From Promethearchaeota archaeon (lineage in GTDB: Archaea > Asgardarchaeota > Lokiarchaeia > Sigyniarchaeales > SOKP01): DNA of 64,000 nucleotides. How positions within the stretch are numbered: the stretch's first letter is position 1; every line of letters begins with the position of its first letter. The stretch covers positions 1-64,000 of the forward strand of contig JAUVXW010000008.1 in NCBI GenBank assembly GCA_030603385.1. The letters are read 5' to 3'. The position numbers were made by a program, and so were the translations under genes. This document shows positions 1-64,000 of this stretch, piece by piece. Under the pieces are notes generated by a model. That model was not told the DNA's origin. It worked only from the letters and a program-made list of their open reading frames with translations, and made no database searches.

Positions 1-555
1 GCCGTTATTTTTGGGACAGATAAAAGAGCATCGATGGGTTATTTTGTTGCAAGCAAAACTTCGGAAAAAGTTTATAAAATTCAAGATCATCTATGGATGA
101 CCACCGCAGGTGGTGTAGCGGATGCTCAATATCTTGTAGATGTGTTACGTGCAGAAACTACGATATACCAGTTAAAACATAATGATAATCCAATAGGAAT
201 AAAAATTGCTGGAAAAATGTTATCGAATATACTGTATTCTAATAAGATGTTTCCTTTTCAAGTAGGACTAATGTTAGGTGGGGTAACCGAAGAAGAAGGT
301 CCAACTATTCTAAATATCGGGGCTTACGGTTCCATATTAAATGAAAAATTCTGTGCAGTTGGAAGTGGACAAAATTTTTCCTATGGTGTTTTAGAAGCGA
401 AGTATAAAGATAATTTATCTGTAGAAGAGGCTAAAGAAATCATTAAAAAGGCTGTAACCAGCAGTATTATTCGAGATATGGCTTCTGGAAACGGTATAGA
501 TATTGTAGTTATTAAAAAAGAAGGTCTAACCGAGCGTGAATTTATCCCAATATAA
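1..555 (+). CDS. psmB: Proteasome beta subunit (5'-truncated by window edge)
   Basis: Frame open from base 1 (AVIFGTDKRASMGYFVASK); motifs TTAGGVADAQ, VGSG, RDMASGNGID. Confidence 0.95.
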   Translation, partial: AVIFGTDKRASMGYFVASKTSEKVYKIQDHLWMTTAGGVADAQYLVDVLRAETTIYQLKHNDNPIGIKIAGKMLSNILYSNKMFPFQVGLMLGGVTEEEGPTILNIGAYGSILNEKFCAVGSGQNFSYGVLEAKYKDNLSVEEAKEIIKKAVTSSIIRDMASGNGIDIVVIKKEGLTEREFIPI

Positions 556-761
556 TTCTATTTGAAAATATTAAATCTAAATGAAATCATTCTCCTCTTA
601 TTTAAATTTTATGTTCTCTATTTCTTTTTTAATAAAATTTAAAAGAGAAAATTAAGAAATAGAATTATACTAGATAAACTTTATAAAAATTACATACGTT
701 TAATAAAGTAATTATTTTATCATAACATAGAAAAACCTCGCTTAGTTCCAGTATTATTACA

Positions 762-1493
762 ATGTCATTCCGTATAATAGTAGATTTATCTCATAAGGAG
801 AAAATTGAAGAATTTCCCGAATTTTCCTTAGGAGAGGACGCTTATGAAATAGATTATATTGATAGGAATGAAGGTCCTATTGAGTTCGTAAATCTTGAAG
901 ATTTTGATATTTTATTTATTGGAAACATTCAACATACAATAGATGGAAAGGATGACAAATTTACTCAGGACGAATTGAAAGCAATAAAAAAATTTGTTGG
1001 AGAAGGGGGAAGCATCTTTTTAACAAGTGGAGATGGAGGGGATAAAGATATACCCATGAAAAAAGGTTCTATTAGAGTCTTGTATAAAATTACAGGTGTT
1101 CGTAGATTTTGGAATGGGTTGATCCAAGAATCATCATCCAATTTTATGGTTAAAAAGAAAAACGTCTTAGTTACTGAACTATTTAAACATCCAATAACTG
1201 AGGGGATTTCAGAGTTAATATTACCAAACAGTACTTTTCTTACTATTTCAGAAGAAGATGTTGATGATATAATCTTAACTTCTGAAAAAGCTGAATTTAA
1301 ATATTACATGGATGAGGATTTAGGAACAATTGGACCGGTACCGATTTGTGCGGTTTCCCGTTTTTATGAGGGTAGATGTGTAACTATTGGCTCTTCTGAT
1401 TGGATAACTGAAGATAGTGATTTTGGGCTTGATGCTGGTGATAATTTAAAATTTTTATCTAATATTATTGAATGGTTATCTTTTGAAAGATAG
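762..1493 (+). CDS. GIFT/DUF4350-type (class I GATase-like fold) protein, IFT52 N-terminal-like
   Basis: VDLSHKE; KFTQDELKAIKKFVGEGGSIFLTSGDGG; HPITEGI; GRCVTIGSSDW; DNLKFLSNIIEWL; no signal peptide. Confidence 0.65.
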   Translation: MSFRIIVDLSHKEKIEEFPEFSLGEDAYEIDYIDRNEGPIEFVNLEDFDILFIGNIQHTIDGKDDKFTQDELKAIKKFVGEGGSIFLTSGDGGDKDIPMKKGSIRVLYKITGVRRFWNGLIQESSSNFMVKKKNVLVTELFKHPITEGISELILPNSTFLTISEEDVDDIILTSEKAEFKYYMDEDLGTIGPVPICAVSRFYEGRCVTIGSSDWITEDSDFGLDAGDNLKFLSNIIEWLSFER

Positions 1494-1518
1494 CTAACAA
1501 AGGTTATTTTCTTATATT

Positions 1519-2631
1519 ATGGTTTTTAGAATCCTTCAACCAGATACTAATTCTATTTGGCAAAACGATGAAGTCCTAAAGCGTTTCCCAAGATATAAAG
1601 GAATTATTGATGGGACACAAATCGCAAGATATATAATCGCTAAAACTATCGACTGTGATTATAATTCAAGTGATACTATTGAGAATCTTGAAATCCTCCA
1701 AAAGGAAAAATCACTGGAATTCAAGGATATTTTAAAGAAAGATATCGAAGAAATTAAGCATCGTAAATTTTCTTCTAATTCTTATATCCATTTGGTAGAA
1801 ACCCTAGCTAATAAATACCTTGAAAAATGTATCTTCTGTGAGCGCCAATGTGAAGTTAATAGGGTTGATGGACAAAAGGGTTATTGTTTAATTTCTAAGG
1901 ATTCATATATTTCTTCGGCATTCCTACATATGGGAGAGGAAGCACCTCTTGTCCCAAGTGGGACAATCTTCTTTCAAGGTTGTAATTTCGGGTGCGTTTT
2001 CTGTCAAAATTACGATATCTCACAATCATGGAAAGAAAAGAGAGAGTTAGAGGATATCGCAAAAAAAGTAGACGTTAAAATCTTATCTTCCATTGCAGAA
2101 AAACTAGCTGAACGTGGAGCACTCAACATCAACTATGTCGGAGGAGATCCAATTCCAAATATTCATACAATAATTGGTAGTTTAAATTTTCAAACTACTA
2201 ACATAACACAACTATGGAATTCAAATTTCTATTTAACGGATAAGGCTTTATCTCTAATTATTGATTTAATGGATTTTTGGCTTCCAGATTTTAAATATGG
2301 AAACAATACCTGTGGTAAAAAGTATTCTGGCATCGAAAATTATTTTGATTTTGTATCACGGAATCATAAACGGGTGCATGACGAAGGTAGCGGTGAAATT
2401 ATAATACGTCATCTTGTTATGCCCGGACACATTAATTGTTGCTCTAAACCGATTTTGGATTATGTAGCTAAAGAATTATCAAATGCAGTTGTAAACATCA
2501 TGGGACAATATAGACCTCAATATCATAGTTTCAATTACCCAGAAATAAATAGAAAACCGACATCTCAAGAAATGCATGAGGTAAAAAATTATGCAAGCCG
2601 TTTGGGAATTCTATATAAACCAGTATCATAA
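1519..2631 (+). CDS. Radical SAM protein, PflX (PFL-activating enzyme-like) family
   Basis: CNFGCVFCQN motif, N-terminal CIFCERQC, HMGEEAPLVPSGTIFF, IIRHLVMPGH, NIMGQYRP. Confidence 0.88.
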   Translation: MVFRILQPDTNSIWQNDEVLKRFPRYKGIIDGTQIARYIIAKTIDCDYNSSDTIENLEILQKEKSLEFKDILKKDIEEIKHRKFSSNSYIHLVETLANKYLEKCIFCERQCEVNRVDGQKGYCLISKDSYISSAFLHMGEEAPLVPSGTIFFQGCNFGCVFCQNYDISQSWKEKRELEDIAKKVDVKILSSIAEKLAERGALNINYVGGDPIPNIHTIIGSLNFQTTNITQLWNSNFYLTDKALSLIIDLMDFWLPDFKYGNNTCGKKYSGIENYFDFVSRNHKRVHDEGSGEIIIRHLVMPGHINCCSKPILDYVAKELSNAVVNIMGQYRPQYHSFNYPEINRKPTSQEMHEVKNYASRLGILYKPVS

Positions 2632-2728
2632 TGACATTTTAAAATTAGAAAAATCTAAAAGTAATTGTATATTTGAAAACCTAACTCTTTATTCTATATC
2701 TATTAAATTTTAATTGAATGGGTTAACT

Positions 2729-3835
2729 ATGAGTCTTAATTTAAGTGACGTAAAAGGTGTAGGTAAGAAAGAAGATACGCTAAAAGAAGCTGGAATAGAT
2801 TCTGTTGAAAAATTAGCAAGCTCTAAATTAGAAGATTTAACTGAGTTAAAAGGAATTGGGAAAGCAACTGCTGAAAAAATAGTTGAAAACGCTAGAAGTT
2901 TATTAAATGAATCTACTAAAGATGATTCAGCCGAACAAATACAGGAAGACGCTATAGAGAAAAAAGAAAAAGAAAAAGCACAAGAGGAACTTAAAAAACT
3001 AGAAGAAAGGAAAACAAAATTACAAGGAAAAAAAGTTGAAGAAGGAGATTTCGTTTTAATTAAAATAACTGGACGCACTCAAAAAGGTACTATTTTTAGG
3101 GTTTCTTCCGAAGAAGACGCTAAAAAAGCAGGGATATATGATGAGAATAAAGCCAGACAAGGGATGTACAATCCTGAATTTGTAATTATGGGTAAACCAG
3201 GATTCTTAAACGAAGGACTTACTGAAACTATTAAAGAAATGAATTTTTTTGAGAAAAAATCAGTAAGAATTCCTCCTACTAAAGCATATGGTAAAAGGGA
3301 TCCTCAAAAAATAGAAAGAATAGGCATAGCAAAATTTAGAAGATTAAATGAGGGAAAAAATCCTGAACTTGGTAAAGAATTTGTTAAACAGTCTCAAGGA
3401 CAAATGCAGAGAGGAACTGTAACAAATGTTATGCAAGGAAGAGTTATTGTAGATTATAACCATCCTTTAGCAGGACAGAGTATAGATTATAATTTAGAAA
3501 TTGTAGATAAAATCGAAGATTTCAATAAAAAAATAGAATACTTTATGATTAACAAAGGAATTCCATCTGAGAATGTTTCTGATTTTCATGTTAGCTATAT
3601 TCCCAAGAGTAAAACTCTTGAGATTAGTATTCCGAAGATGTTTCTATTTCAAAACTTAACATATGTTAAATTTGGGCTTGCAATGGACCTACAAACTCAC
3701 ATGGCTGAAGAAATTGACGACGTTAAATTTATTGAGGTTTATGAAAAGATACCTTTACCTACAACTCCATCTGAATCAGTAATGCAAAAAGTTGAAGATT
3801 TTAACAAAGAAGAAGATAAAGAGGAAGAAGGTTAG
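2729..3835 (+). CDS. Long-type archaeal FKBP peptidyl-prolyl isomerase with N-terminal helix-hairpin-helix domain
   Basis: VKGVG/LKGIG HhH repeats; IPPTKAYGKRDP and VDYNHPLAGQ FKBP/SlyD motifs; ATG at 2729 preferred over TTG at 2714. Confidence 0.88.
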   Translation: MSLNLSDVKGVGKKEDTLKEAGIDSVEKLASSKLEDLTELKGIGKATAEKIVENARSLLNESTKDDSAEQIQEDAIEKKEKEKAQEELKKLEERKTKLQGKKVEEGDFVLIKITGRTQKGTIFRVSSEEDAKKAGIYDENKARQGMYNPEFVIMGKPGFLNEGLTETIKEMNFFEKKSVRIPPTKAYGKRDPQKIERIGIAKFRRLNEGKNPELGKEFVKQSQGQMQRGTVTNVMQGRVIVDYNHPLAGQSIDYNLEIVDKIEDFNKKIEYFMINKGIPSENVSDFHVSYIPKSKTLEISIPKMFLFQNLTYVKFGLAMDLQTHMAEEIDDVKFIEVYEKIPLPTTPSESVMQKVEDFNKEEDKEEEG

Positions 3836-3849
3836 ACTAATAAAAACCT

Positions 3850-4818
3850 CTATGTAACCTTAATTTTAGTTATGAGTTCGTCTTTTTTTATTTCCCGTTC
3901 TTTCTTATACTTAGATTTTATCTTATGATATTGAGCTCTTTTTCGCTGAAATTCTAATCTTCTTTTTAGAGATTTTCCTTTTTTTTTTAAGTACTCTTTT
4001 TTTGCTTTTTTGTATACTTTTTTAGCCTTTTTGTAATCTTTTTTCGTCCTTTTATATTTTTTATATTTTTGCCTTATCTCATATCGTAGATCTTTACTTA
4101 TATCTCCTATTACTAATTCATTTAAAGTTTCCTTGAATCTTTCAAATGACTCAAACCTAATAACTATAATTCCTAATTCTCTAGCTGGAACTAAGTTTTG
4201 CATTTTATCATCAATAAAGACACATTTTTTTGGGGAGGTATCTAATTTTTTAATGACGTATTTATATTTTTCCATATCAGGTTTAATTAATCCAATTTCA
4301 TTTGAAAGGAAAATGTTATCAAAAATATCATAAAATCCTTTTAACTTATTTGATTTAGCATGAATATCGTGAGTATTTGACATTAAACTAACTGTATATC
4401 CTGCCTGATGTAACCTCTCAATTATTTCTGCCATCTCTGAGGAGATATGAGTGACTTGTGAGTATAAATCAAACCATAGTTCTATATAGTACTCTGCATT
4501 TACTTTTTTAGGAGGTAAAGCACCATCGGTTTTTTGAAATGGATAATAATATTTATCAAATATTTTTTCTAAGAATTCTTTTGACGAGATTCTCCCAGAA
4601 CTTAAACTGCGCTTAATTTTTCTAATATAGGAATTTTCTAATCGAGGAATGGTAATATTTAAATCTGCTTCAACCATATCAAGTAAATTTTTCAATACAA
4701 ATGTTTTTTCAATTAGCACTCCTCCAAAATCAAATATAAAATGCTTTATTTTATATAATCTAACTTTCTGTTTTTCTCCGTAAATCTTAGATTTTTCAAT
4801 CTCTTCTTGAGAACTCAT
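3850..4818 (-). CDS. HAD-family phosphatase with Lys-rich C-terminal extension
   Basis: Motif I FDFGGV, motif II MSNT, motif III KP, motif IV FIDD; about 75-aa polybasic tail. Confidence 0.88.
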   Translation of the reverse strand: MSSQEEIEKSKIYGEKQKVRLYKIKHFIFDFGGVLIEKTFVLKNLLDMVEADLNITIPRLENSYIRKIKRSLSSGRISSKEFLEKIFDKYYYPFQKTDGALPPKKVNAEYYIELWFDLYSQVTHISSEMAEIIERLHQAGYTVSLMSNTHDIHAKSNKLKGFYDIFDNIFLSNEIGLIKPDMEKYKYVIKKLDTSPKKCVFIDDKMQNLVPARELGIIVIRFESFERFKETLNELVIGDISKDLRYEIRQKYKKYKRTKKDYKKAKKVYKKAKKEYLKKKGKSLKRRLEFQRKRAQYHKIKSKYKKEREIKKDELITKIKVT

Positions 4819-4834
4819 ATTTAATTTTAACTAA

Positions 4835-5629
4835 TTATCTCCTATTATGATTTCTGGTTATCTCAACTTGATCTAATATTATATTGCAGACTTTTTCAAC
4901 CGGGGAACCATCACACTTCCAATTAGAGAATTCAGGAAAAGAACCAGGATCTACTACATATAATTTATGACTGGAATCTTCTCTGACAATATCTAAATGT
5001 CCAAATAGAACATCTCCATTGAAATAAGTCTTCCATTTTTTAATTAGATTTTCAACATCATTAGGTGTATCAATTTTTTTCATATCAACATGTTCATGGG
5101 ATAATGGAGGTTTAATCAAAGTACAGATATTATCACCTATGAAATAAGCATTATAATGAACACCTTTAATATATCTCTCTAAGTATAATATTCTATTATT
5201 GCTTATTTTTAGATCTTCATTTGATCTAATTATCTGAACCCCCCTACTCCCTGAACCCATAATTGGTTTTAAAATATAAGGATATTCACTTAATTCATTT
5301 TTTAATGTATCTACTGTGCCTAAATAGATCTCTGGAGTCAATATGCCTATTCTTTTCATTAAGAAATGCGATTGTATTCGATTTTTTTGTATAAAGGAAA
5401 CATGGGGTTTTGGAATAACAGGAATATTATTGGCTTCCAAATAATAACCAGCATAAAGAAAAAAAAGGTTTTTTGACTTTAAAATGTAGAAATCATTATT
5501 TAAAAGATTTTCATTTATGATTAGATTTTCTAAAGTATAAAATGTAACTACAAATCCTTTATTCTCTAAATATTTCTTTAATTTGCCCGCAAACATTGTT
5601 GTTCTTTTTGATAAAATTCCAATCTTCAT
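4835..5629 (-). CDS. ATP-grasp protein, divergent ITPK1-like/RimK-like
   Basis: YPYILKPIMGSGSRGV, LERYI, LFGHLDIV, VVDPGSFPEF. Confidence 0.75.
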   Translation of the reverse strand: MKIGILSKRTTMFAGKLKKYLENKGFVVTFYTLENLIINENLLNNDFYILKSKNLFFLYAGYYLEANNIPVIPKPHVSFIQKNRIQSHFLMKRIGILTPEIYLGTVDTLKNELSEYPYILKPIMGSGSRGVQIIRSNEDLKISNNRILYLERYIKGVHYNAYFIGDNICTLIKPPLSHEHVDMKKIDTPNDVENLIKKWKTYFNGDVLFGHLDIVREDSSHKLYVVDPGSFPEFSNWKCDGSPVEKVCNIILDQVEITRNHNRR

Positions 5630-5643
5630 TTTTCTTACAATTA

Positions 5644-6462
5644 TTATATTTTTGCTTGTTTTAATAAAAAATCTGCAACTATCTTATGCCCACCTTTAAT
5701 GTAATTAAAATTTGGGCCACAGTTAATGTCTGTTAAAAAGAATTGTTCTTTCGATTTTAAAAAATCCAGTGATGTTAGTTTTAGATCCATTACTTCCATC
5801 GCTTTATAACAATATTCTTCTAATTCAGGATCCCTATCAATTTTTCTTCTTGATTCTATTTTATTAGGATTGATTAAAACAGGTATCTGTTTATAAAAAT
5901 AAACATCTTCTCCAATTCCATAAATTTTATATTCCCATTTGCTTTTAATAAATTTTTGATAATAAAGATAATTATATTTTGGATCAACTTTATCAACTTC
6001 ATTCAAGGCTCTCTCATCAGCTACTTTTAATCTTCCATTCTCTTTATGTACTATTGGTTTAAATTTCCAATTTTTCTGGTCAATAATATTTTTTATGATA
6101 TAATCCTTGAATGGGGGAATACTTCCTTTAGGATTCAAAGAGAAATCTGGTATTGGAATGCCTGCTTTTCTTAAATATGTGCTATTCAAGAACCTGTTAA
6201 TTGCTAACCATATTCCCTTATAGGAGTTTATTACAGGAATACTAGTAGTTTCCTCAATCAATTTTACTAATCCTAAAATTAACTCACCTTTTGCCTTAAC
6301 GAAAAATAGATTTTCGTCAAACTCTATTTTAGAACTATCTAAGAGAAAAGTTTCTTCAGTATATATTTTTACATCTGCTTTACTATTTAAATACTTCAAG
6401 AATTCAGATACTTTATACGTTAAATGGTATTTATCAATAATTATTCCTATTTTTTTCAACAA
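5644..6462 (-). CDS. ATP-grasp inositol phosphate kinase (ITPK1-like)
   Basis: YQKFI, EYKIYGIG, LDFL, TDINCGPNF. Confidence 0.72.
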   Translation of the reverse strand: MLKKIGIIIDKYHLTYKVSEFLKYLNSKADVKIYTEETFLLDSSKIEFDENLFFVKAKGELILGLVKLIEETTSIPVINSYKGIWLAINRFLNSTYLRKAGIPIPDFSLNPKGSIPPFKDYIIKNIIDQKNWKFKPIVHKENGRLKVADERALNEVDKVDPKYNYLYYQKFIKSKWEYKIYGIGEDVYFYKQIPVLINPNKIESRRKIDRDPELEEYCYKAMEVMDLKLTSLDFLKSKEQFFLTDINCGPNFNYIKGGHKIVADFLLKQAKI

Positions 6463-6637
6463 ATTTACCTTAAAGCTTTTCTTTAGAAAATGGTCTGTTC
6501 TTTAATAATTATAAAATAAAATAGTAATTTAAATCCAATTCATATAATGAATTTAATTATTTGTTAGTACCTTGAACGATCAATATATTTAAATACCATA
6601 ATTTATTCATAAATTATCAAATAATAGGGTTTTTACT

Positions 6638-7546
6638 GTGTCAAATAAGTTTAATAGGATTTATATTGGCGCTATTTGTAATCGTGATCTTGATATTCTT
6701 CAAGAGATCAAGAAATTCTGTAGTAAAAACTATAACTTCTCTGTTATAAACCTTTTTAAAACCGGTTCTGATAATTTTAATGTTAAGTATTTTAAGAAAA
6801 AGATAAAGAAGTATCCTATTTCATTAATTATTTTAAAATTATTATCAGAAGATTCAAATCAAACAATTTATAATGCTATAAACCAATATGCTCCTGATAT
6901 TCCTTTATTAAACAGTTTGAATTCAGTTAAAATTTGCGAAAGTAGAATTAACACTTTTGACTTCATCAATCAAAAATGTAAGAAGTTAAATATTCCCCAA
7001 ATTTACCATTCTTTTTATGAAGCATGTAAAGCTTGTAATAATGGAAAGAATATTATTATTAAATTAGATACCCATAATATTCCTTCTCTTCCTAAAAATG
7101 ATAGAATTGTTGGAATTGCTAAAAATTTAGACCAATTTAAGAAGTTAACTTCGGAATATAAGAATAATAACCTGTTTTTTCAAGAATACATAGGTGAATT
7201 AGATATAGTTTACAAAATTTATGTAATTGATCGATGGGCTGTTTCTATAACTTCTTATAATCGATTACAAGATAGAACTGGCTTATCTCCACTAGAACTT
7301 ATACATATTAGGGTACCTATAGAGAAACAACTGAAAAGACGAGTATTACGATTAGGCAGAAAATTAGGTATGGCTATTTTTGGGATAGACTATGTTTTAA
7401 CTAAAGAAGGAGTACCATTTATAGTTGATATTAATGATTTTCCAAGTTTTAGAAGCATCCCAGAAGCAATAAGTCTAATTTCAGATTACATTTATAACAT
7501 ACTAATATTGAGACAAGAATTATCTAAAGCTCTAGTTAAGGTTTAG
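6638..7546 (+). CDS. ATP-grasp inositol phosphate kinase (ITPK1-like)
   Basis: FQEYI, VYKIYVID, IFGIDYV, IVDINDFPSF match the ITPK1 KV(F/Y)V.G / LFG.D / DIN.FP.Y pattern; adjacent to ino1. Confidence 0.8.
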   Translation: MSNKFNRIYIGAICNRDLDILQEIKKFCSKNYNFSVINLFKTGSDNFNVKYFKKKIKKYPISLIILKLLSEDSNQTIYNAINQYAPDIPLLNSLNSVKICESRINTFDFINQKCKKLNIPQIYHSFYEACKACNNGKNIIIKLDTHNIPSLPKNDRIVGIAKNLDQFKKLTSEYKNNNLFFQEYIGELDIVYKIYVIDRWAVSITSYNRLQDRTGLSPLELIHIRVPIEKQLKRRVLRLGRKLGMAIFGIDYVLTKEGVPFIVDINDFPSFRSIPEAISLISDYIYNILILRQELSKALVKV

Positions 7547-7600
7547 AGTTAGGGTATTAACTTTTAAAATTATAAATCATAAAAATTTTTAGATTTGAGA

Positions 7601-8692
7601 TTATTGATTTCTTCTATTTTCAATAAATTCAATTAGCCTTTTCTTAGCAGTAAAATCATCTAGTTGTTCTGGAGGATGTTTAGCAAAGAATGAGCAAGCT
7701 GAATAAAGTACTCCTCCAATATTTCTATCTTTAGCAATTTTACTTATCCTAATACAATCTGCTATTATTCCCGCTGAATTGTTTCCATCTTCAACAAACA
7801 TGGTGATGTCTATCCTTACTGGTGCTCCTCCAAAAATGCGTCCTTCCAGCCTCATATACGCTTCTTTTTGATTTTTTAGAAATGGAATATAATCTACAGC
7901 AGAAATCTGACAATCTATATTATCTTTATTTTGAAGGTTTGCGATCACAGCTTCAGTCTTAGATTGTCTTTTTCCTTCCTCATATCTTAAGGAACCGTTT
8001 GGCATGGGTGTTAATAAATTACAAAAATCACTAGAACCACCCCAATCTAGTTGAATTGTCTTATCCAATATGGCCCCTCGCATTGGAAAGAGATTAGTTA
8101 AAGCTCTATGGATTATTGTAGCTCCAATTTGTGATTTTACATCATCTCCTATTAAAGAAAGTCCAAATTTCTCCGCTTTTTCAACAATTTCAGGATCTTT
8201 TACTACATATGAGGGCATTCCATTTACTACACATGATCCTGCGTCAAGAGCGCTCATGGCATAAAATTTTACTGCCTTATGGGTTCCTGTGGGGAGTAAG
8301 ATTACAGTAACATCAACATTTCTGCTTTCTATTTCATTAATAATATCCATTGGTTTTTGATTTTCATCGGTTGGTATTATGTTTTTAATATTACTGTCTA
8401 ATCCATCCATAATCGGACCTTTGATCACTGGAGCATTTAAGAAATCGGGTTTGAAAAGTTCCATATTACAATTTGGTTCAGCAAAAATAGCAGCACTCAA
8501 ATCTTTCCCAACTTTATTTGAATTGACATCAATTCCAAGGACAAAATTAATGTCATTAATATCATATTGATTAATTTCTGGAAGAATTCCCATAATTTTG
8601 TCGGGATTTTCTTTATAATTTTGAACACCTTGAACAAGGGCTGATGCTACATCGCCTACTCCAACAATGGCACAATTAATTTTATCAGCCAT
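7601..8692 (-). CDS. ino1: myo-inositol-1(3)-phosphate synthase
   Basis: Rossmann GVGDVAS, KVGKDLS.AIFA.PN, IGDDVKSQIGATIIHR, SKTEAV, NSAG, FAKHPP. Confidence 0.92.
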   Translation of the reverse strand: MADKINCAIVGVGDVASALVQGVQNYKENPDKIMGILPEINQYDINDINFVLGIDVNSNKVGKDLSAAIFAEPNCNMELFKPDFLNAPVIKGPIMDGLDSNIKNIIPTDENQKPMDIINEIESRNVDVTVILLPTGTHKAVKFYAMSALDAGSCVVNGMPSYVVKDPEIVEKAEKFGLSLIGDDVKSQIGATIIHRALTNLFPMRGAILDKTIQLDWGGSSDFCNLLTPMPNGSLRYEEGKRQSKTEAVIANLQNKDNIDCQISAVDYIPFLKNQKEAYMRLEGRIFGGAPVRIDITMFVEDGNNSAGIIADCIRISKIAKDRNIGGVLYSACSFFAKHPPEQLDDFTAKKRLIEFIENRRNQ

Positions 8693-8945
8693 ATTATTGT
8701 TTATATAAAATTATCATATTTAAATCATTTTAATATAAGGAATTGAATTTTCGTATTTAGTCGAGGTTAACACTGAATCTTTGTGGTTCTATTGAATTAA
8801 ATGGTTTTATCTTGAACCCAATTCTCTTAACTTTTATTAATTTTCTCCTCGTTAAAAAAACAATTTATCATCTATTATCAAGGTTTTAGTTAAAACTTTT
8901 AAAAGGCATTTGAACTAATTAAATTTAAGAATATACCCCACTTTT

Positions 8946-9848
8946 TTGATTATAATGGTAAAAAAAATTGTATTTTCTGTAATTCAAAATCATGATATAA
9001 TTAAAAGAGTCATTACCAGACTTCAACTGGTAAAAACATTGAATTTGATACTCCATGATCCTACACAAGATTTTTTTTGCCTTTCCGATATGCCTCAGTC
9101 TTTTAAGAATGCTGATTTGATAGTTGTCAAGGTTAGAAATGAATGCTCAATTGATGTGCTGCATTTTGCTAAGCTCTATAATATTCCTACTCTCCATGAT
9201 GTAGATACAGTTTTAATATGCAAAAATAAAATTGCTCTTGACTATTCGCTAAGAACAGCATTAAAAAAACATGAAGATGCACTGGGAAAGTTTCTTATGC
9301 CCAATTCTTGGAACCAATCTTTAACAGATGTTAATAAATTTAAAGAATGGGCTCTTCCAAAATTGCCTATTGTTATTAAAAGTCATTATCAACATGATAA
9401 ATATAATAGATTTAATTTTCTCGCACAAGAAATTGATGACGTTGATAAATTCTGTGAAAGATATAATAAATTCTTATACTATGATGTCTATATTCAACAA
9501 TTTATTAAGTGCGATGGGTTTGAATATAAAATTTATGTAATTGGAGATAAGGTTTTTGGAATAAAAAGAGAGAATCCTATATATATATATTTAAGAGAAA
9601 AACCAGATAATATTGATGTAGGTTCGATTGAACGGGAAAAATTTGAAATTACAGAAGATATAATAAAACTCTCGAAAATATTATCAATGGAATTGAAGCT
9701 TAAAATTTTTGGTTTCGACTTTGTTAAGCCTATTGATCAAGAAAAATTATACCTCATTGATTTGAATGATTTTCCAAGTTTTAAAGGGATACCTAATATT
9801 GAAAATACGTTAAGTAGATTTATAGAAGACTATGTATTAGCTCTTTAA
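8946..9848 (+). CDS. ATP-grasp inositol phosphate kinase (ITPK1-like)
   Basis: LPIVIKSH, IQQFIKCDGFEYKIYVIGD, IFGFD, LIDLNDFPSFKGIP. Confidence 0.82.
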   Translation: MIIMVKKIVFSVIQNHDIIKRVITRLQLVKTLNLILHDPTQDFFCLSDMPQSFKNADLIVVKVRNECSIDVLHFAKLYNIPTLHDVDTVLICKNKIALDYSLRTALKKHEDALGKFLMPNSWNQSLTDVNKFKEWALPKLPIVIKSHYQHDKYNRFNFLAQEIDDVDKFCERYNKFLYYDVYIQQFIKCDGFEYKIYVIGDKVFGIKRENPIYIYLREKPDNIDVGSIEREKFEITEDIIKLSKILSMELKLKIFGFDFVKPIDQEKLYLIDLNDFPSFKGIPNIENTLSRFIEDYVLAL

Positions 9849-10691
9849 AGGATTATTATAAAAGGAATGATAATAAGGTAAGCAATTACACCGTATAAAA
9901 CACAAAAATAACCAAAATTAATTTTTTTTGCTATTCGTAGTAATAATTCTATTGTTAGATATCCTATTAAAAAACTGACTAAAGTCGTTATAATAATAGT
10001 AATTAAATCTAAAGTACCAAATATTGAACCTTCGCCAAATAAGATATCTACAATAATTGAGGCGATAACGACAGGAACAGACATTAAAAAACTTAATCTA
10101 AGGGCATCATTTTGTTCATATTTTTCTACCAGTATTGCTGAAACAGTAACACCAGAGCGAGATATACCTGGTAATATTGAAAATCCTTGAACGAGTCCTG
10201 ATAAAAAACTATCTTTTCTTACTTTTTTTTTAGAGATATTCGTTATTTTTAGGTTGCCAGATATCTTTCTAGTCTTAATTATAATTATGCCAGTTAATAT
10301 TAATAATCCTGAGATAAAAAGAGTAATTAAGTCTCCTTGAATAGCTGTAAAAGCATCTAAAAATATAAGTTTGATATATGAAATAAAGAGGTAAAGCTGT
10401 TATTCTAGTTCCAATTGTTGCAAAAATTATCCAATTCCTTTTTTTAATATCACTCTCCTCCACATTAGATCCCTTCTGAATTATTGCTTTTATTATTCTG
10501 AGATAATCTCCTCTAAATTTTAACAAAACCGCGATGGTAGTACCTAAATGTAACCATATAGCAAGACTAAAAGCGTTCTCAGGAGAAATACCAAAAAATT
10601 TAGTTGATACAATTATAACTTGACCTGATGAAGAAATAGGAAGCCATTCGAATATTCCTTGGATTAATGCAATGATAATATATTCAATCAT
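9845..10691 (-). pseudogene. uppP: Undecaprenyl/polyprenyl-diphosphate phosphatase (BacA/UppP), frameshifted near 10376
   Basis: N-part QGIFEWLPISSSGQ and LHLGT; after a 1-nt shift the frame reads GLVQGFSILPGISRSGVT and runs into ORF 9845-10084; could be a sequencing error. Confidence 0.85.
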
Positions 10692-10694
10692 TTT

Positions 10695-11171
10695 CTAAAA
10701 TGAATACTTTTTTAACCCTTCCATTAGACACTCAATAATTTCATCTCTAACCTTCTCAAAGATCACTTCTTTCATGCTTGGGTCTTCAATATCTCCGCTT
10801 TTTCCACCAAATTCTTTTATTGTATATATTACCTTGTGATCTTTACCAATGAATTCTTGAATTTCTTTTTTATGTTTCTCTGTTAGCGTTAGAATAAGAT
10901 CTGCTTTTTCTATAATCTCTGGATATTTTTTTAAGTCTATGGAGAGAGCTGTATCGGATAATTTAATCCCGATTTCTTCCATCACTAATTTTGCATCCAT
11001 CGATATAAGCATGCCATCTCTGGCGTGAGAGGAAATACCCCCTGATATAACTTCTACATCCAGTTTGTTTTTGGAAAAAAAATCTCTTAAATATCCCTCA
11101 GCTATCCTACTCCTGGCGGTGTTTACGCTGCATACTAGTAAAACTGATTTGTAGGGGAATTTTTTTTCCAT
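10695..11171 (-). CDS. Low-molecular-weight protein phosphatase / ArsC-like
   Basis: P-loop VCSVNTARS (CX5R), ADLILT, DIEDP. Confidence 0.9.
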   Translation of the reverse strand: MEKKFPYKSVLLVCSVNTARSRIAEGYLRDFFSKNKLDVEVISGGISSHARDGMLISMDAKLVMEEIGIKLSDTALSIDLKKYPEIIEKADLILTLTEKHKKEIQEFIGKDHKVIYTIKEFGGKSGDIEDPSMKEVIFEKVRDEIIECLMEGLKKYSF

Positions 11172-11211
11172 TATTAGAATTAAAAGTAAGATATAAGAAA
11201 AATTTTATTAT

Positions 11212-11898
11212 TTACTTGAAACTAGCCTTATTTGCAAATTTTATCCCCTTCTTTTTCATGTTTTCAAAAACTCTTTTTACGTTCCCTTCTGGTACGTCAA
11301 TACCTCTCGTCAAATTAACTAAGAAATAAACATCATATCCAAAATCAACTCCATCCATAGCAGTAAAATAGCAGCAATAATCTAATGCTAACCCACATAT
11401 GAAAATTCGCTTTATTTTAACTGAGTTTAAATATTCTCTAAGGTCTGTTTCTGATTTTTTATCATTATCTTGAAAACCAGAATAACTATCTACATTTGGA
11501 TTAATTCCTTTTTTAATTATTTTATCTCCCAAATCGATTTTTATATCTTTATGAAACTCAGCTCCTTTTGTATTCTGGACGCAATGATCTGGCCATAACA
11601 CAGGACCTATAGCTCCATCTTCAGATGTGAATTCATTACCAGGGATTTTTCCTGGATGATTACTCGCAAAAGATAGATGATTTTTTGGGTGCCAATCTTG
11701 AGTTAATACCACAAACCCTCCACTTTTTTTGAATTTTTTAGCAGTCATATTTATTTCTTTTATAATAAAATCTCCTTCTTCCACAGGTAATGATCCTCCA
11801 GGTAAAAAATCATTTTGCATATCAACAATTATTAGTGCATCTTTCTCGTCAATTTCTATATTATTTCCATAATTTAAATTTTCCATGGAGTCAAACAC
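11212..11898 (-). CDS. pncA: Nicotinamidase/pyrazinamidase
   Basis: VDMQNDF, TQDWHP, LWPDHCVQ, DSYSGF, GLALDYC. Confidence 0.95.
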   Translation of the reverse strand: MFDSMENLNYGNNIEIDEKDALIIVDMQNDFLPGGSLPVEEGDFIIKEINMTAKKFKKSGGFVVLTQDWHPKNHLSFASNHPGKIPGNEFTSEDGAIGPVLWPDHCVQNTKGAEFHKDIKIDLGDKIIKKGINPNVDSYSGFQDNDKKSETDLREYLNSVKIKRIFICGLALDYCCYFTAMDGVDFGYDVYFLVNLTRGIDVPEGNVKRVFENMKKKGIKFANKASFK

Positions 11899-11923
11899 TA
11901 ATTTTTTTTCATATTAATGATAA

Positions 11924-12595
11924 TTATATCTTTTTATATAACATATAAATCGAATTAAATAAATAAAAAATGAGAATGGAAAACATGACGACCCATTCAT
12001 ACACAGGCATAATAGTGTATACACTTTTCCCAAATTCGCCACATATATCTGGAAGGGCGTTACAAAAATTGGTGATGAAAAACGGTATAAGAAAAGAACC
12101 AAAAATGATAGCTATTATAAAACTAAAATATGCTGCAGATTTTGAATATTTTAAACTTTTTAACATCAAAAGACCAAAAAGTAAACAAACTACAATCCCC
12201 CCCATCCAACTTAAAAGAGCGAATAAACCATGCAAACTACTAAGACCTCCACCCGACACAGCCCCCGTTAATGCAGCGATTACTGAAATAAAAATTCCAG
12301 CGCCTATTGCAATCTTCCTAACATTTTCATCCACATTTTCATCTTTTAGAGCTCTCCCAAGATAGATTATAAAAGGTATTGCAATGGTATTCGAAATTAT
12401 TAACCCAATTCTTGAAAAAATTCCCCCGGTTTGGTGTCCTAGCAAACTTATAGATTTCTCCCACATTACATATTCTGGAGAGAATAAAAGGGCTAAAATA
12501 AAACCAGAAAAGCCGACAACAAATGTTAATAGCCCAAAGACATAACCGGGTATAATCTTGAATAGATTGTCAAAGAATTCATTTATCCTTTTCAT
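11924..12595 (-). CDS. DUF998-like multi-pass membrane protein
   Basis: About 6 TM helices, Y....SIS.LG motif, HG.FA, C-terminal EW; paralog of neighbour. Confidence 0.7.
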   Translation of the reverse strand: MKRINEFFDNLFKIIPGYVFGLLTFVVGFSGFILALLFSPEYVMWEKSISLLGHQTGGIFSRIGLIISNTIAIPFIIYLGRALKDENVDENVRKIAIGAGIFISVIAALTGAVSGGGLSSLHGLFALLSWMGGIVVCLLFGLLMLKSLKYSKSAAYFSFIIAIIFGSFLIPFFITNFCNALPDICGEFGKSVYTIMPVYEWVVMFSILIFYLFNSIYMLYKKI

Positions 12596-12678
12596 AATAT
12601 TCTGTCAACCTTTTATTCTTAATAAAAATTTCCATTAAAATCAAATACAAAGAGGATCTCTACTTTTTAGAGTTAGAA

Positions 12679-13329
12679 TTAGATTTTTTTGTATATCATA
12701 TAAAGAGAAATGATTAAATACCAGAAGATCATTCCAATTGCATTTATCCATTCTAGTGAGGGTAAGATTATCATTAAAAACCTCAAAGTAGGTAAAAGGT
12801 GTAAGTAAAACATAATCATTAATAATAATAGAGTGAAAGAAACCAAAAAACCAAAAAATGCCAGTAATTTTGGATATTTGGAATCTTTAAGGAGTAGAAT
12901 ATTGAAAAATGTGATATAAAATAATCCCGCTTGCAAACTTACTATAGAAAAAACACCATGTATCAGAGCAATTATAGGATTTGATCCACAAAATGCTCCT
13001 AAAAAGATAAAACACACACATGAAATAATCGCTAAGATTACAGCACTTTTTCTTAACTTTTCACTAACTTCTTCTTTATTAAAGGTGCTGCCTAGATAAA
13101 TTACAAAGAAAAAAGCAAATATCCCGGAAAAAACATTACCAACCTGAAAAAACAAACCTCCAGGTCCCTTACACAATGAGCTTACAGCCCTTTTTGTGAA
13201 ATCATACCCTGGATACATTAAATATGCTATTAAATCTCCTAAAAAACTAAATGTTATAGATAATAACCCAAATAACGCTCCTGGAATGAAGCGATTAAGT
13301 TTTTTGGAAATCAAATCAAATTTCTCCAT
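12679..13329 (-). CDS. DUF998-like multi-pass membrane protein (tandem paralog)
   Basis: IPGALFGLL, PGYDF...AVSSL, IHGVFS, LEW, ends YMIYKKI like neighbour. Confidence 0.7.
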   Translation of the reverse strand: MEKFDLISKKLNRFIPGALFGLLSITFSFLGDLIAYLMYPGYDFTKRAVSSLCKGPGGLFFQVGNVFSGIFAFFFVIYLGSTFNKEEVSEKLRKSAVILAIISCVCFIFLGAFCGSNPIIALIHGVFSIVSLQAGLFYITFFNILLLKDSKYPKLLAFFGFLVSFTLLLLMIMFYLHLLPTLRFLMIILPSLEWINAIGMIFWYLIISLYMIYKKI

Positions 13330-13487
13330 AATTGTCTAGTTGAAATTGATAGTAGCGGTTTTATAACAATTTATTGGATAATAATTATAAATTTAATTCC
13401 TATAATATAAAAACCATTTTATACTTTAAAAATTACAATTTAAAGAAAAAAAACAAGACAAAATCAGGGTTCTAACATTTTAGAATA

Positions 13488-15020
13488 TTAAGATTTAGGT
13501 AATCTTATAATAAAGGTGGAACCTTGATTTCGTCCTTTTGATTCTACTAAAATCTTTCCCTCATGGAGTTCCACAATTTCTTTTGAGATATATAATCCAA
13601 GACCCGATCCTTCACTTTCTACATCAAAGCCCTTTCCATATCGTTCAATTTTACCAAATTTCTTAAACAAACCCTCTTTTTCTTTCTTTGTTAAACCGAT
13701 ACCATCATCTTTTATAGAAATCTTTATCCAAGAATCGGTCTCATTTAGAATTATATGGATCTCCCCTTTAGGAGGAGTGTATTTAATAGAGTTTGAAAGT
13801 AGATTAGTAATTACTTGGTCAATTTTGATTCGATCAATTATTACTTTAAGTTCTTTTGGTTGTTCAAAATTGATAATAATATTTCGTTGTTCAGCCCAAT
13901 ATTTTATATCACTAATACATTCATCTATTATTTCAACAATATTTTCATCTTGCAGATGTAAGCTTAATTTGCCAGATTCAACTATAGACACATCAAGTAG
14001 ATTTTCGATTAATAACTTTAGTCTTTGTCCCCCTCTATGAATCATCTCAACAAATTTTAAGGCATCTTCTCCAATTTGTTCCTTTAAAGTACTTAAAAGA
14101 AACTGAGAGGCTGCAGCAATAGAAATCAATGGTGTTTTAAGCTCGTGTGAGGCTGTTGTTATTAATTCACTTTTAATTTGATTTATCTCTAGTAGTTTCT
14201 TATTCTCATCAATAATAAGTCTTTCAGCATTTTTACGTTCTGTAATATCTCTAGAAATGATTAATGCTTTCTTTTTACCATCCAAATCAGTAAATGTCTT
14301 CCCTCTATTTTCTAACCATATATAATGTCCATCTTTATGTTTAACCCTCATTTCACTACTTCCTTCCCCAAATTTAAAACCATTTCTTAAAATCTTAGTA
14401 GCAGCTTTAATATCTTCTGGATGTAAAGGTTCTAATGGAGTCTTACCAATTATATCTTCACTTTTATATCCCAATATATTAAAATAAGCTTTTTCATTGA
14501 TATATTCATGTATTAGTTTTTCATTAATAATCGTAATTAAATCATTCGCATTTTCTAGGATTAGTTTGTATTTTTCTTCCGATTTCTCAAGTTTCTCTTC
14601 AATTTTCTTACGTTCAGTTATTTCTCTTGAAATTAAAATTGTTTTTAAAACACCATTTTGACTTGTAAAAAATTTTCCTTCTGTTTCTAACCAGATATAA
14701 TGTCCATCTTTATGTCTTATTCGAAATTGCTCTTTCACTTCTCCCCGCAATAACCCTTGTCTTATAGCTTTCGCAGCTCTAAGAAGATCATCCGGATGGG
14801 TGAACTCTCTTGGTTTCTTTCCAATAATCTCTTCTTCTGTATAGCCTAATGTATTAAAATACGCATTCTTATTAATGAATTCATGCTCAAAATTGTGATT
14901 TAAAATTGTAATTAAATCATTAGTATTTTCTATTATTAATTGGTATTTATCAAATGTATCTTCAATACCACCAGGGATATCCTTTAGATTGATTTCTGCT
15001 TTTCGTGGCATATATATCAC
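13488..15020 (-). CDS. Cytoplasmic PAS-PAS sensor histidine kinase
   Basis: Two PAS repeats (HPDD/HPED, HKDGHYIWLE, SR.ITERK); H-box ASHELKTPL; N, G1 (DDGIG), G2 (GSGLGL) boxes. Confidence 0.95.
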   Translation of the reverse strand: MIYMPRKAEINLKDIPGGIEDTFDKYQLIIENTNDLITILNHNFEHEFINKNAYFNTLGYTEEEIIGKKPREFTHPDDLLRAAKAIRQGLLRGEVKEQFRIRHKDGHYIWLETEGKFFTSQNGVLKTILISREITERKKIEEKLEKSEEKYKLILENANDLITIINEKLIHEYINEKAYFNILGYKSEDIIGKTPLEPLHPEDIKAATKILRNGFKFGEGSSEMRVKHKDGHYIWLENRGKTFTDLDGKKKALIISRDITERKNAERLIIDENKKLLEINQIKSELITTASHELKTPLISIAAASQFLLSTLKEQIGEDALKFVEMIHRGGQRLKLLIENLLDVSIVESGKLSLHLQDENIVEIIDECISDIKYWAEQRNIIINFEQPKELKVIIDRIKIDQVITNLLSNSIKYTPPKGEIHIILNETDSWIKISIKDDGIGLTKKEKEGLFKKFGKIERYGKGFDVESEGSGLGLYISKEIVELHEGKILVESKGRNQGSTFIIRLPKS

Positions 15021-15439
15021 TTTTTTTCTCTAAAGTAGAGATTTGCATTTAGATTAAGTTAACTAATATTATTTTACTTGGATCTTTGATTGGTTCGGAT
15101 GGAGCAATCTAAAATCTGTTTTACAAGATTTTACAAAATTATTGTTTTCTTATTACACTCCTATATTTTTAATAGTGTTATTCGTTTTAATATTGATGAG
15201 AATGTCGTTTGTTCTATGATTTGAAACGTACTTACTTTTGATCTGAGTTTAATTGACATTTTTTTAAGAATTTTCTTTATGGGAAGGGTGTGGGAAAAGA
15301 CTTATTGTTTTAAATTAAGTGATTTCCTGGAAATACTTTAAAAAGTCATAAGGTTTTGAAAACTATATTATTTTATCATTTCAAAAAGATTTAATTAATA
15401 ATCCTAATTATAATAAAATAAGCTTATATTATAATTTAA

Positions 15440-15510
15440 GCGCTCGTAGTATAGTGGTAATATGCTGGCTTCCCAAGTCAGCGTCCCGGGTTCAATTCCC
15501 GGCGGGCGCA
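15440..15510 (+). tRNA. tRNA-Gly (anticodon CCC)
   Basis: Cloverleaf: acceptor GCGCTCG/CGGGCGC, anticodon arm CTGGC-TTCCCAA-GTCAG, T arm CCGGG-TTCAATT-CCCGG; no encoded CCA. Confidence 0.96.
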
Positions 15511-15632
15511 TCATAAATATTAATGCTTTGAATAGAAAAAATCCTAAATATTCAAAACAAATTCTAATTAAATGAAACTAATATTACTAACAAGACTTTT
15601 GAAATGGGGATAATTAACTCTAAACTAGAGAT

Positions 15633-15887
15633 CTAATTTCCTAGATTGTCCAAGAATAGGTTTAGCGAAGGTGAATCGTTTTCTATTTCTTTGCATAGTA
15701 TAGAAATTTCACCAAATAGAGAAGCTACTTTTTCAAAAACACCACTTTTCTTATAATGTTCAGCTTCTTCCATTTCTAACATTACCTCTAGTAACGGTTT
15801 AAATAATTCTAGAATTTCATAAACATTCTTTAAGATATCCTTCACAAGATGAATTTTTCTATTAATTTTATCATCCATAGTCGACAT
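15633..15887 (-). CDS. Small helical hypothetical protein
   Basis: 84-aa ORF with ATG and amphipathic helical pattern; no recognised motif. Confidence 0.6.
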   Translation of the reverse strand: MSTMDDKINRKIHLVKDILKNVYEILELFKPLLEVMLEMEEAEHYKKSGVFEKVASLFGEISILCKEIENDSPSLNLFLDNLGN

Positions 15888-16185
15888 TACAATTCACAAC
15901 ATATTTTTTACTTAAAACTATGTTTGAATAATAATTATATTTTACTTATTAAATGTTTTCGGTTTTATTTTGCCAAGAATAAGTTTGTATGCAAAAAAAT
16001 CTAATGTTCTAATTTGAAATTATATTTGTGGGAAAAATAACAATCCAATTATATTTTTGAGATATTTTATTAAGAAAGAAATTGTTAAATTTTTCACATA
16101 TTTCTATGAATTTTTTACATCAAAGGAACTTTATGGTGATTTGGGGGAAAAAAGATAAGTAAAAGGAGTATTACTTTTATAACGA

Positions 16186-16852
16186 TTATTTTAATTTTTC
16201 CACTTTTCTTAGTAAATCCCTTAAGTGTAAGTTACCAATCCCGAATTTTACTCTAAATGAAAACATTAAAACCAAATTGAATTTTATTCCATTTATCTCC
16301 ATAAAATTAGAAATGAATTTCTCACTATTTTCTAATTCTAAATACATTTTTGTTACACTCACTAAGTTTCTTTCACTTCTAACCTAATTCTTTCATCGTG
16401 TTAAATAAAGTTGTTTGAGGTAATGAAGAATATAAAACTTTCCCTTCTTCATTGAATATGCCACTTCCAATTATCTCTTTATCATCAACACATTCTCTTA
16501 AGAGTTGGATTATATTTTGAAATATCGCCATAGATGTGAAATCCTTTTCTTCAACATTACTATCTCTCTTTTCTTCTAGTACATCTATACTGCTTTCATA
16601 AAGTTCCATATTTGTAAATTCGAAATCTACTGTCTGATAACCCCTAACAACAAAATTCTTGTCAACAAATGCTTGAAAGCTATGTTCACAATTCAATCCT
16701 GAAGGTATTGATACAGTAGTTAATTGTTTGCTTTGATTAATAATTTTAACTGGTAATCTCAATTTTCGACTTTCCTTACATATTGGGCATCTCGTAAGGA
16801 TTTCTTCAAAAAATCCAGCAGAATCAGTATTCATTCCATTTGGCAATGTCAT
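16186..16852 (-). pseudogene. Zn-ribbon plus roadblock-like domain protein, frameshifted near 16385
   Basis: CPIC...CEH N-terminus; IIGSGIFNEEGKVLYSSLP; after the shift continues VRSERNLVSVTKMYLELENSEKFISNFMEINGIKFNLVLMFSFRVKFGIGNLHLRDLLRKVEKLK* (stop 16186-16188). Confidence 0.65.
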
Positions 16853-17219
16853 TATTAGGTCGTTTCCTTATTTAAAAGTTTTAACACAGTTAGGAATTTT
16901 AGGCTAAAATTTCCTTATTTATTAAAAAAGTCTTTTGTGTTCAAAACTACTTTAATATGTAATTTCTTCAATTTATTTAAATTTTTGTCTTAACAAACAA
17001 ATCTTAATGGTAAAAGCTAGGATTTTATATATAAATAGTATGCTTAAAAATTAAAAACGTTCAAAAGCACAAAATAGTCTTACAACAAAAAGATTTAAAT
17101 ACAGATTCTATTATAACTTTTCTATTACAGCATGTATAAAGACACAAAAAAATAAAATATTTACCACAAAAATAATAAAAAATTTTACAAAAAAATTAGC
17201 AATATAGACAAGCTTAGGC

Positions 17220-18041
17220 ATGAAGTTAATGATAATCATGGATAATTATCAAAATTCTAAGGAAAACCCACTAGCAATGGAAATGCTAGGTATTGGTTTA
17301 GTTGAAATTTCACAAATAGATATAGAAGCTAAATTTAATGTGCTATTCCAGAAAGGAATAGGGGTACCACTTATTCAAAATATTATTGAATTATATAAAA
17401 AAGAAATTATTCATAAAAAGCAGGGGAATTCGATAATTCCCTTAGAAAAATTCACGATCTTTATTCACTATTTTGAAAATCACAATCATAATATATTAGT
17501 TATAATTTATATGGAAAAAAAAGATAGTTCAGTAAATTTTTCTAAGTTATATTTCTTATCGAGAAAAATAAATAGGAAATTTCAGTTAAATGAACCTGTC
17601 TCAAATATAATAGAAGATTTTGATACAGTTGTGGAAGTTCCCAGAACAGATGGGATCATAGCAATTTTTATTATAGGTTCAACAGGAAGTCCATATATAT
17701 CTAAAATTAATAAGGATAGATCTGAAATCGCAGATCATGAAGTTCACATAGGGGGTTTCATTTCTGCTTTATTATCATTTTCAAACACGATTATTGGAGA
17801 AGAAACTGGAGCAAAATTAAAAGAAATTAACTTTGGTAATCAACAATTCTATGTTATATCGAAGAGCAACGTGATTTTTGCTTTTTTGGTCGAAAACATG
17901 AACTCATTAATTCAAAGATACATGTACTTACTTGCTGACGAATTCCTCTACCAATTTAAGAATCGTATAAAAGACTTTAACGGGGATATAACCCCATTCA
18001 ACTGTTTTGAAGAAAAAATTAATCAATATTTTATAATATAA
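17220..18041 (+). CDS. Longin-domain protein (probably tandem longin-like)
   Basis: C-terminal IIAIFIIGSTGSPYI..., IGGFISALLSFS, LKEINFG, ADEF...F.....FNGDITPF..FEE: typical Asgard longin pattern. Confidence 0.75.
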   Translation: MKLMIIMDNYQNSKENPLAMEMLGIGLVEISQIDIEAKFNVLFQKGIGVPLIQNIIELYKKEIIHKKQGNSIIPLEKFTIFIHYFENHNHNILVIIYMEKKDSSVNFSKLYFLSRKINRKFQLNEPVSNIIEDFDTVVEVPRTDGIIAIFIIGSTGSPYISKINKDRSEIADHEVHIGGFISALLSFSNTIIGEETGAKLKEINFGNQQFYVISKSNVIFAFLVENMNSLIQRYMYLLADEFLYQFKNRIKDFNGDITPFNCFEEKINQYFII

Positions 18042-18059
18042 AAAAGAGGTATAAAGAAA

Positions 18060-18596
18060 ATGATTCAAGACCAGGAATATAAAGATATAAATCAAGTTTC
18101 CATCCTTATTTTTCAAATTGGATGGGAACAATTTGTTATTGACCTTCTTGATGTTAAAGAAATAATTCAAGCAGGACAAATAAGAAAATTGCCAAAAAGC
18201 TTAGATTACATAGATGGAATTTACAATTACAGAGGAGAGATAATACACGTCGTTAATTTGAAAAAGAAATTAAACTTGAATGAATACATGCTATATCGTT
18301 CTAAGAACTCCTCTACAGAAGAAGAAAATTACAGTAACACAAAGAGGTACATAATTATTCTAAAAGTGGATAATAACCTTATTGGATTTTATGTTAATCG
18401 CATCATAAACATTGATCACATCGATGTCAGCGAAATTATAGGACTAAGTCCAATATTTCAAACAAGTGTTGCTATGGAATACATAAAAGGAGTCATAAAT
18501 TTTAAAGAAAGACCAAGAATCATGCTTGATTTAGGCAAGATTCTTTACGAAGTTGAGAAATTTAAAATCCAACAAGATTTGTCATCTTTGACATAA
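18060..18596 (+). CDS. cheW: Chemotaxis coupling protein CheW
   Basis: VKEII, LP....YIDGIYNYRGEIIHVVNL, IGFYVNRI, YIKGV, IMLDL. Confidence 0.9.
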   Translation: MIQDQEYKDINQVSILIFQIGWEQFVIDLLDVKEIIQAGQIRKLPKSLDYIDGIYNYRGEIIHVVNLKKKLNLNEYMLYRSKNSSTEEENYSNTKRYIIILKVDNNLIGFYVNRIINIDHIDVSEIIGLSPIFQTSVAMEYIKGVINFKERPRIMLDLGKILYEVEKFKIQQDLSSLT

Positions 18597-18630
18597 AAAT
18601 AAATTTAAAATAAAAAATGGAGTTGATTAA

Positions 18631-19026
18631 ATGACAAACGAAAAACGTTCAGTATTGATTGTGGATGACGCCCAATTTACACGGAATATGCTAAAGAACA
18701 TCATTAGCAAGATTGAATTAATCGAAGTTATTGGTGAAGCTGCTAATGGTGTTGAGGCAATCTCCTTGTATAAAAAATTAAATCCTGATTTGGTTACTAT
18801 GGATTTAGTTATGCCAGAAAAGGGGGGTATTGAAGCAACAGAAGAGATCTTAAAAATTAATCCGAAAGCATTAATTGTAGTAGTATCAGCATTAGGACAA
18901 GAAGCTTTAGTCCTTGAAGCAGCAAAGAAGGGAGCAAAAGATTTTATTCAAAAACCTTTCAAGACTGAACAAATACTTGAGGTAATGGATCGTATACTAA
19001 AGAATAAGAAAGCTGTTAAAAAATAA
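18631..19026 (+). CDS. cheY: Response regulator CheY
   Basis: IVDDA, PDLVTMDLVMP (phospho-Asp), VVSA, FIQKPF; stand-alone receiver between cheW and cheA. Confidence 0.95.
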   Translation: MTNEKRSVLIVDDAQFTRNMLKNIISKIELIEVIGEAANGVEAISLYKKLNPDLVTMDLVMPEKGGIEATEEILKINPKALIVVVSALGQEALVLEAAKKGAKDFIQKPFKTEQILEVMDRILKNKKAVKK

Positions 19027-19054
19027 ATAGTAAATTAAATAATGGGGTGATTAA

Positions 19055-21139
19055 GTGGCATCTAACGACGATATTAAGCTTTTTATAAGTGAAGCAGAAG
19101 ATCTTATTCAAAAGACTGAGGATGAGATTCTTAATTTAGAAGAGAATCCAGAAAATCCTAAACCAATTCAGGCACTTTTTTTTACTTTTCACACGCTTAA
19201 AGGCCTTACAGCTATGGCTGGATTTGAAAACCTTTCAAAATTTTGTCATCACTTTGAAACCTTTTTAGATCATACTAAAGATAAAAAAGTATCAGCGAAA
19301 AAGCGTACAAACTTTATTGATATGCTATTTGAAAGTTTAGATGTGCTTCGTAATTTCATAAAAAAAGTAAAAAAAGGAGATTTAACAGATATTGATGATA
19401 GGTTTGTTGATGAAATAAAAGGAAGTTTCGATAATTTTGAAGCAGAATTCGAAATAACTTTTATCCAACCAATTTCTATAGATGAAATTACGAAAATATT
19501 AAGCAATAAGCAAAAAAAACCTTACAAAATATACATCCGCTTAGAAGATACATGCGTATTCAAAAAAGTAAGATTATTTATCATTTTTCGAGCCTTGAAT
19601 GGAATTGGTCGAATTTGTTGGACTAATCCAGCTCCGGAATCTTTAGAAAAAACAATTTTGAAGAATGAATTTGAAATCTTTTATATTAGTCAAAAAAATA
19701 AACCTGAAATTTCTCAAGTTTTAGACGAGATTTTAGAAATTGAGAATATAGTTGTTTCAACATTAAAACCTCAGGAATTTAAAAGCATAATTGCAGATCT
19801 TAAGGAAAAATGGGAGAATGAACAAGCAGAAACAGCGAGCCAAGAAATTGAGGAAGAAAGCATATATGAAGAGGTATTAATTGATGAAGGTCTTGAGCGA
19901 GTTAGTAATATTGTAGAAGATTACTCGGATAAAAGCGTTAAAATTACAAGTGTAAAAGTAAACATTGAAAATATAGAGGAATTAATGAATTATTTTGGAG
20001 AACTGGTGATAATGAAAAATCATATCAGCCAACTTTTAAAAGATAAACATGATAGAGCAATAAATAGGCTTTTTGATAAAATGGACAAACCCTTTTTAGA
20101 TATTCAAGAAATACTTTTTAAACTGAAGTTGGTTAGAGTTGAATCAACTTTTAGAAAGTATAAAAGGCTTGTTCGAGATGTAGCAAACGAAACAGGTAAA
20201 AAATTAAGACTGATTTTACAAGGAACAAATGTAGAGATTGACAGAAAGATATTAGAAGAACTAAATTCTCCTTTCGTTCATTTAATACGAAATGCTATTT
20301 CTCATGGCATTGAATTACCAAAAGAAAGAAAGAGAAAAGGTAAGAATGAACTAGGAATTTTAAGGTTAAAAACATACAGAAAAGCAGGTTCTATCTATAT
20401 TGAAGTACAAGATGATGGGGCGGGTATAAATTATGACAAAATCAAACAGAAAATCGTTAAGAAGGGTTACTATGATCGTGAAGAAGTTAAAGAATTAACT
20501 AATGAAGCTTTGAATAAATTTATTATAATGCCCGGATTTTCAACTTTATCTGATGCTGATATAATTTCAGGAAGAGGAATGGGACTGGCTATAGTTGCTG
20601 AGAAGATAAAAGAATTAGGAGGGGATTTTCTTATTGAATCGCAAAAAGATACTGGAACTAAAATTACTTTGGTAGTTCCTTTTACAAAGGCAATACTAAG
20701 AGCACAATTATTACAAGTTTCAGAGGATTTATTTGCTATTCCAACTGAGAATATTAAACAAATATATTTCTTCAATCAATATAAAATAGAATACGTAGAA
20801 GGCAAACAATATTATAAAATAGATTCAAAACTAATACCTGTAATTTTCTTAGACCAACACTTAAGAATGGTTGATCTAATTGATACAAATTCTCATAAAA
20901 AAATAGCTGTATGGTGCCAAAAAGATGAGGATAATTCTGCTATACTTGTTGCAGATAAACAACTTCAACAATTAGATGTAGTTGTGAAGCCGTTTACATC
21001 AAGTTATTCTGATTCTCGTGATATTTTGGGATCTACAATTACTGGAGAAGGTTCAATTTGTCTCATCCTAGATGTATTGAACATTATATCAAGACAGTCA
21101 TCTGAATATGAAATATCTTTAATAAATAAAATAAATTAA
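19055..21139 (+). CDS. cheA: Chemotaxis histidine kinase CheA
   Basis: Hpt FHTLKG, P2-like region, dimerisation GELVI, HLIRNAISHGIE, DDGAG, PGFST, SGRGMGL, C-terminal CheW-like P5. Confidence 0.96.
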   Translation: MASNDDIKLFISEAEDLIQKTEDEILNLEENPENPKPIQALFFTFHTLKGLTAMAGFENLSKFCHHFETFLDHTKDKKVSAKKRTNFIDMLFESLDVLRNFIKKVKKGDLTDIDDRFVDEIKGSFDNFEAEFEITFIQPISIDEITKILSNKQKKPYKIYIRLEDTCVFKKVRLFIIFRALNGIGRICWTNPAPESLEKTILKNEFEIFYISQKNKPEISQVLDEILEIENIVVSTLKPQEFKSIIADLKEKWENEQAETASQEIEEESIYEEVLIDEGLERVSNIVEDYSDKSVKITSVKVNIENIEELMNYFGELVIMKNHISQLLKDKHDRAINRLFDKMDKPFLDIQEILFKLKLVRVESTFRKYKRLVRDVANETGKKLRLILQGTNVEIDRKILEELNSPFVHLIRNAISHGIELPKERKRKGKNELGILRLKTYRKAGSIYIEVQDDGAGINYDKIKQKIVKKGYYDREEVKELTNEALNKFIIMPGFSTLSDADIISGRGMGLAIVAEKIKELGGDFLIESQKDTGTKITLVVPFTKAILRAQLLQVSEDLFAIPTENIKQIYFFNQYKIEYVEGKQYYKIDSKLIPVIFLDQHLRMVDLIDTNSHKKIAVWCQKDEDNSAILVADKQLQQLDVVVKPFTSSYSDSRDILGSTITGEGSICLILDVLNIISRQSSEYEISLINKIN

Positions 21140-21202
21140 ATTTTTTTTTAAAAAATAAATAAAAAATTTCACTGAATTAATAAAAATTTGGAGGAAAAAG
21201 AA

Positions 21203-23212
21203 ATGGGTTTTAAGAAGGTTAACCAAGACGAATTAAAAACAAATGGTGGTCCAAGTTTTCTCGGTATGCCTATAAGAGAAGTAGGAAAGATAGTACAAAC
21301 TAAAAAGAGAGAGAAAAAAATTGATTCAAGTTCACTTGGCTCAATCTCAGAGATATTGATACTTAATGAAGAATTTTTAGAATATCAATTTCATGACAAT
21401 GGGAAAAGGAAAGCTTTAGCAGGCTATGGAAACATAGTAGTTTTTAACAACTCACTTAAAGATAGAATTTGGGATACTTTTTTAAAATTTACAGGAACTC
21501 AATTTGATAATCAGGATTCAGAAAAAGGTATGCATTTGGTAATTTTTGAACCCAATTCAAATAAAATTTTGAAATATGAAATTGTAAATTCAGAAATATT
21601 ACCTGATTTAGTAACTGTAAATGAAAGTATAGAAAATTTGAACCAAGACATTAAAAATGTAAAGAATAGTGATTTTGAGGAAGAAAACACAATAAATGAT
21701 AATCAAATAAATCATATGTTGCTATTAGGAATAGAAAATAAAGTAAAATTTTCTATATCAGTAGAAAATGTTTCTTCCACAATTCTAGAAAATGTAAAAC
21801 TAAAAAAACAATTCTCAAATAATTTCTATGATTTAGATTTTAAAGGTTCATTGAGTAAAGACATTGAAATTACTAACAATTACATTGAATACCCTGTTAA
21901 GAATCTAAATCCCGGAGAGAAAGTAGAAATAATTCTTCTTGCGAACATATTTCCAAAAAAGAAAGAAAATATCAAGACTGGGAGAATAGAAGTATCATTT
22001 AATTTGAAGAATCAAACTATTTCAGAAGTAGAAATCAACCATTTCTCTGCTTATTCTCATGCTATGCATGCTATTAGAAAAACAGAGAAAGAATTTGCTC
22101 CTAATCAATGGGATTGTTCTTTAGTATTCGGAAATCATAGCGATTTTAAGATGAAATTAAATTCAATTCTAATTTTAGATAAAACTAAAAAGAATAAACT
22201 ATTAGAACTTGATTTTAGTGATAAAGTGGTAATGATGGCTCCAGGAGAGAGCTATGAAACAGAGCATTTTGATTATCAAGATGAAGGAGAACCAACTTTT
22301 TCAAGAAAAGTAGATTATTCAGTAGATTACAAAGTTGAGAAAAATTCTATGATTACAGTTCAAGTTGAAGATAATATGTTTAAAGTTGCTAATGCGATTA
22401 TCAAAAAGAAAATTGCTGAACGGGAAATTAAGTCATTTGAAGAATCAAAAGTTAATACAGAGTTCATAGTGAATAATCGAGGCACCATGCCAATAAAGGG
22501 AATTATTGCTAAAGAAAGAATACCTGCAGACTTTTTACCACCAAGGGAAGTCTCAAATTTTAAATTCCTAAATTCTTCTGGGGAATTAAAACTTGAGGAT
22601 ATATATTTAAGAATTAGTCCTGATGATGACGATCCAACACACGAGCACGTTTTAGAATTGAATGTTAATTTGGAAACTAATCACGGGAGTACTCTAATAG
22701 GAGTAGATGACTTTTTAGAAGTTAAATACCCTTTAACTGCTGTAACTCCAAATTATGAAAATCATTATGAGTTTCCATTAGAGATACAATCTTATTATTC
22801 GAAATTTTTAGAGTCTGAGCTAGAGGAATATTATGTAATCACTAATAATATCGCTGATATGGAAAAATCCTCTCTAAAAGTTACTCATAAACGTCGTAAA
22901 ATAATGATAGGAAAGGAAATCTTCCCTGGAAGAAGCAGCAATGAGTTTGCAATTTATATCACTGCAAAAAATGGTTCAAACATAAAATTATCAGATGTGA
23001 GTGTCACTGATACATTTCCAGATTCATTTGAATTAGTTTCTTCAAATATTGACCATAAACTTAGTAAAGTTGATAAGTCAGGAGAGCGTAGAATATCTTT
23101 TAGTCTTGATATTTTACAACCATATCAAGAAAGAGAGATAATGTACTATTTAAAAAACATTGCAGGAAAGGAGATTAGATTTTCAGAATTAGAATCATTT
23201 TTTATTGGTTAA
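21203..23212 (+). CDS. Cytoplasmic multi-beta-sandwich (Ig-like/DUF11-like) protein of unknown function
   Basis: Repeated N.S...L..V.V.D/E..P..F and L.PGE patterns; no signal peptide or TM; GGAGG at 21190 supports ATG 21203. Confidence 0.65.
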   Translation: MGFKKVNQDELKTNGGPSFLGMPIREVGKIVQTKKREKKIDSSSLGSISEILILNEEFLEYQFHDNGKRKALAGYGNIVVFNNSLKDRIWDTFLKFTGTQFDNQDSEKGMHLVIFEPNSNKILKYEIVNSEILPDLVTVNESIENLNQDIKNVKNSDFEEENTINDNQINHMLLLGIENKVKFSISVENVSSTILENVKLKKQFSNNFYDLDFKGSLSKDIEITNNYIEYPVKNLNPGEKVEIILLANIFPKKKENIKTGRIEVSFNLKNQTISEVEINHFSAYSHAMHAIRKTEKEFAPNQWDCSLVFGNHSDFKMKLNSILILDKTKKNKLLELDFSDKVVMMAPGESYETEHFDYQDEGEPTFSRKVDYSVDYKVEKNSMITVQVEDNMFKVANAIIKKKIAEREIKSFEESKVNTEFIVNNRGTMPIKGIIAKERIPADFLPPREVSNFKFLNSSGELKLEDIYLRISPDDDDPTHEHVLELNVNLETNHGSTLIGVDDFLEVKYPLTAVTPNYENHYEFPLEIQSYYSKFLESELEEYYVITNNIADMEKSSLKVTHKRRKIMIGKEIFPGRSSNEFAIYITAKNGSNIKLSDVSVTDTFPDSFELVSSNIDHKLSKVDKSGERRISFSLDILQPYQEREIMYYLKNIAGKEIRFSELESFFIG

Positions 23213-23257
23213 ATTAAATTATTTAAAAAAAAAGAAGAAAAAACTGGAGGAAAAATA

Positions 23258-24109
23258 ATGAATTTACAGTTTTATGAAACAATACAAGATAAGTCAAAAA
23301 AATATTTGACATATCTAATTGACCAGATACTACCAAAATTCACAATCGGTGAATTTAAGTATTTTTTAGAAGATTTAACAAATAATACCACTAAAACTAG
23401 TAAAGGAACTAAGGGACAAAAGACTAAATCAACAGAGGAATTTATTAAAATCGGAGATGATGGTGGAAAATTTGCAGAATTATCAAAATTAGATGAAAGC
23501 CAAAGAAAAATACTATTTCAAATTTTCATTAGTAGGGAAGTAAATGACAAAATGGCAGTAAAATGGCGTTTTTATCAATATATAAAATATCACTTAGGCC
23601 TGAATATAAAAACTGTAAAGGTTAATAGGGCATCTAAACATTTTGTTGATTTCATTATTGAAACAGATGAAAAAGAAATAATATTTGTTTCATGCCATGA
23701 TATTTTGGAATTAAATAGATTTAAAGAGGTTTTAAATCAAACAGCTGAGTTTGCTAAGAAACAAAATTTATCCCCTAATAGAATCATTTTTTCTGCTTGT
23801 AAATCATTTCGAAACATACCCATTGAAGAATCATTCAAAATCGGCAATACAGAGATAACTCCAGAGTTGTGGATCGAATGGATTGAAGAAAATCTCCCTT
23901 ATGATAGAGAGGATCTTTTAATAGTCAATAACTCAGAGTTAAAGTTAGCAGGATTTAACTTCACAAGTACAGAAGATTTACTTAATTACATATACCATAG
24001 TTCAAATGGTGGTCAAATTTCAATTTTTAAACAATCAGATTTTTTTACTGAAGCCTCTGATAATGAAGCTGAAATAGAATTAGTCTGGAAAGGAATTATG
24101 ATAAAATAA
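23258..24109 (+). CDS. Hypothetical protein in che cluster
   Basis: 283-aa ORF with GGAGG upstream, co-oriented within the cluster. Confidence 0.75.
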   Translation: MNLQFYETIQDKSKKYLTYLIDQILPKFTIGEFKYFLEDLTNNTTKTSKGTKGQKTKSTEEFIKIGDDGGKFAELSKLDESQRKILFQIFISREVNDKMAVKWRFYQYIKYHLGLNIKTVKVNRASKHFVDFIIETDEKEIIFVSCHDILELNRFKEVLNQTAEFAKKQNLSPNRIIFSACKSFRNIPIEESFKIGNTEITPELWIEWIEENLPYDREDLLIVNNSELKLAGFNFTSTEDLLNYIYHSSNGGQISIFKQSDFFTEASDNEAEIELVWKGIMIK

Positions 24110-24141
24110 TATACAATATGAAAAGATAAAGGGTAATAATA

Positions 24142-26121
24142 ATGATAGAAAGTGAATATGAAAATTTAGAATATGAAGAAAATATAACCGCTGTCATTTT
24201 AAAAGTTCAAGATGAGAAATACCTTATCGAAGTTGAAAAAGTTAAAGAGATATATGTACCTGGAGAATCTATAATTCCAGTACCATTATCAGAAAAATCA
24301 ATTGTAGGAGTTATTAACATCAGGGGAGAAATTTATTCAATTATCTCATTAAAGCATAATATCTATGAAGATAGTGTAGATTATGCCTTAAATGACTATT
24401 CAAGGATTTTACTCTTAGAATGGGGAGACTTAAATATTGCCTTACTAGTAGACTCTGTAATCGGTGTAAGAGAATTTCCAATTTCAATTTTTAAACAGCA
24501 AGGTACAATTGTAAAAACTAATATAGATTTTAAATTTATAAAATTAACAGGTGTTTTTCAAGATGAACCACTTATTCTTTTAGATTTAGGTGCTTTAATC
24601 CAACCTTATACTAAGACTTTCGAAAGAAAAATAGAAAAGAAAACTGAAACAATCCCAATAGTCCCTGAAAAACCAAAAGTTGTACCTAAAAAAGCTAAAA
24701 AGCCTAAAGAGCCTGAAATAAGTCATATAGAATCTACGGTCATTATCCCACAATCACCTAAAATGCCAAAATTAACAAAGATTCCTAATGATGCAAAAGT
24801 TGTATTATCAGCTGAACAACAAGATACCCTTAAAGAAATGGGGAATATAGGAACAGGAAATGCGGTTACAGCATTATCTCGATTGATCAAAAAGAAAATC
24901 GATGTAACTCTTACAGATGTAGGAATTATATCTTTTGATCAACTAGTTGATCAATTTGGAGGACCTAAGGAGCGTGTTTGTGGAATTTTTTGTCATATAG
25001 ATGAGCCTTCGCAATCGACCATCTTGAACATATTTGATATGAAACCTTTAATGAGTCTAATCGCATCTTTAGCAGGAAAAAAATCAAAGATAGATCCTAA
25101 TAAAGTAAAATCCAAAAAAGACCTTGATGAATTCGCAATTTCAACAATTACTGAAATGGGAAACATTATGGCGGGGCACTATGCATCTGCATTAGCAGAT
25201 TTATTAGAAACTAAATTAATGATCGATATACCAGAGTTTGCTATGAGCAATGCCGGAGAGTTAGGAGAATTTCTCTCTCAAGAACTTAAATCTATTGCTG
25301 AATTTATATTAATAATTAAAACTTCTATAAATATATCTGAATTAAAGTTAAAAGGTATTTTCTTTTTAATCCCAGACATTAAGACTTTAAATATGTTTTT
25401 CAATAAACTTGGAATTGATCATGATTTACATGTTGAAAATTTAGTGGATAATCAAGAACCTAAACTATTAGATGTTGATAAGTTGAAACTCACAGAACTT
25501 CAGAGAGATGCTTTACAAGAGGTTGGAAATATAGGCGCTGGCAACGCAGCGAACGCCTTAGCTCAAATGATTAATAAAAGAGTTGACATTAATATTCCAT
25601 CAGTAGAGATGATAGAATTAGATGACTATGCGAAGAGGATCAGTAAAAAGGATGAAAAACTTCTAGTTGCATGGAGCAATATTGTCGGAAAGACGAGAGC
25701 TACAGTTCTTACGATGTTTAATATTAAAGATGCAATTGACATAACTTCAATAATAGTTGATGATCCTGGTAAAAAGAAAATTGATTTAAGAAAAGCAATT
25801 GAAAAGGCAGATGATTTTCCAGAGCTTTATAAAAGTGCTGTCTCAGAATTGGGACACATTTTAGGAAGCCATTATGTTAGTGCAATAGGAGACCTATTAG
25901 GGATACGATTAATGACTGAACCTCCTGATATCAGTGTAGATAAACCTACAGGTTTATTTAACATATTAAAAGAAGAAATTGGGCTCTTAAAGAAGTTATC
26001 TTTAGTAATTACCACAAGTGTTATTATTAAAGATATTGAAATTGTAGGTACGTTCCTATTCATTCCAAGTCTCGATACTCTACAAAATCTTTTAGATGCC
26101 TTATTAAATTTCTACTCTTAA
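24142..26121 (+). CDS. CheW-CheC-CheC fusion protein
   Basis: N-terminal CheW (VGVINIRGEI, ALLVDSVIGV), Pro/Lys linker, CheC motifs DTLKEMGNIG, TITEMGNIM, DALQEVGNIG, AVSELGHIL. Confidence 0.9.
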   Translation: MIESEYENLEYEENITAVILKVQDEKYLIEVEKVKEIYVPGESIIPVPLSEKSIVGVINIRGEIYSIISLKHNIYEDSVDYALNDYSRILLLEWGDLNIALLVDSVIGVREFPISIFKQQGTIVKTNIDFKFIKLTGVFQDEPLILLDLGALIQPYTKTFERKIEKKTETIPIVPEKPKVVPKKAKKPKEPEISHIESTVIIPQSPKMPKLTKIPNDAKVVLSAEQQDTLKEMGNIGTGNAVTALSRLIKKKIDVTLTDVGIISFDQLVDQFGGPKERVCGIFCHIDEPSQSTILNIFDMKPLMSLIASLAGKKSKIDPNKVKSKKDLDEFAISTITEMGNIMAGHYASALADLLETKLMIDIPEFAMSNAGELGEFLSQELKSIAEFILIIKTSINISELKLKGIFFLIPDIKTLNMFFNKLGIDHDLHVENLVDNQEPKLLDVDKLKLTELQRDALQEVGNIGAGNAANALAQMINKRVDINIPSVEMIELDDYAKRISKKDEKLLVAWSNIVGKTRATVLTMFNIKDAIDITSIIVDDPGKKKIDLRKAIEKADDFPELYKSAVSELGHILGSHYVSAIGDLLGIRLMTEPPDISVDKPTGLFNILKEEIGLLKKLSLVITTSVIIKDIEIVGTFLFIPSLDTLQNLLDALLNFYS

Positions 26122-26183
26122 ATTTATTCTTTTCTAAAAATATATTTAATATATTTTTTTTTTTAATTTTAAGAAAATTTATT

Positions 26184-26196
26184 GAAACTTTTAATA
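26184..26196 (+). promoter_or_regulatory. Putative BRE/TATA promoter for the second half of the che cluster
   Basis: GAAACTTTTAATA about 35 nt before ATG 26231, preceded by a T-run (about 26154-26164) that could terminate the upstream unit; similar AAACTTT(T/A)A motifs precede other genes (about 676, 8893, 31274). Confidence 0.4.
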
Positions 26197-26230
26197 AGTA
26201 TTTTCAAGCCTAAAAAAAAATGAACGAATT

Positions 26231-26785
26231 ATGTTAAAAACTGGCTATTATGATTATATATATAAAGTAGATGGAGAGAAAATAAAATTAAAACCAGAAA
26301 AGATTTTTGATGCTTCAGGAGTATATTTAATCGTAGATAAGGAGTTAAAACTCATATGGATTTGGTCGGGCAGTCATTCTCGTTTATTTCATAGATATAT
26401 GGCTGCGAATTGGGCCGGGAAATTAAAAACTAAAAAAAAATTCTATAATTTCAAGTATGAAGTAATTAAACAAGGGCTAGAACCCTCTGAATTCAGGATA
26501 ATTTATAAAGAAATCAAAGAAAATAGAACGGATTTAACATATCCAGGTCAATCGAGAAAGGATTCAATTAAAAGTAAACCGTTAGAGGAATATGTCTCAA
26601 GAACTTCGACTACTCGAATTAAAACAATGGATTTGCTTTCAGATAGCATTGTAATATCCAAATCTGATAAATCTAGAATAAAAAAAATATTAGTTGAAAT
26701 AAAGGAAATGCAAAGCCACATCAAATATTCTATTGAACATATTCAACAACGTTTTACTGTAATTGAAAAAATATTAGGAAGATAG
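26231..26785 (+). CDS. Single-domain gelsolin-like protein with C-terminal coiled coil
   Basis: FDASGVYLIVD....IWIWSGSHS....R..A...A......VIKQGLEPSEF is the gelsolin-repeat pattern. Confidence 0.75.
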   Translation: MLKTGYYDYIYKVDGEKIKLKPEKIFDASGVYLIVDKELKLIWIWSGSHSRLFHRYMAANWAGKLKTKKKFYNFKYEVIKQGLEPSEFRIIYKEIKENRTDLTYPGQSRKDSIKSKPLEEYVSRTSTTRIKTMDLLSDSIVISKSDKSRIKKILVEIKEMQSHIKYSIEHIQQRFTVIEKILGR

Positions 26786-27828
26786 TGAGTTCAAAATTGA
26801 TCAAAATTGAAAATATTCAAATGGATGGAGATTATTATTCTTTACTGCTTGAATATTTGAGCAATAAAACAGGATTAAATTTTGAATATTATCGTAGGAA
26901 TTTTGTGGAGAGAAGATTAAAAGCAAGAATGATTCGTGTAAATTGTAGCACTCTTCATTCTTATTATTATTATGTTAAGGGTAATATCCTTGAGATTGAG
27001 AAATTCTTAGATAGTTTTAACATTAATTATTCTTGTTTTTTTAGAAATTGGGAAGTTTTTCAACAATTTGAAAATTTCTTTTTAAAATGTTTAGACTATA
27101 AAAAAAAAGACATTCTTACTAATTTAAAACCAAAAAGTAAAAAGGGTTCTATAAAGAAATCTAGAGACTCGTTAAAAAATATAGAGAATTCAGAAAATAG
27201 AAGTTCATATAGAAAATTAATGACTATAAGATCTCAAAATGCGCTTGAATTTTCTGAAAAAACATCTTTATATAGAAAAATTAATGGTACTTCAAGATCG
27301 AAGGGAATTGTAAATATCTGGTCTTGTCCTTGTGCTTCTGGTGAAGAACCCTATTCGATTGCAATAATTTTAGATAATTTAAAAAAACAGATACCTGAAT
27401 TTCCTCAATTTAAGATTATCGCATCAGATATAGATAAAGATGCTATTAATAAAGCACACATTGGACTTTATAATGAAAATGTCATGCAAGAAATTTCAAG
27501 ATTCAACGAAGGGAATTATTTTATAATAGCTGAAAATAGATTTGGTAATAGATACTTAATCAATGAAGATGTTAAGAGATATGTTGAATTTATTGAGGAA
27601 GATATCACAAATGGACATAAAAAAACCAAGAAATATGATATAATATTTTGTCGATATCTTTTAATTTATATAAGTCGAGAGGCACGAAATAACTTCTTGG
27701 ATATTATTGAAAAACAATTAAATCCTGGTGGGTTATTAATTTTAGGTAAAACTGAAACCCTATTTAATTCATACAACACACTGAAATTAATTGACTCTCG
27801 TAATCATATTTATTTAAAAATCAATTAA
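26785..27828 (+). CDS. cheR: Chemotaxis methyltransferase CheR (with basic insertion)
   Basis: TGLNF..Y.....RRL..R, FFRN, IWSCPCASGEEPYSIA, ASDID, DIIFCRY, GGLLILGKTETL. Confidence 0.93.
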   Translation: MSSKLIKIENIQMDGDYYSLLLEYLSNKTGLNFEYYRRNFVERRLKARMIRVNCSTLHSYYYYVKGNILEIEKFLDSFNINYSCFFRNWEVFQQFENFFLKCLDYKKKDILTNLKPKSKKGSIKKSRDSLKNIENSENRSSYRKLMTIRSQNALEFSEKTSLYRKINGTSRSKGIVNIWSCPCASGEEPYSIAIILDNLKKQIPEFPQFKIIASDIDKDAINKAHIGLYNENVMQEISRFNEGNYFIIAENRFGNRYLINEDVKRYVEFIEEDITNGHKKTKKYDIIFCRYLLIYISREARNNFLDIIEKQLNPGGLLILGKTETLFNSYNTLKLIDSRNHIYLKIN

Positions 27829-27846
27829 AGATGAATATTTTAGTAA

Positions 27847-28992
27847 ATGTCAATCAAAGTATTACTTGCCGAGGATTCCGCATATCAAAGAAAAGTTATT
27901 GCTGAAATGATTACATCTAATGAGGAAATTGAAGTCATAGATGTTGCTAAAAACGGAAGAGAGGCAATTCAGAAGATTGGAGAGCATAATCCTGATGTAA
28001 TTTTATTAGATCTTATAATGCCTGAAGTCGATGGATTATCTGTTCTCAAATTCCTTTCAGAACATTATCCAATTCCGACAATTGTTTTTACAGGTCTTAA
28101 ACTTGAATCTTTGGATGATTCTGTTCAAGCACTACTTTTGGGTGCTTTTGACTTTATCATAAAACCAAGTGGCTATTGGGCAGAGGAATTTCCTAAATTT
28201 AAAGAAAAGCTGATTTCTAGCATTCTATATGCTGGTAAAATAAAAAAAACTTATGAAAAACGTAATACGCTAATAAAAGAATCAATTGATACTCAATTCA
28301 ATTTGGATATTGGTAAAAAGCAAAAAGTTACTAAAAAGAGTTTAAAACCAATAACAGTTGAAGTTCCGAAAATAACTTCATTAGATATAAAAAAATTTAA
28401 ATCTAATATTATAGTAATAGGGACTAGTACTGGAGGCCCTAGAACCCTAAAATCTATTCTGAAAAAGATTCCAAAAGATTTTCCTAGTCCTATTTTAATG
28501 GTGCAGCATCTAGATGCCTTTTTTATGAAGCAACTTGCTAAGTCATTAAATGACGTCTGTGAAATTGAAATCAAAATCCCCGTAAATGGTGAAAAAATTC
28601 AATCTGGAAAAGTATACCTTAGCCCCGGAGCTAATCATATGCAAGTCGTTTTGCGAAATAATATACCTTGCATCAAAATTTTTAAAGGGAAACCTGTAAA
28701 TTTTTGTATGCCATCCGTAGATGTATTATTTTTTTCAACGGCAGAAGTTTATAAACAACATACGATGGGTATACTTTTAACAGGATTAGGGAATGACGGC
28801 GCTGCGGGTCTAGATGCTATTAAATCAGCTAAAGGAAACACAATCGTCGAATCTGAAGAAACATGCGTCGTATATGGTATGCCAAAAGCGGCTGTGAAAA
28901 TAGGTGCTGCTAAACAAGTTCTCCCGAGCTATAAAATCTGTCAGGAAATTACCCGATTCGCTAGGAAATTTTCTATTGAACTTAACAACTAA
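27847..28992 (+). CDS. cheB: Chemotaxis methylesterase CheB (REC + esterase)
   Basis: REC (AEDS, DLIMP, KP); catalytic GTSTGGP, VQHL, LTGLGNDG, VYGMP. Confidence 0.95.
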   Translation: MSIKVLLAEDSAYQRKVIAEMITSNEEIEVIDVAKNGREAIQKIGEHNPDVILLDLIMPEVDGLSVLKFLSEHYPIPTIVFTGLKLESLDDSVQALLLGAFDFIIKPSGYWAEEFPKFKEKLISSILYAGKIKKTYEKRNTLIKESIDTQFNLDIGKKQKVTKKSLKPITVEVPKITSLDIKKFKSNIIVIGTSTGGPRTLKSILKKIPKDFPSPILMVQHLDAFFMKQLAKSLNDVCEIEIKIPVNGEKIQSGKVYLSPGANHMQVVLRNNIPCIKIFKGKPVNFCMPSVDVLFFSTAEVYKQHTMGILLTGLGNDGAAGLDAIKSAKGNTIVESEETCVVYGMPKAAVKIGAAKQVLPSYKICQEITRFARKFSIELNN

Positions 28993-29011
28993 CTAAATAG
29001 GTAGTTTGAAA

Positions 29012-29560
29012 ATGATCGAGGACACCCAAATAGGTAAAATTGTAGATATAGACAAAAAAGGTGTTATTAATTTACCTATAGGTCATTTTGTTATTGTAAA
29101 TAGTAAACATAGATTAAGTAATTTATATCCAAAACTCTCTATTTATGGATTAGGTTCATGTATAGCTTTAATTCTCTGTGATTATGTTCATAATATTTGT
29201 GGAATGTCTCATATTTTGCTTCCCAAAACTACAAAGAAAATAATAAAATATCCTCATAAGTTTGCTAATTTGTCTGCTAAGCTCTTAATGCAAGAATTAA
29301 TAAATCATGGTGCTAAGAGAGATAATATAAAGGCAATTATCGTAGGAGGTTCAAGGATCTTTGATTTAGATGATAATATTATGGGAGTTGATAATATAGG
29401 ATCCATTAAAGAAGAATTGAATAAATTGAAAATAGAAATTATTAAAGAAGATACAGGTGGATCTAAAGGGAGAATTGTTATTTTTGATTCTAAAGATTTT
29501 TCCTTATATTTTAAATCAACTGGTCAAAACGATTTCAATAAATTTACAAATTCAAAATAA
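29012..29560 (+). CDS. cheD: Receptor glutamine deamidase CheD
   Basis: GLGSCIA, GMSHILLP, KFA, AIIVGG, EDTGGSKGR. Confidence 0.93.
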   Translation: MIEDTQIGKIVDIDKKGVINLPIGHFVIVNSKHRLSNLYPKLSIYGLGSCIALILCDYVHNICGMSHILLPKTTKKIIKYPHKFANLSAKLLMQELINHGAKRDNIKAIIVGGSRIFDLDDNIMGVDNIGSIKEELNKLKIEIIKEDTGGSKGRIVIFDSKDFSLYFKSTGQNDFNKFTNSK

Positions 29561-29592
29561 AAAAAATTAGAAAATGAAAAGAGAAACTAATA

Positions 29593-30267
29593 ATGAAAAG
29601 AAATAATAATAACGATAAGCAACCGGGTGAGTTTAAACTAACCCCAGAACAAATAGATACGTTAAAGGAACTAGGAAATATTGGTTCCGGACATGCAATT
29701 ACGGCCCTTTCAAAATTACTAAACAATGAAATAGAAGTTTCCCTAACATCTGCCGATATTATTCCTTTTTGGAAAGTTCCTGAATTGTTCGATACTCCTA
29801 ATGTTGAAGTATTTGGGATCTATTCTAAGATTCCATTCAATTCAGATTTATCAATAATTCAAATATTTACTAAAGAATCACTTGTTAATTTAATTAATCT
29901 CCTTAACACTAATGATAAGGTTTTCATTGAAAATATAAGAAATATCGAGGATCTAGATGATTTTTCTATTAGTATAATAACTGAAATTGGTAATATATTA
30001 ACTGGACATTATGCAAGTGCTTTGGCAGATATACTATCAACTCAACTAATTCCTAATGTTCCAATCGTAGCACTAGATACATTAAACGCGATGTTAAATG
30101 GTATCATTGCTAAATATTCTCAACTATCAGATTATTTAGTACTAATAAAAACTAAAATAGCACTACCAGAAATTAAACTGAATTGTATAATGTGTTTTAT
30201 TCCTTGTATGAATATACTAAAAAATCTATTTAAAATTTTAAATATAAAATATAATATGAATCTATAA
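29593..30267 (+). CDS. cheC: CheY-P phosphatase CheC
   Basis: DTLKELGNIGSGHAITALSKL and SIITEIGNILTGHY. Confidence 0.93.
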   Translation: MKRNNNNDKQPGEFKLTPEQIDTLKELGNIGSGHAITALSKLLNNEIEVSLTSADIIPFWKVPELFDTPNVEVFGIYSKIPFNSDLSIIQIFTKESLVNLINLLNTNDKVFIENIRNIEDLDDFSISIITEIGNILTGHYASALADILSTQLIPNVPIVALDTLNAMLNGIIAKYSQLSDYLVLIKTKIALPEIKLNCIMCFIPCMNILKNLFKILNIKYNMNL

Positions 30268-30273
30268 TAAGAA

Positions 30274-31233
30274 ATGTCAAGATTAACCATATTAGAAGAA
30301 TTGCTTTCCAATCTATTAAATGAGGCAAAAGACCTTTCCGCAGCTCTAGTTGTTGACTTAGATGGTTTGATTATTGCTAAAAAGTCAAATGGTGGGTTTG
30401 ATGAAGAATTGATTGGTGCTATTATGGGCATTCTTGAACAAACAATAAGTAGGATAAAAAAGTATACAGAAACATCATTTGGAAGTGGAACACTCAACAC
30501 TAATGAATTTCAATTATTTTATGTAGAATTAAGTAAAGTCACTCCCGCAATCTTTGTCATGGTTGGAGATCAATACTCAAACATTAATCAATTTATTCCT
30601 TATGCATATATAGTGACGGAAAAAATTTCATTAATTTTAAATAATCGAGAAACCCCTGTAAATCTCCCAAAATTAAGTAATACTGCAGAAATAATATTTA
30701 ATCCAGACCCTAATGTCCATTATGGCAATAATAATATAAATAAGATAGTTGTTGTTGGATCTGAGGCAGTTGGGAAAAGTACATTAGTTGAAATGTATAG
30801 GAAGGGAAAATTTGAAGAAATTTATAAACCAACTATTGGAATTTCTATTAAAGAGAAAAAATTACATATTTCCAAAGACTACAATTTATGCCTATATCTC
30901 CTTGACTTAGGAGGTCTAAAAAGTTTTGCTAAAATCCGCAAATTTTATTATAATTATTCAAATGCGGTTCTCATTTTGTTTGATTATGCTAAAATGGAAA
31001 CTTTCAATAAAATTTCTGATTGGATTGAAGAATCGCGCCATTTTATCAAAGATAAATCAATCCCAATTGTTCTCATAGGAAACAAAATCGATCTAGCCGA
31101 AAATCGTGAGGATTTTAAGATTCAAGCCCAAAATCTAGCAGACCAATATAATATTCCATTTTTTGAAACATCAGCATATACTGGAGAGGGAATTGATGAG
31201 TTGTTTACTTACTTAATATCATCCTTACTTTAA
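30274..31233 (+). CDS. Roadblock/LC7 - Rab-like small GTPase fusion
   Basis: N-terminal AALVVDLDGLIIA roadblock; G1 GSEAVGKST, G2 PTIG, G3 DLGGL, G4 NKID, G5 ETSA. Confidence 0.92.
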   Translation: MSRLTILEELLSNLLNEAKDLSAALVVDLDGLIIAKKSNGGFDEELIGAIMGILEQTISRIKKYTETSFGSGTLNTNEFQLFYVELSKVTPAIFVMVGDQYSNINQFIPYAYIVTEKISLILNNRETPVNLPKLSNTAEIIFNPDPNVHYGNNNINKIVVVGSEAVGKSTLVEMYRKGKFEEIYKPTIGISIKEKKLHISKDYNLCLYLLDLGGLKSFAKIRKFYYNYSNAVLILFDYAKMETFNKISDWIEESRHFIKDKSIPIVLIGNKIDLAENREDFKIQAQNLADQYNIPFFETSAYTGEGIDELFTYLISSLL

Positions 31234-31294
31234 CATTTAAATAAGTATAAATTACAGTGCACTACTATTTATTAAACTTTTAAGGGAGATTTAG

Positions 31295-32659
31295 TTGTCA
31301 ATCGATGTTATAATTGCTGATGATTCTGCGTATTTGAGAAAAAATATTGCTGAGATTCTTAAAGGCAGCGAATTGGTAAATATAATAGAGTTTGCTAAAG
31401 ATGGAGAAGAAGCCATTAAGTTTGTCAAGAAATACAGCCCAGATGTTTTAGTGTTAGATTTATTAATGCCTAAAATGAATGGATTAGATGCTTTCAAAGT
31501 GATCATGGAAGAATGTCCAACCCCAACAGTTATTCTCTCAGCTATTAGTCCCAAAAACCTTGATTCATCTATTCAAGCACTTTTAATGGGGGCATTTGAT
31601 TATATTATAAAACCGGGAGGCATAGGTGCTAAAGATCTACCACGATTCCGTGAAGAATTACTAGCTAAAGTGCTTATAGCTTCTCAATCACAAATAAAAA
31701 AAATTTTTAAAAAGGAAGATGGAGACTACGGAAAGGGTAAATCACTTCGACAAGAAATAATTGATCAAATCTTTGATTTTGGTCAATACCTAAATACACT
31801 AATACCCATTCAAGAAGCTAAGGAAAACCAAGAAGTAATAGACATTGGTAAAACAAAAGAAGTGCAGAAAGAGGCAACAGGTAAATCAGAAATAAAGCAA
31901 ATTGAAAAGATAAATGAACTGAGCATAAAGAAATCCATTAAGCATAAAGAATCAGCAAAACTATCTAAAATAAATGTTGCTAAACCTACTTTAAAAACTT
32001 TATTACAAAAATCTCTACCAAGTTTACAAAAAAGAAAAGAACCAGTTTACACTCCTAACCTTACTCCTATTAAAGGAGTTTCTATCTCATCAAATATAAT
32101 TGTTATTGGTGCTAGCGTTGGTGGGCCTCGAACTATAACTACTATATTAAAAGAAATACCTAGAAATTTCCCTGCTCCAATTTTAATCGTTCAACATTTA
32201 TCAGCACACTTTATGGAAGCTTTTGCTGATAATTTAGATTTGGAATGTAAATTAAAAATTAAGGTTGCGACTAATGGAGAGTATCTTAAACCTGGAGTAG
32301 TCTATATTGCTCCCGGAGAAAAACATATGGAAATTTCTGTAGATGATAAAAGACCTTGCATAAAAATATATAAGGGTACACCAGTTAAATTTTGTATGCC
32401 TTCCATAGATATCTTATTCTTTTCAGCAACAAGAGTTTACAAGGATCGAACCATGGGGGTATTATTAACCGGTATGGGCTCTGATGGTGTTGAAGGTTTA
32501 GGCTCTATTAAAAAAGTAGGTGGAAAAACAATCACAGAATCGATGGAGACATGTATTTTATTTGCTATGCCAAAATTCGCCGCAGAAAAGGGTTATGCTG
32601 ATCAAATTCTGCCAAATTACTCCATCTACCCGGAGATTATTAAATTCTGCAGAAAATGA
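31295..32659 (+). CDS. cheB: Second CheB methylesterase with long linker
   Basis: REC (ADDS, DLLMP, KP); GASVGGP, VQHL, LTGMGSDG. Confidence 0.93.
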   Translation: MSIDVIIADDSAYLRKNIAEILKGSELVNIIEFAKDGEEAIKFVKKYSPDVLVLDLLMPKMNGLDAFKVIMEECPTPTVILSAISPKNLDSSIQALLMGAFDYIIKPGGIGAKDLPRFREELLAKVLIASQSQIKKIFKKEDGDYGKGKSLRQEIIDQIFDFGQYLNTLIPIQEAKENQEVIDIGKTKEVQKEATGKSEIKQIEKINELSIKKSIKHKESAKLSKINVAKPTLKTLLQKSLPSLQKRKEPVYTPNLTPIKGVSISSNIIVIGASVGGPRTITTILKEIPRNFPAPILIVQHLSAHFMEAFADNLDLECKLKIKVATNGEYLKPGVVYIAPGEKHMEISVDDKRPCIKIYKGTPVKFCMPSIDILFFSATRVYKDRTMGVLLTGMGSDGVEGLGSIKKVGGKTITESMETCILFAMPKFAAEKGYADQILPNYSIYPEIIKFCRK

Positions 32660-32664
32660 ATCTT

Positions 32665-34854
32665 TTACCAAGATAAACCTTTTAAAAACTTTATATCTTG
32701 AATAATCTTTTGAGATTCTTGTTTTGGAACCTCCATGAATGCATAGAATTCATTCTGCCAAAAAGCTTTTCCAGAAGTCGAGCTTCGTATATCTTCAGCA
32801 AATTTTATAGAATTTCGGACTGATAAAAGTATTTCAATAATCGCTTGGTATTCTTTTTCTTGATCAATACTCTTAATTTTCGCAGAATATTTTGAAAGTA
32901 GTGAGATGGTGTTTTTAATGTGATCAGGAGGAAGTTGTATGATAGTATGGTAAATAGGCTCCAAAAGAATTAATTCTGCCTCCGTTAATCCTTTTTTTAT
33001 TGCATCATAGAACATAGTAGATAATTCAGTGAATGCACTTTCTTGTTGAGTAGTATCTATAATTAATTCCTCAATTTTAATTTTAAGCTCTGTGAGTTTT
33101 TCTCCACATAACGGTCCATTTAAGTGGATTTTTTCAATAATTTCAATTATTGCATTTTTATATAAATCATCTAATTCATTACTTGCGTTGTAAATTGTTA
33201 TATTTTGATCTTCATCACATATCCAAAAATTTTCAACTTCTTCGTCGTTTAACCCAGTATTTTCCTTTAAAACTTCTTTTAATTTGTTGAAAGGTTTTAT
33301 TGTTTTGTAATCAATATTTTGGAAAAATCTAACAGTTTTATTATCTAATCTTTCAACATTTAGTTTTAATTTGTTTTTACCATCCGTAGATACTACTTCT
33401 ATTGAAGAAGAATTATATCGGCAAGACTCTTTAAAAACTGCTCGTGGTTCTGAAGTAGAAACATTTACTCCCCTCTTTCCTAATTCATGAGCTGTGACTT
33501 CAAGATGAAGAGGGCCCACTCCAGATAATAAGAATTCTCCAGTTTCCTCATTAATTTCAAATTTCAGATTTGGATCTTCAATTAACATATTCTCAATTAA
33601 TTCTTTCAATTTATCTAAATCTCTTAGATATTCTGGTTCAATTGAAACTGTAACGACTGGAGTAGTAACATATTTCACGCTTTCAAATGGCACCATATCA
33701 TCAATGCTGTAGCTATCTATTATGGTTTCACCACTTTTGATCTTTTTGAGTCCTTCTATAGCTACTATATTCCCAACAGGTATTCTTTCCACTTGTTCCC
33801 TTCTTTGTCCCATGAAGATGGCAATTCGTTGAATTCTATCATAACTTTTTTCATTTAGCAGAAAGATTTCATCTTTATTCTTACAACTACCAGAAAAGAT
33901 TCTCCCTGTTGAGACTAATCCATGTTTATCAACTTGTACTTTACTTAAACATACTATTAAGGGGCCATTTGGGTCACAATTAACCAAAGTTTTTCCTAAT
34001 TCAGAATTAATATTCCCGTCCCAAATTTTATTAATTCTGTATTTTTGCGCTTCTATTGGATTTGGTAAATGATTAACAACCATTTCCAATATTGCCTTGT
34101 GAATTGGATAATAGACTGCTAAATCTGCATAACTTTCTTTAGTGTAAGTCTCTTTATTATATCTGGCTCTAATATCTTTAAACTTTAAAATGCCTCCTTC
34201 ATAAATCTTTAGTGTGAATGCCCATTTGTGAAGAGCTGAGCCAAAAACAACATTTCCGGCTAGGGGTGATACTTTCCATTTCTTATTGAAAGGAGGATCC
34301 GCATATCTTTCAATTAAAGTATTAAAGGATTTTATTATTCTGGTATATTTTTTTTTAATTTTTTCATCAGAGAGCTTTAGTTCTCTTATGAGACGATCGA
34401 CTTTATTGATAAAAAGAACAGGTTTAACACCTTCTTGTAAAGCTTGTTTAATCACAGTTTCAGATTGTGTGATTACTTCCTCAACAGCATCCACTACTAC
34501 TACAACTCCATCAACTAACCTTAACGCACGAGTTACTTTTCCACTAAAATCCAAATGACCTGGTGTATCAACTAAATTTATAAGAAAAGGTTCATGACCT
34601 TCAAGGGATTTCTCGTAATATAGTGAAATATTAGCAGATTTCATTGTTATTCCGCGTTGCTGTTCTTCTTCAAGATAATCTAAAGCACGTGCTTCACCTG
34701 CCAGATCTGGTGATAAAAAACCTGCTTCACTTAGTAAAGAATCTGAAAGCGTAGTCTTTCCATGATCTATATGACCCGCTAAAGCAGTATTGCGAATATT
34801 CTTAGTTAATTCCATTAAATTAAGTATTTCAGTGATTTCCTTTCTACGAGGCAT
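32665..34854 (-). CDS. Elongation factor 2 paralog (aEF-2p type)
   Basis: GHIDHGKTT, RGIT, DTPGH, NKVD, GPLCGE, LLEPIY; the diphthamide HRG motif of domain IV is absent. Confidence 0.9.
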   Translation of the reverse strand: MPRRKEITEILNLMELTKNIRNTALAGHIDHGKTTLSDSLLSEAGFLSPDLAGEARALDYLEEEQQRGITMKSANISLYYEKSLEGHEPFLINLVDTPGHLDFSGKVTRALRLVDGVVVVVDAVEEVITQSETVIKQALQEGVKPVLFINKVDRLIRELKLSDEKIKKKYTRIIKSFNTLIERYADPPFNKKWKVSPLAGNVVFGSALHKWAFTLKIYEGGILKFKDIRARYNKETYTKESYADLAVYYPIHKAILEMVVNHLPNPIEAQKYRINKIWDGNINSELGKTLVNCDPNGPLIVCLSKVQVDKHGLVSTGRIFSGSCKNKDEIFLLNEKSYDRIQRIAIFMGQRREQVERIPVGNIVAIEGLKKIKSGETIIDSYSIDDMVPFESVKYVTTPVVTVSIEPEYLRDLDKLKELIENMLIEDPNLKFEINEETGEFLLSGVGPLHLEVTAHELGKRGVNVSTSEPRAVFKESCRYNSSSIEVVSTDGKNKLKLNVERLDNKTVRFFQNIDYKTIKPFNKLKEVLKENTGLNDEEVENFWICDEDQNITIYNASNELDDLYKNAIIEIIEKIHLNGPLCGEKLTELKIKIEELIIDTTQQESAFTELSTMFYDAIKKGLTEAELILLEPIYHTIIQLPPDHIKNTISLLSKYSAKIKSIDQEKEYQAIIEILLSVRNSIKFAEDIRSSTSGKAFWQNEFYAFMEVPKQESQKIIQDIKFLKGLSW

Positions 34855-34951
34855 ACTCAAATGTAAAAGTATCTAAATATTTATTTAGGATTATAATTAA
34901 TTTGATTAAAACTTTAGTGTTTACTTACTTTTAAGTTTAACAAATAAAAGG

Positions 34952-35053
34952 AGGGAAATGATTTCTCGCTACTCAAGATCTTCGTCATTTTGAAAACAGT
35001 TTAAAAACTATTTTAATCCGTTGGGTCAGAAAGCGCATTAAAATCATTTCCCT
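34952..35053 (-). ncRNA. Candidate structured sRNA with K-turn (C/D-type) motif
   Basis: Perfect 13-bp terminal inverted repeat AGGGAAATGATTT/AAATCATTTCCCT; on the minus strand CTGA and ATGACGA flank an internal hairpin. Confidence 0.45.
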
Positions 35054-35070
35054 TATTTTTAAAGTAAACT

Positions 35071-35703
35071 TTATAATTTGACTTCTCCATCAATTTTTAC
35101 CATCCTTCCTTCAACATGCAAACGTCCATCACAGAAAAGTTCTATCGCTTTTGGAAAGATCTTATGCTCCCACTCAAGGATTCTGGGGCCTAATGTTTCC
35201 TTAGTGTCAGTATCATACACAGGAACACATTTTTGAATAATAATCGGTCCATGATCCGTCATAGGATCAACATAATGAACAGTAGCTCCTGATACTTTAA
35301 CTCCATATGCCAAAGCATCTTCATGTGCATGCATCCCTTTAAAGGAAGGCAAGAGAGCAGGATGGATATTCATGATATTTCCTTTAAAATGTTCAATAAA
35401 CATTTGTGAAACAAATCGCATATATCCCACTAAAATTATAAGCTTACATTTATATTTATCGAAAATATCAATCATCTTTTGGTCAAATTCTTCTCTGGTT
35501 CCCTTATGTTTATCTGATTCTATTAAAACGTATGGGATATTGTGATTTTTAGCGCGTTCCATACAATATGCTCCCGTTTTATTACAAATTAAAACCTCTA
35601 TTATTGCTTTCTCTTTTAAAATTCCTGTTTCACAAGCTTTAGCTATTGATTCGAAGTTACTACCCGACCCACTGGCAATAGCTCCAATTTTTACCTTTCC
35701 CAT
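35071..35703 (-). CDS. purN: Phosphoribosylglycinamide formyltransferase
   Basis: ASGSGSNF, LVGYMR, NIHPALLPSFKG, SGATVHYV, DHGPII. Confidence 0.96.
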   Translation of the reverse strand: MGKVKIGAIASGSGSNFESIAKACETGILKEKAIIEVLICNKTGAYCMERAKNHNIPYVLIESDKHKGTREEFDQKMIDIFDKYKCKLIILVGYMRFVSQMFIEHFKGNIMNIHPALLPSFKGMHAHEDALAYGVKVSGATVHYVDPMTDHGPIIIQKCVPVYDTDTKETLGPRILEWEHKIFPKAIELFCDGRLHVEGRMVKIDGEVKL

Positions 35704-36110
35704 AATTTACTCCAATTAATGCTTTCAAAAAAAATTAACTAATAATGAGAAGATTACCTATTAGGAAATAACTGTATAAATTGTAGTTATTTAATTAATT
35801 GTCTTTTTCATAATCATAAAATTTTTATTTGATTATTTCATATCTATCTTAGAAATTTAGAAATATTTCATTCTAAAAATTATTCTCTTCTTTAATTGAG
35901 TTATATCGTGAGAGAAAGATATTCTATTTATTCAAAATAGCGTTTATAAAAAATTAGAACATATAAATAAATAAAATTTCGAGTGTTATTAATAGGTATA
36001 TTAATATACTGAGATAGTTGCTTAAAAGCAAATTATAAGAGAAAGAAATCAAATTCTAAATTTACTAATTTAGTAGAAATAAAAAATTAATTAAAAAAGA
36101 ATGAAGAATT

Positions 36111-38021
36111 ATGAGTTTCGAAGGAGAACTGATACGAATTAAAGATGAGATTGTTAAAATCCTTCCACCCGAAATAAAGGTTCATAAGATCGAATTTGAG
36201 GGTCCGGAAATTGCTGTTTATTCTGAGAATTCTGATGTAGATGCTGTCGAAAACTCTACAATATTAAAGGATTTAGCTAAAACTATGAGAAAACGTGTTG
36301 TATTTCGTTGGAATGTAGAAAAACGTAAAGATCCCGTTGAAACTAAAGAATACATAACAAATTTAATCAATGAAGACGCAGAAATTACTAATATTGAATT
36401 TGATCACACACGCGGCGAGGTAATCATTGAATCAGTAAAACCTGGACTTGTAATTGGTAAAAAAGGAGTTAACTTAAAGGACATAAGATCAAATACATTT
36501 TGGCAACCTAGAACTATTAGAACTCCTCCACTTGCATCTAGAACTATTCAATTAATTAGGGGTATGCTTAAAAAAGAGAGACAAACTCAAAAAGATATAT
36601 TATTAAAAATTGGAAAAAGAATTCATAGACCACCTCTATTCAAAGATTTAAACATAAGATTAACCGCATTAGGAGGTTTTCGTGAAGTAGGAAGGTCTTG
36701 TATATTAATGCAGACCCGAGATAGTAGTGTATTATTAGATGTAGGCTTAAATGTAGGGAGTCCTAATGATAAATTTCCATTTTTTGATGTCCCTGAATTT
36801 TCTTTAAGAGATCTTGATGCTGTTATCATTACACATGCACATTTAGATCATTGTGGACTAGTTCCATTTCTTTATAAATATGGGTATCGTGGTCCAGTTT
36901 ATTGTACGTTACCTACACGTAATTTATCTACAATGTTACAACTAGATTTTATTCAAATATGTGAAAAGGAAGGATCACCGTTACCGTATTCTAAAAGAGA
37001 TGTTAAACAAACAGTTCTTCATACAATTCCACTTTCTTGGGGAAAGGTAACTGATATTGCTCCTGATATTAAATTAACACTTCATAATTCAGGTCATATT
37101 TTAGGATCTTCAATGGTTCATTTGCATTTTGGTAAAGGAGATTATAATTTTGTCTATACAGGTGATTTTAAATTTCAAAAAACTCGATTATTAGAAAAAG
37201 CAGCCGTTAAGTTTCCTAGAGTTGAAAGTTTATTAATAGAATCAACATATGGCGGACCTCAAGATCGTATTCCAAGTAGACAAGAATCTGAGAGAGAACT
37301 TAAACAGATTTTAAATTCTACTATTAAAAGAGGTGGAAAAGTTTTAGTTCCAGTTCTCGCCGTAGGACGTGCTCAAGAACTGCTAATAGTCCTTGAGGAA
37401 TACATCTCAAAGGGTTTTATTGATCAAGTGCCCATTTTTATCGATGGTTTAATTAGTGAAGCTACAGCAATACATACAGCTAATCCGGACTTTCTTAGTA
37501 GTGATTTAAGGGAGAAAATTTTGCATCAAGGGAAAAATCCTTTTTTGAGCGACTATTTCGAGACTGTTTCCGCTCAAGAAGAAAGACGGGATATTATAAA
37601 AGGTGGACCTTGTATCATTTTGGCCACAAGTGGAATGCTTATAGGTGGTCCATCTGTACAATATTTAAGAGAATTGGCAAATGACCCTAAGAATTCGCTT
37701 ATTTTCGTTTCTTATCAAGTTAATGGAACTTTAGGCTCAAGGATACAAAAGGGATTTCGTGAGTTTACTTATGTAAATGCGAAAGGTCGTACCCAACTTG
37801 TAAAAATAAACCTAAAAGCTTTTACCCTTGAAGGGTTTTCAGGACATTCCTCACGTAGTCAAATTTCTCAGTTTTTAAGACGAATTCAACCAAGACCTAA
37901 ATCTATAATAGTAAATCATGGAGAAGCTTCTAAATGTGTAAGCTTGTCAACGATGATACATAAAAAACTAAGGAAACAAACAAGAAGTCCACTGAATTTG
38001 GAAACAATTTTACTGAAATGA
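36111..38021 (+). CDS. fttA: aCPSF1 / FttA beta-CASP ribonuclease with KH domains
   Basis: EFEGPEI, KPGLVIGK KH, LGGFREVGRS, THAHLDH, GHILGS, ESTYG, AVGRAQE, GFSGHS, NHGE. Confidence 0.96.
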   Translation: MSFEGELIRIKDEIVKILPPEIKVHKIEFEGPEIAVYSENSDVDAVENSTILKDLAKTMRKRVVFRWNVEKRKDPVETKEYITNLINEDAEITNIEFDHTRGEVIIESVKPGLVIGKKGVNLKDIRSNTFWQPRTIRTPPLASRTIQLIRGMLKKERQTQKDILLKIGKRIHRPPLFKDLNIRLTALGGFREVGRSCILMQTRDSSVLLDVGLNVGSPNDKFPFFDVPEFSLRDLDAVIITHAHLDHCGLVPFLYKYGYRGPVYCTLPTRNLSTMLQLDFIQICEKEGSPLPYSKRDVKQTVLHTIPLSWGKVTDIAPDIKLTLHNSGHILGSSMVHLHFGKGDYNFVYTGDFKFQKTRLLEKAAVKFPRVESLLIESTYGGPQDRIPSRQESERELKQILNSTIKRGGKVLVPVLAVGRAQELLIVLEEYISKGFIDQVPIFIDGLISEATAIHTANPDFLSSDLREKILHQGKNPFLSDYFETVSAQEERRDIIKGGPCIILATSGMLIGGPSVQYLRELANDPKNSLIFVSYQVNGTLGSRIQKGFREFTYVNAKGRTQLVKINLKAFTLEGFSGHSSRSQISQFLRRIQPRPKSIIVNHGEASKCVSLSTMIHKKLRKQTRSPLNLETILLK

Positions 38022-38191
38022 ACAAATCTTTTATAAACATAGTTTTTAATTAGCGGATTAGAAGAAATCTAAGATTTGCAATGAATTAGCTTAAATAGCT
38101 CTTTTTCTCCTTTTAACATTTCTTAAAAGAAGAATTAATTTTTTTAAACAGTATTAATTAACTTCTTTAAATAAATGTTTAGTGGTAATTT

Positions 38192-39139
38192 TTGAATATT
38201 AAAAGCTTTCTATTAAAAATAAAAAATCATCGAACGACTATATCTAGACATATCGTTCAGATTGTTGCTTTCATCATAATTAATTATATTCTCTTAGAAG
38301 TAATTTTTTCGATAAATCTATTAAGTTTAGATAGGCTCGTAAAAATTCTTCCTATTATCAATTCCCCAAGAAATCCAATTTCAAGTGGAGCTGGAATTAT
38401 GGAGTATATTTTTTATTTTATTGTGGAAGGAATTTTTCCAATATTTTTAATTGCGGTATTAGTAATTATTCTATTACTTACTAATCGAGTTTTTTGTGGA
38501 TGGATTTGTCCTATCGGTACAATTCAAGATGCATGTGCAGCTATTCCAGTACCTAAAAAGAGGGTAAAAATCAGTACTCATAAATCATTGTTAAAAATTA
38601 AGTATGTGTTTGTAATTTTAATTACAATTATAGTTTTTCCTCTTGCAATTACAGCGACGACTAATTATGAATTTTATTTAGATTATAGAGCAAATATAGG
38701 GGAGTTTGGAGATAAACCTATGGGTTTTTTTTCCTTATCAGAATATATTTTTGTATTCTTTCCGAATATGATTATAGATATGATTCAGACAGGGAGTATA
38801 CAACCATTATTCTCTAATATGTTGACATTTATTACATTTTTCTTTTATTTTATAATAATCGTCTTATCAGTATGGTATCCACGAGTATATTGCAGATACT
38901 TTTGCCCTTTTGCCGCGATTGCCTCAGCAGTCTCAGAATATTCCTTTTTAAAATTAACAAGAAATCCTGTGAGATGTGTAGGAAGGTCTGAGTGTGGAAT
39001 ATGTGAAAAGGTATGTCCAAAACAAATTAGAATGTTGGATGAACCTTTTGAGTTTTTTACTGGTAAAGGAGAGTGCAATTTTTGCTTGAAATGTAAAGAA
39101 TCATGCCCCTATGATGCTATTGATATGAAATTTGGGTAA
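38192..39139 (+). CDS. NapH/YccM-family membrane 4Fe-4S binding protein
   Basis: RVFCGWICPIG and RVYCRYFCPF motifs, TM helices, two C-terminal ferredoxin Cys clusters. Confidence 0.88.
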   Translation: MNIKSFLLKIKNHRTTISRHIVQIVAFIIINYILLEVIFSINLLSLDRLVKILPIINSPRNPISSGAGIMEYIFYFIVEGIFPIFLIAVLVIILLLTNRVFCGWICPIGTIQDACAAIPVPKKRVKISTHKSLLKIKYVFVILITIIVFPLAITATTNYEFYLDYRANIGEFGDKPMGFFSLSEYIFVFFPNMIIDMIQTGSIQPLFSNMLTFITFFFYFIIIVLSVWYPRVYCRYFCPFAAIASAVSEYSFLKLTRNPVRCVGRSECGICEKVCPKQIRMLDEPFEFFTGKGECNFCLKCKESCPYDAIDMKFG

Positions 39140-39247
39140 AATCTAATATAAAGATTCTCACAAGTGAAATTTTTAGATAAGATAAACCTTTATTTTGATC
39201 GTACTAATCTTATATTAAAAACAATCTTATAAGGGTTAAATTAAGCA

Positions 39248-40450
39248 ATGGATAAGAAAACAACTGAGCAACTGCAAGCAAGGATGAAGAGAGACGTTAA
39301 TGTGGGAATTCACGGGATATTAGATGCAGAAGCGACTAGATATTTTGAAGATGAAAGTGAAGATATCAGACCTCCTTTCTTTAGAGATGTAGACAGAATA
39401 GTTCATTCAAAGGCTTTTAGTCGTTATATAGATAAATCTCAAGTTTTCTTTGATATCAATAATGCCAATATCACTCATAGATCTCTTCATGTAACTTTAG
39501 TATCAAGAGTCAGCAGGCAGATTGGACGTGTTTTAAGATTAAATACTGATTTAATAGAAGCGATAGCTTTGGGACATGATATTGGGCACTCTCCCTTTGG
39601 GCACCTCGGAGAAGAATTATTAAATGATCTTAGTCGAGATTATAATATGGGAACATTTAGCCATAATGCCCAAGGTATAAGATGGCTTTCTTATCTTGAA
39701 AAAAGATTTCCAGAGAAACCTGCTAAGGGACTAAACTTGACTTTACAAGTTCTAGATGGCATTCTTTGTCATGATGGTGAAGTTAATGAGCAAAAATTAA
39801 AGCCAATTAAACGAAATGGAAAAAAATGGGAAGATCATCTTAAAGAATACGAAGATTGCTTTAATGAAAACAAAATCAATAGAATCCCAATGTCTTATGA
39901 GGGTATAGCAGTAAGATTTGCTGATACAATAAGCTATATTGGTAGAGATATTGAAGATGCCATTTTGTTAAAACTTATAAGTCGAAAAGAAATCCCTGAA
40001 TTTTGCAAAGAAGTATTAGGGGATACGAACGCTAAGATAATCAATACTCTCATAACAGATTTGTTAAACTATAGCCTTGATAATGATGTAATTGGTTATT
40101 CTGACAATATCTTTAAAGCATTAAAACAACTTAAAGCTTTCAACTATGATAAAATATATACAAGAAGAGATCTCTTTAAAAAAAATTCAACTGAAAAGAC
40201 CTTCGTAGATAACTTAAGAAATAAGTTTAAATTAATCTTTACTCTATGTTTAAAAGATTTGGAAGAAGATAATTATGATTCTCCTATTTTTAGAGACCAT
40301 ATTGAATATATTGATGATCAAAATTATAGATCTTATTTTCAGCTTCTCAAAAAAAATAATAAACTAACTTTAATCGTTAGAGATTACATTGCTGGTATGT
40401 CTGATAAATACTTTAGTGAAACATTTGAAAGATTTCACAAAGGAAATTGA
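39248..40450 (+). CDS. HD-domain dNTP triphosphohydrolase (dGTPase-like)
   Basis: RDVDRIVHSKAF.R...KSQVF, HRSLH, LGHDIGHSPFGHLGE, HNAQ, ADTISY...DIEDA, DYIAGMSD. Confidence 0.9.
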   Translation: MDKKTTEQLQARMKRDVNVGIHGILDAEATRYFEDESEDIRPPFFRDVDRIVHSKAFSRYIDKSQVFFDINNANITHRSLHVTLVSRVSRQIGRVLRLNTDLIEAIALGHDIGHSPFGHLGEELLNDLSRDYNMGTFSHNAQGIRWLSYLEKRFPEKPAKGLNLTLQVLDGILCHDGEVNEQKLKPIKRNGKKWEDHLKEYEDCFNENKINRIPMSYEGIAVRFADTISYIGRDIEDAILLKLISRKEIPEFCKEVLGDTNAKIINTLITDLLNYSLDNDVIGYSDNIFKALKQLKAFNYDKIYTRRDLFKKNSTEKTFVDNLRNKFKLIFTLCLKDLEEDNYDSPIFRDHIEYIDDQNYRSYFQLLKKNNKLTLIVRDYIAGMSDKYFSETFERFHKGN

Positions 40451-40469
40451 TAAAAAGTACCAAACAGAT

Positions 40470-43133
40470 TTAGTTTTTAACTGGTTTATTATTTTTCCTT
40501 GATTGTTTACTTGAAAGAGCTTCTCTTAATTGATCGATAAAAGATAATTTTTCATCTTTCTTCTTCTTTCTTTTTTTCTTAAGGATTTTAACCACTTGAC
40601 CTTGCTCTTTCTCTTGCTCTTGATATGAATGCCGTAATTCGATGCAATATTTGTCTGGTATACTTGCTCTATCCACATTTTTACCTTTTTTCTTTTTCTT
40701 TATATAATCATCTATTAATTCTATTAACTCATCAAGTAATTCTACCAAAAAGTCTTCTATCTTTTTTCCTACTATCTCTTCAATAAAATCTACGAGAAGC
40801 TCTTTCATAAGTTTACCTACATAATGAAAATATAATTCTAATCCGGATTCGTGCTCAAATAATAAGATTTCACGCGTATTTAGAGAAAACTTCAGACTAT
40901 CAATATCATTTTTCCATTCTGCTAAGCAAAGAGGCTTACTATCCTTAATATAACTCTTAGATTTAACAATTTCTCTGAGGTCCTTGTATTCATCTGGATA
41001 GATTCTCGCATTTCCAAAACCTCGATTACTTTTATTTAGAGGAACTGGTAAGTCATCTTTATATTCTAATGGTTTTAATTTTAATGAAACTATTTCTTCT
41101 TTATCTTTCTTTAAATGGTTACATGCGTATTCAAGATTTTTTGAGTAATCGTCGATATTAGAAGTTTTAGTCTTGTAGTCAGTAAAAAATTCGTTAAATT
41201 CTTTCTCTCTTTCTTCAATATTTCTAGAAAGCTCTTTAAGTTTACGTCTTTTTTTTCTCAAAAATTCTTGGTTATGCCATTTACGGAGTGAAATAAAGTT
41301 TGCAGTTGAAGCAACAAAACCAATAAGAACTAATAAGGTAACTACGAATGCGAGAATAAATGGCCATGGAGGTGATACTGTTATATCATAAGATTCCCAA
41401 GTACATGAGTAAAAATCTAATTTATTAAGAGCATTTTGCTGAAATCCAGTCAAGTTTATGTGATGAGCATGGTATAATTTTGGGACATTTAACCAGATGT
41501 ATGGCATATCATCAATCAAAAGCTCTTGAATTCCATCATATAGAGCTTCTCTTAATACAGGATTTCTTTCTATAAGAGCTTCTTCCATCAAAAGCTGAAC
41601 ATTATCCCAAAGATAATATGGATTTCTACCAGCTAATTGAGCTTCTGTGAAACCATTATACTGCGCTCCATTCATTCTTATAGAACTATTCGTATAAAAA
41701 TTGTCTATAAAAAGGCTTGGATCATTAAAATCTGGCATGTATCCAAAAATATAGAGTTCTAATTCATTTCTATGATGGGCTCCCTTTTCTTCTAATATTT
41801 CTATAAACGTAAGCCATGAGGTACTGGCGTTTGTTATTTGAATTCCTGTTTTATTTAGATTATTCTGTAGCAATAGAAATATACTCTCCCGATAAAAGTT
41901 TAAAGCATTATAGGTAAAATTATATGAAACAAACACATTATTTGTCCAATTATCCTCAGTAATTCCGGGAAAAGTTGGATCAAATCCTACCCCAAACCCC
42001 ATCGATTGCATAATCATCCTTGCATGTGTAATGTTGAAGTTAGGTAAATTGAATGAATCATTGGCATATCTAATACCTGTGGGTATGGGTGAACTCATCC
42101 TCATTGTTCTTCCTGCTTTTAATACATCAATTATATATGAGTAATTAATACTGTAAGAAATCACCTCTCTAAATGTTCTATTTATTAATATATTATTTAC
42201 ACCTAAATATTCAATTATTCCAGCAGTCTTATTGAAATCTAAAACAGTTATATTAGGATCAGCTGTAAAATTTTCTAAAAACGACGATGAAGGATTAGAT
42301 AAAAAATGAATCCCATTCTTCAGTAATGCTTCATTTCTCAGATTTGAATTGCTGATTATTGAAAACACTAATATATCAATACTTGCTTTCCCCCTCCAAT
42401 AGTTATCAAATGCATGGAAACTTACTTCAAAATTATTTACATAATAATCATAAACAAATGGACCAGTCCCTACTAAATCTCCTGTATTAGTGTCGATATA
42501 TTCGGTAACGGGAGTAGAAAAGGGTGATAAAATATAAGAACCACTAAAACATAATAAAGCCTCAAAAGGAGCATACGGACCATTTAAAATAAAGGTAACA
42601 TTGTAAGCACTATTTATTCTAACTTCTTTTACAATTGGAATCCCACTTGGGAATTTGTATAAGTACTCTAATTGAGTTCTAAACTCATAATTAGTACCGG
42701 TGGTGTTTAAAGCCCAAGCCATTCTTTGCCATGTAAAATTCACTGCACTAGCATTAAAGATTGTCCCGTCATGGAATAAAACGTTTTGTCTGAGAAGAAC
42801 AGTATATTCTGTACCATTTAGATTCCATGATCCATAATCGGAAGCAAGATGAGGAATTATTTTAAGTTCTGGATCTGCCAAGTCATAAGTAAATAATCCT
42901 TCACAGATTTGGTCAATTACTTCAAATGAATTTGATTCCCAAGCAAGTTGTGGATCAAGATAACTCGGACCATAAGCTACCCCAACTTTAAAGGGAGTGA
43001 TTGTAGAACTACTGCTCATCCGTAAATTTGAATCTAGATGCATATTATTATTCTGTGTGCTTATATCGAAAAAGAATACAGCAGATAGCATTAATAAAAG
43101 TAGTATTAAAACTGACTTTAGACTTTTTTTCAT
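40470..43133 (-). CDS. Family-5 (Opp/Dpp) solute-binding protein fused to TM helix and cytoplasmic domain
   Basis: Signal/anchor, LDP, EGL, LRQNVLFHDGT.FNA.AV, VGTGPF, PDFNDP; TM WPFILAFVVTLLVLIGFV; about 270-aa charged C-terminus. Confidence 0.85.
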   Translation of the reverse strand: MKKSLKSVLILLLLMLSAVFFFDISTQNNNMHLDSNLRMSSSSTITPFKVGVAYGPSYLDPQLAWESNSFEVIDQICEGLFTYDLADPELKIIPHLASDYGSWNLNGTEYTVLLRQNVLFHDGTIFNASAVNFTWQRMAWALNTTGTNYEFRTQLEYLYKFPSGIPIVKEVRINSAYNVTFILNGPYAPFEALLCFSGSYILSPFSTPVTEYIDTNTGDLVGTGPFVYDYYVNNFEVSFHAFDNYWRGKASIDILVFSIISNSNLRNEALLKNGIHFLSNPSSSFLENFTADPNITVLDFNKTAGIIEYLGVNNILINRTFREVISYSINYSYIIDVLKAGRTMRMSSPIPTGIRYANDSFNLPNFNITHARMIMQSMGFGVGFDPTFPGITEDNWTNNVFVSYNFTYNALNFYRESIFLLLQNNLNKTGIQITNASTSWLTFIEILEEKGAHHRNELELYIFGYMPDFNDPSLFIDNFYTNSSIRMNGAQYNGFTEAQLAGRNPYYLWDNVQLLMEEALIERNPVLREALYDGIQELLIDDMPYIWLNVPKLYHAHHINLTGFQQNALNKLDFYSCTWESYDITVSPPWPFILAFVVTLLVLIGFVASTANFISLRKWHNQEFLRKKRRKLKELSRNIEEREKEFNEFFTDYKTKTSNIDDYSKNLEYACNHLKKDKEEIVSLKLKPLEYKDDLPVPLNKSNRGFGNARIYPDEYKDLREIVKSKSYIKDSKPLCLAEWKNDIDSLKFSLNTREILLFEHESGLELYFHYVGKLMKELLVDFIEEIVGKKIEDFLVELLDELIELIDDYIKKKKKGKNVDRASIPDKYCIELRHSYQEQEKEQGQVVKILKKKRKKKKDEKLSFIDQLREALSSKQSRKNNKPVKN

Positions 43134-43276
43134 AAAATAACGCCCAAATGTGATAATTATGATCTATTATTCTACCAAGGTATAAAAATATATTTACCAC
43201 TTTGTCAATGAAAAGATGCTACTTAATATTTTTGCAATAATTTACCCGGAACAAGCTAAATTGCCTATTACCATTC

Positions 43277-43618
43277 CTATTTGATCTTTTCACCATCACT
43301 TTTCACTCTTTCAATTAACTGCTCATAGAAACTAACCAAATCTAAAAAAAACTCCTCATCGGAATAAATTTCTTCCTTACATTTTTCCCGCAAAAAAATA
43401 AAAAATCTTTTATGCCTACTATAACTAGAATCTTTATAAATAAATTCCTCTCCCTTTTTCTTAATCCCTACAAGCATACAAACCTTAACTAAGACATTAT
43501 CTGCAATATGATGTGCTAACTCAAAAATTTCATTAGATTCATTTTCTACTAACATCTTTGCCACGGACAACATTCGCTTTAAAGTCTGAACTCTTGCATT
43601 ATTATTGGTTTTTGTCAT
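43277..43618 (-). CDS. Hypothetical protein
   Basis: 113-aa helical ORF, no confident motif. Confidence 0.5.
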   Translation of the reverse strand: MTKTNNNARVQTLKRMLSVAKMLVENESNEIFELAHHIADNVLVKVCMLVGIKKKGEEFIYKDSSYSRHKRFFIFLREKCKEEIYSDEEFFLDLVSFYEQLIERVKSDGEKIK

Positions 43619-44187
43619 ACAAATTATTAGTAAGTTTGATATTAATATATTTTTTTGTACTTTTTTGTTGAAGTGTTATTGATCTCATTTTGAAATCACT
43701 TCGTGAATACGAAGTGAATTTAGTTCATTTAGATCTCCTATAAATCTCATAATTATATATTTCCAAGTAAAGATCCACTTACAATAGAGTTAGTCGCGAG
43801 GAAATTTAAAAAATGAAAAAGAAAAAAATATTACAGTCCTTACAATATAATCAAGTAAATTTAATTTAATTAAAAAATTTAATATATCATATTTACTCCA
43901 GACTAATATGGCTCTTTTTACAGAAATGCCAGTTATTTTTACAATTCCTTTGGATGTTTTGTTTACCGTCTTTGTGATATTATATCCTTTGGATTCTTGT
44001 TCATGTTTATTATTTTAATGAAATTAAGTTGGCAAACTATAATGGATATATTTCGTCAAACACTTTAAGTTAAAGTAAAAATTTTATTTGATTTCATTAA
44101 TAATAAGTAAATACTTTGCATTCTTTAAGAATTACTAAACTATAAAGTATTAATTTTATTTTATAAAAAAACTCAATTTAGAAAATT

Positions 44188-44829
44188 TTATATAATTAAC
44201 CTAACATACTCAATATATTTTGAAGTCTCTTGCTTTTTTACAAGCTTTAAAGTATTTATTAAAACTCGCATTATTTCATTTAAATCATTTTTAGAATATT
44301 CAAGATAGAATTCTGCATTAGATATCCCAGTGAATCCTTTTATTTTGAAGTCAATTATTTTGCGGTTTAAATTTAAAACAACCCTTTCAATTTTTTCATA
44401 ATTTAAGAATATTGTATAATTAATTATTTCTACTACATCAACAGGATATACTGAAAAATCAGTTTTATGATTTAATTTGAAATTTTTTCTTATATATCGC
44501 TTGTTGGTCAAAATATTATAATAATTATAATATTTAAGTTGTTTATATGATAATCCTAATAATTTACTTAATTTTTTATACTCCTTTAATAAAATCAATG
44601 AAACAGTTAAAGTTCCTAAAGTTAAGGTAGGTATAAGAAACATCAAAGAGAAAAAATTTCCTTGAATCATATAATAATAGAAAAATAATTTATATAAAAT
44701 TATAAAAAACATAATAAGAAACACTCCTAATCGAATAAAGTTCACTAGATTTACTGTTTTTTTAGTACACCATAAAATCTTCTCATCCTTAAGCAAATTT
44801 TCATTAAACTCTTCTACTTTTTCAGTCAA
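44188..44829 (-). CDS. Two-TM membrane protein, possible bacterial-type PH domain
   Basis: LLKDEKILW, two TM helices, then YNILTNKRYI. Confidence 0.6.
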   Translation of the reverse strand: MTEKVEEFNENLLKDEKILWCTKKTVNLVNFIRLGVFLIMFFIILYKLFFYYYMIQGNFFSLMFLIPTLTLGTLTVSLILLKEYKKLSKLLGLSYKQLKYYNYYNILTNKRYIRKNFKLNHKTDFSVYPVDVVEIINYTIFLNYEKIERVVLNLNRKIIDFKIKGFTGISNAEFYLEYSKNDLNEIMRVLINTLKLVKKQETSKYIEYVRLII

Positions 44830-45053
44830 ATTAAAGACTTTTTCACTTATTTCAAATTTTTTAAAAATTCTCGACTTAAAGATATAAAATCAATCTAAAA
44901 AGGTTTTCTATTGGATTTAGTATTAATTTAGAGCTAAAATTGCGAATCTTCAACTTTGTCAATGGAAAGAATTAAAAATAGAGTATTCTTATTAAATCTT
45001 TGACCTTTTTTATTATAAATTAAATCCAATATCTATTATAAAAATGATATAAG

Positions 45054-48000
45054 ATGAAGCCTTATTCAAGAAAATTCTCAACCATATGGTTAATTTTTCT
45101 CTTTATATTTGGCGGGTTTATACCAGCATTTACATTGAATCTTTTTAATCTGAAAGAAAAATTAGAAGGTAATTCTGATGATACTTTGGAATCAATTACC
45201 GAAAAGGAGAGGGAAAATATTGAAGATGACATAATTAATACTGAAGAAAAAGATTCTGAAATAGAAAGGTTGATTAATGATGAAGAAAATGCACAAGATG
45301 TTTATACTACTAGACTAAACGATATTAATATCAATAAATCTCAAATGGATGTGGATTATAGTTCAATAGAAGATTTAACAAATGAATATTTAGCAGGTAA
45401 TATTACTCTTGAAACTTATCTTATTAAAATAAGAGGGAAACCTATTATTTACACATCAGTTTATAATAATGGGACTTTTGAACGTATAATAAAATTCATT
45501 GAATATATAGACACTAAGCCTGTGAATTTAACAGATGCTATAGAGTATGAAATTTTACATACTGAAAATATAAAATCTTATGAAATTATAAACGTAAAAA
45601 ACGTAAAAGATTACAATAAAAAAAATCTAGCTTATGAAGTTGCTGGAAATCTTCAAGCATTATCGATAAATAAATTAATCTCTAAAGACTTTTCTTCTTA
45701 TTATAAGGATTTCTTTGATTTATTCCATAATAACTTAAAAACTGGTCAGAGTGTTTTAACACTTAAGTATGAATTAGAAAGACCAATTAATAACCGAAAT
45801 TATGTTTTATCAAAAGTTATATACGACAAGGATAATTGTCAAGTACTATTTGATAATTTTTTATCTAATTCAAGAAGATACCAAGTTAAAAATAAAACTA
45901 TAGTAATCGAAAGGAATTTATCAATATCCAATAAGGCGACTATAAATCTATATGTCGGAGTTTTATATAATCCATCATTTTTGGGCATTCCTATCCCCAT
46001 AGTATCGTATAAATTTACTTATGATATTTATTGCTCGATCGAAGCTATACCCTTTTATACAAGTTCTTTAACTCCTAAAGATGGTAGTATAAGTCTTGCG
46101 ATTTACTTTGCTCACGAAACGGAGTATTCAACTTTAGAAGCAGTTCATTATCTCGTTGCAGCCATACCTTTTGTTGGTTTGGCTTTTGCAATCTGGTTTG
46201 CAGTAGTTTCTGAAGATGCGAGAAATTCTGAAAAAGCAGGGGCAGTTTCATTTTCAACATCATCGTCAAGAGGTGATACAATTTCTAGTATAAATGATTG
46301 GTCTTACACGACTCCTGGGGGTTACTATAATCCTTATAGTGGTCCATATTATAGATATGCGACTATTTCTAAAAGCTCAAATACACAAGATAAAGGAACT
46401 GTTACTATTTCAACAACTTTATCTGGTTCTGGATTAGGTGCTTCTGGTTTAGACTCTGATTCAGTAACTTTAGAATACGTTAGGATTTTAAAAGTACCTG
46501 AATTGACATATGTTATTGATAGAACTGCCATGACTGCTGGAGTGAATGGGAACTTAAAAGTAACTGTCAAAAATAAAAATTCAGATACAAATTCAATAAA
46601 ATTAAAGGATCTAATAATTAAGGTATCTCTAGTGTTAAATCCCAGTAAATTTGATATTAATTCTGTTGGAACTAAATATGCAACTCATAAATTCACTACC
46701 ATCTCAGACTCTGGTGAAAAATCATTTACAATTATTCCTATTCTAGACGAAATGGGGGATGCTCGTTTAAAAATCGAAATTTTAGGCTATAAATTCTTTA
46801 TTGATGCAAATCCGGATGTTACAATAACAATTTCCTCGACTTCTATACAAAAAACACAAGATATCACAAATTTACCTGCAATTGCAAATATAATAATAAA
46901 AGATTTTACACCAATTCATCAATTCCAATTAATTTCAAGAAGTGAACCTGGTTATGAATTCAGTTTAAATATTGCATTAGAAAATCTAGGAGGAATTGAT
47001 GCACAATTAATTGAATTTTATCTATATTTGAAATATCCCTCTTCTGCTTATTTTGATACTTATGATACTTTAACTTATGATCGAATTGCAAATATTACAG
47101 GGAGTAATATTGAATTATTTACATATTCTACGAATCTAGAGATTAAGGGAGATTATACTTTTAGATTTGGAATTGTCTATTCATTTGAAGTTTTAGGTAA
47201 AACCTATACAAGTTTATTTATATACAATCAAAATGAAGATCAAGATAATTGTTTAATTCTTCCAGACCCATATAATAATAAAGATTACAATATGGTAATT
47301 AATCTGAGATCAAGACCTATGATTAATCTTGAAGTAGATATTACTGATGATAGTTATACAGTTGTAAAAATAATTGCAGGGAATCGAGCTCAATTTGATA
47401 ATTTATCATTTTCAATCTCATATAAAGCTATTGGAGTCAAATATGAAAATGATGGGATGAATATATTTGGATGGTTTACTGATGCAGCGAATATAATAAC
47501 TGACATAGCTTCTTTCGCAACTAAATCTTATGGGGAAGGGTTAAAAGCTCTTATCACAGCTATAACGTCCTTTAAAAGGTTAGGGGATGAAATGAAATAT
47601 AACGTTGCTGATTTTCTAATTAGAATAGGAGTTGGTATTATTATTAGGGCAATTTATACACTATATTTTTCATGGGGTCCTTACAATATTAATACACCAT
47701 TAGGATCTTTTCTTGGTGATTTGAAAGGTACTTATTATGCGCAATCTGGTGGATATGAGCCTTCAGAAGTTATAGATGATGAAGATTTAATATTAAAGTT
47801 TAAGCGAGATAGTCCTAACATCATTGATGACTTTTGGTTAGTCTATCTAGCTCGAGGATTTCATAGATCTCAAATTTATATTGATTTCGATTATACATTT
47901 TCAGATAAATATGGAAATGTTTGGACTGGTTCTGAAGTGGAACTTAAGAAAGAAGGTCAGGAAGTATCAAACTTGGATAATGTTGAGGTTACAGTTCAAT

Positions 48001-51000
48001 TAAGTGTTTTTATGAAAGATGGTTTTAATGTATATTATAACTGTTGGGTAGAGTTTTTAACGATTTCAGCTACTTTAGTTATTGAAATTGTTTTATCTGC
48101 CCTAGGGTGGTTACCAGGAATGCAGTGGACTTGGGCTGCTGTTGCAATGAATTTGCTCATGTTAGCCCTTTCAGTTACAATAATGGGTATTATAGCAGCA
48201 ATTTTATATAGTGATCCGGATCCTAACTATACAGTGATAGATGAACCCATACCTTACGAATTAGAAGAAATATTTACTAATAGTTCTGACGGAGGTTCTC
48301 ACCTAAAACAAATCAAATTAATGTCAGATTTATTTGGCTATTTGAATGCTTCAAAAACTTCATTATTTAGGTTATATCAAGCAAAACTTGAAAATAATCA
48401 AACTTATACAGTATTACAATCAAAAGCATTATATAAATATACAGTAGAAGCAGAAAGGATCAATAACGACCTTCTATATGAATCACTTTACAATGCATTA
48501 TTAAATTATAACAGAAGCTTAATTGATAATAAAACCGCCAATATTTTAATTGAAAAAATAAAAAATGAAGGAATAACTCCAGAAGTAGAAAATAAAATAC
48601 GAGAGATCTCATCAGGAGTGAATAATGATACGTTTGATGTAATCGAAGAAGAAATCTATAATATGAATTCTACTCAGATAATCAGCTTATTAAATCGAAA
48701 TCATACAATGGACGAAATGTATGCTAGATACCTTATTTTCAATGACAGGATTCACTTTCTAAGAGATGAATCTCTAGATGGAATTGTATATGCAAGAACA
48801 GAAATACTAGAGGGATCAATAAGAAATGCTACTACCCAAGAATTAAACGTTCCCTTTAATTTAAATAAAACTATCATAAATCAATTAGAATCAGAAAATT
48901 TTACAAATATAGAAACCCTATGTCAAGATCTGAATGAATCTGCTTGGGAATTATTTTATAAAACTAATAATACACTTTATATGAAATACGCTGATTTTGC
49001 GCTCCAAACATTATATTCTCTTAAATTTTACATAAGTGTAAGAGCAATTGGATATCCTAATCAAATAATCATTGACGAGAACATTACACCTCAGACTTTA
49101 AATCTAGAGATAACAAACAATGGATTTATTAATAGTACATTTGGTTTTGAAGTTGAATCTGATTTTATTGGAATTTTCAGCATATCACCCGATATTTCTT
49201 CAATACAAATTTTCGTAGAACCTTTACAGATCCATGAATTAAAGATAGAATTCTCAATTTCGGATAATCATATATTAACACCTGGAGAATATCCTGGTAA
49301 AATTAGAGTTTATTCACTTGAAAATCCATTAAAGTATGATGAAATTGATTTTTCAATTATCATCCCTATTTATAACTTTAATATAAGCTCAGAAGCAAAA
49401 TCTATCTCTGTAGTTCCCGGAGAAACAGTAAAAACAAATTTGAATGTGAAAAATTTAGGTAATGTATATGATATTTATGAATTACAGATTGTTAGCGAAA
49501 TACCTATATCATGGATATATACTTTAAATAAAATAATTTTACCTAAAGGTAATGATTATGATATTCCATTAGTTATTACACCAGTAAGACATTATACTAC
49601 AACACCTGGTACATATTTAGTAGAAATATTCGTTAAATCAATTGGAAACGGTTCAATAATTAAAAGTTTGTTATATTCAATTGAGATTTTACCATATTAT
49701 GAATATAGCAGTTCTTCAAAAATTATTGATAATAAAATTAAACCCGGTGAAGAAGCTATTTTTAATTTCAATATTACTAACTTAGGAAATACACCTGAAA
49801 CTTATAATATTTCATTATCTGTAGATGATTTTATTAAAAATTGGACTACGTCAAATCTTTTAAGTAATAATTATGAAGTTATCTCTTTACAGCCTGGTGA
49901 AACATTCTCTAAGCAGATTTTATTAATAACAATTGATACATATAAACTGGTGTCAGGAATTTATGAAAATTTCTTAAAAATAGAGTCAATAACTTCCTCT
50001 GTGGATCACGAATTTTTGGATTTTACAATTGAAATTTTAAAATCAATTAGATTTAGTGTAAAAATTGATGATATAGAAGAGAAAGTTATTCCTGGAGAAA
50101 TTGCTCAATACAACCTCACTATTCAAAATTTAGGAAATATCGGTGAATTTTTCAATTATTCTATTGATTTTATCGGTGCTGAATCAACATGGGAAATTCA
50201 ATTAATAACAGAAGAAGATCCGGAATTAGATTTAACTGGTTGGGTAAGTTTAAATCCTGGTGAAAATCAAACGTTTAAGTTGGAAGTATTTCCACCTAGA
50301 ATCTATACTACAACAGTAGGAATTTATCCATTTTATTTCTTAGTTTTTAGTAATTCAACACCGCCAATAAACCAGACAGTGAGTAGCGTTATAGAAATCT
50401 TAAATTTCTATGAGATGACTGTAGATTTTGATATCTCTAATTACGAAGTTGATCCAGGAGAAATAACAATATTATGTTTAAACATAAATAATTTTGGTAA
50501 TGACAATTATACATTCTCTATTAGTTTATCTTCTAACGTTCCAAATGAATGGATATCGATATATACAAATACGATTTTATTACAACCTGGAGAAACATCA
50601 GAAATTCAAATAGAGATTCTACCACCAAAGTTGTATACTACTGTTCCTGGCATATATAATATTACCTTAAATGTAACCTTATTAGAAAATCCAGAGACAT
50701 ATCAAATGATTGAAACTGAAATAAAAATATTGGAATTCTATGAATCGATAATTCATGCAATACCTGAGAAAATTGAAGCTGAAATTGGAGATTCAATTGA
50801 ATTTGAATTTAGCATTACTAATTTAGGTAATGTTTTAAGTGAATATTCCTTACACTCATTTTCATGGAATGTTTCAATTGTAAGTGAATGGATTAAGGTA
50901 TTGATTCCATCCATTACTCTTAATCCTGGTGAAACTGGAAAATTGCTAATAAATATTGATATTCCATATTTCTGGCAGGATATGGAACCCATTCATGCAA

Positions 51001-51761
51001 TAGGAGATATAATGATAAACAAATTGAACGAATCAGAAATCGTATTAGTCAATGTGGAGTTGATAATAGAAGCAACGCCTAAAAATATGATATACTTCTT
51101 GATAAATAGAATTAGTAGTCTATATAACAATATTAATAAAGCAACAGAGTCATGTAGAAAATATGTTCTATTACATTTCTTGTCCTACTCTAAACATTTG
51201 TTAAATAGATCTTTAGTTTCTCTTGAGAGATTTTATTATAATTTTTCAGTATTACTTGATATCCTTTCTAGATCCAAGTTACAATTTGTTAGTTTAATTG
51301 GTGAATTTTGTAGATTCGATAAAATTTTCAATCAAACGTTTACTAATTATGTTAAAAATGAATTATGGGATTGTCACGATCAAATTTCACTACTCATAGG
51401 AACAACGATAAATATAGCTCTAAATAATAAAACTGGTACTGATATAAGCTTAATTCAAATAACTCATAATTCTCTATTTCGAATTTTGGATTTCTATGAT
51501 ATTAAGAGATGTATTTACCATTCAATTTATATTAGATTATTCGTAATTGACAATTATTACTCTTTCTTATATAATTACGCTATACTTGATAAATCAACAG
51601 CTTTTCGATGTGTTCTAAGAAAATTAGACTCAAGATATAATTCCTTTTTACATAAGTTATGCATTTATAGACGTTTTAAATTAATTCCCGATCAATTGTA
51701 TTTTGATATGTTAAATAAAATCAGTGAAATTCAATCAGATCTAATGAATTTAAATTTATAA
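45054..51761 (+). CDS. Giant (2235 aa) exported/surface protein with six Ig-like (N.GN / PGE) repeats
   Basis: N-terminal hydrophobic signal; repeats TNNG, KNLGN, TNLGN, QNLGN, NNFGN, TNLGN about 105 aa apart; many N-x-S/T sequons; internal hydrophobic helices. Confidence 0.85.
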   Translation: MKPYSRKFSTIWLIFLFIFGGFIPAFTLNLFNLKEKLEGNSDDTLESITEKERENIEDDIINTEEKDSEIERLINDEENAQDVYTTRLNDININKSQMDVDYSSIEDLTNEYLAGNITLETYLIKIRGKPIIYTSVYNNGTFERIIKFIEYIDTKPVNLTDAIEYEILHTENIKSYEIINVKNVKDYNKKNLAYEVAGNLQALSINKLISKDFSSYYKDFFDLFHNNLKTGQSVLTLKYELERPINNRNYVLSKVIYDKDNCQVLFDNFLSNSRRYQVKNKTIVIERNLSISNKATINLYVGVLYNPSFLGIPIPIVSYKFTYDIYCSIEAIPFYTSSLTPKDGSISLAIYFAHETEYSTLEAVHYLVAAIPFVGLAFAIWFAVVSEDARNSEKAGAVSFSTSSSRGDTISSINDWSYTTPGGYYNPYSGPYYRYATISKSSNTQDKGTVTISTTLSGSGLGASGLDSDSVTLEYVRILKVPELTYVIDRTAMTAGVNGNLKVTVKNKNSDTNSIKLKDLIIKVSLVLNPSKFDINSVGTKYATHKFTTISDSGEKSFTIIPILDEMGDARLKIEILGYKFFIDANPDVTITISSTSIQKTQDITNLPAIANIIIKDFTPIHQFQLISRSEPGYEFSLNIALENLGGIDAQLIEFYLYLKYPSSAYFDTYDTLTYDRIANITGSNIELFTYSTNLEIKGDYTFRFGIVYSFEVLGKTYTSLFIYNQNEDQDNCLILPDPYNNKDYNMVINLRSRPMINLEVDITDDSYTVVKIIAGNRAQFDNLSFSISYKAIGVKYENDGMNIFGWFTDAANIITDIASFATKSYGEGLKALITAITSFKRLGDEMKYNVADFLIRIGVGIIIRAIYTLYFSWGPYNINTPLGSFLGDLKGTYYAQSGGYEPSEVIDDEDLILKFKRDSPNIIDDFWLVYLARGFHRSQIYIDFDYTFSDKYGNVWTGSEVELKKEGQEVSNLDNVEVTVQLSVFMKDGFNVYYNCWVEFLTISATLVIEIVLSALGWLPGMQWTWAAVAMNLLMLALSVTIMGIIAAILYSDPDPNYTVIDEPIPYELEEIFTNSSDGGSHLKQIKLMSDLFGYLNASKTSLFRLYQAKLENNQTYTVLQSKALYKYTVEAERINNDLLYESLYNALLNYNRSLIDNKTANILIEKIKNEGITPEVENKIREISSGVNNDTFDVIEEEIYNMNSTQIISLLNRNHTMDEMYARYLIFNDRIHFLRDESLDGIVYARTEILEGSIRNATTQELNVPFNLNKTIINQLESENFTNIETLCQDLNESAWELFYKTNNTLYMKYADFALQTLYSLKFYISVRAIGYPNQIIIDENITPQTLNLEITNNGFINSTFGFEVESDFIGIFSISPDISSIQIFVEPLQIHELKIEFSISDNHILTPGEYPGKIRVYSLENPLKYDEIDFSIIIPIYNFNISSEAKSISVVPGETVKTNLNVKNLGNVYDIYELQIVSEIPISWIYTLNKIILPKGNDYDIPLVITPVRHYTTTPGTYLVEIFVKSIGNGSIIKSLLYSIEILPYYEYSSSSKIIDNKIKPGEEAIFNFNITNLGNTPETYNISLSVDDFIKNWTTSNLLSNNYEVISLQPGETFSKQILLITIDTYKLVSGIYENFLKIESITSSVDHEFLDFTIEILKSIRFSVKIDDIEEKVIPGEIAQYNLTIQNLGNIGEFFNYSIDFIGAESTWEIQLITEEDPELDLTGWVSLNPGENQTFKLEVFPPRIYTTTVGIYPFYFLVFSNSTPPINQTVSSVIEILNFYEMTVDFDISNYEVDPGEITILCLNINNFGNDNYTFSISLSSNVPNEWISIYTNTILLQPGETSEIQIEILPPKLYTTVPGIYNITLNVTLLENPETYQMIETEIKILEFYESIIHAIPEKIEAEIGDSIEFEFSITNLGNVLSEYSLHSFSWNVSIVSEWIKVLIPSITLNPGETGKLLINIDIPYFWQDMEPIHAIGDIMINKLNESEIVLVNVELIIEATPKNMIYFLINRISSLYNNINKATESCRKYVLLHFLSYSKHLLNRSLVSLERFYYNFSVLLDILSRSKLQFVSLIGEFCRFDKIFNQTFTNYVKNELWDCHDQISLLIGTTINIALNNKTGTDISLIQITHNSLFRILDFYDIKRCIYHSIYIRLFVIDNYYSFLYNYAILDKSTAFRCVLRKLDSRYNSFLHKLCIYRRFKLIPDQLYFDMLNKISEIQSDLMNLNL

Positions 51762-51817
51762 TTTAACACTTTTTTTTTCCTATTTTATTTGGTTAATTAT
51801 TAAAAAAGCATAGAAAT

Positions 51818-52087
51818 TTGGAGAGTTTATTCCATTTAAAACGGCTTTACATTTATGATAATCGAATTGAATCGTTTAAGGACTTAGATAACTTAGAAAA
51901 TCTAAAATATTTGGATTTAAACTATAATTTATTTTTTCAGGCAGATGAATATCAAATGCCTTTACGGGAAGCAAAAGAGTATTTTGGCCATTTGAAGAAG
52001 CTCTTAATGCTTAATGGCCATCTTTACCCAGATAATGATTTTTATACATTTTTAAGGGGTGGAAGGGCTACAAATGTTTGGATATAG
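51818..52087 (+). pseudogene. Leucine-rich-repeat gene fragment
   Basis: LKRLYIYDNRI and LENLKYLDLNYN; begins abruptly inside a repeat at TTG. Confidence 0.55.
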
Positions 52088-52304
52088 TTTTATTTTGATT
52101 TTTGCTTTCTTATAATAATCAGAGTTTCTTCTAATTAAGGATATGGTCGATTTATTGCAATTTAAATTTATTACTTCGATAAATCTCGTTTAAAAAGTCA
52201 ATATCTTCTTGAGTAGCAAGTGCCTGAGTCAATTTTAATCCTTTAATTTCATTGTAGTGAATATCATAAGCATTTTTAAAACAATTCACTAAAAGTTGCT
52301 TAAA

Positions 52305-52841
52305 TCACTGATTTTTCATAAAAATTTTCCGTTTATTAAATATTTTAATTGACTGTCCCAGATTCTCTTGTCTCTTCCAATAGAATAACGGATCACCTAT
52401 GGAACTCCCAAAATACTTCTCTAATACGTCAATGATAAAAACTTCATTAATTTCTATTAAAATTCTATTTTCATATTTAAGAGAAACTAAATCCATAAGA
52501 GTATCTAAAATCCCCTGGAAGAATGCTTCTGCAACACTCGGTCCCATACTCTCAAAAGTGGTGTTATATAAAGATACGAGATTGTCACTTGTCAATATTA
52601 TATCCCTTACATGCGAAGACATTTTGCGATAGGGTAAAGCTAAAAAATGAAACCTAAAGAACCGAATCTCATTTTTCGGGAAAAAAATAATATCATTTAA
52701 TGGTGTGAAAGTAAGAGGGTCAAATCCAAGGTATTTGCACAGATGATAAATTATATGAAAAGAAATAACTTCTTTTTCATACCAATAAATTTCATCGTAC
52801 TCATTTTTTATCAATTTATCAAAACTCGTTTTTACCACCAA
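52305..52841 (-). CDS. Hypothetical protein (possibly a fragment)
   Basis: 178-aa ORF with non-ATG start, no recognised motif. Confidence 0.45.
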   Translation of the reverse strand: MVVKTSFDKLIKNEYDEIYWYEKEVISFHIIYHLCKYLGFDPLTFTPLNDIIFFPKNEIRFFRFHFLALPYRKMSSHVRDIILTSDNLVSLYNTTFESMGPSVAEAFFQGILDTLMDLVSLKYENRILIEINEVFIIDVLEKYFGSSIGDPLFYWKRQENLGQSIKIFNKRKIFMKNQ

Positions 52842-53326
52842 TGATGTAATATTATTTTAAAATGATAAAATTTTGATTATTTTTTTAAATTTTTTTAAAA
52901 AATTTTAAACTTCATCTCTAAAAAATAAATCTGGAATTAAAATTTCGGTTATCAATATATAGATATTATATATTTTTATTTAACGAAAGAGGGTGGATTA
53001 CACTTAGGAGGAATTATTGTTAAAAAGTTTTTTCAGTTTACAGGGTTTTGTTCAGTTTCCCGAAAAACGGCTTGTAGCCGCATTTTCACGGGGTTTAAAA
53101 ATAGTTTTTGAAACTGATATCTTTTTGAATCCTCCAAATCGTATTGTGTAATCCAAGTAAATTAATATCGATCTTTGTAAATAAATTTATCTTATTTGAC
53201 AAGAAGATAAGAAATGCTAATTGCTTATATTTTACTGGTTCTTTAGGATTAATCATCAAGATTTTATTAAATAGCAAATATTTTTTACAAAAATAAAATT
53301 ATAACAATTAGAAAAATATTTTAGGT

Positions 53327-53459
53327 AGCCCAGTAGTGTAGAATTGGGCATAACTATTGCTCAATAGTAAAAAGGTCAAGCATCGGGGGCCCTGAACCCC
53401 TGGACCACGGTTCGAATAATTACCGAATTTATCGTTAATCGAAATTCCGTGCTGGGCTA
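53327..53459 (+). tRNA. tRNA-Gln (anticodon CTG) with D-loop insertion and T-loop (59/60) intron
   Basis: Acceptor AGCCCAG/CTGGGCT (A1-U72), D stem GTGT/GCAT, anticodon arm GGGGG-CCCTGAA-CCCCT, T stem CACGG/CCGTG; insertions at about 53343-53373 and 53417-53445. Confidence 0.88.
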
Positions 53460-53467
53460 TTTTTCTT

Positions 53468-53830
53468 TTATCCTGTTCGTTTAATAATGTGATATCCATA
53501 CTGTGTTTTTACAGGCTGAGAAATCTCACCTACTTTCAATCTACTGCAAGCATTCCAAAATTCAGCTACCATATCTCCTTTTGAAAATTCTCCTAAGTTC
53601 CCACCTTTCTTTTTACTTGGACAATTAGAGTATTGTTGAGCCAAACTTTCAAATTTTTCCCCAGCTTCTAAATCTTCACTGATTTCTTTTGCTCTATTAA
53701 ATTTATCAACTAAAATATGACTTGCTTTAATTTTCCCTCCACTGATAGGATCTCCCTTATTTCCTGATCTTTGACCCTCAGAACCTTTCGCTTTTTTTTG
53801 ATATCCTTTCCCGTATTTATTTTTTCCCAT
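53468..53830 (-). CDS. Parvulin-type peptidyl-prolyl isomerase with basic N-terminal tail
   Basis: IKASHILV, FESLAQQYS.CPS.KKGGNLG, MVAEF, PVKTQYGYHII. Confidence 0.95.
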   Translation of the reverse strand: MGKNKYGKGYQKKAKGSEGQRSGNKGDPISGGKIKASHILVDKFNRAKEISEDLEAGEKFESLAQQYSNCPSKKKGGNLGEFSKGDMVAEFWNACSRLKVGEISQPVKTQYGYHIIKRTG

Positions 53831-53911
53831 AAAATTTTCAACTTATTTGATTTAACCTAAATATTTCGACTAAATAATAGGTTTTCAGGTTTGTATTAGG
53901 TAAAAATGTAT

Positions 53912-54328
53912 CTAATTAACAATTAAATATCTAAAATTTTTAATCTCTTTGATACTGTTTATTTCAACAACCAATTTTTGGAAATCTTGTACCTGACCCT
54001 CGAAAATCATAAAAATAATAGAGTTTTGATTCACAAAATTAACATTCTTACTAATTATTTGCTCTTTATATTCACTTTCAATTCTATTTAGTTTTTTCTG
54101 TATTAAATAGTCATTAGGGGCAATAAGAATCATATTTCCTACAATCTTTTTGGGGATTGGACCTAGTTCGCTAGCAAGATCCATACTAGAAATATCTATT
54201 GTTGACATTAATCGCAATAATGCATCTCTAATTAATTTAGATTTGTTCTCATATTGATTTTTTGAAACCAGTTTATTAATGAACTTTTTAAGGCCCTCAT
54301 TAATACTTATACTAATTATTGGGCTCAC
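53912..54328 (-). CDS. Ribbon-helix-helix (CopG/NikR-like) regulator with ACT-like C-terminus
   Basis: MSPIISISI....K.FI..LV....YENKSKLIRDAL; NikR His/Cys Ni ligands absent. Confidence 0.8.
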   Translation of the reverse strand: MSPIISISINEGLKKFINKLVSKNQYENKSKLIRDALLRLMSTIDISSMDLASELGPIPKKIVGNMILIAPNDYLIQKKLNRIESEYKEQIISKNVNFVNQNSIIFMIFEGQVQDFQKLVVEINSIKEIKNFRYLIVN

Positions 54329-54434
54329 GATATTAACACTTTTTAATAATTGATTGAAATTTAAAGAGCAATGTAGTTTTTAATAATAAATATAGTTAAT
54401 AAGATTTATAAATTTTTTTTATGAGTAGAATGAC

Positions 54435-56804
54435 TTATAATTTAATAGATCTCGCGATCACACTTCTAAAATTTTCAGTATCTGTTAGCAATTTGTCTCC
54501 ATCTTCATCCGAAATTTTATCATCCTTCCCATATTTGTTTAAACGGGTAAGCCAAAATTCCATTCTCCCAAGAATAGCTTCTTTGTCTCCGATAATTTTC
54601 CTTACACGGATAAATGTATCATGTAGTTTAGTCCGAATATTTTGAGCTTTCCATCTTAACATACAATAATCAGACATTTCGGCTAAATTTTGTGTGATTG
54701 CCATAATATCAATAGTCTTCTCACGCTCTTCCGATTTAATCTTTCGTATGATGTTAATCTCTTCAAATAACATTTCTATAATTTTAGCAAGGAACCCTGT
54801 TAGCTGACCAGCATGGCCACACCAAACTCTTACTTCTAATGACTGATTTGACTCAGATACATAGAGTCTTGTTATGATCCTACCACCAGTGGTTTTTGCT
54901 TCACTACAATGCCAAGATTCTGCTTCATATTTTCCCTTTGCATCTTGTCCCTCATGTGATGTCACTGTACTTACTTCAAAACGTTTTAAAGTTCGAACTG
55001 CTGCTCTATAAGCTAATCTTGGATCTAAATCTGCTATTAAAAATGCTCGAGCATCATTAGGTAAATCTTGAATTGAAATCTGAACATCTTCGATAGTTGA
55101 CAAACATGATACAAGGAGAGGGCATTTGATTTGAACTTCCTTTTTCCTAATATGGACAGTATGCTTATTTCCTTTTGCATCTTTATAGATCACTGTACCT
55201 CCAATTGAAGAAATCCCACACTCTTTTGGCTCTAAATAGAAATCTACACCCCTTGAATTCTTTGCTTCAATAACGGGAATATTAATTAATGGAGTTTTAA
55301 CTTTATATGAACTGGGAACATCCAAAATTACTTTAACTGAATTTATTGCCATAGTTGTTTTATTTCTAACTGCAACTTTAAAATGTAATTGCCCCCCTAT
55401 AAAATCATAATCACGAACAACTTCGATTTTACCTCTATCTAAAGGTTTCTTAGCTGTTGGTTTAGCATTTATTTTTGCTTCCATAGGCACAGAATACGCG
55501 GTGAAATTTCTCTTCGACATATCAATATATCCATCAATATCGCCTCGTGCGATAATCTGTGCTAAATTTTCTTCTATGCTTGATTCAGTCACTCCCAATC
55601 TATTTGAAAGTTCCCTTAAAGGCATAGTCCTATAAACTCTGGCGATTTCTTTAATTTTTGTCTCCATATATTTATTTGTCATAAATTCTCTTCTTTGAGT
55701 GAATAACCCTTTAATTTTACCAGTTTTAATTAATTCATGAAGACTTTTTCTCGCTAATTCCACAGCAATTTTTAGTTTTATAGCAAGTTTATTAAGTTCA
55801 AATAATCCCATTTCTTTAGAATAGGCTTTAATTTCCTTAAATATTTGACCAGCAGTGATAAGTTCATTACCTCTATCAGCAAAATAACCATTAACTGCCT
55901 TTGCTCTCATTAAATTAACACAGAAAGATTTTACAAGTTCTTTTGGAAGGTTTAAATTATTTGATAAGGTTTTTAATGATACACGACCTTTTTTCTTAAT
56001 CTCGTTTATTAAATTATCTAAAATGTACTTCTGAGTATAATAAATATTTTTATCTTGTGAAAATGACCCTTTTATTTGGAATTGATTGATTAACATATAT
56101 ATAACCTTACGAGCAAGTGCACCACTCATATCTAACATTACAGTTAAATCATCAACTTTAATAATCCCTTTATCATGAAACATGGATAATAATTTTTCCC
56201 TCATTTCTGGAGAAATATAATAGAACATTTGATTCTTTTGATCAATTATTCCATATATTCTTTCTTCATCCATATACTTGTTTATGAATTTAATCATCTG
56301 TTCTGCAGATATATTAAAAGAATTCATTATAGTAGAAAAATTAGTGAGAGTTGCCCTTCTTAATAAGTCTAGAAAACAATTAGGACAAATTTCTTTTCCT
56401 ATTATATGTCTTAATTTTTTACTACATAAAGTTAACCTGTTTCCTTTAATAAGATTATATCGTAATGCTTCTCTTGCTAATTTTTCCTTTGTGGGAAAGA
56501 ATATTCCAGGGGTTTTTAAATAAGAATTCCACGAATCCGGGCATTGAGGATTTGTACATTCTAGATAATATTGACCTGAAGATAATCTTTCTAATCTTAA
56601 AAGAGATTTACATATAGGGCATTCACTATCTTCAACTATAGTACACTTAAAATTCCTTTCTGAAGCCTTTGCTTTTGAGTAAATAATACGATGTTTTTTA
56701 CACTCATGAATTTCGGTAGTCGCAATATGATTAATACAAAAACTAGATTTACATTTTTCGCAAGTAAAGTCGATATCTTGATTTTCACAGAAAAGGCATT
56801 TCAT
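54435..56804 (-). CDS. Zn-finger + winged-helix/PCI repeat + beta-sandwich/platform protein
   Basis: Cys-rich N-terminus (CEKC..FC..H, CPIC, CTNPQC, CPNC); five WH/PCI-like repeats (I.G.ID/F), last one MPLRELSNRLGV....IE..LAQII..G.IDGYID; C-terminal beta-rich module. Confidence 0.75.
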   Translation of the reverse strand: MKCLFCENQDIDFTCEKCKSSFCINHIATTEIHECKKHRIIYSKAKASERNFKCTIVEDSECPICKSLLRLERLSSGQYYLECTNPQCPDSWNSYLKTPGIFFPTKEKLAREALRYNLIKGNRLTLCSKKLRHIIGKEICPNCFLDLLRRATLTNFSTIMNSFNISAEQMIKFINKYMDEERIYGIIDQKNQMFYYISPEMREKLLSMFHDKGIIKVDDLTVMLDMSGALARKVIYMLINQFQIKGSFSQDKNIYYTQKYILDNLINEIKKKGRVSLKTLSNNLNLPKELVKSFCVNLMRAKAVNGYFADRGNELITAGQIFKEIKAYSKEMGLFELNKLAIKLKIAVELARKSLHELIKTGKIKGLFTQRREFMTNKYMETKIKEIARVYRTMPLRELSNRLGVTESSIEENLAQIIARGDIDGYIDMSKRNFTAYSVPMEAKINAKPTAKKPLDRGKIEVVRDYDFIGGQLHFKVAVRNKTTMAINSVKVILDVPSSYKVKTPLINIPVIEAKNSRGVDFYLEPKECGISSIGGTVIYKDAKGNKHTVHIRKKEVQIKCPLLVSCLSTIEDVQISIQDLPNDARAFLIADLDPRLAYRAAVRTLKRFEVSTVTSHEGQDAKGKYEAESWHCSEAKTTGGRIITRLYVSESNQSLEVRVWCGHAGQLTGFLAKIIEMLFEEINIIRKIKSEEREKTIDIMAITQNLAEMSDYCMLRWKAQNIRTKLHDTFIRVRKIIGDKEAILGRMEFWLTRLNKYGKDDKISDEDGDKLLTDTENFRSVIARSIKL

Positions 56805-56843
56805 TATTTTTTGAGATCTATTTTTTTATTTTTTGAGATCTAT
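56804..56843. repeat. 18-bp direct repeat TTATTTTTTGAGATCTAT x2, period 22 bp
   Basis: Copies at 56804-56821 and 56826-56843, immediately upstream of the 54435-56804 start codon. Confidence 0.7.
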
Positions 56844-56969
56844 ATAATTATAAAAAAAATATAGCTTAAAATATTTTAATAGACCAAATTTTAGTAATTT
56901 CTAATAATATGAATAATTAAAAGATAATTAACTTTTTCATTAAATTCTTATAAGTTGTTGACAGAATCA

Positions 56970-57695
56970 TTAAAAAGAAACCTCTGGAAAAACGCGGATA
57001 TGCAAAAATGATAAAATCATCACGGCTGTATTAAATAATATTATTATCAATATCATAATGAGTAATGTCCAATTAGTTTTAGGTTCTCTTGCTTTTAAAA
57101 TTTGAGATGTTCCATGTTTTGCCAAAGCCAGTGGAAAAAGTCCCACAAATGTTCCCAAAGAAAAATAGAATACAATAAAAATACCATCAATAAAAATACC
57201 ACTGAGTGAATATTGTAAACATTGAGAATATATAAGTAATTCAAAAATACATGGAGCAAAACCTGCTAAAATGCCAAAAAGATATGGTGTTTTCTTTTTT
57301 TCCCAATTCAACTCGCTTAATTCATCTTTATACTTTGAATGTGGTATATATTTTCTTCTTGTTATAAAAAACAACATAATTATGCCCGCAAACATAGAGA
57401 CAACAGCTCCAAAAAAATTAATAGTAAAATCATCAGGAATAATATGCGGGATAAATATTTGGGGAAGAAGACTTATAAATACTGTAATGAAAGCAATTAT
57501 CAAATTAGAAGAAATTAAACCTAAACCATAAAGAACTAGAATTAAAATACTCCTTAACGGGGTTTTAGAAATACCAAATGACCAAAAAAAGAAGATCGCT
57601 TTATCCTCACATGGAATTGCTGTATGGAGAATTCCTAAAGTAAACGCTGGTGCGAAAACAACTAATAATGGTGGTAAATAAAATTCTTGAAACAT
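56970..57695 (-). CDS. Multi-pass transporter-like protein (RcnA/NiCoT/DsbD_2-like)
   Basis: LGILHTAIPCEDK and GILAGFAPC motifs, about 6 TM helices. Confidence 0.65.
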   Translation of the reverse strand: MFQEFYLPPLLVVFAPAFTLGILHTAIPCEDKAIFFFWSFGISKTPLRSILILVLYGLGLISSNLIIAFITVFISLLPQIFIPHIIPDDFTINFFGAVVSMFAGIIMLFFITRRKYIPHSKYKDELSELNWEKKKTPYLFGILAGFAPCIFELLIYSQCLQYSLSGIFIDGIFIVFYFSLGTFVGLFPLALAKHGTSQILKAREPKTNWTLLIMILIIILFNTAVMILSFLHIRVFPEVSF

Positions 57696-57748
57696 TTTTT
57701 AACAATATATTTCTTTATGGAATTCTAAAATTAAATTTCTTCTATTTC

Positions 57749-58498
57749 TTAGTCTTCTTTAAATATATTTTCATCATCATATTTAGAATTTTTGATTATA
57801 GAAAATGGGACCGTCTGTTCATAAAAAGCTTTTCCAATTACAACTCCTTTAACACCAATTTCCTTTAATTCATCAAGATCATCAGTGTTTCGAATCCCTC
57901 CTGCTACATATATTGACGCTTTTTTTACTGTTTTTATCATTTTCCGTATATTTTGAAAATCGGGACCAGATAAAGTCCCATCTGCTTTAATTGATGAAAA
58001 TAGAATGAATCTTATCCCCATATTTTCAATCTCTTTTCCAAATGAGAACGGATTTTTATTTGAGAGTTTTGTCCATCCTTGAATAGCAATTTTTTCACTA
58101 TGATAATCTATTGCAATAATTATTTTATTAGAGCCAATCATTTTCACCAATTTCTGTATTATTTTTGGATCCGTTATGGCAATTGTTCCTAAAATTATGC
58201 GATCTACTCCAATTTTGATTAGATCTAGTGCCGATTCAATATCTCTTATTCCCCCTCCAACCTGAATCTTTAATTTATTAGATGCCTTCTTAATTATATT
58301 TTTGAATAACATTTTATTAATATCAGATCCCCATGCGCCATCTAAATCTATAAAATGGATTCGATTTGCTCCCTTATTAATCCAAAATTCGATTGCTTCA
58401 AAAGGATCCTCATAATATACTTTTTCAGTACCTTTTAACCCTTGATATAAACGCACGCACTTTCCATTACTAACATCTATAGCAGGAATTATTTCCAT
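57749..58498 (-). CDS. hisA: ProFAR isomerase (histidine biosynthesis)
   Basis: IIPAIDV..GKCVRL.QG, HFIDLDGA, QVGGGIR, DGTLSGPD, AGGI, IGKAFY. Confidence 0.96.
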   Translation of the reverse strand: MEIIPAIDVSNGKCVRLYQGLKGTEKVYYEDPFEAIEFWINKGANRIHFIDLDGAWGSDINKMLFKNIIKKASNKLKIQVGGGIRDIESALDLIKIGVDRIILGTIAITDPKIIQKLVKMIGSNKIIIAIDYHSEKIAIQGWTKLSNKNPFSFGKEIENMGIRFILFSSIKADGTLSGPDFQNIRKMIKTVKKASIYVAGGIRNTDDLDELKEIGVKGVVIGKAFYEQTVPFSIIKNSKYDDENIFKED

Positions 58499-58510
58499 AG
58501 TTTTAATGAG

Positions 58511-59785
58511 CTAAAGCGGATTATTTTTTGTAAAGCTGTATTTTACTAATACATAAAAGATAAAAATAAGGAAGATTGTACTTCCAAAATTGAAGGGAAA
58601 AAAACCTTCTGTTATAAAAAAAAGTCCCATAAATGCGAGATCAAAAAAACTCAAAAAGAATAGACTCGGTTTGATAAAATTTTTAGTTAAGTTGGATTGT
58701 CTTGGTAAATTAAATATTATTATTATCAACAATGGTGTTAAATTTAGTAAATGATGATCCCATGAATCAAAATAACAAAGGAACATAATTGAAATCCCAA
58801 AACAATAACCATATAGTACAGAATGCTTAGTCGTTCTTCTAATTATAAATGAAGTGAAACCTATAAAGATAAAAATAATTGCAATAAAAAAAAATAAAGG
58901 CATTTGAAGCAATAGTACCTGATCTTCCGCAAATCCAATGAAATATAAGAAGTTGATGATGAGCTTTGTTATGCTAAAGGAGTGATTTATCTGTGAAGGT
59001 TCTGAGCTTGTGAAGTTAGCTTCGATGAATCCGTCTAATAAATTTGGGAGTATTAAAAACATTATAAGATTGAGAGATAAAGGTAGTACTATTCCAATCA
59101 ATCTTATAAAACTACGAGCAACATCAAATTTGAGTTTTCTACTTATTAAATCATAATGAATGATAAGGATGAAAGGAATCATAAAAATTGTTATTGGTTT
59201 TATAATTATACTGATTCCAAGTAAAATACTTGCTATTAATTCCCATTTCATCCCATCGTATTTTAAATAAATATATAAAGATAATAAAATCAGTAGAGTA
59301 ACATACAAATTAATTTGACCTAATATGTAATTAAAAAAATTTGGTAAACTCATTAAATATATGCTAATATAGAGTACAACTCTTTTTTCCTCTTTTTCAT
59401 GATCTTCCGCTCTGATAAAAATTATGATTTTGTAGAGAACAACACATATCAATATGTTGAGAATTAAATTAAGAGAATTGAATACAATAAAACCTAAATC
59501 AAAACCCATCAAATTAAAAGGTACAAAAAACAATGAAGCTATTGGTAAATACCTGAAAGGCCAATTGTATGGCGTAGTATAAAGATTATTGATATCTTTT
59601 AGAACAACTCCTCCAACCTCATAGTAAACTCGAAAATCATTCTGCTTTCGAAAAAAGATAAGTGTTAAAAATAGTGAGAATATAAAATATCCCCCATGAA
59701 TGATGACAGCATACTTAAATACTTTATAATTCCAGAGTTCTCTAAATCTTTCTTTTAATTTAGACAAAAATTTTTGCGATTTCAT
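58511..59785 (-). CDS. GT-C glycosyltransferase family 87 (DUF2029)
   Basis: DFRVYY, FRYLP, GQIN, IIIKP, SWDHH; about 11 TM helices. Confidence 0.85.
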   Translation of the reverse strand: MKSQKFLSKLKERFRELWNYKVFKYAVIIHGGYFIFSLFLTLIFFRKQNDFRVYYEVGGVVLKDINNLYTTPYNWPFRYLPIASLFFVPFNLMGFDLGFIVFNSLNLILNILICVVLYKIIIFIRAEDHEKEEKRVVLYISIYLMSLPNFFNYILGQINLYVTLLILLSLYIYLKYDGMKWELIASILLGISIIIKPITIFMIPFILIIHYDLISRKLKFDVARSFIRLIGIVLPLSLNLIMFLILPNLLDGFIEANFTSSEPSQINHSFSITKLIINFLYFIGFAEDQVLLLQMPLFFFIAIIFIFIGFTSFIIRRTTKHSVLYGYCFGISIMFLCYFDSWDHHLLNLTPLLIIIIFNLPRQSNLTKNFIKPSLFFLSFFDLAFMGLFFITEGFFPFNFGSTIFLIFIFYVLVKYSFTKNNPL

Positions 59786-60546
59786 TTTAAATTCCGTGAT
59801 GATAGTCTAATGGATTTATATTTTCTAATAATATATACAATTACCCCAAGAGATAAAATTGTGAATAACACTATTAATGTAGGTATCACATAAAAAGGTA
59901 AAAAATCGAGAGCAATATCAACAATTACTACATTTCCTTTAATATAAAGCTTATATGAGCTTAGGATTCCTTCATCATTGTAAATTGCAATAATCTGAAT
60001 ACCTTTATTAGGATAACCAGGTCCAATAGCATCCTTAGAGATATCGACATTTAGTGTTGGCAAGACCCTATTATCTACATCATACCATTCGTTTAAATCT
60101 AAACCACCCATATATTCGCCTACTGGAATGGGAAACCAGAATGGGACAAATGAATCATATTTTGAAAAGTTAAGCTCTTCAGTGTAATCCTTTGGATTAT
60201 TGAGATATGTAATCTGAGAATCATTATCTTTAACACCCCAATTTTTATTTAGGGTCCAGAACCAAATACTAAATTCAATCTTATTCACTGTTTCATTTAC
60301 TTCAACTGTATTTATTTCCCATTTCATCTTTGTTCCTTTACTCAAATTTTTAAGAATTCCTGAATTATCCCAACCGGGCCCAAAAATGAGGTTCATTTCA
60401 GCTTCATTACAAACTTTACATTTCCATATTAATACATCATTCTCATTGACTCCCGTTTTATAACTAATCGCATTTGCAGGTAAGACCATTCCACTAAATA
60501 TAAGAGAAAGAATAACAAAACCAAATAGAATTAGTCTGTGCTTCAA
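59782..60546 (-). CDS. Exported protein with C-terminal membrane anchor
   Basis: Signal peptide, GV...D.L.W N-terminal and YNDEGIL C-terminal patterns, single C-terminal TM plus basic tail. Confidence 0.75.
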   Translation of the reverse strand: MKHRLILFGFVILSLIFSGMVLPANAISYKTGVNENDVLIWKCKVCNEAEMNLIFGPGWDNSGILKNLSKGTKMKWEINTVEVNETVNKIEFSIWFWTLNKNWGVKDNDSQITYLNNPKDYTEELNFSKYDSFVPFWFPIPVGEYMGGLDLNEWYDVDNRVLPTLNVDISKDAIGPGYPNKGIQIIAIYNDEGILSSYKLYIKGNVVIVDIALDFLPFYVIPTLIVLFTILSLGVIVYIIRKYKSIRLSSRNLK

Positions 60547-60550
60547 TTTT

Positions 60551-61813
60551 TTAGTCCTCCACTAACTGATACCTTTTATTTTTTAAACAACACTTAAAAA
60601 CGGCGTAAAATACGATTAATAGGAAGAAAGTCCCTTCAAAATTATATGGGAATAACGGATAGATAAGATACCAAATTCCAATAAAAATGAGGTCAAAAAA
60701 ACTAAAGAAAAATAAACTTGGTTTGATAGAGTTTGTAATTTCTGAATGCCTAGGAAGATTAAATATTATAATAATTAAAATTGGAGTTAAATTCAAGAGG
60801 TGGTGGTCCCATGAATCATAGTACGCAAGAAGCATAATAGTAATCCCAAATGCAAAGCCGTAAATTATTGAATCTTCTTCAAATCTCCTAATCATAAAAG
60901 TGATGAAACCTAAACCTCCTACTATGCAAACTACTCCAACCAATATATAAAGTTGATTAAAAGGAATATTATAAAAATAACAGAAATTAGTTATTAGTTT
61001 AGTAATACTAAAAGAAAAATTTAAAGCAACAGGGTTGTTTCCTGTGAAGTTTGTGTCTAAAAATCCTTTCCATAAAGGAGGATAAATAAAAAAGAGAATA
61101 AAATTTAATAATACCGGCAAAATAACACCTATCAACCTTATCAAAGTCATAGAAAAATCGAATTTAATTTTTTTATTTTCTAAATCAAATTTCAATATAA
61201 TCAAAAATGGAATTAAGAAAAAAGCAGTAGGTTTAATTATTATGCCTAATCCTAAGATTAAGCTTCCTATTAATTGCCATTTAAGTTCTTCATATTTTAG
61301 AAAAATGTAAAGTGATACTAAAATAAATAGTGTGATATATAAGTTAATTTGTCCGTAGATATAATTCAATATATGGGGTAGACCCATTAAATATATACAT
61401 ACATATAATATGACTCTTTTATCGTCATTTTCATGGTCTTTATTCCTAACTAATAGAATGATCTTATATAAGATTACACAAATCAAAACGTTAAGTAAAA
61501 CGTTAAAAATATTAAATATCACGAATGCTGATTCAAAACTTAAAATTGAATAGGGTATGAAAAAGAGTGCTGATAAAGGGAAATATCTAAAATCCCATAA
61601 ATAATTCGTTTGATTATACAAGTTTTCGATATCATTAAGAAATATATCTCCAACGTTATAAAAAATTATGAAATCATTTTTTTCCTTGAAAAATAAAAAA
61701 AATAAAACAATTGAAAGGAAGAAGTAAAAACTATGAAGGATTAGAGCATAACGAAAAATTTTATGTTTCCAAAGTTCTTTTATTCTATTAAGAATCCTTG
61801 TTTTTAAACTCAT
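60551..61813 (-). CDS. GT-C glycosyltransferase family 87 (DUF2029), paralog
   Basis: DFIIFY, FRYFP, GQIN, IIIKP, SWDHH; clearly similar to 58511-59785. Confidence 0.85.
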   Translation of the reverse strand: MSLKTRILNRIKELWKHKIFRYALILHSFYFFLSIVLFFLFFKEKNDFIIFYNVGDIFLNDIENLYNQTNYLWDFRYFPLSALFFIPYSILSFESAFVIFNIFNVLLNVLICVILYKIILLVRNKDHENDDKRVILYVCIYLMGLPHILNYIYGQINLYITLFILVSLYIFLKYEELKWQLIGSLILGLGIIIKPTAFFLIPFLIILKFDLENKKIKFDFSMTLIRLIGVILPVLLNFILFFIYPPLWKGFLDTNFTGNNPVALNFSFSITKLITNFCYFYNIPFNQLYILVGVVCIVGGLGFITFMIRRFEEDSIIYGFAFGITIMLLAYYDSWDHHLLNLTPILIIIIFNLPRHSEITNSIKPSLFFFSFFDLIFIGIWYLIYPLFPYNFEGTFFLLIVFYAVFKCCLKNKRYQLVED

Positions 61814-61905
61814 AAACCCATTAATAAATTATTATTTTAATTTTAAATTCTTTAATTAACTCACTATAATTAAATTTGTTAAAAATTACTTTTGGGAGAT
61901 AAAAG

Positions 61906-62154
61906 ATGTCCTTTCTAAATAAAGAAATTGAAAGAGCTACATTTGGGATAATTGTTGGAAATCGTGATGTTTTTCCTGATCACCTTGCTACTGAAGGAAG
62001 AACCGCAATTACAGATGTTTTAAAGGAATTAAATTATGATTATGTTATCTTGAATAAAGAGGATACAAGAGATGGAGTTGTAGAAACCTATAACGATGCA
62101 AAGAAATGCGCCGAACTCTTTAAAAAAAATAGAGACAAAATTAAAGAGATTTAA
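61906..62154 (+). pseudogene. N-terminal fragment of L-fucose/L-arabinose isomerase-family protein
   Basis: TFGIIVGNRDVFPDHLA..GR and GVVETYNDAKKCAELFKKNRDKI, then stop after 82 aa. Confidence 0.7.
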
Positions 62155-62180
62155 AAATAGTATATTAATAAATTAATTTT

Positions 62181-63800
62181 TTATTGCCAGAACTCTAAAT
62201 TTTTAAATTTAAGATTGAATTTATTTACTCTTTTCTCAAGGTAAAGCTTAAAGGAATTCTTCAAATCTACTTTATCTAAATTTGTATCTGGACTAATTTT
62301 AGTTATAATCTCTTCAAAAATATTTAAAGGATTTTCATTCCAATAAATAATTATTCTAAGAGGTTCAAAATGAATTTCATTAGAATGAATAAAATAGCAT
62401 TCTATGTCTAATAAATCTAAATCTTCTTCAAATTCTCTCAAAAGTTTTATATTTGGTAAGATTGAACGAGATCCTTCATATTTGTTTTCATCTTTGTTTA
62501 TATTATTGTAATAGAATTGTAGGATATTGTTTAGTGCATCAAAAATCTTCTGCTTGTATTTTTTATTTAAATGTTTCTTTAATTTTAGTTCTTTATCTAA
62601 TAATACTGTCTTATCCCGAATTTTTTGAAGTATTATTCGAAGCTTTTCATCATAAAGAGTCTTCTTACAAAATTCCTTTAAATGCGTTCTTCCTGTGATG
62701 CTCAAATAATTATTTATAATTGCAGTTGATGATTCTATTATATTTTGTTTCTTCTCTTTTTGAGAATATTCTACACCAACATGATAGTTATATAATTTTT
62801 CAGCAGCTTTTTTATTATATATTCTTTTTAAAATTACAATATCATAGGTACCAATCGAAAAATCATCAGTATTAAAAACATATTTTAATAGCCATTCATC
62901 CCATCTATCTATTTCATGTATAAAGACATAAAAAAAATCAATTTTTTCTTCTAAAGTTAGGAGGGATGAATCACGATTTAAATCAAATCTTTTAGATTTA
63001 TATACTTCTGTATTTATTCTCGATAATACTTCCATAACTAACTTCTCATTATTTTGATTTGGATCATGTCTTTCAATAATTGATTCACATGTTTCATAAA
63101 AAACCTCTAAAAATTTAAGATCAAATTCTCTATTATATAAATATAAATCTCTCAAATGTTTTTCGATAAAATGTTTAAAATTTTGTTTTGCTTTAAACCA
63201 TAGATTGTTTTTTAAAGAATCAATAAATTCTTTCACTGTTGCATCAGTTATCATTTTATTATCTTGTATGAACAATTTCATGAAATAAATCAATTTTAAT
63301 ACTAAATTCAACTCTCTATTATCATAAACAATCCATGCAATTAATAATCCAATAAATATCAAGAAAAATGTTATTATGAAAAATGAATTAGCTTCATTTA
63401 TGAATGATAATGAAATAAATAGCAATGTTAGTGTAAAAAGCACTTTTGAAAAAAATCTATCTTTTATACTTGAAATGAAAATATGGTCTATTCCGCTGTG
63501 TAATTTTACATTCTTATATTTTGGAAATTTTCCTTTACGGTTTTTAAGAATAATAATTAACTTAAAAATAAGAATCTCCCCCTTAAAATAATAGAGAAAT
63601 GCTGTTAAAATTGAAGAAACACTAAGTATGATAATATATAACTCATAACTTTCAAAAACATTTAAAAAATTACTCAAATTATTATCTGGATTAAGATTGA
63701 TGATAAAAAATACGATTGAAATTGAAAGGAAGAAATAAGCTCCTTTATAAGTGGTTTTATCTTGAGTATCTCTAAACTGACCCGTATAATAGGCTGTCAT
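62181..63800 (-). CDS. Hypothetical protein, four N-terminal TM helices plus helical soluble domain
   Basis: 539-aa ORF with ATG; no recognised motif. Confidence 0.7.
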   Translation of the reverse strand: MTAYYTGQFRDTQDKTTYKGAYFFLSISIVFFIINLNPDNNLSNFLNVFESYELYIIILSVSSILTAFLYYFKGEILIFKLIIILKNRKGKFPKYKNVKLHSGIDHIFISSIKDRFFSKVLFTLTLLFISLSFINEANSFFIITFFLIFIGLLIAWIVYDNRELNLVLKLIYFMKLFIQDNKMITDATVKEFIDSLKNNLWFKAKQNFKHFIEKHLRDLYLYNREFDLKFLEVFYETCESIIERHDPNQNNEKLVMEVLSRINTEVYKSKRFDLNRDSSLLTLEEKIDFFYVFIHEIDRWDEWLLKYVFNTDDFSIGTYDIVILKRIYNKKAAEKLYNYHVGVEYSQKEKKQNIIESSTAIINNYLSITGRTHLKEFCKKTLYDEKLRIILQKIRDKTVLLDKELKLKKHLNKKYKQKIFDALNNILQFYYNNINKDENKYEGSRSILPNIKLLREFEEDLDLLDIECYFIHSNEIHFEPLRIIIYWNENPLNIFEEIITKISPDTNLDKVDLKNSFKLYLEKRVNKFNLKFKNLEFWQ

Positions 63801-64000
63801 ATATTTATACCTTTATCTAAATTCTTACAATTATTGATAAAATTCCAGTTTTTCGTAAATGCTATCTATATAAAAATAGAAAATTCAATATTAAAAAATT
63901 AAGTACTTTTACGATAATATAATAATAAAACCTTTGCTAAATTATCTGAGTATTCTGATTTTCAATATTTATTGATTTCTTGTCATCCTCATCATTTTTT

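Follow-up and report, generated by a model that had tools for sequence, protein, structure and literature searches.

Background

The archaeal chemotaxis pathway runs from phosphorylated CheY (CheY-P) through CheF and ArlCDE to the archaellum, and in bacterial flagellar switches CheY-P is bound by the N-terminal peptide of FliM/FliY (LSQxEIDALL). A Che-type relay can also act on a small GTPase: the Frz system of Myxococcus xanthus acts on a polarity module of MglA (a Ras-like GTPase), MglB (a roadblock GAP) and RomR-RomX (PMC9481161). Among Asgard archaea, chemoreceptor arrays and che genes have been seen in Lokiarchaeum ossiferum, which is rich in actin and forms protrusions, with no output named for them (PMC9834061). 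In strain MK-D1, operons generally do not combine GTPase genes with those for roadblocks or longins (PMC10933270).

Here, we analysed a stretch of 64,000 nucleotides from a Promethearchaeota archaeon (the window), in which a che cluster interleaved with longin, gelsolin-like and roadblock-GTPase genes had been predicted to signal to the cytoskeleton. Because neither an archaellum, a pilus nor CheF was found and five non-Che genes are kept in the cluster across many genera, these five are, as judged from sequence, the best candidates for the output of Asgard chemotaxis. A cytoskeletal output of the che relay is plausible but unproven, its basis being genomic context and fold assignment.

Results

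According to the ORF listing and Pfam scans, the cluster comprises 14 co-oriented genes on the + strand (17220-32659), nine of them Che and five non-Che, with intergenic gaps of -1 to 109 nt; the stop of g08 overlaps the start of CheR by 1 nt. The original prediction had orientation and content right and the count off by one (13 genes, eight Che). The genes are as follows:

17220..18041, +, g01, two-domain roadblock/longin protein of 273 aa that opens the cluster (AF2 and fold search; no match in the Pfam scan)
18060..18596, +, CheW (Pfam CheW 2.7e-25)
18631..19026, +, CheY, single receiver domain (Pfam Response_reg 4.5e-26)
19055..21139, +, CheA with Hpt, P2, dimerisation, HATPase and CheW domains (5/5 Pfam domains above cut-off)
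21203..23212, +, g05, cytoplasmic DUF11 beta-sandwich protein of 669 aa (Pfam DUF11 7.5e-6)
23258..24109, +, g06, 283 aa, PD-(D/E)xK-like fold (AF2 and structure comparison; no match in the Pfam scan)
24142..26121, +, CheW-CheC-CheC fusion of 659 aa (Pfam CheW 1.5e-20; CheC 4.3e-39, four stretches)
26231..26785, +, g08, single gelsolin domain and C-terminal helix (PDB phmmer and orthologue profile)
26785..27828, +, CheR (Pfam CheR 2.2e-40, CheR_N 5.2e-11)
27847..28992, +, CheB, receiver and methylesterase (Pfam CheB_methylest 3.4e-58, Response_reg 1.1e-20)
29006..29560, +, CheD (Pfam CheD 7.6e-19)
29593..30267, +, CheC (Pfam CheC 3.1e-19)
30274..31233, +, g13, roadblock and Ras-superfamily GTPase (Pfam Ras 8e-39)
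31295..32659, +, second CheB, 454 aa, long linker (Pfam CheB_methylest 1.3e-56, Response_reg 1.1e-19)

By its domains, the Che core (CheW, CheA, CheY, CheR, two CheB, CheC, CheD and CheW-CheC-CheC) is of the canonical Bacillus/archaeal type and is predicted to carry out sensing and adaptation, with 4HB-type MCPs encoded by two genes, both on contigs other than that of the cluster. The fusion protein, which follows g06 in every cluster type, has the predicted make-up of an array-tethered phosphatase. In an alignment of 19 rows (A6), CheY residues D12, D13, D58, S86 and K108 are invariant, and so is the alpha4-beta5-alpha5 stretch within the family and genome G031, as counted on the rows from families f1 and f4; with two CheYs of ~52% identity included, this stretch is near-invariant.

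The absence of cheF, archaellum and pilus genes, noted for the window, extends to the whole 3.89 Mb assembly (genome 94% complete): no CheF, archaellin or T2SSF turned up there, and T2SSE gave a marginal match only (25.7 bits). An archaellum with CheF elsewhere in the genome, named beforehand as counting against the prediction, was thus searched for and not found. T2SSF was likewise found in none of five che-positive relatives, among them two that are 100% complete and one that is a single contig, and CheF in 0/301 Asgard genomes, 46 of which carry CheA. Archaellin exceeded the cut-off in two of the 301, neither of them a che-positive genome of the Lokiarchaeia-type family. Actin-family proteins, one Lokiactin-like, and canonical gelsolins are encoded in the same genome as the cluster.

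Folds and domains bear out the longin, gelsolin-like and roadblock-GTPase genes of the original prediction, and its two unknown cytoplasmic proteins are indeed present, now as the DUF11 protein and the PD-(D/E)xK-like protein. The AF2 model of g01 (pLDDT 83.5, pTM 0.81) has two beta-beta-alpha-beta-beta-beta-alpha domains, for which Foldseek returned Fuzzy-Inturned, CPLANE, MON1-CCZ1, LAMTOR and the VAMP7 longin (E ~1e-4). Its VIA Z is 12-13 against both the Sec22/VAMP7 longin and MK-D1 Roadblock3 and 11.5 against the Lokiarchaeota Roadblock-Longin protein; the N-domain reaches ~10 against Lst4/FLCN/SMCR8 longins and the C-terminal domain 11.9 against MglB, so that the predicted parallel with Frz and MglA/MglB fits at the level of the fold. 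Most genomes of the family that have CheA carry a g01 orthologue adjoining CheW-CheY-CheA.

After the gelsolin domain of g08 (residues ~10-97) come a variable linker and, at ~140-184, a C-terminal helix that is conserved. The domain is divergent, its Pfam Gelsolin score of 13.6 bits being below the cut-off; phmmer against the PDB nevertheless found the Asgard gelsolin 7c2f (E 2.8e-4), and a profile of 14 orthologues matched 7c2f (2.2e-6), 2DGel3 (3.2e-5), Heimdall 2DGel (6.9e-5) and villin (1.8e-4). Within the family, orthologues occur in 34/38 CheA-positive versus 0/83 CheA-negative genomes, and in the genomes compared they lie only inside che clusters.

A roadblock domain (~1-130) and a Ras-superfamily GTPase domain (~155-317) make up g13, the former under the Pfam cut-off (Robl_LC7 0.005); in the PDB, g13 matches Ral, Rab and Ras best (E ~1e-24). 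In an alignment of eight orthologues, G3 reads DLGG[L/I/A/K], without the switch-II Gln, and the C-terminal Cys is absent. Close paralogues spanning the full length of g01 and of g13 exist elsewhere, che-negative genomes included, so that the folds of these two alone say little on a che-specific role.

The start of g05 is most likely the ATG at 21203 rather than the TTG at 21188. A near-invariant N-terminal peptide, MGFKK[IV]xxxEL, precedes a variable linker; M1, G2, F3, L11, G21 and P23 are invariant across 17 orthologues with identities down to 24%, and MGF[KI]K is also kept in two more divergent che clusters. In the Atlas, g05 has Promethearchaeota DUF11 clusters as neighbours. The AF2 model of g06 (pLDDT 71) consists of N-terminal helices, a degenerate central PD-(D/E)xK-like fold and a C-terminal beta domain; VIA Z is 7.4 against Card1 and 7.3 against AF1548, and the matches include many chains of the restriction-endonuclease fold. 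The g06 family is rare (61 representatives among 1.84 billion proteins), and in the phylum draw it occurs in 14/14 CheA-positive versus 0/54 CheA-negative family genomes. In every locus compared g05 lies directly 3' of CheA or CheA-CheD, and in the two more divergent clusters the trio g05, g06 and CheW-CheC-CheC follows CheA-CheD.

The cluster order recurs in more than 20 other genomes at 40-90% protein identity, far beyond chance, and the order g01-CheW-CheY-CheA-g05-g06-CheWCheC2-g08 is kept, over the same range of identity, in at least seven genera of this family as well as in another one. Across genera, the cluster retains all five non-Che genes, so that the other outcome named beforehand as counting against the prediction, a lack of conservation of the ESP genes beside che, was not observed. 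The genus g15 locus keeps all five while lacking CheR, CheB, CheD and CheC, and in G006 the cluster is split in two with the non-Che genes intact in both halves. Genera g1, g14, g15 and g16 have a g13 orthologue within the che cluster, at one of three places: after CheC in g1 and g14, between the CheB pair in g16 and immediately behind the gelsolin gene in g15; it is absent or truncated in some che-positive genomes (e.g. G003, G024). Some of the co-occurrence of the genes may stem from the locus being gained and lost as one unit.

The flanks are conserved within genus g1; outside it, the cluster persists, while none of the window's flanking genes was detected in the loci retrieved, save that L021 matches one 157-aa protein, a member of a multi-copy family. 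Across all 14 genes dN/dS is 0.06-0.26, and the five non-Che genes (0.09-0.26) lie in the same range as the Che genes. Comparative genomics thereby identifies the five proteins as integral, selected members of the predicted operon, and their functional linkage to the che genes is well supported by these genomic patterns.

Discussion

We see an even chance that the cluster is a chemosensory operon specific to one lineage, a Lokiarchaeia-type Asgard family, and that in it the five non-Che proteins are an output or adaptor module that biases actin protrusion or polarity. In such a system, the module would stand in for the missing CheF-archaellum route. CheY-P would dock on the invariant N-terminal peptide of g05, which together with g06 may form an older conserved adaptor, and in this family the signal would pass to the gelsolin-domain protein g08, presumably acting on Lokiactin filaments, and also to the roadblock-longin protein g01 and the roadblock-GTPase g13, a putative MglB/MglA-like or Rag/Ragulator-like switch. 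Receptor input could then bias actin-based protrusion dynamics or cell polarity instead of a rotary filament. Both the coupling of CheY-P to the five proteins, actin or the GTPase and a relay that steers protrusions or crawling are what we infer; the latter stays at that strength because the most widely conserved CheA neighbours are g05 and g06, both non-ESP, and not the gelsolin, longin or GTPase genes, so that the ancestral output may be unrelated to actin.

Bacterial Che systems with outputs other than motility are established, and the five proteins might, though we hold this to be rather unlikely, be scaffolds of the chemosensory array, localisation factors or adaptation accessories, the target of the pathway (surface-protein display, cell-cell contact or gene expression) being encoded elsewhere. 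Such roles would suit g05 and g06, which carry no cytoskeletal signature and lie between CheA/CheD and the array-tethered CheW-CheC-CheC, multi-domain beta-sandwich proteins being plausible scaffolds; moreover, roles in cell-cell communication and interaction are proposed by the authors of PMC9834061. They leave unexplained why the gelsolin, roadblock-longin and roadblock-GTPase genes are kept through rearrangements, even in the genus g15 locus, from which the adaptation genes are missing.

It seems to us distinctly improbable that the operon steers an unrecognised Asgard motility or surface structure, neither archaellum nor type IV pilus, with the five proteins as CheF-like adaptor or switch parts whose folds are reused as binding modules without action on actin. 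The absence of every known type IV filament marker, the possible docking site in the g05 peptide and the many uncharacterised surface assemblies on L. ossiferum (PMC9834061) would accord with it; no candidate structure lies beside the cluster in more than 25 loci, whose flanks outside the genus are unrelated genes.

That the non-Che genes are passengers, inserted once and inherited or transferred with che as a block without functional coupling, is already disfavoured and very improbable: the patchy distribution of the entire locus would suit block loss, and part of the synteny is simply vertical since the genus g1 flanks are conserved too, but gene order and content are maintained in differing genomic surroundings even where identity is down to 40-50%, the GTPase gene relocated and stayed inside the cluster, the split in G006 left the non-Che genes intact, their dN/dS is as low as that of the Che genes, and no g06 or g08 orthologue occurs in any CheA-negative genome compared.

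Set against known systems, the putative Asgard output operon shares the core of the archaeal chemotaxis pathway (CheA with P2, CheW, CheY, CheR, CheB, CheC, CheD and MCPs) and differs in that searches of the assembly recovered no CheF, archaellin or T2SSF (ArlJ/PilC) and in that the operon encodes five further proteins instead. The g05 peptide M-G-F-K-K-[IV]-x-x-x-E-L has the same hydrophobic-polar-polar-x-acidic-hydrophobic pattern as that of FliM/FliY, a likeness judged by eye, whereas the rest of g05 consists of DUF11 beta-sandwich repeats and not of FliM/FliN. With Frz the locus shares, as far as genes tell, the association of a Che-type relay with a small Ras-superfamily GTPase and roadblock-fold regulators; here, however, the che operon itself contains the genes for the GTPase and the roadblock proteins, together with one for a gelsolin-domain protein, type IV pilus and gliding genes are lacking, and the GTPase, which in PDB searches resembles Ral, Rab and Ras, carries a roadblock domain at its N-terminus. 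By profile, the first 95 residues of g08 match the Asgard gelsolins ProGel and 2DGel (7c2f, 7c2g/h, 7whf, 7whg; E 2.2e-6 to 7e-5), from which g08 differs by its divergence below the Pfam cut-off, by the conserved helix after the variable linker and by its confinement to che clusters. Finally, with regard to the Asgard roadblock architectures (Tran et al. 2024, PMC10933270; 8yqg, 9jue, 9m28, 8yl2), g13 follows the described roadblock-GTPase domain order, and g01 is similar in fold to roadblocks of MK-D1 and to the Lokiarchaeota Roadblock-Longin protein of solved structure. Unlike in MK-D1, the roadblock-longin and roadblock-GTPase genes here share one operon, and share it with che genes, which makes this operon unusual given the general placement of MK-D1 GTPase genes.

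A chemotaxis cluster with five non-Che genes

Between positions 17220 and 32659, 14 ORFs, all on the + strand and separated by gaps of -1 to 109 nt (ORF listing), form a cluster in which nine Che genes were identified with Pfam: CheW, CheY, CheA, a CheW-CheC-CheC fusion (CheWCheC2), CheR, CheB, CheD, CheC and a second, longer CheB. The original prediction had counted 13 genes, eight of them Che, and was thus off by one, though its account of the content was right. The five remaining genes are numbered by position.

Non-Che genes of the che cluster
g01: 17220-18041, + strand, non-Che gene, predicted longin/roadblock fold
g05: 21203-23212, + strand, non-Che gene, DUF11 beta-sandwich
g06: 23258-24109, + strand, non-Che gene, PD-(D/E)xK-like central fold
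g08: 26231-26785, + strand, non-Che gene, gelsolin domain
g13: 30274-31233, + strand, non-Che gene, roadblock-GTPase

The core is of the Bacillus/archaeal type, with CheW, a CheA of five domains including Hpt, dimerisation, HATPase and CheW (Pfam scan), and a CheY with a phospho-acceptor pocket (Pfam and alignment) in which D12, D13, D58, S86 and K108 are invariant in the orthologue alignment. The adaptation set of CheR, CheB, CheC and CheD is complete in the cluster (Pfam), and two 4HB-MCP genes lie on other contigs of the same genome (C58 and C47). No protein of the cluster is better conserved than CheY (about 90% identity inside the genus), whose alpha4-beta5-alpha5 stretch is invariant in the host's family and in G031, a genome of a second family, and nearly so in two more divergent CheYs. 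Between receiver and methylesterase the second CheB (31295-32659, + strand) carries about 75-80 additional linker residues (454 versus 381 aa); it lies directly 3' of the GTPase gene, a position kept in genera g1 and g16 of the host's family (genus g1 being distinct from gene g01).

The host is a Promethearchaeota (Asgard) MAG of 3.89 Mb in 58 contigs, 94% complete and with a GC content of about 29%, whose DNA turns up repeatedly in metagenomes from cold seeps and marine sediments (11 studies; sequencing-run search). The flanks of the cluster hold unrelated genes, encoding a PAS histidine kinase, an EF-2-family GTPase, PurN and an FttA/aCPSF1-like protein. A divergent upstream gene encodes a 157-aa protein (16379-16852, - strand). 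Its candidacy as a fifteenth cluster gene was dismissed, since its family is multi-copy and che-negative genomes hold copies that are 50-60% identical. This family has 6-8 matches per genome, che-negative relatives included; the protein joins a CxxC...CxH zinc-ribbon-like N-terminus to a roadblock-like C-terminal half, and in one genome (G298, locus L021) two copies of the gene family flank the che cluster. Further downstream, a 2235-aa ORF occupies 45054-51761 (+ strand). A PADLOC scan of the five non-Che proteins gave no meaningful defence-system match, so that an inserted defence island is unsupported.

Canonical archaeal output

The original prediction had found neither cheF nor an archaellum gene in the window, and this extends to the whole genome: CheF (PF04283), archaellin (PF01917) and T2SSF (PF00482) gave no match in the 94% complete host genome, control genomes being matched, and T2SSE gave a marginal partial match only. 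Among 301 evenly drawn Asgard genomes, CheA was present in 46, archaellin exceeded the cut-off in two and CheF was found in none. T2SSF was likewise absent from all five che-positive relatives searched, two of them 100% complete and one assembled as a single contig. Within the limits that MAG incompleteness sets to such absences, the canonical archaeal output is therefore generally missing in che-positive Asgard archaea.

Linkage of the non-Che genes to the che genes

Comparative genomics, in which relatives do not count as independent samples, provides all the evidence on linkage and argues strongly that the non-Che genes are linked to the che genes. When the 14 proteins were compared with the che loci of relatives by tblastn, the order g01-CheW-CheY-CheA-g05-g06-CheWCheC2-g08 proved conserved at identities between 90% and about 40%, in genera g1, g14, g15, g16 and g17 and in the second family (G031). 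The interleaving reported originally for a single genome thus holds across genera and a second family. In two further genera, g77 and g78, orthologues of CheA, g01 and g08 lie on one contig at matching distances. The cluster flanks are conserved too in genus g1 and differ in the other genera, so that the cluster holds together as a unit in changing surroundings.

Presence of the non-Che genes follows that of CheA. Within the family, g06 was found in 14/14 CheA-positive and 0/54 CheA-negative genomes (phylum draw), and orthologues of g08 in 34 of the 38 CheA-positive and none of the 83 CheA-negative genomes of a larger family draw (n=121). Whenever g08 and CheA share a contig they are 5-7 kb apart, with the exception of the split cluster of G006. 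A che-linked orthologue of the GTPase (~320 aa) occurs in about 26 of the 38 CheA-positive genomes, and its position shifts inside the cluster: after CheC (g1, g14), between the two CheB genes (g16) or directly after the gelsolin gene (g15). The g15 locus (L039, G338:C2:1-16000) reads g01-CheW-CheY-CheA-g05-g06-CheWCheC2-gelsolin-GTPase, with the last two genes abutting; CheR, CheB, CheD and CheC are absent from this locus and all five non-Che genes are kept. Compared with two close relatives, dN/dS was 0.09-0.26 for the five non-Che genes and 0.06-0.25 for the Che genes.

Genome G006, a single contig, carries the cluster as two halves 1.08 Mb apart (L007, G006:C1:352000-371900; L038, G006:C1:1433000-1452900), the break falling exactly between g06 and CheW-CheC-CheC. 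Nothing is missing from the far half, gelsolin and GTPase genes included; the CheA half has kept g05 and g06, has lost g01 and retains only the last 39 residues of CheW. This split hints at two functional or transcriptional units.

Losses were also seen elsewhere. CheR is absent in G024 (L005) and reduced to about 50 N-terminal residues in G003 (L006) and G009 (L008), both CheB genes remaining, and the GTPase gene is a 53-residue remnant in G024 and absent from the G003 cluster. Matches resembling g01 and g08 in families f2, f3 and f24 were rejected as weak paralogues on other contigs. A top-tier g01 orthologue was found in two genomes of the family draw in which no orthologous CheA was found (G280:C52:39964-40773 and G326:C103:28780-29589), and would be either the remnant of a lost cluster or the sign of an assembly gap. 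Genomes of one GTDB family had been labelled Hermodarchaeota, Hodarchaeota, Helarchaeota, Odinarchaeota or Bathyarchaeota by NCBI submitters (L041-L065), so the NCBI organism names on these loci are unfit for taxonomy.

The gelsolin, longin/roadblock and GTPase proteins

By profile comparison, g08 belongs to the gelsolin/villin domain family, with actin binding, severing and capping as putative activities. A profile of 14 orthologues matched the solved Asgard gelsolins at E-values of 2.2e-6 to 7e-5 (2.2e-6 for 7c2f, 3.2e-5 for 2DGel3) and villin at 1.8e-4; the single sequence stays under the Pfam Gelsolin cut-off (13.6 versus 21 bits). In the protein a single gelsolin domain, whose long helix (S-R-L-F-H-R-Y) is invariant among orthologues, is followed by a variable linker and then by a C-terminal helix that is conserved. 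An Atlas look-up returned nameless Promethearchaeota clusters only, with scores <0.9. The host genome encodes four actin-family proteins and several gelsolins. On the contig of the che cluster, some 87 kb further downstream and outside the window, lies one actin-family gene (G000:C30:119965-121062, - strand; Pfam Actin 7e-44); the best Lokiactin-like gene belongs to another contig (G000 C18:12777-13889).

For g01 there was no Pfam match, and sequence and profile searches of the PDB with g01 and g06 returned nothing significant, the folds alone being informative. The AF2 model of g01 (27 homologues; pLDDT 83.5, pTM 0.81) has two beta-beta-alpha-beta-beta-beta-alpha domains, and Foldseek ranked multi-longin RabGEF subunits first for the full length (Fuzzy-Inturned, CPLANE, MON1-CCZ1, BLOC-3) and roadblock, LAMTOR and VAMP7 longins for the separate domains (E ~1e-4). 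With VIA, an independent aligner, the C-terminal domain reached Z 12-13 against Sec22/VAMP7 longins and MK-D1 Roadblock3 and 11.5 against a Lokiarchaeota Roadblock-Longin protein, and the N-terminal domain Z ~10 against Lst4/FLCN/SMCR8/DENN-type longins. On this model g01 is a predicted longin/roadblock-fold protein, with a putative GEF or GAP role on a GTPase.

The g13 product joins a roadblock domain to a Ras-superfamily GTPase (Pfam Ras 8e-39), an architecture already known in Asgard archaea (PMC10933270). Its nucleotide-binding motifs are kept in eight orthologues (GxxxxGKS/T, T187, DLGG, NKxD, ETSA); G1, G2, G4 and G5 are intact, and in G3 DLGG is followed by L/I/A/K where Gln is expected. 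The label 'Rab-like' given to it originally is not supported, as the eight-orthologue alignment has neither the catalytic switch-II Gln nor a C-terminal prenylation Cys, and Ral, Rab and Ras are tied among the PDB matches. Close full-length paralogues of both g01 and g13 exist elsewhere, che-negative genomes included, and the che-linked copies probably arose by duplication and recruitment.

An older module of g05, g06 and CheWCheC2

A cytoplasmic DUF11 beta-sandwich protein of 669 aa is encoded by g05. All proteins of its type, down to 23% identity, begin with M-G-F-[KI]-K-[IVL], followed by a polar-polar-x-acidic-hydrophobic stretch and a variable linker. Judged by eye, it is similar to the N-terminus with which FliM/FliY bind CheY-P. 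A complex of CheY and g05 residues 1-45, predicted without controls, scored 0.00, which weighs neither for nor against binding. Some g05 homologues carry Lys/Glu-rich coiled-coil insertions of 300-400 residues between the beta-sandwich domains (L022:4183-7206, - strand; L012:780-3926, - strand; L033:6905-9985, + strand), with weak Pfam matches to ERM_helical and KIF21A-like coiled coils.

In the g06 protein a PD-(D/E)xK-like central domain lies between N-terminal helices and a beta domain at the C-terminus. Its fold match is weak though consistent: the best matches have Z scores of 7.4 and 7.3, which lie in the range of common arrangements, and many restriction-endonuclease-like chains are among the matches. 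The D...(D/E)xK catalytic residues are not conserved: D131 is invariant and the second motif varies among orthologues (for example E-K-E versus G-G-D). An exhaustive profile search of 1.84 billion proteins found only 61 representatives of the family, two remote members of which sit in divergent che clusters ordered MCP-CheW-CheY-CheB-CheA-CheD-[DUF11 protein]-[g06-like]-[CheW-CheC-CheC]; similar orders are seen in families f2 and f3. This makes g05-g06-CheWCheC2, as a trio, the older conserved module, to which the host's family and G031 have added the che-linked g01, g08 and g13. A 154-aa gene after CheW-CheC-CheC in one divergent cluster (L033) has no detectable similarity to the gelsolin profile, so gelsolin, longin and GTPase membership is unsupported for the divergent cluster types.

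Proposed output and alternatives

The cluster combines a full sensing and adaptation core with five cluster-resident accessory genes under selection, and has no known motility target. The five non-Che genes are probably functional parts of the chemosensory pathway. The original prediction that the Che relay feeds a small-GTPase/actin module is less secure, and so specific an output seems rather unlikely, although the model that contains it is the favoured one. In its full form we offer it as a tentative model, in which the Che phosphorelay of this Lokiarchaeia family would be wired directly to a gelsolin protein acting on Lokiactin and to a roadblock-longin/roadblock-GTPase switch. CheY-P would dock on the N-terminal peptide of g05, which together with g06 would build an adaptor; in the host's family the signal would pass from there to the gelsolin-domain protein, and hence to actin, and to the switch, biasing protrusion dynamics or polarity, so that receptor input would steer polarity of the cell or its actin-based protrusions.

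Foremost among the alternatives, the five proteins might have scaffold or accessory roles in a pathway with a non-motility output. Next in rank, they might form the adaptor for an unrecognised motility structure. That they are passengers ranks last and is now unlikely.

Che genes in Lokiarchaeia have been published, and chemoreceptor arrays were seen in Lokiarchaeum ossiferum (PMC9834061). No earlier account of Asgard che clusters that include gelsolin, longin or roadblock-GTPase genes appeared in the literature searched. The operon offers concrete, conserved candidates for the missing Asgard che output, three of the five having folds of eukaryotic actin/GTPase regulators. Partners of Asgard GTPases and roadblock/longin proteins are hard to assign from genome layout (PMC10933270), and the operon would assign them if the link is real. 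Were the actin/GTPase output true, small-GTPase and actin regulation would already have been receptor-controlled in archaeal relatives of eukaryotes; direct wiring would moreover constitute a mode of chemotaxis that uses neither a rotary nor a retractile filament, and would bridge prokaryotic and eukaryotic taxis at the level of mechanism. Should the cytoskeletal reading fail, the trio still stands as a widely conserved and hitherto undescribed set of components in Lokiarchaeial che systems, and the invariant MGFKK N-terminus of g05 as a specific experimental handle.

Comparison with known systems

Set against the archaeal pathway, the core is a Che system of the ordinary Bacillus/archaeal type, but it lacks the CheF and archaellum of that pathway. 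As to the MglA/MglB module, the roadblock fold of g01 (C-terminal domain) aligns with MglB at Z 11.9 (VIA), and the best PDB matches listed for g13 are eukaryotic Ras-family proteins. The closest analogue in logic is the Frz-MglA/MglB system of Myxococcus, from which the cluster differs in its components, in their fusion state and in its gelsolin domain.

Follow-up and report, generated by a model that had tools for sequence, protein, structure and literature searches.

A protein with a gelsolin fold is encoded within a che gene cluster of a Lokiarchaeial genome, and our analysis revealed that this protein, which we call GelX, is tied strictly to the Che system. We regard it as an even call whether GelX is a dedicated subunit that couples the Che system of archaellum-less Lokiarchaeia to actin. 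The DNA analyzed, hereafter the window, is a stretch of 64,000 nucleotides from a Promethearchaeota archaeon (assembly GCA_030603385.1, contig JAUVXW010000008.1), and GelX is our own label for the product of the open reading frame at 26231-26785 on its forward strand.

The GelX gene (26231..26785, +; 184 aa, with the stop codon included in the coordinates) was defined from the open reading frame and its translation, from its homologs and from an AF2 model. The reading frame is a real gene: a homolog search returned 197 proteins of ~180 aa that share the start methionine and are 48-97% identical, all of them from Lokiarchaeia/Promethearchaeota metagenome bins. Proteins 84-89% identical to GelX bear the phylum labels Hodarchaeota, Thorarchaeota, Hermodarchaeota or Promethearchaeota within a single submission series of NCBI bins, and not all of these labels can be correct. 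The AF2 model of GelX has a mean pLDDT of 80.5 and a folded domain at residues 6-100, composed of strands at 10-14, 17-20, 31-36, 41-46 and 75-80 and of helices at 52-65 and 86-96. The family consists of two conserved modules with a variable linker between them, the mean column identity being 0.82 in the core, 0.28 in the linker and 0.74 in the C-terminal helix. The gelsolin/ProGel-type domain (residues ~4-100; 26240..26530, +), delimited by Foldseek, VIA-align, the profile comparison with the PDB and invariant columns, is followed by a YPGQSR motif (residues 104-109; 26540..26557, +), in which P105, G106, S108 and R109 are invariant in a 30-sequence alignment but substituted in the 42%-identical ortholog P0253. 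The variable linker (residues 114-142; 26570..26656, +) is predicted to be disordered, with pLDDT below 50 over residues 114-139. The first-pass annotation, made from the sequence alone, had quoted a gelsolin-repeat pattern followed by a linker and a coiled coil, and all of these were recovered: VYLIVD lies at residues 31-36, IWIWSG at 42-47 and QGLEPSEF at 81-88 of the translation, and the AF2 model shows a disordered stretch at 114-139 and a helix at 144-183 with coiled-coil-like heptads.

Gelsolin (PF00626) is the sole Pfam match of GelX, at 13.6 bits, which is under the cut-off of 21 bits. The best match in a phmmer search of the PDB with GelX was 7c2f, the Thorarchaeota ProGel (E 2.8e-4); Thor 2DGel3, Heimdall 2DGel and villin ranked next. 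When a profile of 30 GelX orthologs was compared with the PDB, 7c2f was matched at E 2.6e-7, 2DGel3 at 1.9e-5, Heimdall 2DGel at 1.5e-4, villin at 1.8e-4 and CapG at 1.1e-3, and Loki 2DGel was additionally recovered. The Foldseek comparison that had been proposed as a check on the gelsolin assignment returned gelsolin domains, with 7c2f_B as the top match to the AF2 model (E 1.8e-6) and 47 chains at E <= 1e-3 with a probability of 1.00, all of those listed being gelsolin-family domains. Structural alignment with VIA-align gave Z 12.1 and an rmsd of 2.1 A over 85/88 residues against actin-bound ProGel, and Z 10.7 against Lokiarchaeota 2DGel; the best 50 matches, at Z 9.5-12.1, are all actin-binding gelsolin-family domains. 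The model has the five-stranded mixed sheet of the gelsolin superfamily, packed between the long (52-65) and the short (86-96) helix, and several positions of the long helix of ProGel are retained. D36, W45 and G47 are invariant in the 30 orthologs and constitute the D...WxG motif, which distinguishes gelsolin from cofilin (Akil et al. 2020, PMC7444086). Based on the homology to PDB entries, the matches of the AF2 fold and the invariant motif, the gelsolin call is sound, and the gelsolin-like identity proposed at first reading was upheld both by sequence and by fold. The gelsolin fold is present also in proteins without known actin binding, for example Sec23.

When GelX is aligned with the first domain of Thor 2DGel3, G30 takes the place of the Asp in the GD motif and H54 that of the Glu in the long helix; this Asp and this Glu we take to be the type II Ca2+ ligands of gelsolin. 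Position 30 is occupied by G, D, E, A or S across the GelX family, while position 54 is His in 29/30 sequences, and ProGel also lacks both ligands. The first-pass annotation had pointed to a glycine in front of the first core strand and concluded that Ca2+ control may be lost. The glycine is indeed G30, where Thor 2DGel3 has the D of GD, and the replacement of both type II side-chain ligands supports the suggested loss at the level of sequence. Judged by this alignment, GelX lacks the type II site of calcium-regulated gelsolins such as 2DGel and eukaryotic gelsolin. According to published work, 2DGel binds Ca2+, ProGel has no Ca2+ sites and 1DGelX, a Thor protein, acts independently of Ca2+ (PMC7444086).

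The second conserved module is the C-terminal amphipathic helix (residues 143-184; 26657..26782, +), which was recognized from the AF2 helix, its conservation and the heptad count. Residues 144-183 are modelled with pLDDT 79-93, hydrophobic residues occupy 9/12 of the a/d heptad positions, Q161, Y166 and K180 are invariant, and H163, I164, K165, S167, H170, I171 and R174 are nearly so. This helix is a candidate docking or oligomerization module. A search with residues 138-184 returned GelX orthologs only, the genome of the window contains no copy of the helix besides GelX itself, and none of the 130 matches of an exhaustive profile search is a fused (Rosetta-stone) form of GelX. One protein, P0211 (139 aa), looked like a pilin-like N-terminus joined to the GelX helix in front of cheR, i.e., like evidence for a modular helix. 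Over residues 48-139 it shares 85% identity with a full-length GelX ortholog (residues 95-186), while residues 1-47 match a pilin-like family, the named members of which come from Bathyarchaeia. The 746-nt metagenome scaffold that encodes it (L024) has a pilin-like 5' part, then the 3' two-thirds of a GelX gene and then cheR, and is most likely a chimeric assembly, so P0211 was discarded.

The che cluster of the window runs on the forward strand. Its upstream half (17220..24109), assigned by Pfam and arranged as in relatives, encodes a 273-aa protein, CheW, CheY, CheA, a DUF11-type protein of 674 aa and a 283-aa protein; a gene for a CheW-CheC-CheC fusion protein of 659 aa (24142..26121; Pfam) comes next and adjoins GelX. 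Downstream of GelX lies cheR (26785..27828; Pfam, with N-terminal and DNA alignments; start at GTG 26785 or TTG 26797), and after it CheB, CheD, CheC, a Roadblock-Ras GTPase fusion and a second CheB are encoded (27847..32659; Pfam). In 39/41 genomes with GelX, the gene follows the fusion gene on the same strand at a distance of 35-200 nt, and in the remaining 2/41 both GelX and the fusion gene stand at contig ends. The slot behind the fusion gene is unchanged in orthologs diverged to 42% identity. G067, a closed genome, has its cluster in two parts, and GelX together with the fusion gene is located ~1.1 Mb from CheA. The gene after GelX is usually cheR; in L001-3 it is a 68-aa CheR remnant next to an intact GelX, in L005/6 a Roadblock-Ras gene with no cheR, and in L004 an unrelated gene on the opposite strand. 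Since GelX keeps the fusion gene where cheR is missing (L004, L005/6) and where the cluster is split (G067), its conserved partner is the fusion gene and not cheR.

Several other members of the cluster were characterized. The linker between CheW and CheC in the fusion protein (residues ~160-225) is rich in Pro and Lys. The DUF11-type protein (21188-23212, +; L004:2874-6938; L006:1632-6968) is encoded directly behind cheA and is present in every cluster variant, that of G006 included, with lengths from 673 to 1778 aa, and the 283-aa protein (23258-24109, +) has counterparts of 39-65% identity in six other loci. Both are more universal members of the cluster than GelX and are equally good candidates for an output or adaptor component. 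The 283-aa protein could not be recognized as an adaptor by its fold: its AF2 model reaches a pLDDT of 72, the Foldseek matches were all weak and restriction-endonuclease-like (E >= 8e-3), and Atlas gave weak PDDEXK leads only. A longin reading of the first gene (17220-18041) was rejected as well, as it has no Pfam match and falls into an unnamed Promethearchaeota cluster of its own in Atlas; the nearest named Atlas clusters, Roadblock/Fuz_longin at 0.83, are a lead only. One lineage encodes a CheR-CheD fusion of 705 aa with a coiled-coil insert of ~300 residues rich in Lys, Glu and Gln (L005:14938-17055, -). A second CheC-bearing family of 395-401 aa, with an unannotated N-terminal domain and one CheC domain, is encoded outside the main cluster (L025:2571-4530 in G033:C129; L027:811-1998 in G030:C117), and in G033 it is followed by a small Ras-like GTPase of 177 aa.

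Further genes of the window lie outside the cluster. A PAS-PAS histidine kinase (13488-15020, -) is encoded upstream of it, and at 7601-9848 a myo-inositol-1-phosphate synthase adjoins an ITPK1-like ATP-grasp kinase. A giant protein of 2235 aa (45054-51761, +) has only weak Ig-like, NEW3 and ASH matches close to its C-terminus. A 788-aa protein (54435-56804, -) matches E3_UFM1_ligase (E 6.6e-15), DDRGK (1.6e-14) and PCI (1.9e-21), and it looks like a UFL1/DDRGK1-like eukaryotic signature protein.

The junction between GelX and cheR had been described at first reading as a TAG stop overlapping a GTG start, with the two genes translationally coupled. The overlap itself is present, as the TAG at 26783-26785 shares its G with the GTG at 26785-26787 in the cheR frame, and the conserved N-terminus of CheR starts at residue 4 of this reading. 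However, a TTG at 26797, 12 nt downstream of the GTG, aligns with the GTG start of cheR in two relatives, where that start is 11 nt past the gelsolin stop, so the junction in the window is either -1 or +11 nt. Tight junctions of -4 to +11 nt are common, being found in the window, G067, L001, L030, L024 and the P0131 contig, but such close spacing does not hold throughout the family: L023 has a gap of 138 nt, and cheR is missing behind GelX in L004 and L005/6. On its other side, GelX is preceded by an AT-rich spacer with a conserved T-run (26122..26230, +; alignment of five loci). With 109 nt it is the largest gap of the cluster, its length in the five loci is 94-119 nt, and neither the spacer nor the cluster matched Rfam at E <= 1. 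An internal promoter or a terminator-like signal may lie in this spacer. The first-pass annotation has GelX heading a probable second transcription unit, but the break in the G067 cluster precedes the fusion gene and not GelX. In G067 the unit must consequently begin upstream of the fusion gene, and the claim is unproven.

We examined the distribution of GelX across 400 Asgard genomes, 161 of the class of the window (Lokiarchaeia) and 239 of other classes, with thresholds of E <= 1e-25 for GelX orthologs and E <= 1e-130 for CheA of the window type. GelX was detected in 41/400 genomes, all of them in the class of the window, and in 0/239 genomes of the other classes. Window-type CheA is encoded by 47/161 genomes of the class and GelX by 41 of these 47, while none of the 114 class genomes without this CheA has GelX (0/114); the genomes counted are related and hence are not independent samples. 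Within genera the two proteins occur in the same genomes, namely the same 2/42 in g12, the same 4/10 in g11 and the same 5/7 in g13, and GelX is lost together with the che cluster inside genera, for example in g12. Six genomes have the CheA and no GelX. Five of these six are explained by assembly cuts at contig ends, as in G076, where the contig ends 148 nt past the fusion gene. In the sixth genome, G006, the cluster is well assembled but contains no GelX, and CheW and CheC are encoded by separate genes; as the same cluster type exists there without it, GelX is not a universal output. The exhaustive profile search, covering 1.84 billion representatives, yielded 15 GelX clusters at E <= 1e-30, all of 127-205 aa. 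A weaker-scoring paralog class with the same domain-linker-helix architecture is found also in CheA-negative genomes; the Che link is thus a property of the GelX clade only. The genome of the window itself has such a gelsolin-linker-helix paralog of 182 aa (G000:C36:44183-44731; L010:1408-1956), located without che context next to a 303-aa ORF, and this may be a generic form ancestral to GelX.

The genome of the window, which is 94% complete, contains no archaellin and no ArlD/E. No CheF (PF04283) match over the cut-off was found in it, only a sub-cut-off fragment, and T2SSE gave one marginal match of 25.7 bits. Across the class, G016 was the only genome in which archaellin scored over the cut-off and G011 the only one for CheF, and each of the two carries only a distant CheA of ~30% identity; in genomes with window-type CheA, archaellin or CheF was found in 0/47. 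The genome of the window has four actin-family genes and two MCPs, and ~10 other places in it match the gelsolin profile, weakly or strongly. Type IV filament systems are described as rare among Asgard archaea in a 2026 survey, which credits L. ossiferum with an archaellum. In the L. ossiferum paper, chemoreceptor arrays were imaged, and che genes and eight gelsolins were listed separately. Since an archaellum is encoded there, the imaged arrays may be of the classical Che type and have no direct bearing on GelX.

Single-domain Asgard gelsolins, including one with a gelsolin domain and a coiled coil, have been described and assayed by Akil et al. 2020 (PMC7444086), and GelX is a new, Che-dedicated variant of these proteins; our literature searches found no paper connecting gelsolin with che clusters. 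The closest known relative is ProGel (PDB 7C2F, Thorarchaeota; PMC7444086), which shares 24% identity with GelX and, like it, has a single prototypical gelsolin/cofilin domain. ProGel binds rabbit actin only weakly, with a Kd of ~337 uM (PMC7444086). However, ProGel is a bare domain of 94 aa with no reported link to che genes, whereas GelX adds the linker and a conserved helix of 40 residues and is found only in che clusters. Thor 1DGelX belongs to the same architecture class, with one gelsolin domain and a C-terminal coiled-coil region; its severing and nucleation of actin do not depend on Ca2+ (Akil et al. 2020, PMC7444086), and activity of this kind is what the first-pass annotation predicts for GelX. 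On gels 1DGelX migrates close to actin and so must be much larger than the 184-aa GelX, and no che context has been described for it. Eukaryotic gelsolin, villin and CapG (PF00626) share the fold and have weak but significant profile similarity to GelX. They contain three to six domains, in contrast to the single domain of GelX, which is under the Pfam cut-off and without the type II Ca2+ ligands.

On the side of signalling, CheF, the archaeal adaptor between CheY-P and the archaellum switch, takes the same logical place as the one proposed here for GelX, that of an archaea-specific connector between the Che pathway and a machine. The two proteins have no relation in sequence or fold, and the GelX-type system is without CheF. 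ParC and ParP, which position chemosensory arrays in Vibrio, set a precedent for Che-like systems whose placement depends on cytoskeletal or polarity proteins. The Frz pathway of Myxococcus, acting on MglA/MglB, offers a precedent for a Che-like pathway that acts on a polarity module and not on a rotary motor (PMC3441718), and the Roadblock-Ras fusion of the GelX cluster is a further point of similarity. Frz with MglA/MglB and ParC/ParP are nevertheless different proteins and involve no actin or gelsolin.

Given the fold, the genomic context and the missing motor, we propose the following arrangement for GelX as a coupling subunit. The gelsolin domain is predicted to bind Lokiactin, as ProGel binds actin, and to do so without calcium control. 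The conserved C-terminal helix would dock GelX on a Che component or oligomerize it there, and its likeliest partner would be the CheW-CheC-CheC fusion protein encoded directly upstream, the CheW domain of which should sit in the receptor array. Arranged in this way, GelX would give the chemosensory array and its CheY-P phosphatase a physical connection to actin filaments. The first reading, of an actin capping or severing effector controlled by Che instead of calcium, is thereby supported in part: the gelsolin domain, the missing Ca2+ ligands and the tie to Che are borne out, whereas capping, severing and control by CheY-P would be predictions. Actin binding, the helix partner and an effect of CheY-P are what we infer for GelX, and the helix could also be a simple dimerizing coiled coil, as in the paralog outside the Che system. 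Within the coupling model, an output branch, in which local capping or severing changes with the signalling state, is somewhat likelier than passive anchoring of the array, because the full set of adaptation enzymes is kept while no output is known. The stronger version, in which an MCP-CheA-CheY pathway with full adaptation enzymes steers the actin dynamics of Lokiarchaeia directly through a gelsolin of its own, is in our estimate possible, though it falls well short of an even chance.

The main alternative, conceivable if rather unlikely, is that GelX is a Che accessory without a role in actin, its gelsolin fold having been turned to binding other proteins; it might, for instance, regulate or partner the CheC domains, or act in the manner of CheF as an adaptor between CheY-P and another effector. 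The strict linkage of GelX to a gene with CheC domains would fit such a role, as would a domain divergent enough to be under the Pfam cut-off, a core that is very strongly conserved together with its family-specific long helix, and the presence of the ~10 other gelsolin-profile matches, which could serve actin. Against it, the closest relatives of GelX in both sequence and structure are all actin-binding gelsolins, and GelX retains D...WxG and several long-helix positions of ProGel. The position in front of cheR suggests yet another function, that GelX is co-translated with CheR and mainly linked to adaptation, modulating receptor methylation or localizing CheR and CheB. We consider this improbable: the tight junctions found in six of the loci speak for it, but cheR does not follow GelX in L004 and L005/6, only a remnant of CheR accompanies the intact GelX in L001-3, and the gap in L023 is wide. 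Least probable of all, in our view, is that GelX is an ordinary actin regulator whose place in the che cluster is accidental or reflects shared regulation, without a physical or signalling link. Asgard genomes are rich in gelsolins, as the eight genes of L. ossiferum illustrate, so a chance location has some plausibility; yet GelX is never found without a window-type che cluster in the class or in the other Asgard genomes, it is lost with the cluster inside genera (in g12 it persists in the same two genomes as CheA), and in G067, where the cluster is split, it travels with the fusion gene.

Complete che clusters are present in many Lokiarchaeia, and neither archaellin nor CheF was found in genomes with this cluster type; as a gelsolin-fold protein that comes, goes and relocates with this very Che type, GelX offers a concrete candidate for what such pathways control. 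If actin coupling should fail, GelX would still be a clear case of a gelsolin fold reused outside actin biology. If signalling does steer actin through GelX, then together with the Roadblock-Ras GTPase of the cluster it would represent prokaryotic sensing that drives a eukaryote-like actin response, such as the growth or steering of protrusions. In Lokiarchaeia without a swimming organelle, GelX is a candidate for connecting sensing of the bacterial style with a eukaryote-like actin skeleton.

Follow-up and report, generated by a model that had tools for sequence, protein, structure and literature searches.

A chemotaxis (che) gene cluster of a Promethearchaeota archaeon contains a gene for a roadblock domain fused to a Ras/Rab-like small GTPase, in which a leucine naturally occupies the position of the catalytic glutamine of switch II. 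The gene was found in a stretch of 64,000 nucleotides (positions 1 to 64,000 of contig JAUVXW010000008.1, assembly GCA_030603385.1; hereafter the window) with a G + C content of about 29%. We regard the encoded protein, with a probability of about one half, as a family-specific two-domain GTP switch with slow hydrolysis, which is accessory to a Che system lacking the adaptor CheF and most likely acts with the second CheB of the cluster (CheB2).

The gene spans positions 30274..31233 on the plus strand, as do all features given below on that strand, and forms an open frame of 319 amino acids plus stop, with full-length orthologues sharing 50–90% identity. The encoded protein consists of a Roadblock/LC7 (MglB-like) domain (aa 1–122, 30274..30639), an interdomain linker (aa 123–152, 30640..30729) and a Ras/Rab-like G domain (aa 153–319, 30730..31230), the latter recognised by PF00071, PDB profile and Foldseek matches. 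PF00071 (Ras) covers aa 157–317 with an E value of 8e-39 and 133.3 bits (cutoff 21.6), and the PDB profile matches of the G domain are Rab39B, Rab23 and the Thor-Rab 7ezb. The P-loop of G1, GSEAVGKS (aa 162–169, 30757..30780), the G3/switch II motif DLGGLKSF (aa 211–218, 30904..30927, also placed by alignment to Rabs), the guanine-specificity motif G4, NKID (aa 270–273, 31081..31092), and G5, ETSA (aa 298–301, 31165..31176), were read from the sequence, and Thr187 of G2/switch I (30832..30834) is invariant across the family. Further residues invariant in 73 orthologues are G162, G167, K168, G214, K271, D273 and S300, and every position that binds the nucleotide or Mg is free of variation. Arg222 and Tyr226 of switch II are also invariant in the orthologue alignment, which has a mean column identity of 65%, and the residue preceding Thr187 is the nearly invariant Pro186. 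The protein ends in LISSLL without a cysteine, and 108 of the 118 family members likewise have no cysteine within their last six residues. Direct reading thus agrees with the earlier description of an altered G3, intact G1, G2, G4 and G5 and a missing C-terminal cysteine. Based on profile match and motifs, the G domain is a Ras superfamily small GTPase with the motifs G1 to G5 in place and the catalytic glutamine absent.

The label Rab-like, given to the protein by the sequence-only reading, is justified by overall similarity, but not by all of the defining motifs. The motifs that define Rabs are RabF1 (IGVDF), RabF2 (KLQIW), RabF3 (RFRSIT), RabF4 (YYRGA) and RabF5 (LVYDIT). Alignment to Rab39B and Rab23 showed that RabF4 (FYY..S) and RabF5 (LILFDY) are retained and RabF1 in part (IGISI), but the tryptophan of RabF2 and RabF3 are missing (LLD and KSFAKIR at these sites), as is the prenylation cysteine. 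PF04670 (Rag/Gtr) was not among the Pfam matches, and the NCBIfam models for Era, Der and Obg reached only 20–28 bits compared to cutoffs above 200. No homology to a known Che protein family was found, all matches being to GTPase and roadblock families.

The residue at the position of Ras Gln61 is Leu215, encoded by CTA at 30916..30918; in HMMER alignments of the 73-orthologue profile with Rab39B and Rab23, it stands opposite the catalytic glutamine of the Rabs. A database search for the family yielded 120 relatives with 50–90% identity, nearly all of about 319 aa, of which 118 could be scored at this site. The residues observed were Leu (84), Ile (22), Ser (5), Val (2), Ala (2), Thr, Phe and Lys (one each), and never Gln. 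Leu or Ile is therefore present in 106 of 118 members and a hydrophobic residue (L, I, V or F) in 109. A single base change would convert CTA to CAA (Gln), so that glutamine is mutationally reachable, yet it was not seen in the family. The position of Ras Gly12 is acidic in 102 of the 118 members (Glu in 91, Asp in 11). An artefact, whether from faulty sequencing or assembly, from a private mutation or from decay into a pseudogene, has a negligible probability, since the same codon occurs in contigs from four independent metagenome studies that differ from the window at other positions, the trait is common to all 118 members, and the frame is open, of full length and well conserved. Sequencing error and private mutation were rejected on the first two of these grounds, and the leucine, as had been proposed from the window alone, is a natural one.

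Within the 3.89 Mb genome, 61 small-GTPase G domains were found, of which 40 carry DxxGQ, 13 carry DxxGE and a few are degenerate. A leucine after DxxG is present only in the roadblock-GTPase (P0001) and in one very distant protein. P0001 is also the sole typical DxxG paralogue of the genome without a tryptophan before the aspartate, and the remaining roadblock-GTPase fusions of the genome all retain the glutamine. In a tree of 93 G domains (35 family rows and 58 other small-GTPase paralogues, quick search), the Gln-less family forms a single clade with an SH-aLRT support of 99, and its stem is long (0.78 changes per column). Because the family is one clade without any glutamine, the loss of the catalytic residue was most likely a single event at the base of the family. 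Some members are long forms of 430–498 aa. Their placement as a separate sister family was rejected, since the tree nests them within the family with at least two origins.

The N-terminal domain was more difficult to assign by sequence. On the protein itself, Robl_LC7 (PF03259) stays below threshold (E value 0.005, 17 bits, cutoff 23), and the profile of the N-domain gave a marginal match only among PDB sequences (3leq cvnB5, E value 0.34), which made a fold search necessary. The N-domain modelled alone with AlphaFold2 (pLDDT 84.8) shows the order alpha-beta-beta-alpha-beta-beta-beta-alpha. Its top 23 Foldseek matches are MglB chains (E values of 1e-6 to 2e-5, TM-scores of 0.64–0.75), led by 1j3w, 3t1r, 3t12 and 6hjm from Thermus thermophilus and Myxococcus xanthus, followed by Ragulator subunits, RagC and roadblock proteins of MK-D1 and Thorarchaeota. 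PF03259 matches 30 of 34 orthologous N-domains (best E value 1.9e-7), supporting the conclusion that the roadblock assignment holds.

The AlphaFold2 model of the whole protein, computed with the orthologue alignment, contains two confident domains (pLDDT 87.3, pTM 0.87). The G-domain model superimposes in Foldseek on Rab27a, KRAS, Rab1b and Rab8 with TM-scores by target of about 0.88. The linker is mostly well ordered in the model, with a pLDDT of about 90 for aa 121–140, and the alignment revealed an invariant proline, P132 (LPKL). In the model, this ordered linker points to a fixed interdomain geometry. Prediction of a two-copy complex gave a score of 0.25 (mark 0.42) and speaks neither for nor against a homodimer.

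The location within a che operon proved to be real. Upstream of the GTPase gene, the window encodes in series CheW, CheY, CheA, a protein of about 670 aa with a DUF11-type repeat, a 283-aa protein, CheW-CheC-CheC, a 184-aa protein, CheR, CheB, CheD and CheC. The cheC gene (29593..30267; PF04509, E value 3e-19) is the direct neighbour. Its stop codon ends at 30267 and the ATG of the GTPase gene is at 30274, leaving a spacer of 6 nt, which fits the earlier statement of a start 7 nt after cheC. Downstream, the second cheB (31295..32659) begins 61 nt after the GTPase gene and codes for CheB2, which is composed of a REC domain, a linker of about 160 aa rich in K, E, Q and S and a methylesterase domain. 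The first gene of the cluster codes for a protein of 273 aa, which together with the proteins of about 670, 283 and 184 aa makes up the conserved non-Che component of the cluster. Its previous designation as a longin protein was not confirmed: comparison with a roadblock profile in hhalign gave a probability of 0.4%, and an Atlas feature search returned a weak roadblock/longin lead only (0.83).

In other genomes, che genes flank the GTPase gene in six of the seven contigs looked at. The closed genome CP070831.1 has the order CheW-CheC2, 184 aa, CheR, CheB, CheD, CheC, GTPase, CheB2, and the upstream genes are the same in Lokiarchaeum GC14_75. A member with 50% identity directly follows a block of CheA..CheW-CheC2-174-aa, and for one long form the distance to cheA-cheY-cheW-MCP is about 6 kb. 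Two members with 52–56% identity are located alone with a REC-CheB of 527–528 aa, beside an A/V-type ATP synthase operon; in these two diverged lineages, the pair of GTPase and REC-CheB is thus kept apart from the remaining che genes. On the seventh contig, the long form P0108 has no che neighbours.

A scan of 400 species genomes of the phylum, in which family members were defined by at least 250 bits (paralogues score at most 193 bits) and Loki-type CheA by at least 50% identity to the CheA of the window, found the family in 41 genomes, Loki-type CheA in 47 and both in 34. Hence, 34 of the 41 family-bearing genomes also have a Loki-type cheA, and the family members of the CheA-negative genomes are long forms in six of seven cases. 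The distance between cheA and the GTPase gene on one contig is 7.7–22 kb in 22 genomes. Among the 32 genomes of the GTDB family with a standard-length copy, 23 have a long-linker REC-CheB gene as the next gene downstream, in the same orientation; since the scanned genomes are related, these linkage counts do not represent independent events. Of all neighbours of the GTPase gene, it is the second CheB and not CheY that is conserved best, although the two genes are not adjacent in some lineages (on the contig of the 50%-identical member and in G250 and G272–G274). Gene linkage of the roadblock-GTPase to che is strong.

The linkage is not without exceptions. G206 (100% complete) and G191 keep a che cluster with CheB2, but both the GTPase and CheR are missing from the locus, the order being ...181/183 aa, CheB, CheD, CheC, CheB2. 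CheB2 is therefore not strictly dependent on the GTPase. G191 carries a long form on a different contig. In G184, G198 and G211, cheA is present and no family member was found; a search of these three genomes and G206 with the family profile gave paralogue-level matches only (about 220 bits). Where found in these genomes, CheR is placed elsewhere than in the cluster. In total, about five cheA-bearing congeners have no standard GTPase gene, which indicates that the GTPase is accessory and not obligatory in the Che system. In families outside f1 (that of the window), f4 and f7, no member of the GTPase family was detected and CheA matches were distant (about 30% identity); family f3, of the same order as the genome of the window, yielded only paralogue-level GTPase matches of about 140–175 bits. 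The GTPase is hence a conserved but dispensable member of the che cluster in this Lokiarchaeia-type Asgard group.

A search for the adaptor CheF (PF04283) in the 135 genomes of the GTDB family, among them 44 with Loki-type CheA, gave no match, whereas it did detect the control genomes. The genome of the window (94% complete) likewise yielded no match for CheF or archaellin and a marginal match for T2SSE only (25.7 bits); as these absences rest on Pfam models in MAGs, they are not proof of absence. Its two MCP genes are both located on other contigs. Archaella have been reported in other Asgard archaea, e.g. L. ossiferum and N. marumarumayae, and some of these have CheF (PMC13705601; 10.1101/2025.07.22.663070). 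No known chemotaxis-to-motor adaptor was found in the Che system of the group studied here, an observation that keeps a role of the GTPase in Che output under consideration without showing it.

Comparison with known systems helps to delimit what the fusion may do. The closest likeness is to MglA/MglB of Thermus thermophilus and Myxococcus xanthus (Frz-controlled), which also comprises a small Ras-superfamily GTPase, a roadblock partner and a tie to a Che-type pathway (PMC3441718, PMC4316618). The sequence-only reading had spoken of an MglBA-like module, and this stands for the architecture, with a roadblock domain structurally closest to MglB, but not for the mechanism. MglB stimulates MglA by positioning the glutamine and arginine finger of MglA itself; the G3 motif of MglA is TVPGQ or GTPGQ without aspartate, and its intrinsic arginine finger adjoins the threonine of G2 (PMC4316618). 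In contrast, the Lokiarchaeial protein has a Rab/Ras-like DxxG motif (DLGGL) instead of T/GxPGQ, with proline in place of an arginine finger before Thr187 and no glutamine. Since both catalytic residues are absent, the GAP mechanism of MglB cannot apply as such and, judged from the sequence, the fused roadblock domain cannot act as a classical MglB GAP. Moreover, MglA and MglB are two polypeptides, with a roadblock dimer that binds one GTPase, whereas the archaeal roadblock-GTPase is a single polypeptide, and mglA of Myxococcus is not near the genes that encode the proteins it interacts with (PMC4316618), whereas the Lokiarchaeial gene sits inside the che operon.

The fusion fits the architecture class of Asgard RB-GTPases, which have been described in general terms (PMC10933270). 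Those of Prometheoarchaeum MK-D1 have the same order, with an N-terminal roadblock and a C-terminal small GTPase; a che context or a Gln-less switch II is not mentioned there (PMC10933270). In Rag/Gtr proteins, a G domain is also covalently joined to a roadblock, in line with the presence of Ragulator and RagC among the fold matches, but the order is reversed (G domain N-terminal) and Rag keeps the catalytic glutamine. Group 1 Rup proteins of bacteria resemble the protein in being Rab/Ras-like, naturally without the G3 glutamine and encoded next to genes of signal transduction; for them, donation of a catalytic residue in trans has been proposed (PMC4316618). They differ in that they are bacterial, comprise one domain with no roadblock fused to it and have neighbours other than che.

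In Rab-TBC GAP pairs, the partner inserts a catalytic glutamine in trans. Rap receives an asparagine from RapGAP (cited in PMC4316618), and both pairs provide a precedent for a Ras-like GTPase without a usable glutamine in cis that is switched off by an Asn or Gln of its partner. The che cluster shows no evident homologue of RapGAP or TBC, and such a trans residue would be hypothetical here. HAS-GTPases (YqeH, FeoB, RbgA, EngA, Era) share with the family a hydrophobic residue in place of the catalytic glutamine, with which efficient hydrolysis is possible (PMC2848588). However, they belong to other classes (TRAFAC, ribosome-assembly or transport GTPases) and several are K+-activated, whereas the family studied here is Ras/Rab-like. 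Activation by K+ goes along with an asparagine in the P-loop (GxxNxGKS); the P-loop of the roadblock-GTPase has alanine at this position.

In the open-access full texts searched, among them PMC10933270, PMC12962969, PMC13408092, PMC13705601 and the Nerearchaeum preprint, no description was found of a small-GTPase gene as a conserved member of an archaeal che operon or of this Gln-less RB-GTPase family. The embedding of an RB-GTPase in a che cluster thus appears to be undescribed so far; RB-GTPase fusions and Gln-less Ras-like GTPases as such are already known.

In Ras and Rab proteins, Gln61 brings the attacking water into place, and Q-to-L mutants are poor at GTP hydrolysis. The GTP-locked state that had been suggested for the protein extrapolates from these mutants. 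Gating by Che phosphorylation (CheY-P), raised as a possibility by the sequence-only reading, would be conjectural. For the Gln-less proteins Rap, Group 1 Rup (PMC4316618) and HAS-GTPases (PMC2848588), hydrolysis by other means has been described or proposed. In the reading we prefer, an MglB-like roadblock domain would have a fixed orientation relative to a Ras/Rab-like G domain that keeps the residues for binding of GTP and Mg2+ and for sensing of the gamma-phosphate (P-loop Lys/Ser, Thr187, Asp211, Gly214, NKxD and SA). With Leu or Ile in place of the catalytic glutamine from the beginning of the family onwards, and with Glu or Asp at the site corresponding to Ras Gly12, the protein would bind GTP, its intrinsic hydrolysis would be very slow and the GTP state correspondingly long-lived. 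Turn-off, if any, would require that a catalytic residue be contributed, or a rearrangement brought about, by a partner in trans or by the protein's own roadblock domain. By analogy with Rag/Ragulator, the latter may serve as a platform for dimerisation or partners, or it may supply or position a residue in another way. The existence of REC-Robl_LC7 fusion proteins in bacteria (PMC4316618) makes a partnership between REC and roadblock domains plausible.

As an accessory, non-essential subunit of the CheF-less Lokiarchaeial Che system, the GTPase would normally be co-transcribed with the long-linker CheB2 and would most likely act with it, for example by controlling, through its nucleotide state, whether CheB2 or the signalling complex is recruited to a place in the cell or released there. 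While the architecture of the domains, the conservation of the motifs, the identity of the clade and the gene linkage are shown, we infer GTP binding and slow hydrolysis from the motifs and the link to CheB2 or Che signalling from gene order, and proximity of genes by itself is no proof that GTPase and CheB2 interact physically. The combination of a hydrophobic residue at the glutamine site with efficient hydrolysis in HAS-GTPases (PMC2848588) likewise speaks against slow hydrolysis as a necessary consequence of Leu215.

Different roles would be conceivable for such a protein. The absence of CheF matches in the 135 genomes and of an archaellin match in the genome of the window, the conserved non-Che genes of the cluster and the precedent of Frz-MglA (PMC3441718), with Frz-RomR-MglA/MglB of Myxococcus as the analogue, would all suit a GTPase that relays Che signals to a polarity, cytoskeleton or membrane machinery, possibly with the non-Che cluster genes, in place of CheF and an archaellum. 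By this analogy, the GTPase would be the output of the system. Its absence from several cheA-bearing congeners would be unexpected for a sole output, its steadiest neighbour is the adaptation enzyme CheB2 and not CheY, its effector would be hypothetical, and Pfam-based absence in MAGs is not proof; we hold this role to be possible but rather unlikely. Its most far-reaching form, in which a Che phosphorelay of bacterial type is wired to a eukaryote-like GTPase/roadblock module and the conserved non-Che cluster genes, steering polarity, cytoskeleton or membrane protrusions and not a rotary motor, with the Gln-less switch staying ON until a Che-controlled partner acts, would apply to the clade of Lokiarchaeia type in which CheF and archaellin were not detected and is speculative, being less probable again.

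The remaining two alternatives concern the GTPase cycle itself. Rnd-type proteins are constitutively GTP-bound, and the roadblock-GTPase would resemble them if GTP were a constitutive structural cofactor of a static scaffold that helps to assemble or position the chemosensory array without running through a GTPase cycle. No member has a catalytic residue at the Gln61 position, the Gly12 position is acidic, the two-domain unit is predicted to be rigid, and the G-domain model resembles Rab/Ras structures in the GTP state, all of which would be compatible with such a scaffold. The invariant Thr187, Gly214 and Arg222/Tyr226, however, suggest selection for sensing of the gamma-phosphate and thereby for switching; in a pure scaffold, these residues would be free to decay, and decayed paralogues do exist in the genome. 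A static scaffold is thus quite improbable. An ordinary cycling GTPase that uses another catalytic residue in cis, so that the leucine would be of no regulatory meaning, is more doubtful still. GTP hydrolysis does occur in HAS-GTPases, which have a hydrophobic residue here (PMC2848588, PMC3153494), but the protein is Ras/Rab-like and not a TRAFAC GTPase of the Era, EngA, MnmE or FeoB type, its P-loop GSEAVGKS is without the asparagine of K+-activated GTPases, and no invariant Gln, Asn, His or Arg beyond those of ordinary Rabs stands out in the orthologue alignment.

Asgard archaea possess large families of eukaryote-like small GTPases, almost none of which has a known cellular role to our knowledge. 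The Gln-less family is one of a small number whose functional address is clear, namely a chemotaxis operon, and the absence of its catalytic glutamine is a clean, conserved and easily testable biochemical peculiarity. If the link to the Che system holds, the family would offer an entry point to the regulation of Asgard small GTPases by roadblock domains and to the role of Che in cells in which neither a CheF adaptor nor an archaellum can be recognised. It would also represent a second, independent chemosensory pathway coupled to a Ras-like switch, after Frz-MglA in Myxococcus, in which a chemosensory system is coupled to a Ras-like GTPase (PMC3441718). If wiring from Che to the GTPase were true, it would amount to a prokaryotic precursor, or an analogue, of the GTPase-driven chemotaxis of eukaryotes.

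The family relatives are labelled Lokiarchaeum or Promethearchaeota, and the corresponding Atlas clusters are 100% Archaea. The sequence around the leucine codon is carried by runs of ten studies, which cover marine sediment, cold seep and subsurface samples.

The steadiest neighbour of the roadblock-GTPase gene, both in the window and in the loci compared in other genomes, is a cheB with a long linker. Here, this is the second cheB (CheB2, 31295-32659, + strand), encoding a REC domain, the linker and a methylesterase domain. The CheB2 linker between the two domains spans about 160 aa, is rich in K, E, Q and S and is apparently disordered, whereas the corresponding linker of CheB1, encoded upstream of the GTPase gene, is about 80 aa long. 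In distant lineages, the total length of long-linker CheB proteins reaches about 528 aa.

Two congeners harbour a variant of the che cluster (G206, C16:33000-48000; G191, C3:37000-51000) from which cheR and the roadblock-GTPase gene are both missing; the cheR found at another site of the genome is diverged, with about 50% identity. The absence of both genes from the variant cluster probably reflects one or few events, and the two may have been lost together from the operon.

Four non-Che genes of the cluster, all on the + strand, are kept across lineages in the window and the other contigs compared. The first gene of the cluster (17220-18041) codes for a 273-aa protein with no match in Pfam; the label 'longin' of the sequence-only reading was not confirmed for it. 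A protein of about 670 aa (21188-23212) has a DUF11-type repeat as its sole match, and a 283-aa protein (23258-24109) has no significant family match. The proposed 'gelsolin' identity was likewise not confirmed for the 184-aa protein (26231-26785), whose sole match, to Gelsolin, is weak (E 0.063).

The che cluster itself contains no receptor gene. Only two MCP signalling domains were found in the window's own genome (G000), at C58:14772-15218 and C47:41012-41431 (both - strand), each in an open frame of about 570 aa and on a contig other than that of the cluster. In one other genome, an IS (rve integrase) and a group II intron reverse transcriptase lie between cheA-cheY-cheW-MCP and the gene for a long-form family member of 493 aa, an arrangement suggesting that mobile elements recently disrupted that cluster.

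The position of Ras Gly12 is acidic in 102 of the 118 scorable family members (here Glu164 in the P-loop, 30763-30765), resembling the Arf-type P-loop, GLDxAGKT. In 13 of the 61 small-GTPase paralogues of G000, the residue that follows DxxG is Glu and not Gln (IWDF[AG]GEERFR type; for example C46:3350-3892, C35:2521-3120 and C42:5999-6532). About four further paralogues with a degenerate G3 (C39:70477-71037, C39:69833-70360, C15:61055-61645 and C1:8838-9872) may be pseudo-GTPases.
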